DNA from: Lytechinus pictus
Taxonomy: Eukaryota
Assembly (NCBI RefSeq): GCF_037042905.1
Contig: NC_087247.1
Coordinates: 1,550,001 to 1,614,000 of the forward strand
DNA length: 64,000 bases
Reading direction: 5' to 3'
Shown here: piece by piece, positions 1 to 64,000 of the stretch
Layout: every line of letters starts with the position of its first letter
Position numbering within the stretch: the stretch's first letter is position 1
Program-made: the position numbers and the translations under genes
The notes under the pieces: model-generated
Databases searched by the model: none
Told to the model about the DNA's origin: nothing
What the model saw: only the letters and a program-made list of their open reading frames with translations

Positions 1-260
1 TAGTCATTTAGTCCATATACCGTTTGGTCTAATTGGAATATAAAGTGTTACATTGTGTAAAATGAGTGAAACTGAAATGGATATCAGACCAACTGATTAT
101 GAGACGAAATGGTCAGAGACGAAATGGTGATTAGACGAAGTGATGATTGGACCAAATGGTTGTTAGACGAAATGTCGATGGACGGAATGGCATTAGGCTA
201 AATGAAAGTAGGCCATGTGGTGAGTGGACGAGTTGGCAGTCGACGAATTGGCAATATACC
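1..260. repeat. Degenerate tandem repeat of about 20 bp (tagacgaaatgg / ttggtctaat family), also at about 39140-39770
   Basis: Repeated gacgaaatg and gaccaa units; the complementary ttggtctaat units recur near 39650-39760. Confidence 0.65.
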
Positions 261-978
261 GGGACCGTAGCATTGGAGAAAAGCTAATAAAAAAAGGATG
301 CCCTGGTAGTTGGGTCCCTGGATTACACCTGTTCATATCGAGTGACTGGCACTCGACTATGATTCGTAACGATTCCATATTGCTGTATCTATACACATAT
401 CTTGGACGTTTATGAAGTCAGATGGGGATTAAAACGCAAGGTAATCCACCTGCAAAGGATCTCAATTGAAACACAATCAACAGGTGTATTAATTGATCTA
501 AGCGAGGACCACACATATTGATCATGGAATGCAATATGTAACCACGCGGTTATAGCTTTGGAGATTTTGGAGATGTGGTGACGTGTGTCACATTACACAT
601 GATGCGTCATTTCTATCGTATTTGCATCATGCGCATATAAAGCATATAAACATAACAGAGCAGATATGCGATTCATAAAAACATTCTACAGTGACATGTC
701 GCCCTCGCGAAGGCATTTACAAATGTTGCGTCTATCGCTGTTTGCCAAGTAAGGCAAAAATACGTTTTAAAGAGTTCATCTAACGTTTCTATTCCGCTTC
801 CAAAGGGACTTTGGAAAGTATTACCCAGGGTTTACATCACATAAGTATTTCAGGGAGTTCCCGCCATGTACACATCTACATCATCCGGTTGAGTGCAGCA
901 CAAAGCAGATCAATTTCTTGCTGAGGAAAATTACGTCATTGCAGGGATTTCGACCCTGCGACTCGCTGTTTCCAATTT

Positions 979-1266
979 AATAATAATAATAATAATAATA
1001 GCGGTATATTTACCCAGGGTAGCCGCTTCAGTTCCGAAAACTGTTCTCCCAGCGGGCCCTGCTATTATTACCCCGGCTTTAGCTGGGCTGCCTAGGCGCT
1101 CAAGCATTAAAGGAATTAATCCTGCCGGGTACCCATTTACCTCACCTGGGTCGAGTGCAGCACAATGTGGATAAATTTCTTGCCGAAGGAAATTACGCCA
1201 TGGCTGGGATTCGAACCCACGACCCTCTGTTTCAAAGTCCGAAGACTAACCCACTGGACCACAACG
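979..1266 (-). mobile_element. tRNA-derived SINE with (ATT)n tail; decayed partial copy at about 885-970
   Basis: Minus-strand A-box-like gtggtccagtgg and B-box ggttcgaatccc; gtaaatgggtacc core; (aat)n at 979-1000. Confidence 0.8.
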
Positions 1267-2155
1267 ATTACGAAACGTCATTATCTGAGAAAGATGTTTT
1301 CTTATTGAATTCAATCCAATACTGCCATGTACCATAAATTTCCATCTGGTTGCTTATCAGACCATCTGCGTAACGATTGGTTATCTCATGAACATTCAGG
1401 GTTGAAATTAATAAAGTTTCTTCAGTTTACCCTTCCAATTTTGGAAAAGACTCTCATTGACTTAATTTGTTTATTTGTTTGTATTTCCCCTTTCGTAAAC
1501 TCCTATACTATTTATGTGTTCATTTAAACATTCATTTAATATATTTGAAATAAGGCTTGCCAGAAAAGGCGTCGGAGTTTAATTCAAGGATACAATTCAT
1601 CGCCAACCTGCTTAATCGAATTGCTTATCTAAATTTCCTTGCGATTTGAAACATCTATGCCCCTTTTTATTAAAATAATTCTCAAGATATTTCGTGATCT
1701 TAAGGGAACGTTGTTAAATACTTTTCTCCTACTATATGGAGTAAAATTTGTAATGATCAATGATCGCTGACGCGGTGGAAAAACAAATATACCTGACACA
1801 ATATAATATATTATGTCTCCGTAAATATATTTATACAGAATTTCGTTTCTTCTGCCAATAATCACTAACATTCGTATCATTATACTATGATCAAAAAGTA
1901 AAATCATCATAATTCGTAAGAAAATACGGAGCTACAAAAGTGGTAACTGGCGATCAAAACTATCATTAAAATAATAATCAATAAGACAATCAAAGAGATT
2001 TGTTGAGAGGTTCTGCGACGATGTGGATAATTTTCACAATATGTTATATCTACGCATGCGCACCTTTCTTGTAGAACCTATTAATGCCCATTTTCTTATT
2101 GATCCCCTCCCTTTAATTTGAATAATCAAAATTTTTCATTTTTTTTCTCTTGCAG

Positions 2156-2260
2156 TATTACCAATGTACAAAGAATACCAATGAGTGGAATACAAACCAA
2201 GAAGTTCAGATATATGACCAAGTGCAGTGTTTTTGGTTATGCTATGTGCAGTAGATACAG
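2156..2260 (+). CDS. Gene A (EMI-domain type I receptor), internal exon with central EMI part: ITNVQRIPMSGIQTKKFRYMTKCSVFGYAMCSRYR
   Basis: Pyrimidine tract plus ttgcag acceptor; AG|gtaagt donor; 105 nt, phase 2-2. The Y..C.....C..YR motif matches the equivalent exons of genes C and D. Confidence 0.85.
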
Positions 2261-2402
2261 GTAAGTGAATAAGTGAAATACAATATCCTGTTCTCGACTA
2301 ATGGGACATCGCAAGAAACTAGCAATAAATAGCTAGTCACTGTTAAGTCCTAACATCAATCACAAGTCTTGTAATGGATTAAAAATGTACAATTGATTGC
2401 AG

Positions 2403-2746
2403 GGGGCCGTTTCATGAAGCTGTTCGTAAGCTAAGAGCGACTTTAAGAACGACTGGCGATCCTTTCTTACGCGCTAAACCATCGCAAATAAATATACCCT
2501 TTATCATAAGAAAGGATCACCAGTTGCTCTTAACTTATGAACAGCTTTATGAAACACCCACCTGGGGGCCGTTTCATAAAGCTGTTCGTAAGTTTAATTT
2601 AAAGAGCGACTTTAAGAACGACTGGTGATCCTTTCTTGTGGTGAGTGGTATATTCATTTACGATGGTTAAGCGCGTAAGAAAGGTTCACCAGTCGTTCTT
2701 AAAGTCGCTCTTATCTTATGAACAGCTTTATGAAACACCCACCTGG
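2403..2746. mobile_element. Two tandem copies of a short palindromic MITE; relatives at about 11930-12113 and 58970-59535
   Basis: tttcataaagctgttcgtaag ... cttatgaacagctttatgaaa inverted arms. Confidence 0.75.
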
Positions 2747-3321
2747 TCTGTTTCTCAACAAGTATCAATTTATTTACTTTAGTAATACAAATTGATCTCA
2801 TCACTTGTGAATTTTCAACTGAACTTTGCAATTGATTGCAAATATTTTCTTGCAACACCCCTATGTCCTCTAAATACTGAACTTTATGTCGGGAACAATG
2901 TCGAAAGAATATTTTATCATCGACTCACCAAGGGGAAGGTGAAAATGTTATACAATATTATAAAGAAAAAATATCGCATATAAAAGGACGGGAGACGAGA
3001 ATAGGGAATAAAACAGAAATCACAATGAAGGAAGAAATATTGACAATACAAATAATGTAGAGTTAAGTATTCACTTCATTGCCCGTAAACGGTGAATAAT
3101 TCAAAGTGTTTAGCATGCGGTATAATACCACGTTGCATGAAACTTTATCTTCGAATTTGATGTCATACAGCTCACTGTGCTTGCACTTGGGCTTTCTTGT
3201 TCCTCTTATCTTAATTTCCTAATCATTTTTTTCATTAATCTATTGAATTTGATATATTCATTAAATTCAGATTTCAGAATGTAACTGTTTTTTTTTTTCA
3301 CTTTGATTTCGCACACGTCAG

Positions 3322-3440
3322 GTTGGTTTACGTGAATGCATTTCGTGAATTGGTAACGACTCAGTACGCTGTAAGACCTGGCTGCTGTAAAGGCTACGTT
3401 CAAGATGGTACTATGTGTCTGGAGGCGCCACCAACGACAA
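3322..3440 (+). CDS. Gene A exon with C-terminal EMI part: LVYVNAFRELVTTQYAVRPGCCKGYVQDGTMCLEAPPTT
   Basis: cag acceptor and gtaagt donor; phase 2-1; CCxGY...C motif; in frame with both neighbouring exons. Confidence 0.85.
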
Positions 3441-3539
3441 GTAAGTTACAATCTACCTTAGATTTCAAGACAAAAGACAATATAATCTAAGCAAGTCAGG
3501 CGGAACAAGGTTGAATGTTTGTCGAAAATAAATTTCGGG

Positions 3540-3835
3540 TGTTTTCACACTGCGACGCAGAACGAATTCAAGAACACACTGAATGTATAAATGCCCGTCA
3601 AATGACAATGAACAGCTGGGAGGTCATGGTCGAAATTTGTGAACCAAAACAGCAGTTTCGTCCTCAGCTGACTGAGCTGACGAATAGTATTACTAAAATG
3701 TCGTTTGTCAAGCATCCAGGACGAAACTGCTGATTTGATTCATCAATTTTCGAAAGAGACTGCTTGGTTTCTCTTTGTCATAAAGGATATTTTCTGTTTC
3801 TTGAAAAGCTCTGCGTCGCCGTGCGAAAAATCCGT
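3540..3835. repeat. Dispersed MITE-like repeat, second copy at about 32985-33260
   Basis: Shared gacgca..gaattcaa..acac and tccaggacgaaactgctg.tttgattca.caattttcga; cgacgcaga / tctgcgtcg inverted ends. Confidence 0.7.
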
Positions 3836-4959
3836 ATCGTCTCTATCGCACGTCAAAGTATTCGAGGGTAAACATAAATATTCGATAGAAACCACAACCT
3901 GTCCGTCCTATTCGTGATGGTATGTGTACAGCCACAGTCTCATCGACTCTATTTTGACTGATAGGCCTTGCATTGTGAATAATGGCATAGATTTGATAGG
4001 TCTGCAATCGATTTCCTCGGTGTGACTACGGTTTAAGTCAGGCAACGGTTACCAGGCAGGAAAGTGGGATGATGTCAGAAGACCCGACAAGTTAGAACAC
4101 ACTACCGGATCTGCAGTCAATTATGCCTCCAGTCTCGTCAATAAGAACATGGATGATGTCAGGGCAGACGAAGAGTGGGAACACACTATACGGATCTGTA
4201 GTCAATAATGCCCCTGGTCTCGTTTTAAGAACACGAATGATTCAGTTTCCTCTGACTCGCTTCTGAACCGTGAATGTTAGTTCCACATCTCTCATCCCCC
4301 TTTATCTTGGAGCGAAAGAAGGAGGCACGAACTTCGTTTCAAGAATAGAACAGAGACCCAAAGCCAGTTAGATTCCATACTTGGGGAAGCGAAACCTACC
4401 ACATGAAGACACGTACGTTTGTTTAGAATTCTGATGATTTATCTTTTGGAAAAGAACGAAAATCTAATGAGACGTAAATAAATAGCTAGAAAATCTAAAC
4501 AATAATTATCTAAAGTGAACATTTATAATTTCTTTGAAACATTCCAATGTGCCAGAAACATCTTATAAATCTTTCCATCATTCTGATACAAAATACACTC
4601 CAAATATACTGAAATGTTTGAATTCGTGATGTTTAAAACAAATCTCATCAACATAAACTAATAATTTTTAGGAAAGCTAAATCGTTATCCGGTTATCCTC
4701 ATGGAAACATATCACATGATTCAGCTCGATGTCATCGTTAGAATAAGGTTAGAAACTGTAATATTGTTATGATCTCATGTAGATGAGATTTTGTTTATGA
4801 TGATTCAAAATGTGATAGATTTCACACATGTTGGATCTCATTGGGGTTATAGGGGACAGGTATGAGTCTATCGTTCAGCACCTATTTAGTAACAGATGAT
4901 ATTAGGAACAGTTTATTCGGTATGACGCTTGGGAGTGACTCGAGATATGGGTCCTTTGT

Positions 4960-5205
4960 CAAATAGGAACGTTCGAAATAACAAATGCTCTAGAAGTGTT
5001 CTAGATAGGAAGTGGTTTGGAAATGTTCTGAGTAAAAAAATAAATTCTGGACTAGAAAATGTTCTAAATAATATATGCTCTAGAATAGTCCTGAATAACA
5101 CCAATACAAATGCTCTAGAAATGTTCTAAATAATAAGTGCTTTGGAAGTGTTCTGAATAAAAAAGAAATGTTCTAGAATGTCCCAAAACAATCGCTCTAG
5201 AATTC
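4960..5205. repeat. Degenerate minisatellite (tgctctagaa..tgttctaaata units)
   Basis: Recurrent ctagaa and tgttct motifs. Confidence 0.7.
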
Positions 5206-5946
5206 CAAGACAAATTTACTCTGGGTGAATTTTATATTATATGTATTCAGCAATCCGGAATATTTTGGTTGCAGGGACTGAAACTACTGGAATACTTTGA
5301 TCTGATATTACATTCGACTATATGTATTTCTTGATCATAAACATAATAGAGGAGCGTCCAAAGACCATTTTCTTTTAAAAAAGACAATAAGGTGCTCAGT
5401 GATAAAAAAAAGGGGCTACATATCGTGGACATATATAAGGTAGAACATATTCATATAAAAATTCAAACAACATGAAGAGTATCATCTGATATAGGCCATT
5501 TAAGAACCTTTATACGATTGCAAAAGCCCGACATATTTACATGATCCTGGCGAAGTCCAATTGGTAGTTCCATGGAAAATAATTTCCATGGAAATTTCAT
5601 TCTGTATTCTTAATATTTTACTAACTCTCATGAACTACGTCTGCAGTTAATTTGCTTTTAATGGTGGCACGATCGACTGTGGTTTCCTCTATTCCATGAC
5701 AGGACCCTTCTATGGAAGAAAGATTGTCTCTTCTTGTTTTGTTCGTAGTGACTTTACACTTGGGAATTATCGTTACTAATTTGAAAGGATGTCTATAACT
5801 TTCAACATTGTTTTGATCTTGTATCGCACCAGGGTTCCATGTACCATAACCACAATGAGGTCAGTATACTTTTGCTTGACTAACATTGGAAAATGATTTG
5901 ACATGATGTATGCTTTAATTCTTGCACCCCCCCCCCCCTACTCCAG

Positions 5947-6286
5947 TGCCTCCTCAGACGTCCACGAGAAGCCCGACGACAGTCAGAACACAAACAGTGA
6001 GGGCGCCTTTCGGCGATGTGTCTCCCAGAGGATCTTCGGGTGGCTACCCTATCAAGGAAGGCTCTGGAGTGTCTAAGGGCCAGTCTGGTCATCGCGATGA
6101 GGTACTCATAGATCAGGAAGGAGGCTACTTTGAGGTGAATCCTGATTACAAGGGGCCGGCTGTGGATCGAGTGTTGCCTCTGATTGCGTCTGGTGTTGCA
6201 GGGGTCATTACCCTGACCGCTGTAGTAGCCTTCGTGCTGATTTTCATCAGTAGGAGGAAAAGGAAGCGCAACAAGGTCCAACCTGG
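5947..6286 (+). CDS. Gene A exon: Ser/Thr/Pro/Gly-rich stalk, TM helix (VLPLIASGVAGVITLTAVVAFVLIFIS), basic stop-transfer RRKRKR
   Basis: Lies in ORF 5922-6290; ctccag acceptor and gtaaga donor; phase 1-2. Confidence 0.88.
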
Positions 6287-7689
6287 GTAAGAATTCGTCC
6301 CCATTAGCATCCACGATGAAATCTAACATTCATTTTTAAGTTAATGCGACTTGCTCGTCGTGATTTGCTATTTAACAATTTGGTTTGAAAAAAAAAAAGG
6401 TTGAGGAAAAAAATCCTATTATTAAAATATTGCGGGAATGTGGGCATAGGTTTAGAACACTTATGCTTCATCTGTTTTATGAAAGAAAATCTGCAGATAA
6501 TTAACCAATTAACGAATTAGGGAATGTTAATATGCTTCCGATGAGGATGATATATACGGCTTTTTTTTTCTTGTTATTCTACATTTTGCCGAAAGACTGA
6601 TCTGTTCCCGATCCCTAGATAATCATTTTGCGATTAAAACAGATGCATGTTCAGTTTTTAGAATATGTATTTATGTTGACAAGCGAGAAACAACATGAAA
6701 AAAATAACAGGTTGGGATTAAGAGATATGAGGCTCCCTTTGCACGACTTCTATCGAGAAACCGTGTTAAACTCAATGGCTACGGAAACTTACTGGTTTCT
6801 GTATTAATGAAAATGGAAGTGAGAGAAGCTGGTTATCCATGTGCTAAAAAAGATGTAAACGATTCCTCCAAATAGCTGGGAATTATACTTAGAGTCGACC
6901 ATCACACTATTGGGAAGCCAGTTTTTGCATATAGAGAGGTAAGGGACGGATCAAGGGAAACTTCTAGTCGAAAGGTTATTTTGTAGGCGGCAACTGCCCC
7001 CTCTCCATCCCCAGCATACATCGCTTTAGTCCTAATTGACTCATTCGCCACTATCGCAAATTATCATTCTCAAAGTCAACGCCGTTGCCAATTCCCGAAA
7101 TAAACCCGATCCTATCTAATCAAACTATTATTCCGACACCCCTTATCCCTCCTACCAACTCCCTGTCGTTTTTTAAATCACCTGTTTCTTTTAACCATTT
7201 CCATTGTTTCCGCAATTGTTTCAACGGCACGTATTAGAGCCCCAGAGAATGATAGACACTAATCCATAATGTCTGTAGATTTCCAAATTAATACTTGGCT
7301 ACATTTATATACAGTATGATAAATCTATAACACCTGCTTTTAAGAGTACGTGTGTGTCTAAAGAAGAATTTTATTACTCATCAAAGTATTCCCCAGAGGC
7401 ATTTCTAAAATACACTTTTGATGACGATGGTTTTTTTTAAGACGTGATATTCTTTAAAATGGAAAATAGATTTACAATGGAGTTCAATTTCTTAAACAAG
7501 CATTGTCGGAATGATGAGGCCCAAAGCAAAACAGTGAAATCGTGACATCGCAGTGAGTTTATCGTCATGGTGGCAATACAATTTTGTTTTTCGTTATAGA
7601 ATGTAGATAATGTCGCGTATTTTGAATAATCACTTTATCCTTCATTTTCCTTCCCTCATCCTTTTTGTTTTCAATTTCTATGTTCGCAG

Positions 7690-7856
7690 ATTTCATGACT
7701 CTGTTCGGTTCCGAACTAACCACCAGCCGAAGGATACGACTAAGCTCGAGATGAAGAGAATGTCAACAGAGAAATCATCAGCACACGCCTTAGCGCTTGC
7801 TGTCACTAATCCAAACCCCAAGGCATCCAATAAATTCAAGAGATTGTCTCGAAAAG
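7690..7856 (+). CDS. Gene A short cytoplasmic exon (FHDSVRF...KRLSRK)
   Basis: Long pyrimidine tract plus cgcag acceptor; weaker gttaat donor; phase 2-1 links the TM exon to the last exon in frame. Confidence 0.75.
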
Positions 7857-8936
7857 GTTAATAATATTATTTATGTATTTACATGAGATGAATAAGTACA
7901 ATTACAAGTCTTCTTATCTTCTTGTCTTGAACCGAATAGAACGACTTAATTTTATTTTATTGTGATTATGATTGATTTTTAAATTTCGCATTTTCTCCAC
8001 TCTCGATTTAGAAATGTACATCAGATTATAATCATGTATTCATAAACATAACAATTACTGAACAGAGTTTTCTAGAGTGAGGGGGACAACTGAAATAAAG
8101 CCATATTACATAATTCAAGCACGGTGATGTAAAACATTTATAAAGTACAAAGTATAACAAGGAGATAGAAGGGAAAATATATGCAGCTAATGAACACAGA
8201 CACGAAATTCATGATTTCAAGGCATAAGAATTTAAAAGCTGCTATAAATCTGTATCAATATTGAACAATTAGCTAAAAAGGTAAAAATAGCTGTTTCCTT
8301 TAAATCAGGAGATGGCGCGCTTCAAGACAGTAAACAGAACAAGTGAAGCATCCGACAGATAAAGACAAAAATTTCGTTGTGATCTCTGGGGATGGGACAG
8401 TCCGGGGGGACAGTACCTGTCTGACAAGTTAGAGGCAAAATCAGGGGGGGGGGTAGGAACTCGAATTTTGATCTGGTGATACATGTATCAGATCAAAGAA
8501 TACACGGACGAAAAACAAACAGGTAGGATGCGATTTCAGAGCAGGACCTGGTGTTAGATAACTGCAGAGGGCGCAATGGCAGCTCTTGACACAGCGACAT
8601 AAGTATTAAATTGGAACAGGATTTGGAAAGACTCAAGCAAACGTATTTAAGACACTGTCTCGGTCGTCTTTATCGAGACAGTATTTTCTTTATAATTTTT
8701 TTTCTTGTTCTCCTTTTGCTTAAATCATGTATATTAAACACATTAGACATGCTAGAGGTCATAATCGACGATATGCCAACGATGTTGTAATGCAATCTAA
8801 ATTTATATTTAATCTAAAGATGGAAGTGAGAAAGTGTTGCTTTATTAGAAAGATGGAAAGTTAATTTTACTTGTCATAATGCAATTCTTAAACTATTTAA
8901 ACTCTTTTGTGTCTGTTTTTTTCATGTCTTCTTTAG

Positions 8937-9784
8937 ATGGACCTTATGTGGAAATATCGGATATTCCGGGAACACCGTTCGCGAGAGTCACCTCAAAGAC
9001 GGAAGAGACGATACGATCGGATCTACAAAACAACCAAGTACACGCTGCTTTCATCAACAACAGAAGAAGTTTGAACGAATCCCAACGAAAACAGAGAAGT
9101 CCCGTGAAGCGTGGTGGCTCAATGAAGATTGTTCCCCAATACGCCGTGGTCAACAAGCTAAGAAAACCTGACACCGACTGCGAAGAGCTGTTGGACGCCA
9201 AGAATAGCCCTAAAAATAACAACGACGCAGAGGACAACCTCCATGGAGCTTACCACGCCTTTACCCTTGAACATCAAGTTACTGGAGATTCAGCCCCGCT
9301 GTATGCAGATCCCAATCAGAAACAACAGAACAAGTCAAGAACGTGGGCTTGTCGCGTTGGTTCAAGTCTGAAGGAGAATCGTGTCAAAGGTGTGGGTACG
9401 CTCACACCAGGGAACGTCTTAGCTCTGGTGAAGCAGAGCAATCTTCGAGAAACATCCAAACTCTTTACGAGCTGCGGCGATGGGGTCGGGAACCGCCGCC
9501 TCTCGTCGGGTTATACAAACAAAGATGATGATTCAGAAAACTCGAGTGGATACAGCTCACTCCGTCACAGCATTGAGGGGGAACCGGACATGTACGGGAA
9601 GTTGAACCATGCTACCAGTGTAAAACCCTCAAGTCCGCCCGATACCAAGGGTCAGACAGCTGCGTTAGAAGCAGCAGACGTCAATGACTACGATAAACTC
9701 AGACGAGGTCCCAAGTCGAGAACTCTGGGGTTGAAATGGGCAACATCAGGGCATTACGAGACCTTAGACGTTGATGAAACATGA
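8937..9784 (+). CDS. Gene A terminal exon: Tyr-motif cytoplasmic tail (YVEI, YAVV, YADP, SGYSSL, YGKL, YDKL, YETL)
   Basis: Lies in ORF 8879-9784; tctttag acceptor, phase 1; ends at TGA. Confidence 0.85.
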
Positions 9785-12700
9785 TGCTGACGTCTTTAAA
9801 CTTTTCTATAATGAAAGACACGTACATATTAAGTAAAACGTAGGACGACGTCCTACGGCTGATCTTTTGCAATAACTGAAACACTAGCCAGAGAAACCGG
9901 AAAAGGACCTGATGGCAACTTCCAAGGACTAACACGGCATAATATCGGTGGAAACCGTAAATGATACGTATGTATCCATGTACTGTCATATCTGCTGGTT
10001 GTTGCACCGCTAACTAAAAAGTAACAGTGATACCTTATAGCGGTATTGTGGCTCGGTTGATAAGTATCCGGACTGTAAACCACAAGGTACGGTGTTGAAA
10101 TCCCTCTGGGGCACCCGCGTCCTTTGGCAATGCGTTTTATTCACATTTCCCACTCTCCACCCAGGTATAGCAAACGTGTACCAGGTACGAGGCATTTCCT
10201 CGAATAAACGAACGCCCGATAACATGGATGATGTTTGCCACGCTAAAGCCGGGGTAATGTTATGCTGCGCTTAGAAAAAAGCGTATCTAGTGATGTGTAA
10301 GCATAATTCGGTCACTTTGTTAATCATTATAAATGGTGATTCATTGTGCCTATCCACACTTTCATAATAGATAGATAAAAGATGTTAGTCAGAACCCGTG
10401 ACCATGATGTTGCACACTAAATTAGACATTTGTTATGATTTCGGTCAGCGGGTTTAACCTTCCCAACATGACTCGGGATTTATTTGTTTTTATTTGTGGA
10501 GACTAATCTGAGCTGAAATAGTTGAGGTAAACTTTCATACTCTCCCTTTCCCCTTTCTCCCAGTAATAGTTAAAGGGTTGGAGTCAGGAAACTTATTTGC
10601 TCATCTATAAAATATTTTAACATATTTGTACTTTTAATGTACGTAAATGTTTATGATGTGGCTTAAAGGTAATATTACATATTGAACACAGTAAAAATGT
10701 TTTCCAAAACTTCATGTAGTAAGATTTACTTTTAGGCTTACGTGGGATTTTTATAGATGAAATTTTGAAAATGAAATTCATTATACTTTGTAGTTTCTGT
10801 TCAAGGATTTTTTTTAGAAATGTATATAACAGATGATACTTTTGTACTTTCCACTTGTAAATATTGATGGAAGAACTTATCTAACTTGTCTGCCGTATTC
10901 ACTTTTCACATTGAAATGATACAACCTCCGTTGAAAAAATTTTTACAACTACGATGTGATATACTAGTAATGTATGAGGGAAAACCCCTATAAATTACTG
11001 CAGGATGTGAACTAAAAACATCGAGTCACGATATCATGTGCCTATTGTCTATAAACAATGACTGGTGTCTTTAAAAAATGAAAGTGAAACTCCATAATAC
11101 ACAAAAGAAACCCATCATATCTCCATCAACAATCTTCATTGTAATTCCCAACATGCCCAATGATTATAGATATATTTTGTGAAAAAAAATGACCGATTTA
11201 ACTCTTCGTGTGTAACGTGTGCAAAATTGGACATACAAAGATTCACTGAACAATCGTAATACTTAGCTCCCTCTTTACTGAATAAAAAAGGTTATTTGTG
11301 TAAGTACCAGGTACGAAATAATTACATGTATAACTCATGCAATAGTATTAATCAATCAGTAAATAAAAAACAACAATTTTTCTCAATCATTCTGATTTTT
11401 TATCAGCTTAATTTGAGGATCGAGAACTAAGTTGAGGATAGGAATTATATTTATCAACAAGCATTTAAATGAAATTCTTGTCATTTTTTCTCCAAATTTG
11501 ATTTGAGTTATGAAAATTTACCCCACTATAACGAATCATTTAGGATAAGAAGTCATCAGTTATTTGTGTAACGTATAAAATTGACATCATCTTTATCATC
11601 TGTCACATCTCAAACTATTATCCTATAACGCTCCCTAGCTACGTGTCATTTGACCAGTTAGTATTGTGACATGACGTTTTCTGAATACATCTATAGCATC
11701 TTTAATCGGCATGTGCAATAGAAAATTCATTATTACAGTATTGAAATTTTTGGTGATAAATTGGACTGATTGTACACGGGGCTGCGACTTTCTATATCAA
11801 TAACCAAAAATAACTCTTGGGATACTATAAATATGAATACATGTTCAATTTTTATTGTTATATCTTGTATGGTACATAAATCGATCTAGTAATGAATGCT
11901 AACACTATTAATGAAGGGGCTGTCACTCGTGGTGTGCGTTTCATAAAGTTGCTCGTAAGTTACGAGCGAATTTACAAACGACTGGTGATCCTTTTTTGTG
12001 GTAAGTGATGGACACCATATTTCCATTGGTGTGGTTTTCGTTCCTAAGAAAGGATACCAGTCGTTCGTAAAGTCACGCGTAGCTTACGAACACCTTTATG
12101 AAACTCCCACCTGGACGTTTTAGCCAGCGTGTGACGACGTATTGTACGTATGGTCAGCCCTTTTCTCTTTCTTTCACATTTGTTGATATCAAGCTTTAAA
12201 TTCTACATAACTGATAATATTAATAATTAATTTCTTTTTGAAGAATAATTTTCATTGTTAATAAAAAAAGCAATTCTTAATACCAAGAAATGAGAGTTCA
12301 AGGATCATTTTTAATTCAAAGGATTGTAAGTAGATCCATACCGTCTGTGAATATAGAGACCAGTCGAATATTATATTTAAATATAAAGCAAAACGATTTG
12401 AAATTGAATATTTCGAGATCTTAGAGTTAATCCTTAAAATTAGAAATGAATTTACAGCCAGATTTACAATCTGGATTTATTTAAAATCCTTGAAATTTAG
12501 AGTGATAGCTTGACATAACCTACTCATGTCGACAAAAACTAAATGTATAGATATTCCTGACGTACTGATTGTGAAAAAGGGAGGCTAGTGGCGACCTAAT
12601 CTTTTTCGAAAATACCAATATGGCAATTATCCACTTCTCATCATAGTATTTCAACGTAAGTTATAGCCATACCCATGGATTATTATTGCTTTGACGGTTG

Positions 12701-14620
12701 TATAAATGCAATATTATGTATATTATTCGCTTTGAATGTCGTAATTATTTTATATGAAATAAAAATTTATACATCTACTGAAACAATTTCCACTGATATT
12801 GTCTCTTCTTTTCATTTCATTTTCTTCAAAAAGGTCGATCATTTTTATAAGTCGTACAATGCGATAAACACTCACCAAGATAGGCAAGAAATACAACCTT
12901 GCTAATTGAATTATTTTTGGAAACAATCAAAAGAAGAAAAACAGAACCATGAAAGTTTGAAAGAGATCGGTCAAGAAAATTAATGGCCGTTTGAAAGACT
13001 AGATCACTGAGACTATACACATCTAAAATTGGCAAGTGGATTGTGGCAAGTGGGAAGAAAAACACTCCCATCTATCCTGTACACGATTTTTTAAAAATCC
13101 AAGTTCCCTTTTCTGGGGCAGTGATCGAAATATTAAAGAGAGAGCATGGAATTCGATAATACGACTGAGAGGCGTCCAGTGGAGACAAGAAAATGCATGT
13201 ATACTTTAAAAAAAATATTATGATTATAAAACTACAATTATCATTCATAACAATGCAACCTGACAAGGAAATAAGAGCTCAAACAAGCAAGATCAAGTTG
13301 CATCGTAGGCGAACTGAACTTGGGACCATGGATAGTAAATAGACCGTAAGGCGAAACCGACTCCAGACCGACAAAGGTTTTTCGTTGCTTCCATGACATT
13401 TCCTCCGGCGACAGTTGCTCCGATAGAAAATCTGCACGTGAACACTGAAACCAAACAAAAAATCTATCCTCCAAAACCACATAAACCCTTATCCTTATCC
13501 TTACATTATTCTTAACCAAAAACTCTTTATTGAATCCAAGCTCTAAACTTTATGCTCCAGTCCCTCTGGAAAATGGAGATCGGAGCAAATGTCGCCGGAG
13601 CAAATTTCGTGTCACCTTTTCGTTATTTTCAATGACACATCTTCGATCAGTTTGGATCGGTTTCATTGTTGCGATGTGACGAGAGAATAAGAGGGAATTT
13701 TCGCTCCACAACGCACGACTGTTTATAACTGTTGCGATTATGTGCAACATAAAATAATATTGTGACCAAACGATACCAAACGATCGCAAGAGCGATTGTG
13801 AAAGCCCCTTAATGGCGCCAACTACACCAAGGTAATGTAACAAGACTTAGTTAGCGAAGTGCCACTGACTTACAATTGCTTAACAAACTATTGTATTCTG
13901 TGATGTTACGGGGCACTTAATTGCTTTCGGCAGTTTGGGATTATCATGTCTAAGCTAGGATAGGATTAGTGATTTCAACATGAAAGTAATATTTGTCCAC
14001 CTAAACATTTACCTGAACGTGTTGTAAAGGTTCAAAACGTTGTTCAAGTCGTAACAGAAAGTCGTTTTACACGAGTGTATCTTTTTAACGTTTCTCCTAA
14101 TGCATGTAAATGTAAAGTTTGTCTACACTCTTAAGGATTGTCAAATTCATGGGAATTTATATAATGGCCTCCAAAGTTCAATTATGCGTAAATAAAAAAA
14201 CCCATCTCATTCCTTTGCTCGGTCAAGAATGGGTTTCCTAATTGTGGCTGTGGTGTTATTCTTTGCCCTCTTCATAATTCTTTGATTTCTCTCTATACCT
14301 CTTATGTATCTACGCACTTCCTTTTCCGCTCTCCTGTCCCTCGTACCATGTTACATCCTATACTCTCTCTTTGTGATCATAAATCTTCTTTGTTTAGTAT
14401 AAGAAGGAAATAAGGAATAAATCAGTTGTTTTTCCCCCGACCGGCTATTAGCAGAATACGGCAACTGAAAGACTAGCTGAAGTACCAGCGCCATTATTGT
14501 CACTAATTAGAGAATTGACAAAAGCAGAGAAGGGAATCGAAACGAAAAATCCGTTATTCCTTGCATTGGTTTATGACTGGAACCTAACCGCGGAAGCACA
14601 CTCATGTTGACCATACCATT

Positions 14621-16445
14621 AAAACAAGTGGAATGCCTCTGATGGTCTCACCTGCATCATGCGATTCAATATTAGCAGCAGTGCTGACTTTGAAAACTAC
14701 TATAAAATAATTACGTTATTCACAAAAAACACCATTCATATAATGATACAATAGTACGTTCATTGGTATTTGACCTTGATCATGTGACCTAAAACTTGTC
14801 AGTGATACTTGATTACCCCTATATCCATATTTTATACACTATATCTATAAACTTTGAAAGTGATGACAGAATCTAATAATTACCTCTAAAATGGCCAAAG
14901 TTCAATGAACTTAAATGACCTGAAATGACCTGAAACTCGCATGATATGTTTATCCGCCACTCTTTTACCCTAGAATCATGATTTGAATCATGATTCAAAT
15001 CATGATTCTGCAGAATCACGATTGCGTTTAGTCGAAATTGAATATAATCATGATTAGAATCACAAACATGAAACACGAAAAAAGGGGCGTTTGGAAAGAC
15101 GTTTCTGCAGAATCACGTACGAAAATGTTCGAATAAACGATATCGTGATTACAATCATGATTATATGACCTCACTGTTGTGTCGGGCTACTTTCGGTTTG
15201 ACTCTTGCCAAGCTCAAGGCGCTCTATATGCTCATTGTATGTACATGACTATGTACTATGAATTCATTTCTTGTCATGTTCAAGTTCTGTGTTGGTCATC
15301 GCATCGTCCACTACTTTTCATTTTTTGGTCATGTCTTCAACTTCAAGTTCTAGAAATGAATTAACTGGACAGACAATGATCTCAGTTGTTGTTGAGTATA
15401 CAGTATCAATATCAAATTGGATCTACGCTGAAAATCACTTCCGAACACCATTTTGGATAAACTAACAAGATGAATAGAAGCATATGGACCCTTTATGATA
15501 GAAGTAAACAAAATGAGGTATAGACTGAATTCTGATGGAAGCAAAAGAATTTTCGAGAGCCGAAACACGTGCGAAAAACTTCCTCTGTCAAACTGCGCAC
15601 TAGATTGGCCCGAATCTGAGGAGAAACAGCATTGGAATGAAGGTCGTCTAAACGCTGATTCTGTGATATTGTGATTCATGTTTGTGTTTTGAATCATGAT
15701 TCAAATCATGATTCAAATCATGATTCTGGCTTGAGGTCGCATAAACGCAGCCCAATATACTTACAGAGTTATGATGGTAATTCAACAAATACCCCCAACA
15801 TGACCAAAGTCCATTGACGTTTGACCTTGGTCATGCGACCTGAAACTCGCACAAGATGTTCGGTAAGGTAACTCTTATGTCCACGTTTTATGAACTAGAC
15901 CAATACACAAACAGAGATATGATGGTAATTCAACAAATACCCCAACTTGGCCAAAGTTCATTGACCTTACATGACCTTTGACCTTGATCATGTGACCTGA
16001 AACTCGCACAGTATGTTCAGTGATACTTGATTACTCTTTTGTCCAAGTTTCATGAATCAGATTCATAACCTTTCGAAGTTTTGATGGTAATTCAACAGAT
16101 ACCCCCATTATGGCCAAAGTTCATTGACCTTTGACCTTGGTCATGTGACCTGAAATGCGCACAGGATGTTCAGTGATACTTGATTACTCTTGTGTCCAAG
16201 TTTCATGAATCAGATTCATAACCTTTCAAAGTTTTGATGGTAATTCAATAAATACCCCCGACTTGGCCAAAGTTCATTGACCTTAAATGACCTTTGAATT
16301 TAATAATGTGACCTGATACTTGCACAGGATATTCAGTGATACTTGATTACCCTTATGTCCAAGTTTCATGAATCAGATCCATAAACTTTAAAGTTATGCT
16401 GTCATTTAAAAAACTTAACCTTCGGTTAAGATTTGGTGTTGACTC
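14621..16445 (-). mobile_element. Second, truncated copy of the same array-carrying element, with a nested MITE-like insert at about 14945-15753
   Basis: Same terminus aaacaagtggaatgcctctg..ggtctcacctgc and same repeat unit; the insert is bounded by inverted aatcatgattc-repeat arms. Confidence 0.7.
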
Positions 16446-17039
16446 CTAATCTAATCTAATCTATTCGATCATTTTATGACATTTTTTCTTAACGGTTTGG
16501 GCTCTCATTCCCATGGTTAAACTTGTTATCGATAACAACATGTCAAAATTGCAAGTTAGCTATTGACCAATTCGTTTCTTTTCATGAAACAGAGCCCTGC
16601 CATACACATTTTTTTTCCGAGGGGGTGGGGGCGGGGGTACGCATATTAAAAAAAAAAAGAAAATGAAAGCGAGAGAGCAAAGTGACATAGCTTGCCTTGG
16701 GGAGCTTTTTTTATTTCTTAAAGCGACAATTTTTTTTTTTTTTTTTTTTTTTTTTTGGGGGGGGGGCAACTAACCCCTGCCCCATGCTGCGTACGACCAT
16801 GCCCTGTTGCATACGTTTGGCTGACAGAAAAAAATATATATACTAATATAAAGTTAAGATTTCAGCTATGCGATTCTGGATTGCTGCCACCATGGCCACT
16901 CTATAAACATAACACTTTCATGCTCATAGAACCAATGATAGGCAAATCATATTTTCTGGTAAAAGCACCATCTACTCTTCTTTTATTTTTTCTCTATCAA
17001 TTGCAAACAATTGATTATCATTAATATTGAGCGTTTATG

Positions 17040-17272
17040 GCAACGAGGAAGTCAGATATGTCGATCAGGATGTTTACATCTTTGAAGTGGTCGCAACTCC
17101 CATAATCACGTTTAGCTTATGTAAAGGACTTGCATCTAATATGTATAAAGTGGATGTTAAAAGAACTCACAAGTGACTTTCCAGTCGTTTCTGTGGATTG
17201 TTCTAGTGGTTGACAGTATCACGACGAAGGGTCCGATTATAACTGTTGTCTCTATGGAATTTACAAAATTTG
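17040..17272 (+). promoter_or_regulatory. Putative promoter and 5' non-coding exon of gene B
   Basis: Collinear blocks shared with 27075-27311 (aggaagtca, caggatgttt, aagtggtcgca, gtggatgt). Both copies end at a TG|gtaagt donor. Confidence 0.55.
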
Positions 17273-17830
17273 GTAAGTACGTCTAGAAGTATTGTCATTT
17301 TAGAGAAAGAATTTTTATTAGAAATAAATAAAGGGGGAACGATTCAGGAGGATGAGTTATCTCCAAATCTCCGGGGGATATAAAAATCGATATGCACCAG
17401 GAAAACTACCAAGCAAGGTGGCTCATTGGTATAGCTCCCACGCCATTGATGGAACGTCGAGGCATGATCAACCAAATCATACCAAACAAAATAATTTCAT
17501 CATGATCCCTGAAGTGGAAACAATACGGCCAGTACGACGATTGTTTTCTTATTTTCTGGTGGTGTAAGGGTTGTTTTAGATCTGACCAGGGCAAGCCAGA
17601 ATTCGATAGGGAAAAAGTAGGCGAAAAGGAAGACAATACCAAAAATGAGGAAAGGCTTGGGGGCAGGGCTTGAACATACAAGAGAAAGTGAGAGATAATC
17701 CGATCATCATCATGATTATAATGAGATGGAAATCACTGCTAAATGAAACCCCTCACTAAGGATATATCGATTATTCATAAAATCATCAGTTTTTGTTACT
17801 AACCTTGTTTACAGGCCAATTGAAGACACA

Positions 17831-17937
17831 ATGCACCACCTTTGGTTCACCGTTGTTCTTCAGATTGGGATATTTCTTACCCTCCCCAAAAGCCCGATGT
17901 CACTGGATGGCAGTGCAATCTGCGAAGAAAAAAGAAG
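17831..17937 (+). CDS. Gene B first coding exon: signal peptide plus first EMI Cys (MHHLWFTVVLQIGIFLTLPKSPMSLDGSAICEEKR)
   Basis: Acceptor AG at 17813-17814; ATG at 17831; gtcagt donor, phase 2. Homologous to 29044-29141 and 50191-50294. Confidence 0.85.
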
Positions 17938-19357
17938 GTCAGTATGCACATAACTGCATGATATAGATGAATTTGAGGAGGGGGGTAGGGGCTTCCAAAG
18001 AAGAACACGGGCTCTTCCAATAGGACATGTGCTCTTCCAATATGACATATAATGAGCCTTGTGTGCGTTGCTATGTCGATGTCTGTGCATGAGTTATCTT
18101 TGTTAGGCATACTTGAATCCCAACTACAATAAAACAGCATCCAAACCGGAAAATGGGTGCGAACATGTTGAGTGTCGAGTTAATTATAATTTATGCAAAA
18201 GGCCTAGTTTCAATTGGTCTTCCAATCATTTTGTCAAATTCTCACTTCGTCTTTTTTTAAGAGAAAGGCCTTCATTATATTCGGATTTAATTCATTTTTT
18301 TTGCAGGAGAGGTGAAATTCTTCATTTATGAATTAATTATATAAGAAAATGAACCGCTACAGTGGCGGAAGTATGAAGGACAATGCACAATGGTTTGTTG
18401 AATTGATGATAATGATGATGATGATGACGATGATGATGACGATAACAATTTAATGATAAATACGTATATGAACATGATCATTATATTGGAAAACATAGTA
18501 TCTAAAATGAAAATAATAACAATAACAGCTAGATAATGTTAAACAGTAGCACGAACAAAACTATAAACAAAGCATTATAATGTAGGGTAATCGACCAACT
18601 TCATGAAAACCTTCTCAAACGATGGCCAGTTCCGCGCTAGCCCTTTACAAGCCCATACATCCACATAATTATGTATTTATTAATTTATCAATTCACTCAT
18701 TTGTTTATTAGTTGGTTTAATGAATTATTCAATTTTGGATTTTAGATTTGATGGCCATTAGACTAGGTGGGTATTAGAAAAACTGGTGAATATTCAAACT
18801 GACAGGGGCGGTGTCGGGGTATTTTGTTTACGGGGGGGGGGGGGGGAGTCAGGAATCATTTATATTTTTTCGCCCTTCATCATTTAATTATCTTATATGA
18901 CAAACATCCCCGGTGGCAAGATATCTATGGAGGAATGTGATATTGTTTTAGTATGTATATACTTCTTTAAAAATTATTTCTCTTTATAGATTTTGTGAAA
19001 GAAATGAGGTATATTTTCTGTAACAAGTGTAAGTAGGTTCGTTCAGGATTAACTGAATCAGAATTGAGATTGAAGTTGATGTAGACATGCATGCAATTGT
19101 GACTTATATAGTTTAAAATGAATTACGATATTGATATTATTATTTGTGGCTAACGTTGAATCACATTTTGCTATTGACATAGCTTCAATTACCAGATGAT
19201 TTTGTATGTTTGTCATCTACATTTTAAGGAAAATATTCTATACATTTTGCAATAAATCAAATTTCACCTTTGTTCTACAATACCTTAAAGTTACGTCATG
19301 TTTTATCAATCGATAATTAGTAATAGGGTTATACACCTTCGTCTTCTTTTATCTATC

Positions 19358-19944
19358 AAGGAAAAGTCCGCCCCAACAAAAAGTTGATTTGAATAAAAAG
19401 CGAATAACCCAACAAACACAACACTGACAATTTCATCAAAATTAGATGTAAAATAAGAAAGTTATGATATTTTAAAGTTTCACTTAATTCCATAAAACAG
19501 TTATATGTACATCCTGGTTAGTACACAAATGAGAGACTAATGACGTCATCTACTCACTATTTATTTTATACTTTAATATGTGAAATATTTATCCTTATTG
19601 TCAAGTGAAACAACGATTAATTCCACCGTGAACATGTGGAATTAGCATTGTTTAATGCAATATGGTTCAAACAAGTTGGTCCTTATGCAAATTTATAAAA
19701 AATGAAATATTGTTTAAGTCAAACAATAAAAAACAAAATAAATAGTGAGTGAGGGACATCATCAACTGTCTCATTCGCATGTTACTGAGTTGTGCATATC
19801 ACTGTTTTGTGAAAAAGAAGTGAAATCTTAAAAAGTCATAACTTTCTTATTTTACACCCAATTTTGATGAAACTTTCAGCGTTATGCTAGTTTAATTTTT
19901 TTTCTTCTATTTATCAACTTTTGTTTCTGGGGTGGACTTGACTT
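19358..19944. mobile_element. MITE of about 600 bp with long imperfect TIRs
   Basis: aaggaaaagtccgcccca ... tggggtggacttgactt ends; second copy at 25917-26559. Confidence 0.8.
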
Positions 19945-20101
19945 CTAATTATCCTTTTCTTCTCTTGTTTGGCTAATATGGCCTAAAACTTAAACTAAGC
20001 CGGATGGGATGATAGTTGATGTGCTTTGCGATGCCTTCTCTTAAATCTGTTTATTTTCTGAACTATGGTAACTCTTCTTTTCTACCGTTTTTATTGTGTA
20101 G

Positions 20102-20200
20102 CCAGAAAAAGATGGTAAGCACACGCGTGACAAAAACCAATACAGTCCTGACGTACAGGAGAGGACGATGGATATTGTGGAATAAGCATACTGTCTATCG
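20102..20200 (+). CDS. Gene B central EMI exon lacking the Cys pair (SQKKMVSTRVTKTNTVLTYRRGRWILWNKHTVYR)
   Basis: tgtgtag acceptor and gtaaat donor; 99 nt, phase 2-2; aligns with the gene C exon (VS.RVT.T..V.TY...W..W....YR). Confidence 0.82.
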
Positions 20201-21135
20201 GTAAATCTCCTCTTTCATTATTTTTTTTAAATATTCTGAATGACACGAAATTGCTTACCAAACAAACGAGTTTCATGTTAAAGATACACTTACTTATGTT
20301 ACTGGCAATTATATAAATTTGTTTTACACAGTAATCCGAGATTTCACAAAGTTCTTAATATTATATATTATATTTTCAGTCATGAAAAGAAACCATATTT
20401 ATGACTTGGGTTGTGGCGTCGGACATGTGAATTGAACGGTCTGTAATATTTAAACGTCTTGAGGGTAAAACCATAATATCAACACTCAACGGAAGTATCA
20501 ACTCCCAAAGCACTTCATATTTATATACAATATAGATTTAAATGCTCTTCGAATAATGATACTCAATTTGCTAAGTTGATAAAAAAGGCTCCTAATTATG
20601 AGCTGTGGCAATATACCCTAGTTCCATTTTATTTAACACTTTGAAAATGTCAACATTTGGAAAAACCTGAAACGATATCGTTTTTGTTTAATTTCATCGA
20701 TCGTTTATTCCAAAATACTTTTTTTAGTAAATATTGATCAAATTATGTAAAAATTGCGTTAATTTATATGTGTAGGTTAACTTGCTGTAAGGGGTAAAAA
20801 ACCATAATTTGTACATATTATGATCCCCCACTGACAGATATTGAATGCAAGTGGAAATAAATTGAATTGAACTGATTTGAAAAAAAAAATCAATTGAATT
20901 ATTCGGAATTACGAAAAAATAGATTTCTTATACCCTTTAAACGGAAAACGTGTCATGATACCAAAATCATGATAACAGCTAAAAGAAAATAGACATCTGT
21001 TATTTTTAAACGATACACCCGAGAAAAGCATCCCCAAAATGGGTAAGGATTTGCATACTGAATGATTTTTAAAATTTGCCAATTAAAAGGAGTTAAAAGG
21101 CTGAAAGTATTCATTTTTTCATATTCTACGAAAAG

Positions 21136-21251
21136 AACTGTCATAGGCTACGCGAAGGTAAACCAACCTGTTACGAACTACTTCATCATCCGTGAATGCT
21201 GTAGTGGCTATAAAGTGGACGCAACGCAGGGTCTCTGCCTTCCAATATCAG
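21136..21251 (+). CDS. Gene B C-terminal EMI exon (TVIGYAKVNQPVTNYFIIRECCSGYKVDATQGLCLPIS)
   Basis: 116 nt, phase 2-1, same length as in genes C and D; CCxGY motif. Confidence 0.88.
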
Positions 21252-21574
21252 GTACGCCTAGACCTTTATTCTGTCTGGAAAATGCACCGACTTCAATGTA
21301 ATACATTATTTGATGGTTGAAAAAAGTTGAAGTTGAAAGAAGTAGAAAAAAATGTGAAAAAGTACTTGTATCTATGATATTGGTAATTTTTTTGGGGGGC
21401 CAAAACATATACAAGACATATTAAACGAAAACAAACAGGACGTAGGTTCCTTAAGTGGAAGTTCCCCTGAAAACAAATTGTCTCTAGGCGTATAAAGAAA
21501 AAGGTATTTCAAGTAATCAAATATACACCTATTCAGGAAATGACAATTGCGATCATTTTAATTCTCAAATTCAG

Positions 21575-21893
21575 GACCCGAGGAGAGACTGTCTACGACA
21601 ACAGAAAACGGTGAGCCGGATGTTGCTCCATCATCCGAAACGACGAGGGACGAATTGCCGAGAACGTCAACGTCATCGTATAATGTCAATAACTCCCCTA
21701 CTACTTTGCAAAGCAACGAGACAGCCAGAGGAGTGGAAGATGGTTTGGGTACGATGTCATCAAGGACTCGACGACAGACAACAATCATGATCAGCATTCT
21801 TCTTTCCTTCGCTATTGTTATCGTACTGTCAGTCGCATTGGGGTGCATGGTGTACCGCCGACGGAAAAGAAGCAGAATACAGGAGATTGATAG
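21575..21893 (+). CDS. Gene B stalk plus TM exon (TM IMISILLSFAIVIVLSVALGCMVY, then RRRKR)
   Basis: ttcag acceptor and gtgagt donor; phase 1-2; overlaps ORF 21655-21897. Confidence 0.88.
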
Positions 21894-21939
21894 GTGAGTG
21901 TTGATAATTCATCATGGATCTTATACCAGTTTAGATCTA

Positions 21940-22372
21940 CCACCAAACGCGAGGTAACCTAGAAAGCTACCGCAGGTCGGCGTTTGTCCACTGTAGATCT
22001 AAACGGTCTCGGCGCAAAGCACGAATCTGAGGTAATCGCGAGGTAAATATTACCTAGACAGCACAATCGCGAGGTCACAGGGCGTGATCCCCTGTTGGAT
22101 TGTATATCTAAAACGGCGTAAACTCGGCATAAAAAACGAAAGGCCTTAATCTGAGCGATCGTTGTGCAGCGCGCGCTTTCCCCCTTGATTGACATTTCGC
22201 CATGACAACGCAGTTCGCCAGTCCAAAGGGAGACGATGTACCTCGCGATTACCGCAGATGATCTAAACGGCCCCAATGTGCACCTCGTGTTTTAATAAGG
22301 ACTTTCATGCCGTGTTCGCTCTAGAAAATTGTCTAGTGTGACACCAGAGAGAGATAGATCTAAACGGGGTAT
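21940..22372. repeat. MITE-like element with agatctaaacgg and cgcgaggta motifs in a gene B intron
   Basis: Repeated and inverted gtttagatct / agatctaaac and cgcgaggta / tacctcgcg motifs. Confidence 0.55.
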
Positions 22373-22763
22373 CAGTCAGGGCCCGCTCCCTTATCCGGAG
22401 GTGAACCATTAGATAATGAAGTAGAATACCTGTACCCAACGGCACAAAAAGAGTCGTGTAAAAGCATGTAGATTTTGGAACTCCTTCAGAACGGTGCCCG
22501 CTTCTCGTAGGCCAGACCCAGGTTTTCCAGGTTAAAAATCCGCAACAACATCGAAAACTGATATGGCTTAATAATTCCTGCACCAACGCAAATAACATAA
22601 ATGGTCGAACTACACAATATATTAAAATTTCTCGTGTAGATTTTCTCCGGTTATGTATAGATTTGTATAATTGTACAAATTGTATTATAAAAATGGAAAA
22701 TTAAGGAATGTTTTCACGAATTATACAATTTTGCATTAATGGTCTGTGTTTCTTTTCCAACAG

Positions 22764-22801
22764 GAACACTGCAGAACCACTCCGTGACTTGTCAGAAAAA
22801 A
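22764..22801 (+). CDS. Gene B cytoplasmic mini-exon (NTAEPLRDLSEK)
   Basis: caacag acceptor and gtatgt donor; 38 nt, phase 2-1; EPLRDL shared with the gene C mini-exon. Confidence 0.8.
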
Positions 22802-23416
22802 GTATGTAAAACCTATTGACTATATAAATCATTCGTGATATCATGTAAGAAATGAATATAAACGTAACGATGTTCAGCTATGTCCTTGCATTGTAAAACT
22901 TAAGTAGTCCCCTATCATGTGGTCCCTACAAGGTAGTGTAGTGATGATGCCAAATGACTACATAGTTATGAATCTACAGATTTTTAATTTACAAACGTGC
23001 TAGTTGGAATACTAATGTTTATCCCAACTATGTGTATGTCAATTATACGAAATAAGTTTGTGTGTTGGGGTGGGAGGGTGTAGTATGCAAAGATCACCGC
23101 ACACTAATACCAAACAAAGAAATGTACTAATTACAGAGTAGCGAGATGAGAGAGGGGCTGGAGTTTGAGGCAAATAAAGGCCTCAGGAAGGGAACAAAGC
23201 GAAATATAGATAAAGAAGTAGAAAGGGAGAGAAAGAAAATATCAAGAATGTAAAAGGCAGGGAGAGAGAGATTTCATTTCCACCATTAAAATGTAAATAA
23301 ACTAGGGGTATTCATTGCTATTAAAGATGAATTCGATATGCATGGTCAATATGTTTTATATAAAAAATCATGTAACGAAAATAATGTTATTTCCACGTTT
23401 CATCATTCTTTCTTGA

Positions 23417-23982
23417 CAAAAGGTTCAAACATTCAGCATTTCTCTCCATCGTTCGCCCCTGATGATGAATATGCACTCGTCGATAAGACGCCCAGAGTCT
23501 CAACACCAACTGAAGATCCCCGGCAAGAATACGAAAACACATGCATTGGTGGAGAACCAGTTGATCTACAATCCGATGGCCAAAACAAGGAGCCACAAGG
23601 GGAAAATCTCTTACCGTATACCGATGAGTGTTACACGGAAGTTAATGACATGCTCCCAAGCTCAACCGGATGCGATGAAAAGGTAGACCATTCACCACCA
23701 AAAGGTTCAAACATTCAGCATTTCTCTCCATCGTTCGCCCCTGATGATGAATATGCACTCGTCGATAAGACGCCCAGAGTCTCAACACCAACTGAAGATC
23801 CCCGGCAAGAATACGAAAACACATGGTTTGATGGAAAACCAGTTGATCTACAATCCGATGGCCAAAACAATGAGCCACAAGGGGGAAATCTCTTACCGTA
23901 TACCGATGAGTGTTACACAGAAGTTAATGACATGCTCCCAAGCTCGACCGGATGCGATGAAGAGGTCGACCATTCACCACCA
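23417..23982 (+). repeat. Near-identical 282-bp tandem duplication within the gene B tail
   Basis: caaaaggttcaaacattcag occurs at 23417 and 23699; the protein repeats SNIQHFSP...VDHSPP twice. Confidence 0.97.
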
Positions 23983-24486
23983 TACTCTGTTTGTCCAGAT
24001 CATGCAGAGGGTGCTATGAACGACGGGTATGAAGCAGATGATGATTCACAACTTACATACGATCACCTGGATCGAAGCCCTACACAAGGCAACACGCATC
24101 ATGGAGACTCCTCAAAAGAGGGTTCTGAAAGTGCAGGCGGAATCTATAATGTTCTTGTCCAGTCAGATTCTGCTGACTCACAAGAAAAATACGATGCGTT
24201 GCAACGAAACATGTGGCAGACTGAGCAATCTGGTATCGGTGGCTGCGATCCGGGTCTTGCTGGTCCATCGCCGGGTTCACAGACAGACCACGTGGTAGAT
24301 GCCGATGATTACGACGTTCTTGATAGAGTGATGCCCAAAACAATCGGGAGGGAGCATCTCGGAGAACTACACCGGAGTCCCGACGAGGCAGATTATGGAC
24401 ATCTTGGGTCAAGCCTTGAAAGGGATACTAAAGAGAATGATGACATTGACATGATGCCCATCTATTATAATGGATATATCAATTAG
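23423..24486 (+). CDS. Gene B terminal exon: acidic Tyr-rich tail with an internal 94-aa duplication; spliced CDS 1743 nt = 580 aa
   Basis: Lies in ORF 23338-24486; aaag acceptor at the position homologous to gene C; all exons join in frame. Confidence 0.87.
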
Positions 24487-25916
24487 AATAAACGTGAAGT
24501 TCAAGGTTTTGATCGCGATCACTAACATGACTAGTGAGTTTGGGTGGTAAAAATTAGGATCATTTTTAGATAGTTTGTCACGTTGGTCGCAAATTGACAT
24601 ATTTTGTCGTCAATATCAATGTAATGCCCTAGCATATAACCTGACTGTAGCTTATTGAGACATGCGCATATATGATACATCATGGACATTTGCCAACCGT
24701 ATCCATTGTTGTGGCGTAAGCTATTACCAAGGAGCTTCCAACACAAGCTCCTTGCTATTACGCGTTTGATTTAGCTGTACTGGAAGGTCCAAGGTTAGAG
24801 CCTTGACTGACATAAAGGAAATGTAATTCCCTACTCTTAAGTGAACATTATGGAGATACTGTTGTGACTTGCAACCCAATAGGCCAAGAACTGCGTTTTG
24901 AAAAGTTAAGGTAATCTCACACTATAAAAGTAATAACAGTCAACCTTTTAGGGATAGACTACAATACATTGATGGACTTCATATTTGTAATCCAACAGAA
25001 ACTTACAAGAACTCACGACAAATATCCACAATGTCGCCACCGGTGACGCAAAAATTGCAACCAAAATCGTGAAACTGGCCCAAACTGGCGACCAAAGTTG
25101 CACAACAAACCTCAAAGAGTATAAGAAAAACAAAGTAAATTAATTTCATTTCATTTAGTTTATTTCCATTTCCAAGAATAGAATACTGACTTGACTGAAA
25201 AGAGCACAGTCATGTCCTGTTATTGGGCCATAAAACATTGGAATTCTCTTCCCATTGAAGTACAGGGAATAAACTCAAGAACTATCAAATTTAAGAGGAA
25301 ACTGAACAAATATCTTTCGCTTGACAGTCAAAGGAAGACACAAACGATCGTGTTATAGGGGAATATAGGGGACAACGTTCTTTTCTCGTTCATGCAAGTT
25401 CATGTTCAATGTATTATTGTATGCCATATGATTTGATATTTCTCGATATTTCTTTCTTTTTCTCCTTTCCTTAATCTTCTACGTTTTCTTCCCCCCCCCC
25501 CTCCTCCTTCCTCTTTTCTTCTTCTCCTCCTTCACTTTATTCTTCTCCTCTTCATGTTATTCTGTATATACCAATAAAATATTGATTTATAATTGTAATT
25601 CATGATTTTATTTCAGCATTGAATAGTAAGATTTTAATTCATTATTATCATTATTGTTATTATTATGTCAAACATCACAATGGATGGAATCTTTCGATCT
25701 TTCATAGGTAATCTTGTTCAAGCTTGCTGATATTATTTTTTCGATGTGTTGGAGACTTGACAAATAAAATCGATAAATCATTTAGCCAATCAATGTTTTA
25801 ATGTATATATTGTTCTGTATCGGCATGTAAACAAAACAGATTTTACATAATTAGATAAGTAACTTGTATTTGTGAATGGATGTTTTTTATTTTTAATATT
25901 GAGTGCGATATCATTG

Positions 25917-26559
25917 AAGGACAAGTCCGCTCCAACGAAAAATTAATTTGAATAAAAAGTGAAAAATCCAACGAGCATAACACTGAAAATTTCATCAAAA
26001 TGGGATGTAAAATATATTTCATCAAAATGGGATGTAAAAGCTACATATGGCACGTTAAAGTTTCTCTAAATTTCACACAACAGTTCTATGCACATCCTGG
26101 TCGGTATGCAAATGAAGGGACTGATGACATCACTCACTCACTATGTCTTTTGTATTTCATTATATGATATATGATTTATTCCCATTTTCTCCTCATTGTC
26201 CTTGAAACGAAGTTTCATTCCTCCCTGAACATGTGGAATTACCATCGCCTTAACATTTTATGGTTCAGTCAAGTTGGTCCTTATTGTCAAATCTGTAAAA
26301 ATTGAAATATTGTATTATTCAAACAATAAAAAACAAAATAAATAGGGAGTGAGGGACATCATCGACTCTGTCATTTGCATGTCATTGAGTTGTACATATA
26401 CATGTACATGTAACTGTTTTGTGAAAAAATAAGCGAAACTTTAAAATGTCATAACTTCCTTATTTTACATCCGATTTTGATGAAATTTTCAGCATTATGC
26501 TAGTTTGATTTTTCTCTATTTATTCGAATCAGCATTTTTCTGAGGTGGACTTGACCTTT
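25917..26559. mobile_element. MITE, same family as 19358-19944
   Basis: aaggacaagtccgctcc ... gaggtggacttgaccttt ends; shared internal sequence. Confidence 0.8.
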
Positions 26560-27074
26560 AAGTAAGCCCGATGGAGCACAATGTTGATCAAGTGAAAGAG
26601 AAAGCAATGTACAAGCATAATCATACAAATGCGAAATTTTCCATTCTAATTATTGGTGTTTCGACGTACAGATGAGAGACGAGATGATGTCATACTTTTA
26701 CTATTATATATCTATTTTTTTTACATTTTGTTATGAAGCTCCACCATATTTTTTTACGGAGAATTCATTACTTAAAATAACAGTAATGATGATTTAACAT
26801 GAGCAGCCAAATCATGTTTCACATTTTTGGAGCACAATAAATGAACCGCAATGAATTACTAAAAGGATCGTGACATCATCGGTTCCCGCCCGGTCACTGT
26901 TTTGTGAAATGATTAAAACTTAACATTCTCGTAATTTCCTTTGCATCGGAATTCATTGGTTTCATTTTCTTTATTGAGACCAATAATCGGTTGTTGCCCA
27001 GGACTTTTCATACATAACCATTAATGGCAAAAAGGGCTAACCACAGTAGTATGTGTTACCCGTTTATGCGGATG

Positions 27075-27311
27075 AAGGAAGTCAAACAGGATGTTTGAAC
27101 AAAGTGGTCGCACTCTTCCAATTCTCATGATCACTGTTCGGCTTTATCAAGTACATGTACGTCACCCAACGTGGATGTCAAAAACATCGCAGTCGCAAGA
27201 CCCGGGTCGTAAGAAAGTAAGTTGGTCCATATTGCAAACGGGATATAGAAGTTGAAATTTTGTTGTGTTTAGGAACCATTACCATTGCCTCTTTGGAATA
27301 AAGCATATCTG
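27075..27311 (+). promoter_or_regulatory. Putative promoter and 5' non-coding exon of gene C
   Basis: Homologous to 17040-17272; gtaagt donor at 27312. Confidence 0.55.
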
Positions 27312-28766
27312 GTAAGTATTACAGATATTCATTATTCTAGTAAATAATCCAACATGGTCCAATTTACCCATTGTCGAAGGATAACCGATGCACTAATATT
27401 GGGTAAAATTTTTACCACCACGAGGGTAATTATGTGTCCAACCAATTTGGGGCAGTATTTTACCCAATGCCGGAAGCATGTTCCAGTAAGGCTAAAAAAT
27501 AAGCAGCAATTACTTTAGAATAGGCAAAATTTTCATCCCATTGGATAAAGTGCCCAATGTTGGCTGGAAACATAATTACCCTCATGGAACACATCTAACC
27601 AATATTATTTAGAGTGTGGATGTTAAACTTCATTTATAACTCATAATTCTGAAATTTGTCTAAACAAAAATAGAATATTATCTTCAAATAAAAAAAAACA
27701 ATACACACCCACACACCAAAAAATATCATCATGAAAGTGGGCAGTGCTTATTTATACGACTGTTTGTAAAAACCTCAAGTAGTCGCATGATTACCAAACC
27801 AAGAAGCACTTGTTTGTTTGTGTTTTTTTTTCAATATTGAGATTGATTATAGCACAGTTGATACTTTGATATATCATAACCAAATCGTGTTTCAATTGGC
27901 TATTATTACCCATAAGAATAACCGACGTGTTAAGGTTACAAGGCACTTGTGTTATATGAGTGGACATGTCCGTTTTGTCTACTAGGTATTTGCCATTAGA
28001 GAAAAAAGTGATATCAATTTGCGGAAGCTGATGTGTTATCGAAACAAACTTTGGCCTTTATCGCTATCATATTGTCCAGTGATTTCTCCAAACTTTACAT
28101 ACTTGTATCATAGCGGTCGACTTCAGAAATAATTATTATCAATAGCCTTCGAAGCGGCTCCAGGATTTTCAGATTCAAGGGCACTATGGGAGGTTAAGGA
28201 ACTACAGCTGTATCGTACTTATTGATGGGTGGACTCCAGAAAGGCAAACAACCCATTTTTTTTCACCAAGAAGGAGGGCGCAGGGGCACTGATATTTGTT
28301 TTCGAGAATAAACAATTATGACTAAGGAAACAATACAAATAAAAACAAGATTGGACACAATTGTTGTTCACATGCCACTAGGGACAGTAGTAATGAAGAG
28401 TTAGTGATTAGATTTGTGTTGAGATGTGGTCTCGCGTTTGGGATGGTGAAAGACAAATCCCTGTGACCTGGTTCGAATCCCCACTGGTCGAACGATGAAT
28501 GATAAAGGAAAAACAGACTAGCTGGCAGACTTTACATTTTATATCCTATTATATGTTCAAAGTTGAGAAAAAATAAGCAACTATGTGCTCGCTTGCTTCG
28601 TTGGCTCGATATTTTTTTCAGAAATAATATATCGTATCCATAGCTTTAAACCCAAAAATAAAATATAATAAAAATCTGAATTTTCGAAGCTTTTCGCCAA
28701 TGATCAAGAGCAATATGCTTTTAATCACAGTCTCTGCAATTGTGAGTTTAACACCCTTATGCAGGA

Positions 28767-28828
28767 TGCACTCTATATATGTGGCCACAACTGTAGTGCA
28801 CTCTATATATGTGGCCACAACTGTAGCG
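28767..28828. repeat. 30-bp tandem duplication
   Basis: tgcactctatatatgtggccacaactgtag occurs twice in tandem. Confidence 0.9.
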
Positions 28829-29043
28829 CACACCTTTAAAATGACTGTGATTTATTTCCTAGGCTTGAATTACTTAAGGTGAAACTGACCCAATGTCCAG
28901 AATGCCCTGACACCAAAACTACCCGCTTTAACAGCTAGAACTTATACAAGAAAGTTTTATTGTGCAATACAGAAGAGAAAACGAGAAAAGTGCTTACTTG
29001 TGTTTCAATTTGTACCTGCAAGGTTCAGCGAGGGGTATGCGCC

Positions 29044-29141
29044 ATGCATCATCACTGGTTCACTGGGGTTCTTCTGATTGGGGTCTTCCTTACTCTTCCA
29101 AACTCCTTGGATGGCAGTGCAATCTGTGACGAGAGAAGAAG
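29044..29141 (+). CDS. Gene C first coding exon: signal peptide plus first EMI Cys (MHHHWFTGVLLIGVFLTLPNSLDGSAICDERR)
   Basis: gccATG start; gtaggt donor, phase 2; paralogous to genes B and D. Confidence 0.87.
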
Positions 29142-30888
29142 GTAGGTCGTTACATAATGTCCATCAATAACATGGGTAAAGGCAACTTGGTTTGAAAGAC
29201 AGATGAAAGTTAATTAAAATACATATTGGGGAAAGTTTGAATGAGTTCGGCCATACAATAAGAAAGATATAACTGTTTAACGATGCTATCATTCTTATGG
29301 GAATTTTAGTAGGCCAAAATGGTGATCCTTGGTTACGACGTTTTGATGAGAGAACTTCAACATAAAAAATTTGCTGCAATTGATCCTTTTTCCTTCCAAG
29401 CCTCAAGAAACGAGAAAATTTAAGTCAGACCTTACAAAGGGTTTTGTGAGAAACTGTGACAATAAACAAGATAAACTGCCTTCGTAAGTATAGAACTTGG
29501 GTAAAAATTATATGATTTAAGTACCGGTTGTTATACTACAAATTGGAAAATTTTCGTTTGTTTCTCGTAAATCTTCAACATATTCCTGATTTGAGATTGG
29601 TTTCGACTAATCATTTGGCGATCTCTGTTCATTCAAACATTCTAACTTATCGAATATACTGTCCCATTTTCCTTCAAGATTATACAGTCATCGTTTCTGA
29701 TTTATTCAGGGACCCCTTTTCATTGCTTTTACGTGGATAATTATATTACCAAGGACAATTGCCCTTTCAATGGATTTATCTGACGAATATCGATTTGAAG
29801 GTATCGTTGTTATATTGCTATTCTGACTTATTAGATGTCAAGAAAAAGGAGGAGTCTATAAAATGTATAGACCACTTCTAAGATGGCATTTTGAAGAGAT
29901 TGCCTGCCATGTGCCGGTTCTGAGTTTGTCGAATACGTGTCAGGTCTCTATTCACCCTACAATTAGGCCAAGTGATGGTATCTACAGAAAATTGACGAGC
30001 CAAAGTGCTCCCAGATAAGCTGGATGTTATAAACCTCCAAGGTTTAAATTTACATTATTTAGTTGATATGCTAAAGGCTGGCATGAGGTATCTACACGTA
30101 CTTTTGTTTTTCGTTCATGCGTTTTGGTTTCTGGTGGACATTTTGCTTTTAATCCATTACCTTTAAAATTGATGCATGGAGTTGTCTTTGTAGTTTAATC
30201 TATATAGTTTCACGAGAGTACCATTCACCTATATCGTTCTATTTTTTCCACTTCTATATTTGCATATATTTAAAGAACCTCATCATATTTTTTATCTTTT
30301 ATGTCAATAGATGTTTAATAATAGTTATAAGATATAACTTTATTGGTTTTAGACGATTCCAAGTGATGTGAAAGGTAATATTCTGATAAAGAAATTGACG
30401 TTCTCAAAATTTTCCTTTATCAGTTTATACAGAAAACATATAAAAATAGGACTTCCGTAAAATGAGAAGTTTGACGTAGGTTAGGGACTGGGAATTCAAA
30501 CACTAAACCATGGAAAAAGCGTGTTTATCATTAAAAAACTACTAGCATTCCAGGAAACTGGGTTTCATTTACTATCAGCCGTAGTTGTAAATGCATTTAC
30601 TGTAAGAGCCGGTATTCGGATTTATTCAAACATTTTACTATACGTTATATAAAACCGTAAAAATCAATAAAACAAGAATATTTGCGTTCATTAAATTTGC
30701 TTTTTCTCAATTACGAGAAAAGTATAGACCTGCAACGACTGATACTGATTCAGGTTATTTTGCAGTGCTTTATAAAAACATTATTATATATCTGTCAAGT
30801 TTAGAGTCCATCAAAAAATATGCAATGTTATTCACTAAGTCGTCATTATGTTTTCACTTTCTTGTTTTTTTTTATATACATAATTTAG

Positions 30889-30981
30889 CGAGCTTAGGAC
30901 AGTTAGTAGACGGGTAACAAGGACCCTTCAAGTCGCTACGTACTACAAATGCTGGTTATTCTGGACATGCACCACCTATAG
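30889..30981 (+). CDS. Gene C central EMI exon (SELRTVSRRVTRTLQVATYYKCWLFWTCTTYR)
   Basis: T-rich tract plus tttag acceptor; gtgaat donor; 93 nt, phase 2-2. Not listed in the ORF track. Confidence 0.87.
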
Positions 30982-31904
30982 GTGAATCTCGTTCATATCT
31001 TTCATTCCTTGGCTTCGAAATTTTAAGAAAGTTCTGAGTGACACGAAGGTTTATGTCAAAGTAAATGTCCGATGAATTATTACCAAGAGTATTTTTAAAA
31101 AACATGTACGTTAGAGAAATATTCAATACTATGAATCGTTGGAATACCATTATTTGTCTCTGTATAGGATTACAAGCAACATAAATATGCTTGAATTAAG
31201 AAAAGCCATATCGTATGAACAAAACAAAACAGTTTCAGTCATGATTAGTACCAATTATACTCATAAATTGTGGCTTTTCGACATATATATACTTTCATTA
31301 AAAATCTGCTTTGTCAAATATCGAAACCATTTAAAAGAAATATAGGCCAAAAGGAAAATTCAAACCTTTAAACCACTTCATACCCGTGGATGTATCTCAG
31401 CACGTACACTATCTCCAGCGTGAAATTCAGAAAGGATAGGGGGCTTCGGTGTCGGTCCTACAGCGTGTAAAGTTTTTGCTCCCTGGTCCTTTCATTAAAT
31501 TTGTTGTAATTACAAAGAGCAATGAAGTGAAATAAATCTAAACATTATTTTTTTCGACTGGGGGATTTTAGTTTGATACAGGGAAGGCCGGGTACAATTT
31601 TTTTTTATTGATTACGTAATATGTTGTTCGTGTTTACTTGATGTTGCTGTTTCCAATTAAAAACAGGGATATAAGTTATTCTCATAGAGAAATAGAATTG
31701 ATTTGTTTGTTTGTTGAATAGACGTCAAAATCTAAAATTTGCAACAACTAATATAATACCCGGTCTCCCCTAATAACAGATTTATTATGCAGTGAATATC
31801 AGAAAATTGATATGGCCCGTATTATGAACTCATTGCAATTTCAGCCAAATCTGTGCTAAAATTATGGAAAACAAGAAATGGAATTATGTCTTTACTTATA
31901 ACAG

Positions 31905-32020
31905 AAGTATCACAGGCTACACGGCCCAATATCAACTTCTAATGAGGTACTTCACCACAAATGTATGCTGCGATGGTTATATAGGGGATGCATCGCAGAA
32001 TCTCTGCCTTCCAATATCAG
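31905..32020 (+). CDS. Gene C C-terminal EMI exon (SITGYTAQYQLLMRYFTTNVCCDGYIGDASQNLCLPIS)
   Basis: aacag acceptor and gtatgc donor; 116 nt, phase 2-1. Confidence 0.88.
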
Positions 32021-32576
32021 GTATGCCCAGTTGTCCGAACAAGTACCCTTTCACCCGAAGACCTTCCAAACTTGTATATCTTAGAAATTGTTTGAATATG
32101 TTGATAGTAAATTTTAGCAAAAATACAAATGAAACGAATGCACGGTTATTGACAATATATATTTTGTTACATACAAACTTACTAAAGAGTCAGGACACCA
32201 GACTCTCAACATAGTTCCGTTCGATCCAGAATTCTGTCAGGTAGGCTTCGGGCAAAAATGATTGGTTGAAAACCAATAAATGACTAATCCTAATTCGTAT
32301 TAACCGTTGTATCATGGTCGAGCCCCAGATTGAAATAAATATTTGATATATATTTCTCTCTGGATGTATGTAGTCGACCCATTTAAAAATTGATCCTTCG
32401 AGGCTGTTGCCCCCATTTTACAATGATTTAAGGTGGGTTTTGTTAGTTATAATATCAAAACGTCATATAGTAATTCACCAATCTAGATATATGTCACTGC
32501 CATACTATGCGATGTCGATACACCTATACTTTTCCGCTTATAGAAATATTCGGTCGCTTGAAATTATCAAATACAG

Positions 32577-32928
32577 GACCAGATGAAAGTCTGTCTACGA
32601 CAACAGAAAGTCCATCTCTCAACCAAACATCAGAGAACGGTCAACCAGACGCTGTTCCAGATCGAAATGAAACGACGCTCGTAGGATCACCGAGAACTAC
32701 ACCCTTGACATCCAGTAGCAGCAACTTTCCCTTCTCAACGACAGAACCCAGTAACAGTACAGCTAGAGCAGATGGCGTAGGTATGATGTCTTCAAAGGCC
32801 CGACGACAGGCACTCATCATGATAAGCCTTATTGTTTTCTTCATCACCGTGGTCGTATTTTCAGTCGTAATGGGATGCGTGGTGTACCGACGACGGAGAC
32901 TTCGCAGAGTGCAGAGGAAGGTTGATAG
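32577..32928 (+). CDS. Gene C mucin-like stalk (NQT, NET, NST sequons) plus TM exon
   Basis: Lies in ORF 32507-32932; tacag acceptor and gtaacc donor; phase 1-2. Confidence 0.88.
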
Positions 32929-34396
32929 GTAACCGTAGATCCGTCATGCAATTCCGCCTTATTCTTTACATGAGGGAGTTTCCGCTTCCATGACGCACGA
33001 CAAATTCAAAAACACAGTAAATGTATTCAAAATTCCCATTATATCACAATGGACAGCTGGAAGGTCTGTTTAGAAATTGATGAACCGGAACAGAAGTTAG
33101 CTGACGAAAAATTCCAAATATCTAGTTTGTCCAGAGTCCAGGACGAAACTGCTGTTTTGATTCACCAATTTTCGACACAGACTTCTAAGTTGTCCCTTGT
33201 CATGAATGTATTTGAAATATATTTTCTATCTTCCTGAAAGCGTTCCGCGTCGCGGTGCAAAAACTCCTTATTGCATCAAATGTCCGTTGGTGATTTCCCT
33301 TCCTATTGGGTCAGATGCATAAAATTGCTTTAAGCACAAACAATTGCTTTATTTCATATGCATAACCCTTTGCTCGTGCATGAACCCTTTTCTTGCCTTC
33401 AGAAAGCAATTGCTAGCGGTTTGAACAATTATAGCGCCGTCACGTTGGTACGAACACGACTTCCAGAAAAGGCAGTACTCGAATGCCAAAGTATAGCAGT
33501 GCAAATTACCGCTTCTTTCATATAACATGTTTTCCTCGGACGTGATGTCAATCTAATTTGTTATTTTTGGACAAATTTATATATTTGTGGTAGATTTTGA
33601 CACAATATTCGGAAAATAGCATCATATTTCATCCTTATCCTTTCTTTTTATTTTTTATTGGTCGTGATTTTTTTTTTTTTTTTTTTTTTTTTTTGGGGGG
33701 GGGGGGGTGGGCAAGCCCTCTGTACGCCCATGACCGCTATCATCCTTTCACCAAAACCTGACAGGTAGTTATTACTATAGGCATGGAGCTTTATTACCAA
33801 TCCCCATGAACGTTCTGTGTCAGTCAGTAAAATCAGTCACCGAATGCGGGACTGGAGAATAATGACTGCAATCGATTTCCAAACAATGTTTCTTGAAAAT
33901 TAAAATCATTTGCCCGACCGACTTAGTGTCGCAGACAACTTGATGTATCAGCATCAACTGAGTAGACCAATTTTGTGTGATGATTTGATTTTTTTGTGTC
34001 AAAGCGTTTCACCCGATATAAGGGAGCGTTCAAAATAATGTTGATAAAAACCTATCTGCGCATAGCCAGTCCAAACTTAGCTCGATCCGTCCACCGCCCT
34101 ATTTCCTTTCCAACCCGCTTTCAAATGTTTCCTATTGATATTACCAGTTACACAATATCATTTTGTTGCTTTACCATGTGTACCATCATTCCCTAAGATG
34201 ATATTTAACATGCGGACCTTGTTCACAATCCGGAACCGGCTATCCAATAGTCCACAACAAGACTACATTCTACTTAGATTATGTTTTTACAATTAAATGC
34301 CTCTGAAAAGAAAACGTCTGTATCACCAAAGCAGCGAGATCGTTTTATTATGATTTTGTATAATTCTTATTCATTAATCTGATCACTCCCCTTTAG

Positions 34397-34443
34397 TTTG
34401 CACATGGAACCGCTACGTGATTTGCAACCTTTGTCAGAAACAA
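34397..34443 (+). CDS. Gene C cytoplasmic mini-exon (LHMEPLRDLQPLSET)
   Basis: ctttag acceptor and gtaagt donor; 47 nt, phase 2-1. Confidence 0.82.
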
Positions 34444-35236
34444 GTAAGTGAAATATATACGATCCATAAAACTGCAAAAGACGGGAAAGAAGGGGAATTA
34501 TTCAAGCATCTACTAAGGAACTGGTTGATCCATAGCCTTAAAAATATGATTCTTTTAAAATTATATTGAGTTTTCGTTACAGGACAAGACATTTCCAGAG
34601 AAAACTAAATAAAACAACATTATTCAGTCGAGCATGTACATAGAGGCAATAAATAAAGTGCCAATTTAGCCGCTCGTAAAAAAAACAAGATGGTTTAATA
34701 TGTTGCCATGTTCTCTATGTTATTTTGGCTTGATGATGCAATGAAAATGAAGAAGACTGAGAACAGTGTCGTTGTTGCATGCCTGGAATGGAACTCGATG
34801 TTGATCAGTGGTCCGTTTCAGAACACTTTCCCTCTTCCTAAAAGAAATAATTTACATAAACAGTTGTAGGCTACTGAAATCCTTCAATCTTATTGGCTGA
34901 TGATAAATTTGTTGTCGAAATTGTGCATGTGCTATTACAACAAGTCTTTGTGAAAAGGGACGCAGTTTTGTTCAATTGTTTTATTGTAAAAGTAAGCATA
35001 CTAGGAACTTTCTCGTCAAGTATTACATAGACTACATATGAAGTGGTTAAAGACGATGGTTTTACTGATTTAGGGAATATGGATGATGCAAATATCTGTT
35101 CGAAAGACACCTTTCGTTTGAAAGCAAGTTTATATGATTATTTTTTGGTAGACTGAAAAAAATGACTGAATAAATCACACAAGAACTAAATATCCTATAG
35201 GATATCACGTAATCAAAGAAGCAATCAAGTTATTAA

Positions 35237-35771
35237 ATTTTCGAATATTGACAAACAGAAATATAAATCCCTCTTTTCCCCTCTTTTCCATGCCTAAAGC
35301 TTCCCACATTCAACACTTTTCTCCACCCTCCGCACCAAACGATGAGTACGCAATCCCAGATAAGGCATCCAAGGTAACAACACCACCTAAAGAGGCCTCA
35401 CAAAACTATGAAAACACCTGCATTGACGGAAGACCACTTGCTAATGCCAAAGATCAGGCAAAAAGTGAGGGAAATCGCCCGACACAAACTTCCATGGATG
35501 GATTTTCGAATGTTGAGAAAAAGAAAAATAAATCCCTCTTTTCTCACCTCTTTTCCATGCCTAAAGCTTCCAACATTCAACACTTTTCTCCACCCTCTGC
35601 ACCAAACGATGAGTACGCAATCCCAGATAAGGCATCCACGGTAACAACACCACCTAAAAAGGCCTCACAAACCTATGAAAACACCTGCATTGACGAAAAA
35701 CCACTTGCTGATGCCAAAGTTCAGGCAAAAAGTGAGGAAAATCACCTGACACATACTTACATGGATGGATT
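35237..35771 (+). repeat. 265/267-bp tandem duplication spanning the intron 3' end and the start of the gene C last exon
   Basis: attttcgaat...ataaatccctcttttc...ccatgcctaaagcttcc occurs at both 35237 and 35502. Confidence 0.93.
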
Positions 35772-36714
35772 CGTTTGTGTAGAGACAAAAAAGGACAATG
35801 TTCCTAATACCAAGGAATCAATCCCTGACAATAATTACAACGAAGTCGATGAGATGCCAAGCAGTACAGCTAACCTGGAAGAGTGTTACACAGAAGTTGA
35901 TAATCCGCCATCAAGCTCGGTCGTCACCGACGTTGACATACAAGACCATAAGTATTACTACACTAAATTTGACACCTCGTCACCCAGCACTACTGAGTGT
36001 TATGCAGAGGTTTATGAGATGCAACCTAGCTCTGTTGATGTAGAGGGCGCTGTTCGAGATGAGTACGAAACAGTTGGGGATCAACAACTAACATACGATC
36101 ACATTGATCGAAGTTCTACCACAGGTAACTCGGAACCTGTGAACCATCACAAAGAAGGTTGTAGTAATGCAGGCGGAAAATATGGTGTCCTCGTACAGTC
36201 AAGCTCCGTGGAGTCACAAGAAAGTTACGACGTCTTCCAACGGAGTGTTTCGCAGACAGATAAATCTGGTGTTGATGGTTATGAGCCACTTCTTGCTGTT
36301 CCATCGCAGGGTTCAGCGACAGAACATTCAGTAGGCAACGAGGCGTACGACGATCTTGACAGAATGATGCCCAAAACACGAAAGAAGGGGAAAAACCTTC
36401 TCGAAAAACTGCGTCAGGGCACTAACACGACAGCTTATGGACATCTGGTGTCAAGCTTTGAGAGCGATACCAGTGAGACCAACAACTCTGTCATGGAGCC
36501 CATATATTCTAATCAAGACGCTGGACTTGCCGGAGACCGGGAATCGACCTACACAGATATGTCAGGCAGCCGTCCCAATTCTTTACTTCAGCGTGGTCTA
36601 AGCTTGAGGAGCGAGAGAACTGAGTTAGTAACGTACACTGAAATGTCACCTACCCATTTCTCGAGCAACTATTACAACGTCGATCTTGAAAACATTCATG
36701 AAAGCATAGATTAA
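35300..36714 (+). CDS. Gene C terminal exon: long Tyr-rich tail; spliced CDS 2121 nt = 706 aa (alternative in-frame exon start at 35567)
   Basis: Lies in ORF 35248-36714; pyrimidine tract plus taaag acceptor; homologous to the gene B tail. Confidence 0.87.
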
Positions 36715-37341
36715 AAGGACATAGACCTCACACAGAACTCAAACAGGAACATGTCGACCCGACCCTGGTGCCAGACGTGAATTAAATGTTTGCATTGCGA
36801 TTTCGGGAGTAATACTAAATCGATCTACAGTACTTTGCATAATTTCCTCCATGCATTTCTTGATCTTCTGAATAGTCAATGGATGTTATCAACCCCTTCC
36901 GAACCTTCTTAAGTGCTAGTACACCGAAACACACCACACCATTAATGTTAGGACCGTAAATTTGAAAATTTGATTGATTTGATTTTCCAAGATGCTTAAA
37001 TCAATGCGATTGCCATTTATTACGGAAATCGGATCTCTTGATTAAACGAGGTGAAGGGAAAAAATATAAGTTATTTGATATGAGAAAATTCCTTCTAAAA
37101 AAAGAACATTTTTTTCATTCACTACCTTTACTCGTACACTAGCCTATTCAGGAATGATATTCTATTTACTGTTATATGTATCTCCGACCTATATCTGGGA
37201 AAAAAATATAAAACGACGAAATGTATGCATGTTTAAACTATCAAGGGTGCAGCTTAAATATGAATCCCAATTTCAATGTACATTTTGTTTTCAAGAAGGG
37301 TTCTTAATAGTTTCACTGACACCCATTCAGGTAATTCACTA

Positions 37342-38181
37342 CAGTGCGAGTCAGAAAAAATGTTACACTTTTTAAATTAAGTATTTTTTAAAGAAAATGT
37401 GGAATTTAGAGAGAATTTCTAGCATGTATGGATAGAATAAATATTCTTTTGTCACTTGGTAAAATTTGCTTGAGTGTTGTTGTCATGGTGAGTGCACAAC
37501 AGCCATTGTTTGAAAAAGTGTCAACACCCATTTGCGCTAGGTCAGGTGATTACCTGCTGAAACAGAGACAAAAGCATTCACACAATGAGCGTACAGTGTA
37601 TGCATATGTTTAGTAATCAAGAAAAATAAACAAGAGAACCAGTAAATCAATAAATCATCTTTACTGAAAAGTTCAATTTCATTGTCATTTTGGCAACGAC
37701 TTGGGCAAAGCTTCCCGCCTTCAATCTTCCACATGTTGTCCATTTCTCTCGATGCACTTCTGAGCTCGATGGAGCATTGCTGCCATGGCCCTGCAAACTG
37801 TCTGGCTGTCTTTGTCTGGGGGTACCTGAAGTCAAAAGTGTACAGCACCCTACCTGCAGATCTGGATGACTTGCAGCAGCGCACCATCAGAGCTACATAA
37901 TAAACATACAGTACAGTACGCATAAACCTTACGCTTATTGTTTGTGTGAATGCGTTTGTCTCTGTTTCTGCAGGTAATCACCTGACTTGGTGCAAATGAT
38001 TTTTAACACTTTTTCAAACAATGGCCGTGGTGCACTCAACCATAATAACAACACTGAAACAAATTTTACCGAGTGACAAACTAAGGAATATTTACTCTAT
38101 CTATACATACTAAAAATTCTCTCTGAATCCCACATTTTCTTCAAAAAATTAAAAAGTGTAACATTCTTCTGACTCGCACTG
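37342..38181. mobile_element. Tc1/mariner-type non-autonomous element with about 270-bp TIRs and a transposase remnant
   Basis: TA|cagtgcgagtcagaa ... ttctgactcgcactg|TA ends; internal VWGYLKSKVY motif typical of mariner-like transposase C-termini. Confidence 0.85.
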
Positions 38182-41100
38182 TAGTATTTTGATAACTGCA
38201 TGCATCAGTTAGCCCTTGATACTCCAAATCACCAAAGAATTTGATCAATAAGTGATTTGCCGTTATATATTTAATTTCTTTTAAATGATGTAGATATATA
38301 AAAGTATACCTTAATAACAATACTCCCATGACTTTATTTTCGGCGAAAAAAAAATTGTCTGTATATTGGTTTGTTTCTGGATCGTTAGAACAATACAGAA
38401 GGTGACCACCTGTTAAATTTCGAAACTTGAAGTTTGTTTTCATTATTTGATCTCATCTAACGCTTGGATGAGAATCCATCTGTAGATATCTATATTTTTA
38501 CGATTGTTATTTTTCCTTATTATAAAAGGACATATTCGCCGATTAATATATTCATTTTATTTTTGACTATTAAAGTATAAATATTTACGCATAAAATTGA
38601 CATTATTTAATTAATATGTAGTATGAAATAATACAATTATTAGTATGTAACATGAAATAACGTGAAATAAATAGTGATGGTGGTGGTGGTTGTCGTCATG
38701 ATGGTTGTGCTGATGTTTATAAAGGTGATTGTTGCACCACAAATTGTCACCCCAGCACAAATTGTCACCCCGCGACAATTTGTGCAAAAATCGACACCAC
38801 ACATTGTCATCGCCTGCACAAATTGTCGCCTCGCCAAAATGTATGCTGCACGTGCCGGTCTAAATTTTTAAGCATATTGTGCCAATTATTTGTGTCCTCA
38901 AAAATAAACCTAGAACCTCAAATTGTCGCCCATTACGCAAATTCTCTCCGTGTGTGTTCGTCCTGATGTGTGTCATTGTTTGTGGTAAGGTTGTGTGCGT
39001 TGTGTTAGAGGTGAGTATTGTGTTGGGGTGTGTGTGTGTGTGGGGGTGTGTGTGTGAGGGGTGTGGTGTGCGTGTGTATTATTGTTATTATTATTATATA
39101 TTTATTTTTATTTCCATTTTTTTGGGGGGGTGGGTATATCCACTTGGTCTAGCAGAAGTAGTTGTTCAAACTTATCTGATCGTCTAAAACCATATGAGCT
39201 AAACCCATTTGCTCTAGTTTGGTCAATTTGGTCAATAATAATAATAATAGGCATTTATATAGCGCCATCTATTTAGAAATATTCTATTCCGAGGCGCACA
39301 AGAAAAGAAAGAAAGAAAGTTTGGATGAGTGTCAAAGTGCCAATAACTAATACTGTTAGAAAAGATAAGACTTCAGTTTAGATTTGAAGCTCTCCAGTGA
39401 TGGTATCATTCTTAAATATATGGGCAAATTATTCCAGAGAGAAGGTGCTGAGGCAGAGAAAGATGTATATAATGAGGCTAAACGGCCATTAGTCAAATCG
39501 GGTTTAGACCAACTGGCAATTTACCTTTGGGGGAGGCTAATAAAGAGAACAGAAGCAGAGCCTGGGGAAAATACGGTTTTTATCCACTTGGTCTAACAAC
39601 AGTTGGACGAATTCTCTGTTTATCTAATAACACATGGGCTTAACCCATTTGGTCTACTAATAATTTGGTCTAATTTGCAATTGGTCTAATTATATACTTG
39701 GTCTAATTCTCATTTGGTCTAATGACCAATTCGTCTAATAGCCAAATGGTCTAATTGCATTTTCGTTTAATGCCAAATGAAAAAAAAAAGGTATTGGAGA
39801 CGTCTCTGAGACGGATATGGTACTATTTTGAGACGGTTTTGAGATTCTCGAGACTAATAAAACGTCGCCAGAAGACGTCTCTGCGGCAAGTTTCAAAATC
39901 GTCTCAAAACCGTTTAAAAGTTGTCAAAATCCGTCTGAAACGTGAGATACCACTATCAGATTCACTCAAAGTGTTATCAATCAACTCACATACACACACC
40001 CTCACATCAAGATAAACATACACAGTTTCTTACGAACTGTACATGAACTATTTAGGATGTTTTTTTTTTGTGTGTTCATGGAGAGAAACAAGTTGTGTAA
40101 AGTGAAATGAGGGTGACAATTTGTGGTGTCCCCTCCTCCACAAATTGTCGCCTGAATTAGGCGACAATTTGTGAATCTTAGCCTTATAACAACCGTCTAC
40201 TATTACGGGAACATTTGATATGACATACGAATAGGATCAATATAGGTCGCAAGTAATAACTACATGTGTCCGGCTGAGACAAAGTTGTCGCCACGACAGT
40301 CTGCATGGGTGTCGAAAATGTCGACACTGTGGCCATTGGTGTGATGTCTTTCATTCTGATGTCCAATGTCGTTGAAAACATCGTAGCTACAAGGCTTCCA
40401 ATGGTTTAATGTGTTAAAGGTTACATCCACAAAGGAATCGAAATTTCCATTTTAACTGCGCCAGATATCACATAAGATATATTTATATACACAATAATAA
40501 TGCTGCAATGTTTAGATGTAATCTAAAAATATCAATCAAACATGTTTGCATTTAATATTGGTATCACCACCGGGAAACAATCATGTCAGTTGTAGTTAAT
40601 TTCATTTTAAGATCGTGATTTTCGCACCAGACGATAGAGAATATTAACCTAGGCCTATCATTTTTGTTTGTATCGAATAAACGTTTAATTAATGACACCT
40701 TCAGTGATCCATGATTTATTTCTGCCCTTACAATGTAAGCAGTTCCATACCAGCATTTTTGTGTGAATAATGGGATAAGACATTGATTATTTACACCTTA
40801 AAACTGTTGTCACCTGTCTCATCTGTCTCATCGATTAAGACAAGGGTTGGAGAGACAATCTAAAGATAATTGAAATTTTGATTTTACTCTTTTTTTTAAT
40901 ATACCAAAATATAGAGTCAATCTTGACATGGATTTTGATTCTTTTTCTTCTGTGTTATTATTGATTGGTTCGCCTGTTTTTGTTTATATTTTACACTCTA
41001 AGCAATGAGTTCGACCTTGCAATTTGAAAATGTGGAAACAAATGTGACTGTTCACCGTTACATTTTACATGCAATCTGATCAGAGAAACAAACTGCATTA

Positions 41101-43389
41101 TTTTATCAAAAGTACAACAATTTTTACCTGGATTGCAGCAAACGAATAATCCTATCTCATCGGTAATGTTTGCTCGTCGTGCACATGAAGATACAGACAT
41201 CGATCTCCGAATCGTTTTCGGAATGGTTTGAATAGACTGACCGTCGGGTGTATGTTTAATGGGACAGAGATTCATGTTGACGTCTGCTTCATCTACCCGT
41301 TTCAGTTTTCTCTGTAAAGTTTAATTGGTTTCGAACAAGTCTGGAAATTCGAACTTAGCGATGGTTGAACTGTTGCAACTGTTTGACGAGATTAAAAATA
41401 CGGAACTCATGCACTTTCAGGAAATTAGCCTCTTTTGGGGCCGCATTTAAATAGGCCTATAATTTATTTAAAGCTTCATATTTTTGTTAGAAGATCAATA
41501 TATAGGTGTTGATGTTATCTGCCAATTAGAGTTATGTGTATTTTATTTTATGTATCACCATTTCTGTCGTCGTCATTATCAACATCAACACCATGCACCT
41601 TTACGATGCACAACCATCATGACCATCATCATTACCATTAAACATCATCCTAACAAAAACTTGCACAGTTGTGCTTTGCATAGTATATAGTTTACAGGGA
41701 TTTAATCGATCATGTTCAATTGTAGCACTGGTTGGAGTCTTTAAGTTACACTTATTCGGGTTTTTTTTCTATTCTTGTGCGAGATCCATGAAGATGAAGA
41801 TTTGCAAATAAGGAGCACTTAATCTCACAAACAGATCTGTCAATTATAACATAAATGTCATAATTATTTAATTTCCGGTGGATTATCCTTTGTTGGGTAC
41901 GTTAAAAAAGTGCTACGTTTTCAGTTCACATACTTACATGTACTTGTTATCATGACAACCGTAATAGGCTAATTCGATTAAATAATTTCTTCATCGTTTG
42001 TGTGTTGAAGGCAGGATAGTATTCGGGTATTTAAAAGGAAGAATGGCATGAACGTCAAGTTTCATTGATCTTCTGTAAATGAAATGTTGAGAAATGAAAA
42101 TTGGTTATTAGTTATGGCGTTTGAAGTTTTCGCCATAGTAAACCAATCCAATCACATACATCATTACGATCACTGTTTTCAATTTTTTTTAAAGACAAAA
42201 TGGTATCTAAAATTCATGGCATTAATTCCTTGTAAGATTTTTCGTTCGAGAAGTGAACATAAGATATTTTGATCTAGATTATTTCAAAAATATTTTTGGA
42301 CGTCATACCAATTGAGCTTAAATCGTGCTTGCTAATGACATTATCAATACAAAATATTTATCTTCGCATCAAAATATTGCAACAGTAAACATACCTTAAT
42401 ATGAAAAAAAGGTTCATAATATACGATATCATCACTATTGTATAATTTACCCCGACTAGATGAAATAAATGTAGATTTATGTTAATAATTAAAGGAACAT
42501 ATGAAATGTGATGCATGGGCTAGACGGTTAGAGAAGGGCAACAAATGCCCCTCGAAAACGCAGCACCTGTTCATGAATTAAGCCTTCAAGGTAGCAAATA
42601 TCTACAGCATTCTTGTCTGACCTAGTATGCCATTGTGATTACATCAGGAACTAGTAGGTATTTTTGTTTTGGAATCTAGACCAAGATTACCGACTATATT
42701 ATCTTATAAGATACGACTTGAAATCGATATAACAATTATAATATCAAGAGCCATTGTGATATATAACCACAAACCAGATTTGAATTAAAGTATTAAGTGA
42801 TTCTAGAAAGAAACTCCTGCCAAAATATATGCTTTGGACAAATAAGTGGAAAACACTGTCTTGTCTTGACTTTTGAAATTAAAAAGACAATCATTTTAAA
42901 ACAATATTCATTTATGTTGATCCATTCGTTTTTAAAGAGTGAATCATTTCCAATTCTACATATATTTCCTAAGATAATGTGACATATAGAATACAGTAGA
43001 AATAGTCACTATAAAACAGCCTACTGCAGTCAAGTTTAACAACATGTATCAATGCCCTCTACCATTTCATCTGAATCAAGAATTCACCTCCTACAAATCT
43101 GAAGACTTGTACATTTCAAAAATTCAATAAATGATATTGTTTTAGGTTCTATTTTGAAGGCATCATTAAAGGAATTGGGGTGCGATGAAAATAAGTTGCC
43201 TCAGTTGTCACGGTTCCTTTTAGTTTAATAAGAATAGAATCGATAAACTGATAAAAAATGGATGATGATTTTGACATCTTTGACACGGAGGTGCGGATTC
43301 TTATATTTTTTTTTTTTTAATCCTCTTAATCGAGGTATTTATTCACAATAACATGTACATATATATACAAACATAAAAAAAAAAATAAA

Positions 43390-46300
43390 TCACTTCAATA
43401 ATGCAATAATTTTTTGAATATCACATTTTTTCAAAATTCCGAACTTGCTTTTTTGTTTACATAAACTTTCTAAATAAATAATCATAGTAAGCTTGAATTC
43501 AATCCATAAAGAATTCGCATCATATCTTTTTCCTTTAAATATGCTTTTTATGTAATTTCGATAAATAACAAATTGAGCAATAACACAAAATAAATTACAC
43601 ATAACATTGCTGGAACTTTGCAGATCATAACCTATGATTAATGTTTTTTCATCTATAGAAATAGTAATCTTGAAAATATGAAATACCAACCTTTCTATAA
43701 TTTTCCAAAAAAATCGAACATATTTACAATACAGTATGAAATGAAAAGTGGTATCAACTTCTCCGCAAATGTTACATGAGTTGTTTTCTACTACATGCCA
43801 CTTAAATAAATTGTCTCTTGAGGGTAAAATCTTGTTCAAAAATTTAAAACTAAATTGTCTAATTCTATTATCCACAATTAAATGCAACTTAAAATAAAAT
43901 ACATGGTTCCAACTAAAGGAAACTGATAATGAAAAAAGATTAGACCAAAAAGAAACAATGCCTGGTTTTTCCGATACCTCCGAACATAATAAAGAATATA
44001 TCTTTCTTGTTGGTAAATAATCTAGAGTTATTTGTTCTCCACTTTTTAATGAAATTACGATTCGTTCACTTTTTTTTTATTTGAGTGGATAATTTTCCTT
44101 AAACAACTTATTCAACCAATAAACAGGAAAAGACTTTTTTAATTTAGCATATTCTAAATCAAATAAAAGCTGAGAAGAATAGACAGATTTATTTAAAATA
44201 TTTGGTGCTAACCACTGACGATTTCTTATAACATATTTTACCCTAATTATACCTGCATGCTTCCATTTCTCAAATACCAACATACGTTTATTAAAAGTAA
44301 TATTGCTGTTATTCCAAATGATTTCATTTTCAATGTTTTTTACTCCAAATATACCAATATATCTGAACTTAGACCAGCTACAAAAAAATCATGGTAAAAA
44401 CTAGGTATATTTGCTTTTGTACAAAGAAAATTCATATCTTTTGTTGATATATTGTATTCAAAACATAAAGGAATTTCACCAATCTTTGATAACCAATAAT
44501 TAAAAAGAAATTTCCAACTACGTTCGCCTTGCTCTAACAACTTGCTTATCCACGAAATCTTAAGCGATTCAATTTTCGATTCCAAGTGGACCATACCAAG
44601 ACCACCTTCGTTTGTTTTATTTATACAAACATTTCTTTTAACCTTTTCTTTTGAAGAATTCCAAATAAAAGTATGTAACATTTTATTTAGAGATTTTATT
44701 ACTTTCTGGGGAACTCTAATCACTTTTGCAGGATACACAATTTGAGACACCAACAAAGTTTTGATGATAATAATTTTTCCGAAAAATGTTAGATTTCTTA
44801 GTTTCCATACTCTAATAATATTTTGTATCTTATCTAGTTTATTTTGCCAATTATAATCTTCAACATCTTTCTCATTTTTCCCAACATATATACCTAAATA
44901 TTTTATCGGTTCCTCAGTACATTCTATTTGTCCGGGGACAATATCAATATTAAGCTTCAGCAGCTTGGTTTTTTGCAAATTAATCCTTGGCCCAGCATTT
45001 GAACCAAATAGTATTAATTCTTCCATCAAAATAGAAAGAGAATTTTTATTTTTCATAAATATAGTTGTATCATCTGCAAATTGGGATATTTTTACTTCTA
45101 CTTGATCATCATTCATCTGCGAAATAGGTAAACGGAGACCTTCAATTTTATGATTCTGTTTAATTTTCGTCGCCAAAACTTCTGCAACAATAATAAAAAG
45201 TAGTGATGAGAGGGGGCACCCCTGCCTTACACCTCTTTTAATTTGAAAAGTTTCAGAGATCCAGCCATGATTTAACACACGGCCTTTTGCGTTATTATAC
45301 ATCGATTGAATCCACCGAATGAATGAATTTCCAAAATTTAATCTTTTTAAAAGGTAAAATAGAAAATTATGACTTATGTTGTCATAGGCTTTTTCAAAAT
45401 CCAGAAACATAATTATGCCCGGGGCTTTTATGCCCTGATAATAATCAATTATATCTTGCACCAGACGTATATTTTCGGCTGAAGACCTTTCTCTAATAAA
45501 ACCACTTTGATCGGGAGATACAATGCTCGTTATTACATTTTGTAGTCGTTTGGCAAGAACTTGTGCAAGAATTTTGTAATCAACATTTAGGATTGATATT
45601 GGTCTCCAGTTATGAATGATATTTTTATTTCCTTTTTTAAACAATAACGCCAACATGGCCATGTTTTGACTTGGAGATAATTGCTGCTTTCTATGTCCTT
45701 CATTTAAACTGTTCATTAGCATTTCTTTTAGCTTGCTCCAAAAGCATTTATAAAACTCGACTGTGAGGCCGTCGCTACCTGGTGATTTATTATTCTGCAT
45801 TCTTGACAGAGCCTCAGCACATTCCTTTTCGGTTATATCACCTTCACAACTCGATGCTTCATTATCATTTAGGATTTGTATATTTGTATGAAATAGATAT
45901 TTTTCGTACTCCAAATCACTAATAGAATTAAGGTTTTTATATAAATCATCATAATATTTACGTAATCTCTGTAATATTTTCACCTTATCGGTGATGGTTT
46001 TACCGTTGTGTTCTAGGCAATCAACTTCTTTCTTTTTTCCGTTTCTTTTTTCAAGGCCAAGAAAGTACTTTGTTGATTTTTCACCTTCCTCCATCCACTT
46101 CTCTCTCGATCTTATATAAGCTCCTTTACATTTATAATTATACAAATCATCGATATCTTTCCTTATTTTATTGATTTCTTCGACATTTCTATCATTAGGA
46201 CTACTGTCTATTTCTTTGTTCAATAAAAAATATTGCTTTTCCAATTGAACAAGTTTTTCTCTCTTTTTTCGTTGTACATCTATAGCATATTTAATTGTAT

Positions 46301-47192
46301 ATTCTTTTATTCTAACTTTACACATTTCCCACTTTCCTTGAGCATCAAGGTTCTCATATTTCAATTTACATTTATATATTACATTTCCGATATTCAACCT
46401 ATATATATCATCTTTAAGTAGGTCACTATTAAATTTCCAGTAACCCCGTCCTCGCACGTCGTTAAAAAGTTTTAATTTCAATGAAATAGCATTGTGGTCA
46501 CAATTGAGACATGGTCTGATATCCGTAGAGAGAACATATTGGCTAAGGTCTCTTGAAATTAGCCAATAATCCAAACGAGAAAATAAATTGGGGGAATTTT
46601 GCCTCCATGTATATTGCTTACATGCTGGATATAACTTTCTCCAGATATCTAACAATAAGTATTGTTTTTTTAGCTTTAAGATATAATCCTCTGCACCATA
46701 TGTATATAAAATTCCTTGTGTGTCTATTCTTTTGTTTTGAGCATAATTCCAATCTCCACCAAAAATCATTTTCTCATTTGGATTTACAACGTTTTTAATC
46801 CAACTCGTAAAATTTTTATAAAATGAACCTTTATCAGATCGTTTGGTGGGTGCATAAATGTTAATACAATTAAAACATTCACCTTGACATGTGAAAGACA
46901 AATTTAGTATTCTACCATCTCCTTTAGCTTTGCTACATATGTTTTCAATATGAAGCTTATTTTTAATCAGAACTGCAACCCCTTTCGAATGGTTCGTTCC
47001 ATGATTAAAATAACATTGGCCTTTCCATTCATTTCTAATTTTAGGTTCTAGATCACTTGTCCAGTACGTTTCTTGTAAAAACACGATATCACTTTTCTGT
47101 TGATTTAACCAAAGAAAAATCTTACTTCGCTTCAGATGATCCCGAAGCCCTCAAACATTCAAGGATATAAAGTGCACTGAAGCACCGATCAT
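43390..47192 (-). pseudogene. LINE ORF2 (APE endonuclease, reverse transcriptase, C-terminal CCHC), disrupted
   Basis: Motifs SLNV*GL, FLQET, GGDWN, SRLDYW, KSPGSDG, GVRQGCPLS, QFADD, YLGI, CxxC..H..C. TGA at 47151-47153, frameshift near 44385, in-frame TAA at 44077-44079. Confidence 0.9.
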
Positions 47193-47239
47193 TAAAAGTA
47201 GAGAATAAGATCAACTTTGTCTAGGAACGTATTCGAAGT

Positions 47240-48370
47240 TTATTTGATTTTATTTGATCCTTTTCGCCTTCTTTTTGCGGGTTTTTTACCTTTCGAAACA
47301 GCCTTTGGAACTTCAGATGAAGATGATGTTGAAGGTGAGCCAACTTCGCTTTCGCTGCTGCTCACTTGAGCTTCTAAGTCCTTGTTCAACTGCCTTCTCT
47401 GTAGTCGCTGCTCTCGGTTGTTGGAGATCGCTCCGTCTGACGCGTACGATGTCTGACGATTTGCAGCTTTACGAGGAGGAAGTGAAGATGTACTCGCGCC
47501 ACTACGATCACTTTGCTGTGGTTTCGTCAGGAAATCCGCGAGGCTCGTTTGACGTTTCGCTTCTTGATGACTCGAAGAAGACTCTTTGTGTTGAGTGGTC
47601 GCTTCAGGGTCGGGAGCACACGCTGTATCCATGGTATCAGTAGATGCCGCTATATTACGTAACACATCAGCACTTTCGTTGCCAGGGCAGGCACTTTTCA
47701 TGTGCCCAAACTTGCTGCACCTTAGGCACTTTACTTCATTAATACAGGTGGATGCATGGTGACCAACTTCTAAGCATATCGAGCATTTCACCTGACCCCT
47801 GCTGAATTGCTGTGGTTGGCCATCATGGTAAACTCTACCGGTGAACAGGTTACCGAAACTCATCTTTCTTGGGAGTGGGTGGGTTGGAGGGGTGATGAAG
47901 ATGACCCTATCCCCATTTAAACAATTGGTCAGCTGACCGTTGACCCGCAACCTCTGCCGATGAATATTTCCTTTTATTTCTTGCTTTCGTGCCAAGATCT
48001 CTCCTCTGATGACGTCATCACTTAAAGAAAGGGGGATATCTTTCACTACAACCCTGGTAAGATGCTTATCCCTCGCCTTTGTAAAAGGATTGACGTCATG
48101 GATAGCAACAAAGGATCCACGTAGATCAAGGCCGTTTGAAATCAATGAAACTCTAACCTCGGATGAGATTAGGTAAATTCTCCATAGGTGTCGAATTTCT
48201 TGAATACCTGAGATATTCTCAGGGTCAACGACCTTTATGATACTCTTGTAAAGTTCCTCTCCTGAAAGTGGTTTCTTGTCTACGTTACGGATGTCGGTAG
48301 AACGTAGAAATACGGGTTTGGGACCTTGCGGAAGAAATGAAGGGAGTGGCGTAGCTTTCTCCGCAAACAT
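47240..48370 (-). CDS. LINE ORF1, gag-like with two CCHC zinc knuckles
   Basis: CSICLEVGHHASTC and CLRCSKFGHMKSAC motifs; likely ATG at 48370 (MFAEK), frame open to 48472. Confidence 0.85.
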   Translation of the reverse strand: MFAEKATPLPSFLPQGPKPVFLRSTDIRNVDKKPLSGEELYKSIIKVVDPENISGIQEIRHLWRIYLISSEVRVSLISNGLDLRGSFVAIHDVNPFTKARDKHLTRVVVKDIPLSLSDDVIRGEILARKQEIKGNIHRQRLRVNGQLTNCLNGDRVIFITPPTHPLPRKMSFGNLFTGRVYHDGQPQQFSRGQVKCSICLEVGHHASTCINEVKCLRCSKFGHMKSACPGNESADVLRNIAASTDTMDTACAPDPEATTQHKESSSSHQEAKRQTSLADFLTKPQQSDRSGASTSSLPPRKAANRQTSYASDGAISNNREQRLQRRQLNKDLEAQVSSSESEVGSPSTSSSSEVPKAVSKGKKPAKRRRKGSNKIK

Positions 48371-50190
48371 CTCGGAAACGGGACAATAATCCAAATTATA
48401 CTCACGATGTAAATGTCCTATGATATTCCTTTGTAAAAGTCCTTCAATATGAGAGAAAAATAATAATAGCAAAAGTCGATTTCCAAAGATTTAAGTTCGA
48501 ATTGAACGGAGGAGAGCAGAGAGGCGTCGTAACACCTCAAAAGCGCCCTCTCAAAAACGGATTCTTATATCATTCACTATTTGTTCTGTATTGTCGGTTG
48601 CCTTCACTCTATGAAATGTGCACTCATTTTTGTAGTTGAAATTTTATGATCAAAGCACATTGTATGCGCCTAATGTCTTTAAATAGGACCATGAGTATTC
48701 ACTATCCGAATCAATGTAACTCTTTATACCTTGATCAGAGTTTTATTGGGGCAGGGTTTTTTAAATAAATAATATGCAGTTTTTGTCAAAACATTATTTT
48801 TGAAAAAAAAAATTAAATGAATTAGGGAGATGTACAGCTCCTCCTTTATTCATCACTGCAGACCTCACCCCCCAAAACAATCATTACAAGAGTAACTTCT
48901 TAATTCCAGCGAGTCCGGCGAGATAAAAACAATGGTCATTACGAAAATGCCAGCCAAACCGAAAGTGAAGATTATTTCTCACAAACCCCAAAACAAACTA
49001 TCACTTTAACCAGGAAACTCATCTTATCTTTGTGATTAATATTTCATTATGCCTTTCCATGGCAAGCATTAATTCAATTATGTATTGATCATTTTATTAC
49101 TTAGATATTGATACGATTAGCAATTTGACACAGAGTAGGTATAATGCCGTAGTCAATGAATGTTGTTTCGCTTTCAATTCCATTCAATTCATTTATTTTC
49201 CAAACTCAGAGTAAAATGCTTTTAACAATCATTAGCTAAATCGACAGGACTCCACAGAAAAGTCAAGCTCTTAAGGTAATGGCTTCGTGCAAAGAATATC
49301 AAATAAAAGTTATAAAATTGATTATGCACACAACATCATCATTATACACACACACACACTTACATTCTGCCGAAATATTGAGAGTGAGAAAAGAGGAAGC
49401 GATTAAAAAGTGGGAGAAAGGAGAAGTGAGAAAGGGGGAAGAGAGAGAGAGGAGGAAACGATAAGACTTGAAAGTTGGAAGTCATCACTGCACAACTACA
49501 GCTTGTGTAAAAACATTAAGGTGGCACTCTAAATTTCGTTAGATTCAAACTGATTTCTACATTAATTGTAAGGTAAGGAATTCCAGGTTTATTTTCCGCA
49601 CATTTTTTTTTTCATGAATCATAATTATATTTCTCTTGTTGAAATAAAATCTTTCCGCCACATACTTGAAAATTCACGCATTCTCGAGTGCATTTGACGG
49701 TTGAATTAAGAGCATTTTAATGGGGCTGTAGATTATTTTGTATCAGGTTTTGTGAAAAGAAATAGAGATTAAGTTTTAACCAATTTAAAAGTATTTTCAA
49801 ATTTCTGACCGGTTTGACCTCCGGAAAACTCATTTAAAGGTCATATAACATCTATAGAAAAATATGTTGAAAATAGTCTAGTGCATTGATACCTAAAAGT
49901 TATGAAGGAGGCTGAGGTTCTGCCATATATGCCTATATTCTGAAAGCTCGTTTAACCACTACTTTGTGAAGAGAGAACACGCATGTCCATGGACAAAATA
50001 ATGAACTGTTGTGCAAATTTTATTCAATGTTTTACGCAAATTTATCAATCAAACATGCACTGTAGCCTAATGACTATTCATACAACAAGCAAGCATGGTC
50101 ACAGTCATTTTTACCCAATCTTGGGTCAATTTTGCTCAACGATTAGAGGTGTTTTCCGTTTACATGCAGAATCACTTGATCCACATAAAA

Positions 50191-50294
50191 ATGTATTATC
50201 TCTGGTTTACCGGTGTTCTCCTGCTGACGTTATTCACCATCCCTTTCTCATTGGAAGACGATGGTATCTGCGAGCACGGCGAGGAGGTAAGAAG
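50191..50294 (+). CDS. Gene D first coding exon: signal peptide plus first EMI Cys (MYYLWFTGVLLLTLFTIPFSLEDDGICEHGEEVR)
   Basis: Acceptor tgcag ending at 50169; aaaATG start; gtaagc donor, phase 2; WFTGVLL shared with gene C. Confidence 0.85.
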
Positions 50295-50540
50295 GTAAGC
50301 AAAAAAAAAGTTCTCCTCTTTAAAGTTGCTTGGATCAATGTCTGTTTTTAATTAAATTTTATCCTTATTATATCACAAACCTCAAAGCAAATAGTCATTA
50401 CCAGTAGTTAAAAAATAGACTCATGAATCGAGAAGCGCTGATCTTGTTTTTCACCAATTCCCCATTTTGTATTCCTTTAAACATACATATGAAGGGAACA
50501 TTAAATCGTTTTATACGTTTGTTTATTTTTGTTGCTTTAG

Positions 50541-50633
50541 CGAGAAACAGACGATTAGCGCGAGAGTAGCACACTACCGGAGGTACCTTACCTACAGCCG
50601 CTGTTGGATATTGTTTACATGCACGAAATACAG
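50541..50633 (+). CDS. Gene D central EMI exon (SEKQTISARVAHYRRYLTYSRCWILFTCTKYR)
   Basis: ctttag acceptor and gtaaat donor; 93 nt, phase 2-2. Confidence 0.87.
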
Positions 50634-50794
50634 GTAAATGTTTTAACCAACCCCATAGTTAAAATACGAAACAATCAATTGTTCCCTTTTCTTTTCCTTT
50701 TTTTTATCCTAGTACAGCATGCATGAAAGTTTGGTTAAAAGCAAAGTTGGTTGAAAAAAATATGAGAGTAAACGCTTCGAAGACTTGGCAAAAA

Positions 50795-52749
50795 CAGGGG
50801 CGTAACAGGGGTAGATGGCCGGGGGTGGTGGCAAGAGAAAAAAAAAATCCCGGTCATATCATGGTATGAGGATTTTTTAACAAATTTGCCCGAGCATTAG
50901 GGCGAAGCTTATGCATGATAAGTACAAAAAGGAGGGGCACAGCATGGCGCGCACAACAAAAAGTTGCTTGATTTTAGTCCCGAGCAAGCGAAGCAAGCGA
51001 GAAAAAAAAATATTTTCATGAGAATGTAACTTTGAGATTGATTTTCAGAAAGCAACATATCTTACATTTTCTTTCCATTTATTTCACCTTTTCGTTTTTT
51101 TTCCTCGGTTTTATAAATTTTGATGGCCAGTGCTATGCGGATCGGATCCGGGGCAGTGGCGGCAAGTTTTAATCTAGGGGAGGCAAACAAATATTTGGGG
51201 GCAACACACACAATTTTTGCCTATTACACAAACACGAGCGAGAAGTGCGAGCTATTTTTTTTTTTTAATGCAGGCCCTACTGACTTGAAAATGGACCTGT
51301 TAATGACTAGCTGTTTGCAGTGGGTCATGAAGATGATATCTCACCAAATAGATAATGCGAGCTGAAATTTTTGGATATCCTGAGATGATAACTCGACCGT
51401 TCTAAGCACTTTTTTAATCATAAACTGGAAGGCTATCTAACTAAACAACTGATGCGAGCGCGTAGCGCGAGCTGAAAATTTTGTATTAATGAAAACGCAG
51501 GATGTGTATCTCGCTAAAACGAATAATGAAAACTCTTATCGCGAGAACCATATTTAAGCCCCGTGTGAACAGATAATTTACTTATCTCAGGCAAAAGTTA
51601 CTGCGAGTGCGAGCGAAATTTTGAATTTTATATAATGACCTGAAAGATTTATGTTAGTGACTAAAATTCTGTGAGCTAAGAGCGAATGTATGAGAACATT
51701 TTCAAAATTTAAAGAACGAAAAAGCTGTTTTGGAGCAATTTGCTGCTTTAGTAGCATGCTTATTAAAACATGGCTATACATTTTTACATTTTCAAAATTT
51801 TGCATGGGGGGGGGGGCAAATGCCTCCCATTCATCCCCCTTGTTGCCGTCAGTGGTCCGGGGCGGAACCCTCGGAACCTCGTGATGGTTTTAAACATTTT
51901 AGATGGCCACTTCTTTATAAAATCGCGGGTACATATACCACATAATAATTTCAACGCAGTTGCGGATAATAAACGCAGTATTGTGAAGCAGCACAACATA
52001 ATTTAGCAAATGTAAACTTTGTAAATAGTCGCCGGCGAGCGAAGTGAGCGGGAAAATTTGGCCTTTTTAAATCATTTTGATATCAAATTCTAATGTGATA
52101 GTAGCTTTGGAAATGTAGCCAAAGTAAACATAAAGTGGCTTTTACAGTAAATCTAACAAGCGTAAAGCTTTACTTAGGCTAGAACATATTATAAGGGGAT
52201 ATAACTAGCCCTTGGCTAAGGATTTTGTTCGTCCTGATTACGACCATCGTTGCGTAAATTCACCAAGCTTATAATAGACGCCATTCACCTTTCTTCCCGT
52301 TCTTTATATTTTTCGATCCTCGGCAGCCCGGTCGTAAGTTCTTTTATTTGTTTCCCCTTTTCTTCATATTTTGATTTTCTGATTTTCCAATTAAGCTTTT
52401 GGCACTTTCTTCATTTCCTGTTTCTTTTTTAATCTCTCCCATTTCCCCGCCATTCCTGCCCGTGCCATATTGAAAATCTTTTTTTTAATTTTATATCCCT
52501 CTCTTGGTTAAAGTGATAAATAGTATTTCAGGATATTTTGTACTTTCTCACATGTTTTTCTTTGCTTTCCTTTCCCGCTTTCCTTCCGTTTTCCCTATTT
52601 ATGTTCTTTCCTTTTTTTTCTCTTTTTTCATTCCCTTTCTCTCTTACTCCCTTTTCTCAACTTCCCGTGTTTTTATTTTCCCGGAGAAATCCGCCGGGGG
52701 GGGGGGCAACTTGCCCCCCTCCCCTTGCCCCCCGTTTGTTACGCCACTG
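50795..52749. mobile_element. hAT-like non-autonomous element in a gene D intron, containing a nested hAT-like MITE at 51154-51854
   Basis: Outer TIR caggggcgtaaca / tgttacgccactg with ggcaaaaa / ggcaaagg flanks; inner TIR cagtggcggcaa / ttgccgtcagtg with atccgggg / gtccgggg 8-bp flanks. Confidence 0.65.
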
Positions 52750-53210
52750 GGCAAAGGTTTATTAATAAGAATACAACGTTCTTCTCTAAAATCATAAATT
52801 TATGACGTCCCACGCGAGCAGCTGGCCCATGATAGGTTCTGTGAATCATCATGAATTTCGTGGTATGCCATTCTATTTTAGTGGTATGCCATTCTATTTT
52901 TGTTCTCATCCAATAGAACTGAACCTTTTACGAATGTTAATGATTTAAAGAAACAATAAAATCTTAATATCGTTAGATATCATTTAAGTACAGAATCGAA
53001 CATGATTATTTGGTACTTAGAATATAACGTCTCGGATTGGTGATTATCACCGAATACATTATGATGTAAATGCATGAACTGATTTTACACGATACTAAAT
53101 GAAAAAAAAAAAATAAGTAAGGTTACCTATGATTGCGTAGTACATGCGACCTTACTTTAAACGCGTTTGATTGTCCCTGGAAAGCCTACCGATTCTCTTT
53201 TTTTTAACAG

Positions 53211-53326
53211 AACGAGATTAGTCTACTGGATAAGATATCAACTTGTTACAAAGTACTTTACCAAGCTTATTTGCTGTGAGGACTACAAATGGGATTCGGA
53301 ACAGAGTTTATGTCTTCCAATAACGG
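53211..53326 (+). CDS. Gene D C-terminal EMI exon (TRLVYWIRYQLVTKYFTKLICCEDYKWDSEQSLCLPIT)
   Basis: taacag acceptor and gtaagt donor; 116 nt, phase 2-1. Confidence 0.87.
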
Positions 53327-53610
53327 GTAAGTCAAGGTTATAGATCTAGGATTTGAGTCCCAGAGATGTCCATTGCTGTGCGGTGGGGTCCGAATACAAT
53401 TCCATTAACGAACTACAGGGTGTTCAATGTAGATTACACATAATCACACGGGGTTAATGAAATTATAATATAAGCTAAGCTTCGATGGTATGAGAACGTT
53501 TGCCAAGCTAATTTTTCGGATTTCAAAACGAAACTTACAAACAAGCAAATAGATGGACACAATAATAACCTACTAAGGGAAGAAGGAATTGTATGTTTTT
53601 TTAAATTCAG

Positions 53611-53794
53611 TTCCAGATGACCTGTCGACTCTAACCGTGACAACAGAAAGTTTACTTACTGGTCCGTCTCACAATCAAGTACCTAATGTCATAATCAGCA
53701 TTATCGTCGTCATCATTGTCGCAGTATCGATCGCATTGGTCTGCGTGGTGTATCGACGTCGTAGAGCTCACAGGATACAGACGAAAGTTCATCA
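53611..53794 (+). CDS. Gene D short stalk plus TM exon (VIISIIVVIIVAVSIALVCVVY, RRRR)
   Basis: Lies in ORF 53589-53798; ttcag acceptor and gtaagt donor; phase 1-2. Confidence 0.87.
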
Positions 53795-54144
53795 GTAAGT
53801 GCCTATCAGTTAATTATTTGTTTTATTTCACCTCCTTTATTGTGGGCGCGTAACCCATTGCCGTCTTACTTCAAAAACAGGATGACTTTTTTTCGTAACG
53901 ACAGGTACCCAGATATGAATACTCGACATACTTTTTTCTGACAAAAAAATAATCTTCCGGTTCCTTTTATTGGATCAGTATTACCGGTGGATGAATAGAG
54001 GGCTTTACATATTTAAATTACTGTCGATTGTGCATTAGAAAATAAAGATTATGTCGTGTATGCGTTAGAGTAATTGTCGTATTCGAAAAAAAAATAGAAA
54101 ATCCATATCATATTGTTGAAACAGAAATTGCTCAATTAATCTTG

Positions 54145-54322
54145 GGCCCGTCAGCCACTGAGCAGCGCCAGATCGACGTTGCTCTATCCAAGAAATTATT
54201 TGAAAGCCAAACAGGGTAGCAGTATTTCCAATATCTTAACGACTTTTGGTCTGCCGCGACCAGGGTTTGAACTCCCGACCTTCCGGTTGTGATACGGACG
54301 CTCTACCAACTGAGCCAACACA
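54145..54322 (-). mobile_element. tRNA-derived SINE fragment
   Basis: Minus strand reads tggctcagttggtagagcg...gggagttcaaaccc (A and B boxes). Confidence 0.7.
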
Positions 54323-55177
54323 TCAGAATTGTTGAAATTAATTGATTTATCATACCATATCGAGGACATGTTCATTACTTTATTTCGGAAGTGACAGAAT
54401 CATCGTAGCTACAGTTTGTGGTAGCAGTAGCATAGTCGTATAGTATAGTATCAATACTATTCAATTCAATTCTTAATTTCATTTCCATTCAAAACATAAT
54501 ACAAAGTAATATAAAGTAATACAATTCAAGTACAATTTTACAGAAGGGCATTCTTACTTCGTAAAAAAACAAAAAAAAACAGTATAATATAGAGCATAAA
54601 TGGAAATGAGGGGGATCCACTAAAAAGCAAAGCTTGTAAATTGTGGATCCCCCTTAGAAAGGAAGTATAGTAGACTTATTCTCATATGCGTACATATATG
54701 TATTACAGGAAAGAAAAAGAGAACAAAAGAAATCATACGGATGCAAATATAATTACTGAACAAATGCAAAGCTTTTCACACAAAGAGGTCTTCGTAGTAA
54801 AGGATGTGTTGCACAAGACAGAAGAAAGAAAAAAAAACAGAAAGAGAGAGGGGATGACAAGACATAGAAGACAAGACAAAACAAAAGACAGGACAGTACA
54901 AGACAAGATAAACATGCATGCATGTACAAGACAATATAAACATGCATGCACAAGACCAAGTGGACACTACACTAACTTTTTGTTACAACACACACTGTTA
55001 GAAATAAAACTGTACCAAAATAATAATAATTATTATTATTGGCAGCTGGGACTAAAAAACAGTATGAACTGTTAAATTACGATGGGCTGTAAAAATGCAG
55101 AAATACTGGATAACTGTAAAAAGAAAAAAAAACACTATTGTAACATTAATTTAACATGAAAATCGCCGTTAATTTAC

Positions 55178-56363
55178 AAACAAGTGGAATGCCTCTGGCG
55201 GTCTCACCTGCATCACGCGATTCAATATAGCAGCAGTGCTGACTTTGAAAGCTACTATAAAATAATTATTCACAAAAAACACCATTCATATAATGATTCA
55301 ATACTACGTTCATTGATATTTGACTTTGATCATGTGACTTAAAACTTGTCAGTGATACTTGATTACCCCTATATCCACATTTTATACACTATATCTATAT
55401 ACTGTGAAAGTTATGACAGCAATCTAATAATTACCTCTAAAATTACCAAAGTTCAATTACCTTAAATGACCTTTGACTTTCGTCATGTGACCTGAAACTT
55501 GCATGAAGTGTTCAGTGATACTTGATGACTCTTATGTCCAAGTTTTATGAACTAGACCAATATACTTACAGAGTTATGATGGTAATTCAACAAATACCCC
55601 CAACATGGCCAAAGTCGATTGACCTTTGACTTTCGTCATGTGACCTGAAACTCGCACAAGATGTTCATTGATACTTGGTTACTCCTATGTCCACGTTTTA
55701 TGAACTAGACCAATACACGTACACGGCTTTGATAGTAATTCAACAAATACCCCCAACATGGCCAAATTTCATTGACCTTAAATGACCTTTGACCTTGATC
55801 ATGTGACCTGAAACTCGGACGGGGTGTTCAAAGATACTTGATTACTCTTATGTCCAAGTTTCATGAATCAGATCTATAAACGTTCAAAGTTATGATGGTA
55901 ATACAACATATACCCCAATTTGGCCAAAGTTCATTGACCCTAAATGACCTTTGACCTTGGTCATGTGACCTGAAACTCAAGCAGGATATTCAGTAATACT
56001 TGATTAACTTTATATCCAAGTTTCATGAACTAGGTTCATACATTTTTTAAGTTATGATGACATTTCAAAAACTTAACCTTAGGTTAAGATGTTGATGTTG
56101 ATTCCCCAACATGGTCTACGTTCATTGACCCTAAATGACCTTTGTCCTTGGCCATGTGACCTGAAACTTAGGCAGGATGTTCAGTAATACTTGATTAACC
56201 TTATGGTCAAGTTTCATGAACTAGGTTCATATACTTTCTAAGTTATACTGTCATTTCAAAAACTTAACCTTCGTTTAAGATTTGGTGTTGACACCGCCCC
56301 GGCCGCCGCCGTCGGAAAAGCGGCTCCTATAGTCTCACTCTGCTTCGCAGGTGAGACAAAAAA
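55178..56363 (-). mobile_element. Helentron/DINE-like non-autonomous element with an internal array of roughly 120-180 bp repeats
   Basis: Subterminal inverted repeat gtctcacctgc (55201) / gcaggtgagac (56347); extra inverted gtctcac at 56332; gcctctggc hairpin near the other end; A/T-run flanks; repeated gacctttgaccttggtcatgtgacctgaaactc units. Confidence 0.7.
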
Positions 56364-56482
56364 GGGACACTATTTATACAATAAATGCACTGCAATTAAC
56401 GGAAAAACAGGATAGTTATTTTATATTTTTACAAAGATAATCATATTTTACTTCGTTTTACATTTAACTTGTTACATATCAC

Positions 56483-56685
56483 CATAGGCGGCGGAAGATT
56501 TTTTGCTGATAACCTTTTTTTTTTTTTTTTGCTTGTCAAAAAATGTTGGTGATCCCCCCTAAAATTTAGGTTGATAATCTTTTTTTTTGTTTTTTTGTTT
56601 TTGCTTGTCAAATTTTTTAACCGTGTCCATCCCAAAATTTCGGGTGGACCCCCCCCCCTTATTTTTTTGGCTTCCGCCGCCAATG
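56483..56685. mobile_element. hAT-like MITE
   Basis: TIR cataggcggcggaag / cttccgccgccaatg; perfect 8-bp TSD catatcac. Confidence 0.8.
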
Positions 56686-56888
56686 CATATCACTGCATAA
56701 ATACATTTGATTTGTTAAATCATTGTGTCGTCTGTTTTTAAAAGGTAAACATCCTGTAAATTTACGATCTTTCTTTGTAAAATTACTAGTATCTTTATCA
56801 GTGCAGCCAGTACACAATATCTTCAATAATTGTTTTAACTTTTTGTTCATTTTATGCAATTGCATACCTTTTTCCTTCAAATTTCCAG

Positions 56889-56935
56889 AGCCTTGCAGAT
56901 GAAACATCTGAAACACTCGGACATATCAGAAGCAA
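56889..56935 (+). CDS. Gene D cytoplasmic mini-exon (ALQMKHLKHSDISEA)
   Basis: ttccag acceptor and gtaagt donor; 47 nt as in gene C; phase 2-1. Confidence 0.75.
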
Positions 56936-57314
56936 GTAAGTACAATGAACGCTCAAATACACCCAGTAACGTATTTTCGTTATTTTGAAACGTGTCAGAG
57001 CTTGTGTTATGTCTACATTGTCATGTTAACAACACTGAACATTGTATTATAAATAGATAATCTATTACAAGTTTGTGTTCACTGGTTTTGGTTTACGTAA
57101 TTATTATTAAAAAAAATTAAGAGAAATGTTGACACTTCAGGTTAAATATTTTATGAGAACTTATACGCTTGTATAATGCAAAAAATCCATTATTTCAAAT
57201 GCATGCGTCTTTGACAATGCTGTTTAAGGTATATTTGACGAAAACACGATTATTGCCAAAATTCGAATTATTTATTTTACTCTGCCAATTAAATTTCCTT
57301 TTATAAATTCCTAG

Positions 57315-57697
57315 CCCTAACCACAAAAGCTGCAAAACCAACCGAGAAGGTAGATGGACCAACCAAGAACTCCCGCGTAACACATAAGCAGGATACAGAC
57401 GCATGCATCGACAACAGATCCTGGCAGGCTAACCAATCTAGTGTCAAAGATAAAATATATGAAAATTTTCCAGCACACTCTTACATGGACAAGATAATTT
57501 CCTCTGGTAAGAGAGTAGGCCTGCCTGACAATGGTGACGAAGTTGATGAGAAACCATCGAGCTCAGCTGTCGCCGACGGAAGCTTGCATGTGTACGAGTA
57601 TTGCTGCATCCAAAGTAACACCATGACACCCAGCTCCGGTTGCCGAGAGGGCGCTAGACAAGGAGTGTACGAAGCAGTAGGCGACCTACGGTTTTAA
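57315..57697 (+). CDS. Gene D terminal exon: short tail (IYENF, VYEY, VYEAV); spliced CDS 927 nt = 308 aa
   Basis: cctag acceptor, phase 1; open into ORF 57485-57697. ACID, SYMD, EVDE.PSS and EGA...YE.VGD align with the gene C tail. Confidence 0.75.
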
Positions 57698-58209
57698 TGC
57701 ACGTGATCATCTGAACAAAAGCTCTGGAACGAATACAGTAAACATGTTGTATTATGTGAATATGTAAAAATAGAATATCAAGCACCCTTTCGCAGAGAAA
57801 GAATAGGGGGGTTGATGTGTGTGTGTATGTGTGTGTGTGTGTGTGTGTGTGCGAGTGAGAGAGAGGGAGGATGAGGATTCATGGTCTTCTTTTAATACAG
57901 GGGGGCACTTTTGTAAGCAATAGAGCGAAGCAAACTAGTAAGCAATGAACGTATTTTTGTAATATTCATCTTTTATGGTTGACGAAGAAGGATCTGATGC
58001 ACACTTCTCCAAGATTTTTGTATAAACTAGCAAGAACCCCCCCCCCCAGTCCTATGCTTGAAAACAAATAGAAATTGAAGTTCTATGTCATGCTTTATAA
58101 GTCACGATCATTCTCAATAAACATATGAAACATAACCCATGTTTTTTTTTTCTTTTGCAGTATGACTAATGTGGGTGTGCGATTGTGTGCGTAAAAATGC
58201 GAGGGTGGA

Positions 58210-58400
58210 GGTGCCGTGGCCGAGTGGTCTAAGGCGCCTGGCTATACATGGAAAGTCCGGGGTTCGATCCCCGGCCGCGGCACCTATGACCGTGAGCAAG
58301 GCATTTAATCTCCAATGCTCTTTTATTCTGCCTTCAAATAAATGGAAATGCTATATGCATTATTGGTAACTAGGTGTGCAATTGTTTGTTTAAAAAAAAA
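58210..58400 (+). mobile_element. tRNA-derived SINE (tRNA-like head 58210-58284)
   Basis: A and B boxes, paired acceptor and T stems, unpaired anticodon stem; followed by gagcaaggcattta core and an A-rich tail. Confidence 0.7.
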
Positions 58401-59120
58401 AAAGGTGTTGGTTCATGTATGTGTGGTAGGTTTGTGTGAGGTTTTGCGGAAGTGTTGGTGGGTTTGTGTTGATGTGCTGGTGAGTGCATTGTTTGTGATT
58501 GTGTATTGCATTTGACGGATGTGAAGTACAGATCATTGAAAAAAAAATGTTATCTCGAGATAAATATGCTTTTGGGGGGGGGGGTTCAAGGAGGAAAGAC
58601 AACACTGAAAATTACTGATATTTACGGCATAAACTGTTGTTCACATATTGCTAAAACTGATATTCGGTATTAACTCATAAAAACTTACAGACAGGTGGAA
58701 CATTATATTGTAATATGGATTAAATAAATCCTCCAAGAAATTATGGAAACAGATTTATGATTTTAACATATATCATGGATAAGAGCTGATGTGAAAAAAG
58801 AGAAAAGAATGGTAATTCAAAGGTTTGCAAAGAAAAATTGAAAATATGAATACAAGAACGAGACAATTAGGCTAAGGGATATTCATTTCGAGAATACAAA
58901 ATTTGTCCCATGTCTTAGTCTATTTTGTTTTCATTAAATTCGTGCGCTTTTAATGGAATTCAGGAGCCAGGGTGTCTCATAAAGATGTTCGTAAAGTTTC
59001 GCAGGACTGAGCGCATGACTGGAACATGTTCTTAGGAGCTAATGCAGCTACATACTACATAGAACTATATATACTATGTTGCACGAGAAGTGGTCATCAG
59101 TCGTAAGTAAAGTCATACCT

Positions 59121-59512
59121 AAAGCCCGCATCACACTTATTCCGAATCAAGCATAATTGGCCTGAATGAAAGGACTATTGTTTGACCACCAGTTGGTCAT
59201 TTAAATCTACTTCGAACACCGTTCGAAAATATCCCGAAATGACAAAAATATTTCGAATGCACTCAAAATGCAGTAAGGATATTTAGAATGCCCCTAGAAT
59301 GTCCAAGAACGTAGCACGAATTATCAATCTGACTCCATTGCGGTTCATTTTGACTAGTGTATGGTGATACACCTGGTCAATTTACTGAATTTCAACTCCA
59401 GTTTGGTGAATTCATAAGTTCCTCCCAAAAATTTCTAGATTTTTTAAATATTTTTTCTTTCCAGCTTCTGCTTGATTCCTGCTGATTCCGAATAAGTGTG
59501 ATGGGGGCTTAA
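59121..59512. mobile_element. PIF/Harbinger-like MITE nested in a palindromic MITE
   Basis: aagcccgcatcacacttattccgaatca / tgattccgaataagtgtgatgggggctt inverted ends with TAA/TTA-like flanks. Confidence 0.6.
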
Positions 59513-61433
59513 CTTACAAATAGCTTTATGGAACGCACAACCGGATATAAATCAAAGACATCATGGGCTCACTCTATGAAAATACCCCGTCAATGCCCCC
59601 CTGACAATTTACAAAGGTTTTTTCTTCTTCTTCTTCATTATTTAGTTAATTCCAGTTCGGGTTTTGAAGAGTGCTAACAGGTAATTGCCAAATTAAAAGC
59701 CCTGAAAATAAATGATCCGACAAAAATAACGAATTTTCATACAATCTAATCGGCAAAACAGTAACATTTATCACTTTATTCAATTCAATGCAATTAAAAA
59801 TCAATATCATCGTTGAGTTATGCAAGAAAAAAGCACAAAAAGTAATGGCTTATTAAATAATCTTTATTAAATAATCTGCGAATAAAGTTTTTGAATGTCT
59901 TTTTTGTCGGTCCATACTATTTGGAATGCATATCAATGTTAATTTTTCATTACCAACGTTTAAAACAGAAACTTAAAAGAAAATTAAAATTTGTTTTAAT
60001 TATCCAGGCATTATTTGGTGGCGTTCATTTCTTTCATGTTTTTTTATTTTGTTAAATCAAATTTGCTGATCTTTCAGATTGTCATGATTGCATTCCAGGG
60101 AATCATGAAAAGGGAAAATAAATGAATAAAGATTATCATAATCATACAAACACAGATGTGATGGAAAAAGTATGGACCATAGAGATGTTACTCTCTGGTA
60201 CGCACCTACGACATGTACGACGCCCCCTACCGACACGAAACTTGTTGTCTCCCTGTCAACAGTTCAGGTTCAGCAAAATAATGCGTTGCTGTCGTCGTAT
60301 TTTGACAGAGAGAAAACTATATACATGTAGAGAAGTACACTAAACTAGTCGAGATTTGACAGACTTTTGCATACACTTGCTCTTCGTGCACCGGAACCCT
60401 TGAATTCATTTTAACGTTCGTATTGGATGTGACTTTTACCTGGAGCTGAAACTGAGACGTATCTTCTGACGATACGAGATATAAGATCCATTCTTTGATG
60501 CAGGGGTGAAATTGTGTAGAGGAATACTTGTGATTTGTGAGGAATCATTTTCCGTGTAAGTTAATGTCACTCTTTTACCACGTATTCCCATGTCAATGAA
60601 TGTCAGGTTTAGTACGTTAATATTTATGGATTGATGTTTTATCCAATCATGTATGTTTCGGTATTAAAAAAATCAAAATAATCAGTCTTTAAATCATGTA
60701 AATAGTATTTTGCTTATTTTTAGCTTTCTCAACTTTTTACATAATTATTATAGCCATCATGGTCATAAAATTATTTTGTTTTTCACTGGTATTAAAGTTT
60801 GAAACTTTTTTTAGATGTTAGTATACAATCGATGATATCGAACACATTTATTTATTTCGGCCAATGAAAGCTTCTGATATAAATAACGCACAAAAACTTT
60901 TCATGGAGTTTTCTTTCATGACAAAATCTTTTCCTGGATTTTTTTGAGCTTTTTTTTTTAGAACCAAGCTGATCAAGATCTATCGGGTTCACTAATATAT
61001 CGTAAAATCATTCGGGTTTTGCATTTCACGTGTCACTATTGGCATATTTGGCAGTTTATGTGCTTTTTAGCAGACACAATAAAAAGAAAACCAATTGAAA
61101 CTTGAAAGTCTTATAGTTTATAATAGACTTATACAGTTGTTGATATTTTCTCTAAAGATTGATGAGCCATATGTTGTGCACGACACAGGTCTTGTACACA
61201 TTTAAGATGCTGCTAAATTGGTGGACTTTAGGCATAGGAATCGTGCAACAATAATTAATTCACTTTCACTAATCTGACAATAATTTCAATAACCATGATT
61301 ACTTTACTCCCGATAAAATCTGAAATGTATACTTCTATCTCACACTATCTTTTACAAAAAAGGTAGTTTTCACTGAGGTTAAACTACCTACACACCTTGC
61401 AGCCACCGTCGTTTCCAGTTCCCAAGGACCATC

Positions 61434-61528
61434 ATGTCATTTCGGAAAGCCACTTCCCTGGTCTTTCTCATCACGTGTGTGTCTATTGCCCATCCTTTGT
61501 CAGGCTCCAACGTTTGTACCTCATTAAG
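61434..61528 (+). CDS. Gene E first coding exon: signal peptide plus LSGSNVC start of an EMI domain (MSFRKATSLVFLITCVSIAHPLSGSNVCTSL)
   Basis: ttgcag acceptor ending at 61402; atcATG start; AG|gtaaga donor, phase 2, a few codons after the Cys as in genes B-D. No downstream exons found in the window. Confidence 0.65.
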
Positions 61529-64000
61529 GTAAGACCACAAGATACCGGCTAAAGTTATCTTAAAGTGATCAAGTTTGTTCGAAGCATATTACCATGCCGT
61601 GAGTATTCCATTAAAAAAATTACTATGTCAAGGGAAATTTTTCTTCATGGTAACTCCTATGGCAACCTTGATTTTGATTGGCCGATGCGCCATGGAAATT
61701 AAGCATAATGGCAAAGTGTAAATAGCGTAAGATTTTATACAGCGGGACATACTTTAAACTTACCATGGGGATATTAACGTTTACTTTTAATTCGCTTTGA
61801 GCGTTACATTAAAATGATCGAAAGAGGAAACCTGATAATTTTTTTCTTGTGCAAACTTTTTTGTTTTTTTTTAAGGACTGGTTTAAACACTTCTCTTTTT
61901 GGTTGTTAAAGGTCTGGCCTAAACACTTTTCTCATACTAGTACCAAATACCTCTAGATCAACATGATCAATTAGTCAAATCAGTATGGCAGGACTGCTTT
62001 TAGTTTGATATATCCAAAGTCATAACACGCTGCTCTTGTCATGACTGCTGATAGGATAAGAGTTGCACGGGAGCTGCATAGTAAATGCATCGTTATTCCA
62101 CAGCTAAGAAAATGACGAAAAGTGCCCGTTCTCATGGTTCTCTTGTTTTCGACCACATATTTGTCGTAGAGCAGTGAAATAGAATCTAGGAAATAGTTGC
62201 ACGGATACATGATGTACGGTTCTAGTGAGCCTACAGTACATTATGAAATGCATGGGAAAATATAGTCACATGGATGTGGAGCAGACAGCTGTGTAGAATT
62301 GTAAACCAGGTTCATGTTACATGAAAAAAAGAGAAAAAAATTATGAATCGCAGTATGACCCTTGCGTGCTTTCATAGCGATGCAGTCTTGACCTCTTAAC
62401 ACAATCAAAGTGGATCGAAACTTGCAGGGTAAGAAAAATAGTACCATGTGCACCTTATTTTGGTTTGTTTACTCGAGCTTTCCTCCCTGAACGAAATAGT
62501 TCGTAACCTTTTGTGTTTTATTGTTTGGTTATTCCCTTGCAAGCTCCATATTTAGGTATGAAAGATCCAGTAAACAATATGTAGCCCGTCTGAACTTGAA
62601 CGAGAAAGTTTTATGCATAAAGCTTTTTGTTGTTCATAGTTCATTTTCACTAAGTATCACAAAAAAAATGTTTAAGAATATTTGATATGATGATATTTAT
62701 TTGGACATTTAGATGAAGGCAAAGCTTTTGATTTATTTTACCAACGGAACTATTAGCATGTGAATTTTTGAAGAAAAAGTGAAAAGAATATGAAAAATAA
62801 ACTATTCCATTTACCTGTAGCAATCATTGTTTCTTTAGAATGCCACATGAATCAAAATGAGATATGGCAGCAAATCGGTGGTTGCCATGGTGATGTCAGC
62901 TGTCTTAGTTTTTTTAAACAGTATTTTTGTTATTTGTGAATAGAAATAAATTGGAATTGGCAAGTTATATTTGGAAATTGAGATGTCTTCTGTACCAATA
63001 AATTACACGTAATGTTTATGGCTAGATGATGGACGGCCGGAACGTGGCCCTTAGTTTGTGATATTTCACAAAGTTGAGAATTATTCAGTCTGACTCATTT
63101 ATCAAAATCATAATTTATTAGTATATCAGGGCTAGGTCCCATATTCCCTATCTAACGTTCTTCGTTGTGTTTACTGTCTCATTATGCAAATAAAAAAAAT
63201 CAACCAAAAATGCAAACATACAAAAAGATGTTGAAACACAAACAATACATAAAACAATTAGATGGGGAAAAGACAATTCATATAATTATTTTCCCATTAC
63301 AAACATACACAAATAAACATTCAGGTTTGTTGTACTTGAGTTGTCAAAGCTATAGTTAATCTCGATGTTTCCAGCGTGATAATCGGAAGCAACCATCCTT
63401 CCGCAAGGATATACCGCTGACCTATCATTTTACCGTCAGTGGTTTAGATTTAAAGGGGTTTCATTATCAAAGGGTTTGGATTTCAGATAATTAGCAGCAG
63501 AGTATATACTTAGTTTTGTTGTTGTTGTTGTTGTTGTTGAATTAAATACTGAATTTAATTAAACATTTTATTCACTTCTGTTTAAAATCATTAATGTTTT
63601 ATTACTAGTTTTCCAGCCATGTAGGAATTGAGTATTCGAACTAGAATTTTCGCCATGCATATCTTTTTTCCATGGTTTCGTTTAATCATTTACTCAGTTT
63701 GATATGCAATCATAAAAATAATTATTCTCTTTTCTAACTTCTAATTTTCTTCATATGCCTTAATGATCTATGGCGATGTGTGGCAATATCACTTTAATTT
63801 AAAAATATTCTTCAAACTCGTTCAAAGCTTCCCCATGCGTATTATCATATTCGAAGCTTTCAATAATTCATCTATCAAACATGTACGTCTTAAATATCTG
63901 AAATATTTTAACATTGTAACATAAGCTTTATAATATAGCGTTATGCTTAACAAAATTGTTTCTCTCAACCACCCCCCCCCCCCATCTTACTTTTCGATTT

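What the first reader, a model, noticed from the sequence alone, without database searches (positions are those of the whole stretch)
2156..61528. Tandem cluster of at least five EMI-only, Tyr-tailed type I receptors: candidate undescribed variable immune or engulfment receptor family
Seen: five co-oriented paralogs. The complete ones share a six-exon plan and phases 2-2-1-2-1 and encode signal peptide, a ~80-aa Cys domain (C..CxxxxxC..YR..CCxGY..CLPI), S/T stalk, one TM and a Tyr-motif tail. Established: this Cys pattern with CCxGY is the EMI module at the N-terminus of CED-1/Draper/MEGF10/Nimrod phagocytic receptors, where EGF/NIM repeats follow it. Here EMI is the only folded domain. Inference: a locally expanded, fast-diverging recognition-receptor family organised like paired-receptor clusters. 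The EMI domain is split over three exons of about 100 nt, so ORF-based annotation would mostly miss it.
Basis: partly seen in the sequence, partly recalled or inferred. Interest (0 to 1): 0.9.

Follow-up and report, generated by a model that had tools for sequence, protein, structure and literature searches.

The report
EMI-only tyrosine-tailed membrane receptors, sea urchin
This Lytechinus pictus window holds a conserved cluster of four single-pass membrane-protein genes with one EMI domain outside the cell and a long tyrosine-motif tail inside, which are uncharacterised likely signalling receptors but a small family, not a large variable one.

Summary
The observation largely holds. The window is Lytechinus pictus chromosome DNA.

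**Genes present**
- Four co-oriented genes (A, B, C, D) encode signal peptide, an EMI-like Cys domain, an S/T stalk, one TM helix and a Tyr-motif tail.
It belongs to a neighbouring gene that has an EMI-type CCDGW exon plus EGF exons and runs beyond the window, so it is not EMI-only.

**Gene structure**
- Spliced transcript contigs from two studies show all five GT..AG junctions of gene B.
- My models of B and C match NCBI proteins LOC135153487 and LOC129257971, so annotation does not miss these two.

**EMI call**
- Pfam EMI is below threshold for the window's genes (C 14 bits, B none; cut-off 25).
- Profile-profile comparison to echinoderm proteins that pass Pfam EMI gives E 6.9e-12.
- The top 27 Foldseek hits for the AlphaFold model are all EMI domains, led by Draper, CED-1 and MEGF10/11.

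**Family size and evolution**
- A whole-genome search finds only B, C and D. A search of 1.84 billion proteins finds 12 hits.
- Close relatives are sea-urchin proteins where the source is named, and gene order is shared with Strongylocentrotus purpuratus.
- EMI is the fastest-diverging part and the tail is conserved.
- The tail has no NPxY. It carries ITAM-, ITIM-, YxN- and YxxM-format motifs.

Function is inferred and untested. No paper on the family was found.

The parts
2156..9784 (+). Gene A, the divergent member. Exon 1 was not found. Exon 2 is 2156-2260, exon 3 is 3322-3440 (CCKGY), the stalk+TM exon is 5947-6284, and the tail exon is 8937-9781 with stop at 9782-9784. An intervening small exon is implied by the phases but was not located.
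   Evidence: Motif and TM scans and splice-site reading. The tail closely matches the end of the S. purpuratus 584-aa 'EMI (weak)' gene that lies upstream of the 605-aa gene.
17831..24486 (+). Gene B = LOC135153487. Exons 17831-17937, 20102-20200, 21136-21251, 21575-21893, 22764-22801, and a last exon from 23705 (486-aa form) or 23423 (580-aa form) to the stop at 24484-24486. Exon 2 lacks both central EMI cysteines.
   Evidence: Spliced Logan contigs in X5 and X1 carry all GT..AG joints. The translations equal P0009 and P0005.
23417..23982 (+). In-frame tandem duplication of 282 bp (96.5% identity) in the last exon of B. It duplicates the 3' splice site and the YALV / YEN / YTEV module.
   Evidence: Self-blastn. 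The joint 22801->23705 and a contig starting exactly at 23423. Both isoforms are annotated.
29044..36714 (+). Gene C = LOC129257971. Exons 29044-29141, 30889-30981, 31905-32020, 32577-32928, 34397-34443, and a last exon from 35300 or 35567 to the stop at 36712-36714. NCBI isoforms add a 5' exon ending at 27219.
   Evidence: The model reproduces P0001 and P0002. Genome search hits fall exon by exon.
35237..35771 (+). Tandem duplication of about 267 bp (92% identity) in the last exon of C. Its boundaries differ from the one in B, and it gives two in-frame acceptors at 35300 and 35567.
   Evidence: Isoforms P0001 (long) and P0002 (short).
50191..57697 (+). Gene D. Exons 50191-50294, 50541-50633, 53211-53326 (CCEDY), 53611-53794 (short stalk + TM), then inferred exons 56889-56935 and 57315-57697. 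The tail stops before the ITIM/ITAM-format region.
   Evidence: tblastx to B and C, splice and frame reconstruction, motif scan. No matching annotated protein appeared. The expression test was inconclusive.
61434..61528 (+). Exon 1 (signal peptide + 'NVC', phase-2 donor) of the neighbouring EMI+EGF gene. The rest of the gene lies beyond the window (L018:4659-4772 CCDGW exon; EGF exons L018:6381-6548, L018:7003-7293, L020:1341-1640).
   Evidence: The homologous first exon belongs to the S. purpuratus 534-536 aa EGF gene.
43390..48472 (-). Non-LTR retrotransposon between C and D. It has a 914-aa ORF2, a 410-aa ORF1 with CCHC-type spacing, and a 165-aa 3' piece. It is not part of the family.
   Evidence: ORF list. 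The LINE identity is read from the ORF sequences and was not profile-tested.

Best explanation
**What it is**

A to D are a small family of single-pass type I membrane proteins. The close relatives whose source is named are all sea-urchin proteins.
- Each has a cleavable signal peptide.
- Each has one EMI domain as its only folded ectodomain.
- The EMI domain sits on a Ser/Thr-rich, probably O-glycosylated stalk.
- One TM helix follows, then a long disordered cytoplasmic tail.

**How it most likely works (inferred)**

I read them as phosphotyrosine-signalling receptors or scaffolds.
1. The EMI domain binds a ligand or self-associates.
2. The receptors cluster.
3. Src-family kinases phosphorylate the conserved tail tyrosines.
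4. SH2 proteins dock on those tyrosines:
   - a Syk/Shark-type tandem-SH2 kinase on the YxxL-x11-Yxx(L/F) pair;
   - an SHP-type phosphatase on LTYDH(L/I);
   - Grb2 on YEN;
   - PI3K p85 on the YTDM and YTEM motifs of the C lineage.

**Likely origin (inferred)**

The genes probably arose beside an EMI+EGF gene of the MEGF/Draper kind, by loss of the EGF exons. The B/C/D group then duplicated in Lytechinus.

**Shown versus inferred**
- Shown: gene structure, transcription and splicing of B, the EMI fold assignment, disorder of stalk and tail, conservation of the motifs, and faster divergence of EMI.
- Inferred: membrane topology, phosphorylation, binding partners, ligand and biological role.
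For: **Structure and transcription**
- Spliced contigs give all five introns of B.
- My models match the NCBI proteins.

**EMI assignment**
- Pfam EMI aligns over positions 3-69 of 69 at sub-threshold scores in C and in the S. purpuratus orthologs.
- hhalign between the family and proteins that include two passing the Pfam EMI threshold gives probability 97.5%, E 6.9e-12.
- The AlphaFold model has pLDDT 82.6.
- Its top 27 Swiss-Prot Foldseek hits are all N-terminal EMI domains, with Draper, CED-1 and MEGF10/11 first. The AFDB cluster search agrees.

**Architecture**
- In the full-length model only EMI and the TM helix are structured.
- A TM segment followed by an Arg/Lys run is present in all four genes.

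**Tail**
- Seven tyrosines are invariant across the seven aligned family proteins, including the Diadema member.
- The writer-reader logic for Draper and MEGF10 tails is described in PMC8092387.

**Ectodomain divergence**
- EMI identity is 86%, 65% and 74%, against tail identity of 93%, 87% and 99%, in C vs L. variegatus, B vs L. variegatus, and S. purpuratus copy 1 vs copy 2.
- Between the S. purpuratus copies, EMI has dN 0.148 and dS 0.128, and the tail has dN 0.004 and dS 0.012.

**Neighbour.** An EMI+EGF gene lies next door in both species.
Against: **No functional evidence**
- There is no direct evidence of surface expression, phosphorylation or ligand binding.
- YxxL/V motifs can also act as endocytic sorting signals, and short Tyr motifs arise easily in acidic disordered tails.

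**Weaknesses in the EMI and tail evidence**
- Pfam EMI is below its gathering score for the window's own genes, and B gives no hit at all.
- C's second ITAM-format tyrosine sits in YDVF, which is not canonical.
- NPxY, present in Draper, MEGF10 and CED-1, is absent.

**Expression**
- Two deep rRNA-depleted RNA runs (6% sampled) showed no exon reads for B.
- The tissues of the expressing runs are unknown.
- D may be a decaying copy: Gly to Asp at an invariant site, a truncated tail, and no annotated protein found.

**Model quality.** The structure alignments are shallow (11 and 7 sequences).
Confidence: 0.55

Rival explanations
1. The proteins are engulfment or immune recognition receptors in the narrow sense. 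They would be expressed on coelomocytes, and a rapidly evolving EMI tip would recognise microbes, dying cells or non-self.
For: The closest fold matches are Draper, CED-1 and MEGF10/11. The tails carry ITAM- and ITIM-format motifs. EMI is the fastest-diverging region, with omega about 1.2 between the S. purpuratus copies. An EMI+EGF gene is the immediate neighbour.
Against: There are no expression data by cell type. The family is tiny. B and C each have a single close L. variegatus counterpart. NPxY and the EGF/NIM repeats are absent. In the S. purpuratus EMI exons dS is raised together with dN, so the pattern may reflect an old haplotype block or missing gene conversion and not positive selection.
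Confidence: 0.2
2. The proteins are adhesion or cell-cell recognition molecules, for example gamete, embryonic or matrix-binding proteins. EMI would act as a multimerisation or ECM-binding module, and the tail would serve mainly in trafficking and cytoskeletal anchoring.
For: EMI is described as a multimerisation and protein-interaction module in ECM proteins (PMC10381214; PMC8092387). The mucin-like stalk is typical of adhesion molecules. Fast ectodomain evolution also fits reproductive proteins of sea urchins (my own knowledge). YxxL/V can be a sorting signal.
Against: Seven tyrosines, with their +3 hydrophobic context and acidic surroundings, are invariant across the seven aligned sea-urchin-type sequences. 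That is more than trafficking would need. The YxN and YxxM formats point to SH2 docking.
Confidence: 0.15
3. Part of the cluster is non-functional. D, and possibly the Cys-depleted B, would be decaying duplicates, and the apparent fast evolution would be relaxed constraint.
For: D has Asp at the invariant Gly of CCxGY, a very short stalk and a truncated tail. It matched no annotated protein, and a LINE lies just upstream. B lacks two of the six cysteines. Omega is near 1 in the S. purpuratus EMI exons.
Against: B is transcribed and correctly spliced. Its reading frame and tail motifs are intact, and the same Cys loss is kept in the L. variegatus B-like protein. Both cysteines were lost together, as expected if they formed a disulfide with each other. 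D keeps open frames and consensus splice sites in all predicted exons.
Confidence: 0.1

Closest known systems
CED-1 / Draper / MEGF10 / MEGF11 / PEAR1 (Jedi) engulfment-receptor family
   Same: Type I topology and an N-terminal EMI domain, which is the best structural match. The cytoplasmic tail has ITAM/YxxL-type tyrosine motifs read by Src and Syk-family kinases in Draper and MEGF10 (PMC8092387). A gene of this general EMI+EGF build is the immediate chromosomal neighbour.
   Different: There are no EGF or NIM repeats at all; EMI joins directly to a mucin-like stalk. There is no NPxY. The tail has no detectable sequence homology outside this family. The proteins are much shorter (about 320-730 aa against more than 1000).
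Other echinoderm EMI-stalk-TM-tail proteins: S. purpuratus XP_030855402 ('endochitinase A-like', UniProt 'EMI domain-containing protein', 721 aa), L. pictus LOC129270311, Amphiura filiformis XP_072019829
   Same: The architecture is the same: signal peptide, single EMI, S/T/P-rich stalk, TM, and in the two long proteins a long Tyr-containing tail. EMI profiles align at E 6.9e-12.
   Different: They are separate families. Their tails are unrelated in sequence, and two of them pass the Pfam EMI threshold while the window's genes do not. None is characterised either.
EGFL7 / EGFL8 and EMILIN / multimerin (secreted EMI proteins)
   Same: They share the EMI fold.
   Different: They are secreted matrix proteins with EGF, coiled-coil or gC1q domains, and have no TM segment or signalling tail.
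Vertebrate multi-motif transmembrane scaffolds and paired immune receptors (my own knowledge: LAT, SIT, KIR and SIRP-type clusters)
   Same: A single TM, a disordered tail studded with SH2-docking tyrosines, and tandem gene arrangement. One copy (D) lacks the distal motifs.
   Different: There is no sequence relation. The ectodomain is EMI, not Ig or lectin. D's TM has no charged residue for adaptor pairing. There are only three close paralogs.

Membership tests
EMI domain (Pfam PF07546) | Score at or above the Pfam gathering threshold (25 bits) | tested here: not met
   C scores 14.0 bits (E 0.09) and B gives no hit. S. purpuratus orthologs score 19.0-23.7 bits. Where a hit is reported, the alignment spans profile positions 3-69 of 69. 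Single exons give nothing.
EMI domain (Pfam PF07546) | Homology to bona fide EMI domains by profile-profile comparison | tested here: met
   hhalign of the family EMI alignment A3 against A4 gives probability 97.5%, E 6.9e-12 over 76 columns. A4 includes P0014 (35.1 bits) and P0015 (30.9 bits), both above the Pfam cut-off.
EMI domain (Pfam PF07546) | EMI fold | tested here: met
   The AlphaFold model has pLDDT 82.6. The top 27 Swiss-Prot Foldseek hits and the named top hits among AFDB clusters are N-terminal EMI domains. No solved EMI structure matched in the PDB, so this compares prediction with prediction.
EMI domain (Pfam PF07546) | Conserved Cys framework with CCxG[YW] | tested here: inconclusive
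   C and the S. purpuratus orthologs have C1, C2-x5-C3, CC-x-G-Y and C6. A's exons 2-3 have C-x7-C, CCKGY and the last Cys, but its exon 1 was not found. B and its L. variegatus counterpart lack C2 and C3. D has CCEDY.
CED-1/Draper/MEGF10 engulfment receptors | EGF-like or NIM repeats following the EMI domain | tested here: not met
   In A-D the EMI exon splices directly to the stalk/TM exon. No EGF family appears in the Pfam scans. The stalk is unstructured in the model. Only the neighbouring gene E has EGF exons.
CED-1/Draper/MEGF10 engulfment receptors | NPxY motif in the cytoplasmic tail | tested here: not met
   The regex scan found no NPxY in the tails of B, C and D, A's tail exon, or the family members from other species.
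CED-1/Draper/MEGF10 engulfment receptors | ITAM or YxxL motif in the tail | tested here: met
   YxxL-x11-YxxL is present in B, its L. variegatus counterpart and the Diadema protein. C has YGVL-x11-YDVF. Both tyrosines are invariant in alignment A1. The match is in format only; phosphorylation was not tested.
CED-1/Draper/MEGF10 engulfment receptors | Role in engulfment of corpses or debris | not testable with these tools
   This needs cell-type expression data and loss-of-function assays.
Paired activating/inhibitory receptor cluster | Short-tailed member with a charged TM residue for adaptor pairing, alongside long-tailed ITIM members | tested here: not met
   D lacks the distal motifs, but its TM segment has no charged residue. 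D's transcription is unproven.
Large variable immune gene family | Many paralogs or copy-number expansion in the genome | tested here: not met
   Protein and profile searches of the whole 812-Mb assembly hit only B, C and D. The exhaustive library search found 12 proteins.

The most novel reading that the evidence does not exclude
The EMI tip is a polymorphic recognition surface kept diverse by selection, coupled to an invariant ITAM/ITIM-type tail. That would make it a sea-urchin self/non-self or pathogen-sensing receptor built on a domain not previously used alone for recognition. In S. purpuratus the two copies are 74% identical in EMI but 99% identical in the tail, and they may be alleles or copies about 500 kb apart. 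Loss of the EGF exons from a Draper/MEGF-type neighbour would then show how a minimal receptor is carved out of an engulfment receptor.
Probability: 0.15. Interest if true: 0.8.

Novelty: new variant of a known kind. Interest (0 to 1): 0.5.

Why it matters
EMI domains are known as the N-terminal cap of multi-EGF engulfment receptors and of secreted matrix proteins. In these genes EMI is the only folded ectodomain of a membrane protein that has a conserved multi-tyrosine tail.

- **A minimal test system.** If these proteins signal, they would show what an EMI domain binds and whether it is enough to trigger a Draper-like tail. L. pictus has a chromosome-level assembly and, to my knowledge, can be bred and edited with CRISPR.
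- **Origin.** The cluster sits next to an EMI+EGF gene, which gives a concrete case of how domain loss may create a new receptor type.
- **Limit on the claim.** The result removes the idea of a large variable family. The family is small and shows conserved gene order between two sea-urchin genera.

Tried and rejected
- **Pfam on single EMI exons.** Nothing useful; the exons are too short.
- **PDB searches.** Neither sequence nor Foldseek gave a significant match. Only generic long beta-hairpins of pore-forming toxins appeared, at E above 0.07, and I dismissed them as chance.
- **'Sema4F_C' Pfam hits.** These cover only the TM and basic juxtamembrane segment and are below threshold, so I rejected them.
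- **Atlas search with the tail.** Best score 0.75, which is not informative.
- **A fifth EMI-only copy in 57741-64000.** tblastn, motif and TM scans found none. Only exon 1 of the EMI+EGF gene lies there.
- **A second EMI-like hit downstream, about 12.5 kb past the window end.** Spurious on inspection.
- **Expression of D.** The query stretch was too long and contains a repeat shared with another species. Shares of 0.10-0.11 are inconclusive, and no read-laying run was left.
- **Raw RNA runs X9 and X10.** They gave no exon reads for B at 6% sampling. This is not evidence of silence.
- **L. variegatus DNA for dN/dS.** No record was found, so only protein identities are given for that pair.
- **Logan contigs for gene A's tail.** They carry upstream non-coding sequence, so they do not show splicing.
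- **Spliced D and A proteins.** They have no reference id, so I did not submit them to Pfam or structure tools.
- **Literature searches.** Nothing was found on this family.

Full report
**Organism and genes.** A protein search with the last exon of gene C returned 100%-identical NCBI models from Lytechinus pictus.
- Gene C is LOC129257971.
- Gene B is LOC135153487.
- Both are named 'uncharacterized protein'.
- The window is G000:C3:1550001-1614000 of an 812-Mb assembly.

**Checking the observation.** Six-frame motif scans found CCxG[YW]-type exons on the + strand at about 3383, 21197 and 31966, and a CCEDY variant at about 53300. tblastx between sub-regions showed that B and C are clear paralogs (1.4e-110) and that D is related to both (3.6e-23 to C).

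I rebuilt the gene models from splice sites and paralog alignment.

- Logan contigs from two studies (X5, X1) carry GT..AG joints at 17937|20102, 20200|21136, 21251|21575, 21893|22764 and 22801|23705.
- One 846-nt contig spans exons 1-5.
- Another contig starts exactly at 23423, the equivalent acceptor of the first copy of a 282-bp tandem repeat.
- No second genomic copy exists, so these contigs come from spliced RNA.

My B translations (486 and 580 aa) equal P0009 and P0005. My C translation equals P0001 minus an annotated 21-aa N-terminal extension. The six-exon plan with phases 2-2-1-2-1 therefore holds for B and C.

D follows the same plan through exon 4. Its exons 5 and 6 are inferred.

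It has an EMI-type exon pair, a stalk/TM exon (5947-6284) and a Tyr-containing tail exon (8937-9781). The intron phases that can be read (2, 2, 1, 2 and a phase-1 last acceptor) match the family.

**The fifth copy.**
- In S. purpuratus the homologous exon is the first exon of an annotated 534-536 aa gene that contains a CCDGW exon and EGF exons.
- In L. pictus the same CCDGW exon lies 4.7 kb beyond the window end.
- Exons that pass the Pfam EGF_2 and EGF_laminin cut-offs lie 6-12 kb beyond the window end.
- The fifth member is therefore an EMI+EGF gene, not EMI-only.

**Is the Cys module EMI?**
- Pfam alone does not say so for the window's genes. C scores 14 bits and B gives no hit, against a 25-bit cut-off. 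The alignment does span the whole profile.
- The S. purpuratus orthologs reach 19-24 bits. UniProt auto-names one of them 'EMI domain-containing protein'.
- An exhaustive HMMER search with the family profile found other echinoderm proteins with the same build. Two of them pass the Pfam EMI threshold, at 35.1 and 30.9 bits.
- hhalign between the two EMI alignments gives 97.5% probability and E 6.9e-12 over 76 columns.
- An AlphaFold model of C's domain has pLDDT 82.6 and shows a long beta-hairpin plus short strands.
- Searched against Swiss-Prot models, its top 27 hits are all N-terminal EMI domains: Draper, CED-1, MEGF10/11, EGFEM1, multimerin-2, PEAR1 and the EMILINs. The AFDB cluster search agrees.
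- The PDB holds no matching solved structure.
- I accept the EMI assignment as homology and fold, and note the failed formal Pfam threshold.

**Is EMI the only folded domain?** In a full-length model of C, only EMI (residues 48-121) and the TM helix (196-243) show secondary structure at pLDDT above 50. The stalk (124-195) and nearly all of the tail are below 50. The alignment has only seven sequences, so this is supportive but not conclusive.

**Family size and range.**
- Searching the whole genome with C, and then with the family profile at E up to 1, hits only exons of B, C and D. A is too diverged to be hit, and its tail has no second copy.
- Across 1.84 billion cluster representatives there are 12 hits at E up to 0.001, seven of them strong.
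- The named strong hits are L. pictus, S. purpuratus and Diadema antillarum proteins, and the word-based searches add L. variegatus. The rest are unnamed ENA or Logan proteins.
- Weaker hits are the other EMI-TM families, including one from the brittle star Amphiura.
- Among the hits, B and C each have one close L. variegatus counterpart (identities).
- In S. purpuratus the order is A-ortholog (584 aa), a 605-aa B/C-type gene, then the EMI+EGF gene. This order appears twice, about 500 kb apart. The two copies could be a segmental duplication or retained haplotypes.
- This is a small family with conserved gene order, not a large variable one.

**Divergence pattern.** Percent identity by region:

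| Comparison | EMI | Stalk | TM | Tail |
|---|---|---|---|---|
| C vs L. variegatus | 86 | 96 | 90 | 93 |
| B vs L. variegatus | 65 | 84 | 96 | 87 |
| S. purpuratus copy 1 vs copy 2 | 74 | 95 | 100 | 99 |

- EMI is the most divergent mature region in every comparison, more so than the low-complexity stalk.
- For the S. purpuratus pair I mapped the six exons of both genes and computed Nei-Gojobori estimates.
  - EMI: dN 0.148, dS 0.128, omega 1.16.
  - Tail: dN 0.004, dS 0.012, omega 0.37.
- Introns around exons 2-3 are 80-86% identical, against 95.5% across the 3' 3 kb.
- The 5' block is therefore older, or has escaped homogenisation, and evolves with little constraint. This fits diversifying or balancing selection, but also relaxed constraint combined with 3' gene conversion.
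- Between the L. pictus paralogs B and C, the signal peptide (79%) is more conserved than EMI (50%).

**Tail.**
- Alignment of seven family proteins, including the Diadema one, shows invariant tyrosines in YEN, (E/D)EY, TYDHxDR, YxVL, YDxx, YDxx(D/E/N)R and a YGHL-type motif.
- A motif scan finds the following.
  - An ITAM-format pair (YxxL-x11-YxxL) in B, its L. variegatus counterpart and the Diadema protein. C has YGVL-x11-YDVF.
  - An ITIM-format LTYDH(L/I).
  - YxN sites.
  - YTDM and YTEM in the C lineage.
  - No NPxY anywhere in the family.
- D's predicted tail ends just before the TYDH region and lacks all distal motifs.
- Draper and MEGF10 tails use an NPxY plus an ITAM, written by Src kinases and read by Shark/Syk. 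Draper-II carries an ITIM read by Corkscrew (PMC8092387). The resemblance is in logic, not in sequence.

**Interpretation.** The best-supported reading is a small sea-urchin family of EMI-only type I membrane proteins that act as phosphotyrosine-signalling receptors or scaffolds. They are probably derived from the local EMI+EGF gene lineage by loss of the EGF exons.
- Architecture, transcription of B, the fold and motif conservation are shown.
- Phosphorylation, partners, ligand and any immune or engulfment role are inferred.
- They are not members of the CED-1/Draper/MEGF10 family as defined, because they lack EGF/NIM repeats and NPxY. They may still work in a similar way.

**Novelty.**
- The genes are annotated but uncharacterised.
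- I found no paper on them or on EMI-only membrane receptors in echinoderms.
- I class this as a new variant of a known kind.

**Limits.**
- D's expression is unresolved.
- Spliced A and D proteins could not be submitted to profile or structure tools because they have no reference id.
- The tissues of the expressing runs are hidden.
- Structure comparisons are between predictions.

Noticed in passing
window 23417-23982 and 35237-35771: B and C each carry an in-frame tandem duplication at the start of the last exon (282 bp at 96.5% identity; about 267 bp at 92%). The boundaries differ relative to the acceptor: 6 nt upstream in B against 63 nt in C. This suggests independent events. Each duplicates the 3' splice site and the YA(L/I)x / YEN module, and both long and short isoforms are annotated. 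For B the short junction is seen in RNA contigs.
   Followed up: partly
window 20102-20200: Exon 2 of B has Arg and Lys in place of the two central EMI cysteines. The L. variegatus B-like protein also lacks both, so the loss predates the species split. It fits those two Cys forming one disulfide with each other.
   Followed up: partly
L018:2863-4772, L018:6381-7293, L020:1341-2101 (G000:C3:1616863-1626101), with exon 1 at window 61434-61528: An EMI+EGF gene (EGF_2 and EGF_laminin above Pfam cut-offs) lies directly downstream of D. Its CCDGW exon has the same intron phases as exon 3 of the EMI-only genes. The S. purpuratus ortholog is 534-536 aa. Its exon 2 and 3' end were not resolved, and no TM exon was found within 20 kb.
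   Followed up: partly
L025 and L026 (S. purpuratus AAGJ06000006.1, 16.67 and 16.17 Mb): The three-gene block (A-ortholog, 605-aa gene, EGF gene) occurs twice about 500 kb apart. The 3' halves are near-identical and the EMI exons and flanking introns are strongly diverged. This is either a segmental duplication with partial gene conversion or two retained haplotypes.
   Followed up: partly
window 43390-48472 (- strand): An apparently intact non-LTR retrotransposon lies between C and D. It has a 914-aa ORF2 with endonuclease/RT-like sequence and a 410-aa ORF1 with CCHC-type spacing.
   Followed up: no
window 14622-16446 and 55178-56295: Two arrays of a tandem repeat of roughly 150 bp are related to each other (up to 88% identity). 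One lies between A and B and the other inside the long intron 4 of D. Words from the D region are also held by runs of a second species (organism B).
   Followed up: no
window 19200-20000 and 21959-22376: Intronic repeats inside B attract very high contig depth and many partly fitting RNA reads in all four runs, with loose ends running into other sequence. They are probably transcribed transposable elements present elsewhere in the genome. 19350-19951 is also repeated at 25909-26564.
   Followed up: no
window 3538-3837 and 32992-33271: A short element with inverted-repeat structure lies in the introns after the EMI exons of A and of C (about 70-73% identity, both orientations). It looks like a MITE-like insertion.
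   Followed up: no
window 27091-27219: NCBI isoforms X1 and X3 of C start at upstream ATGs in an extra 5' exon. That puts 21-49 residues in front of the conserved signal peptide. The conserved ATG at 29044 is the more likely start, so the extension may be an annotation artefact or 5' UTR.
   Followed up: no
window 53211-53326: D has CCEDY where all 11 aligned EMI domains have CCxG[YW]. D also has a stalk of only about 25 residues.
   Followed up: partly
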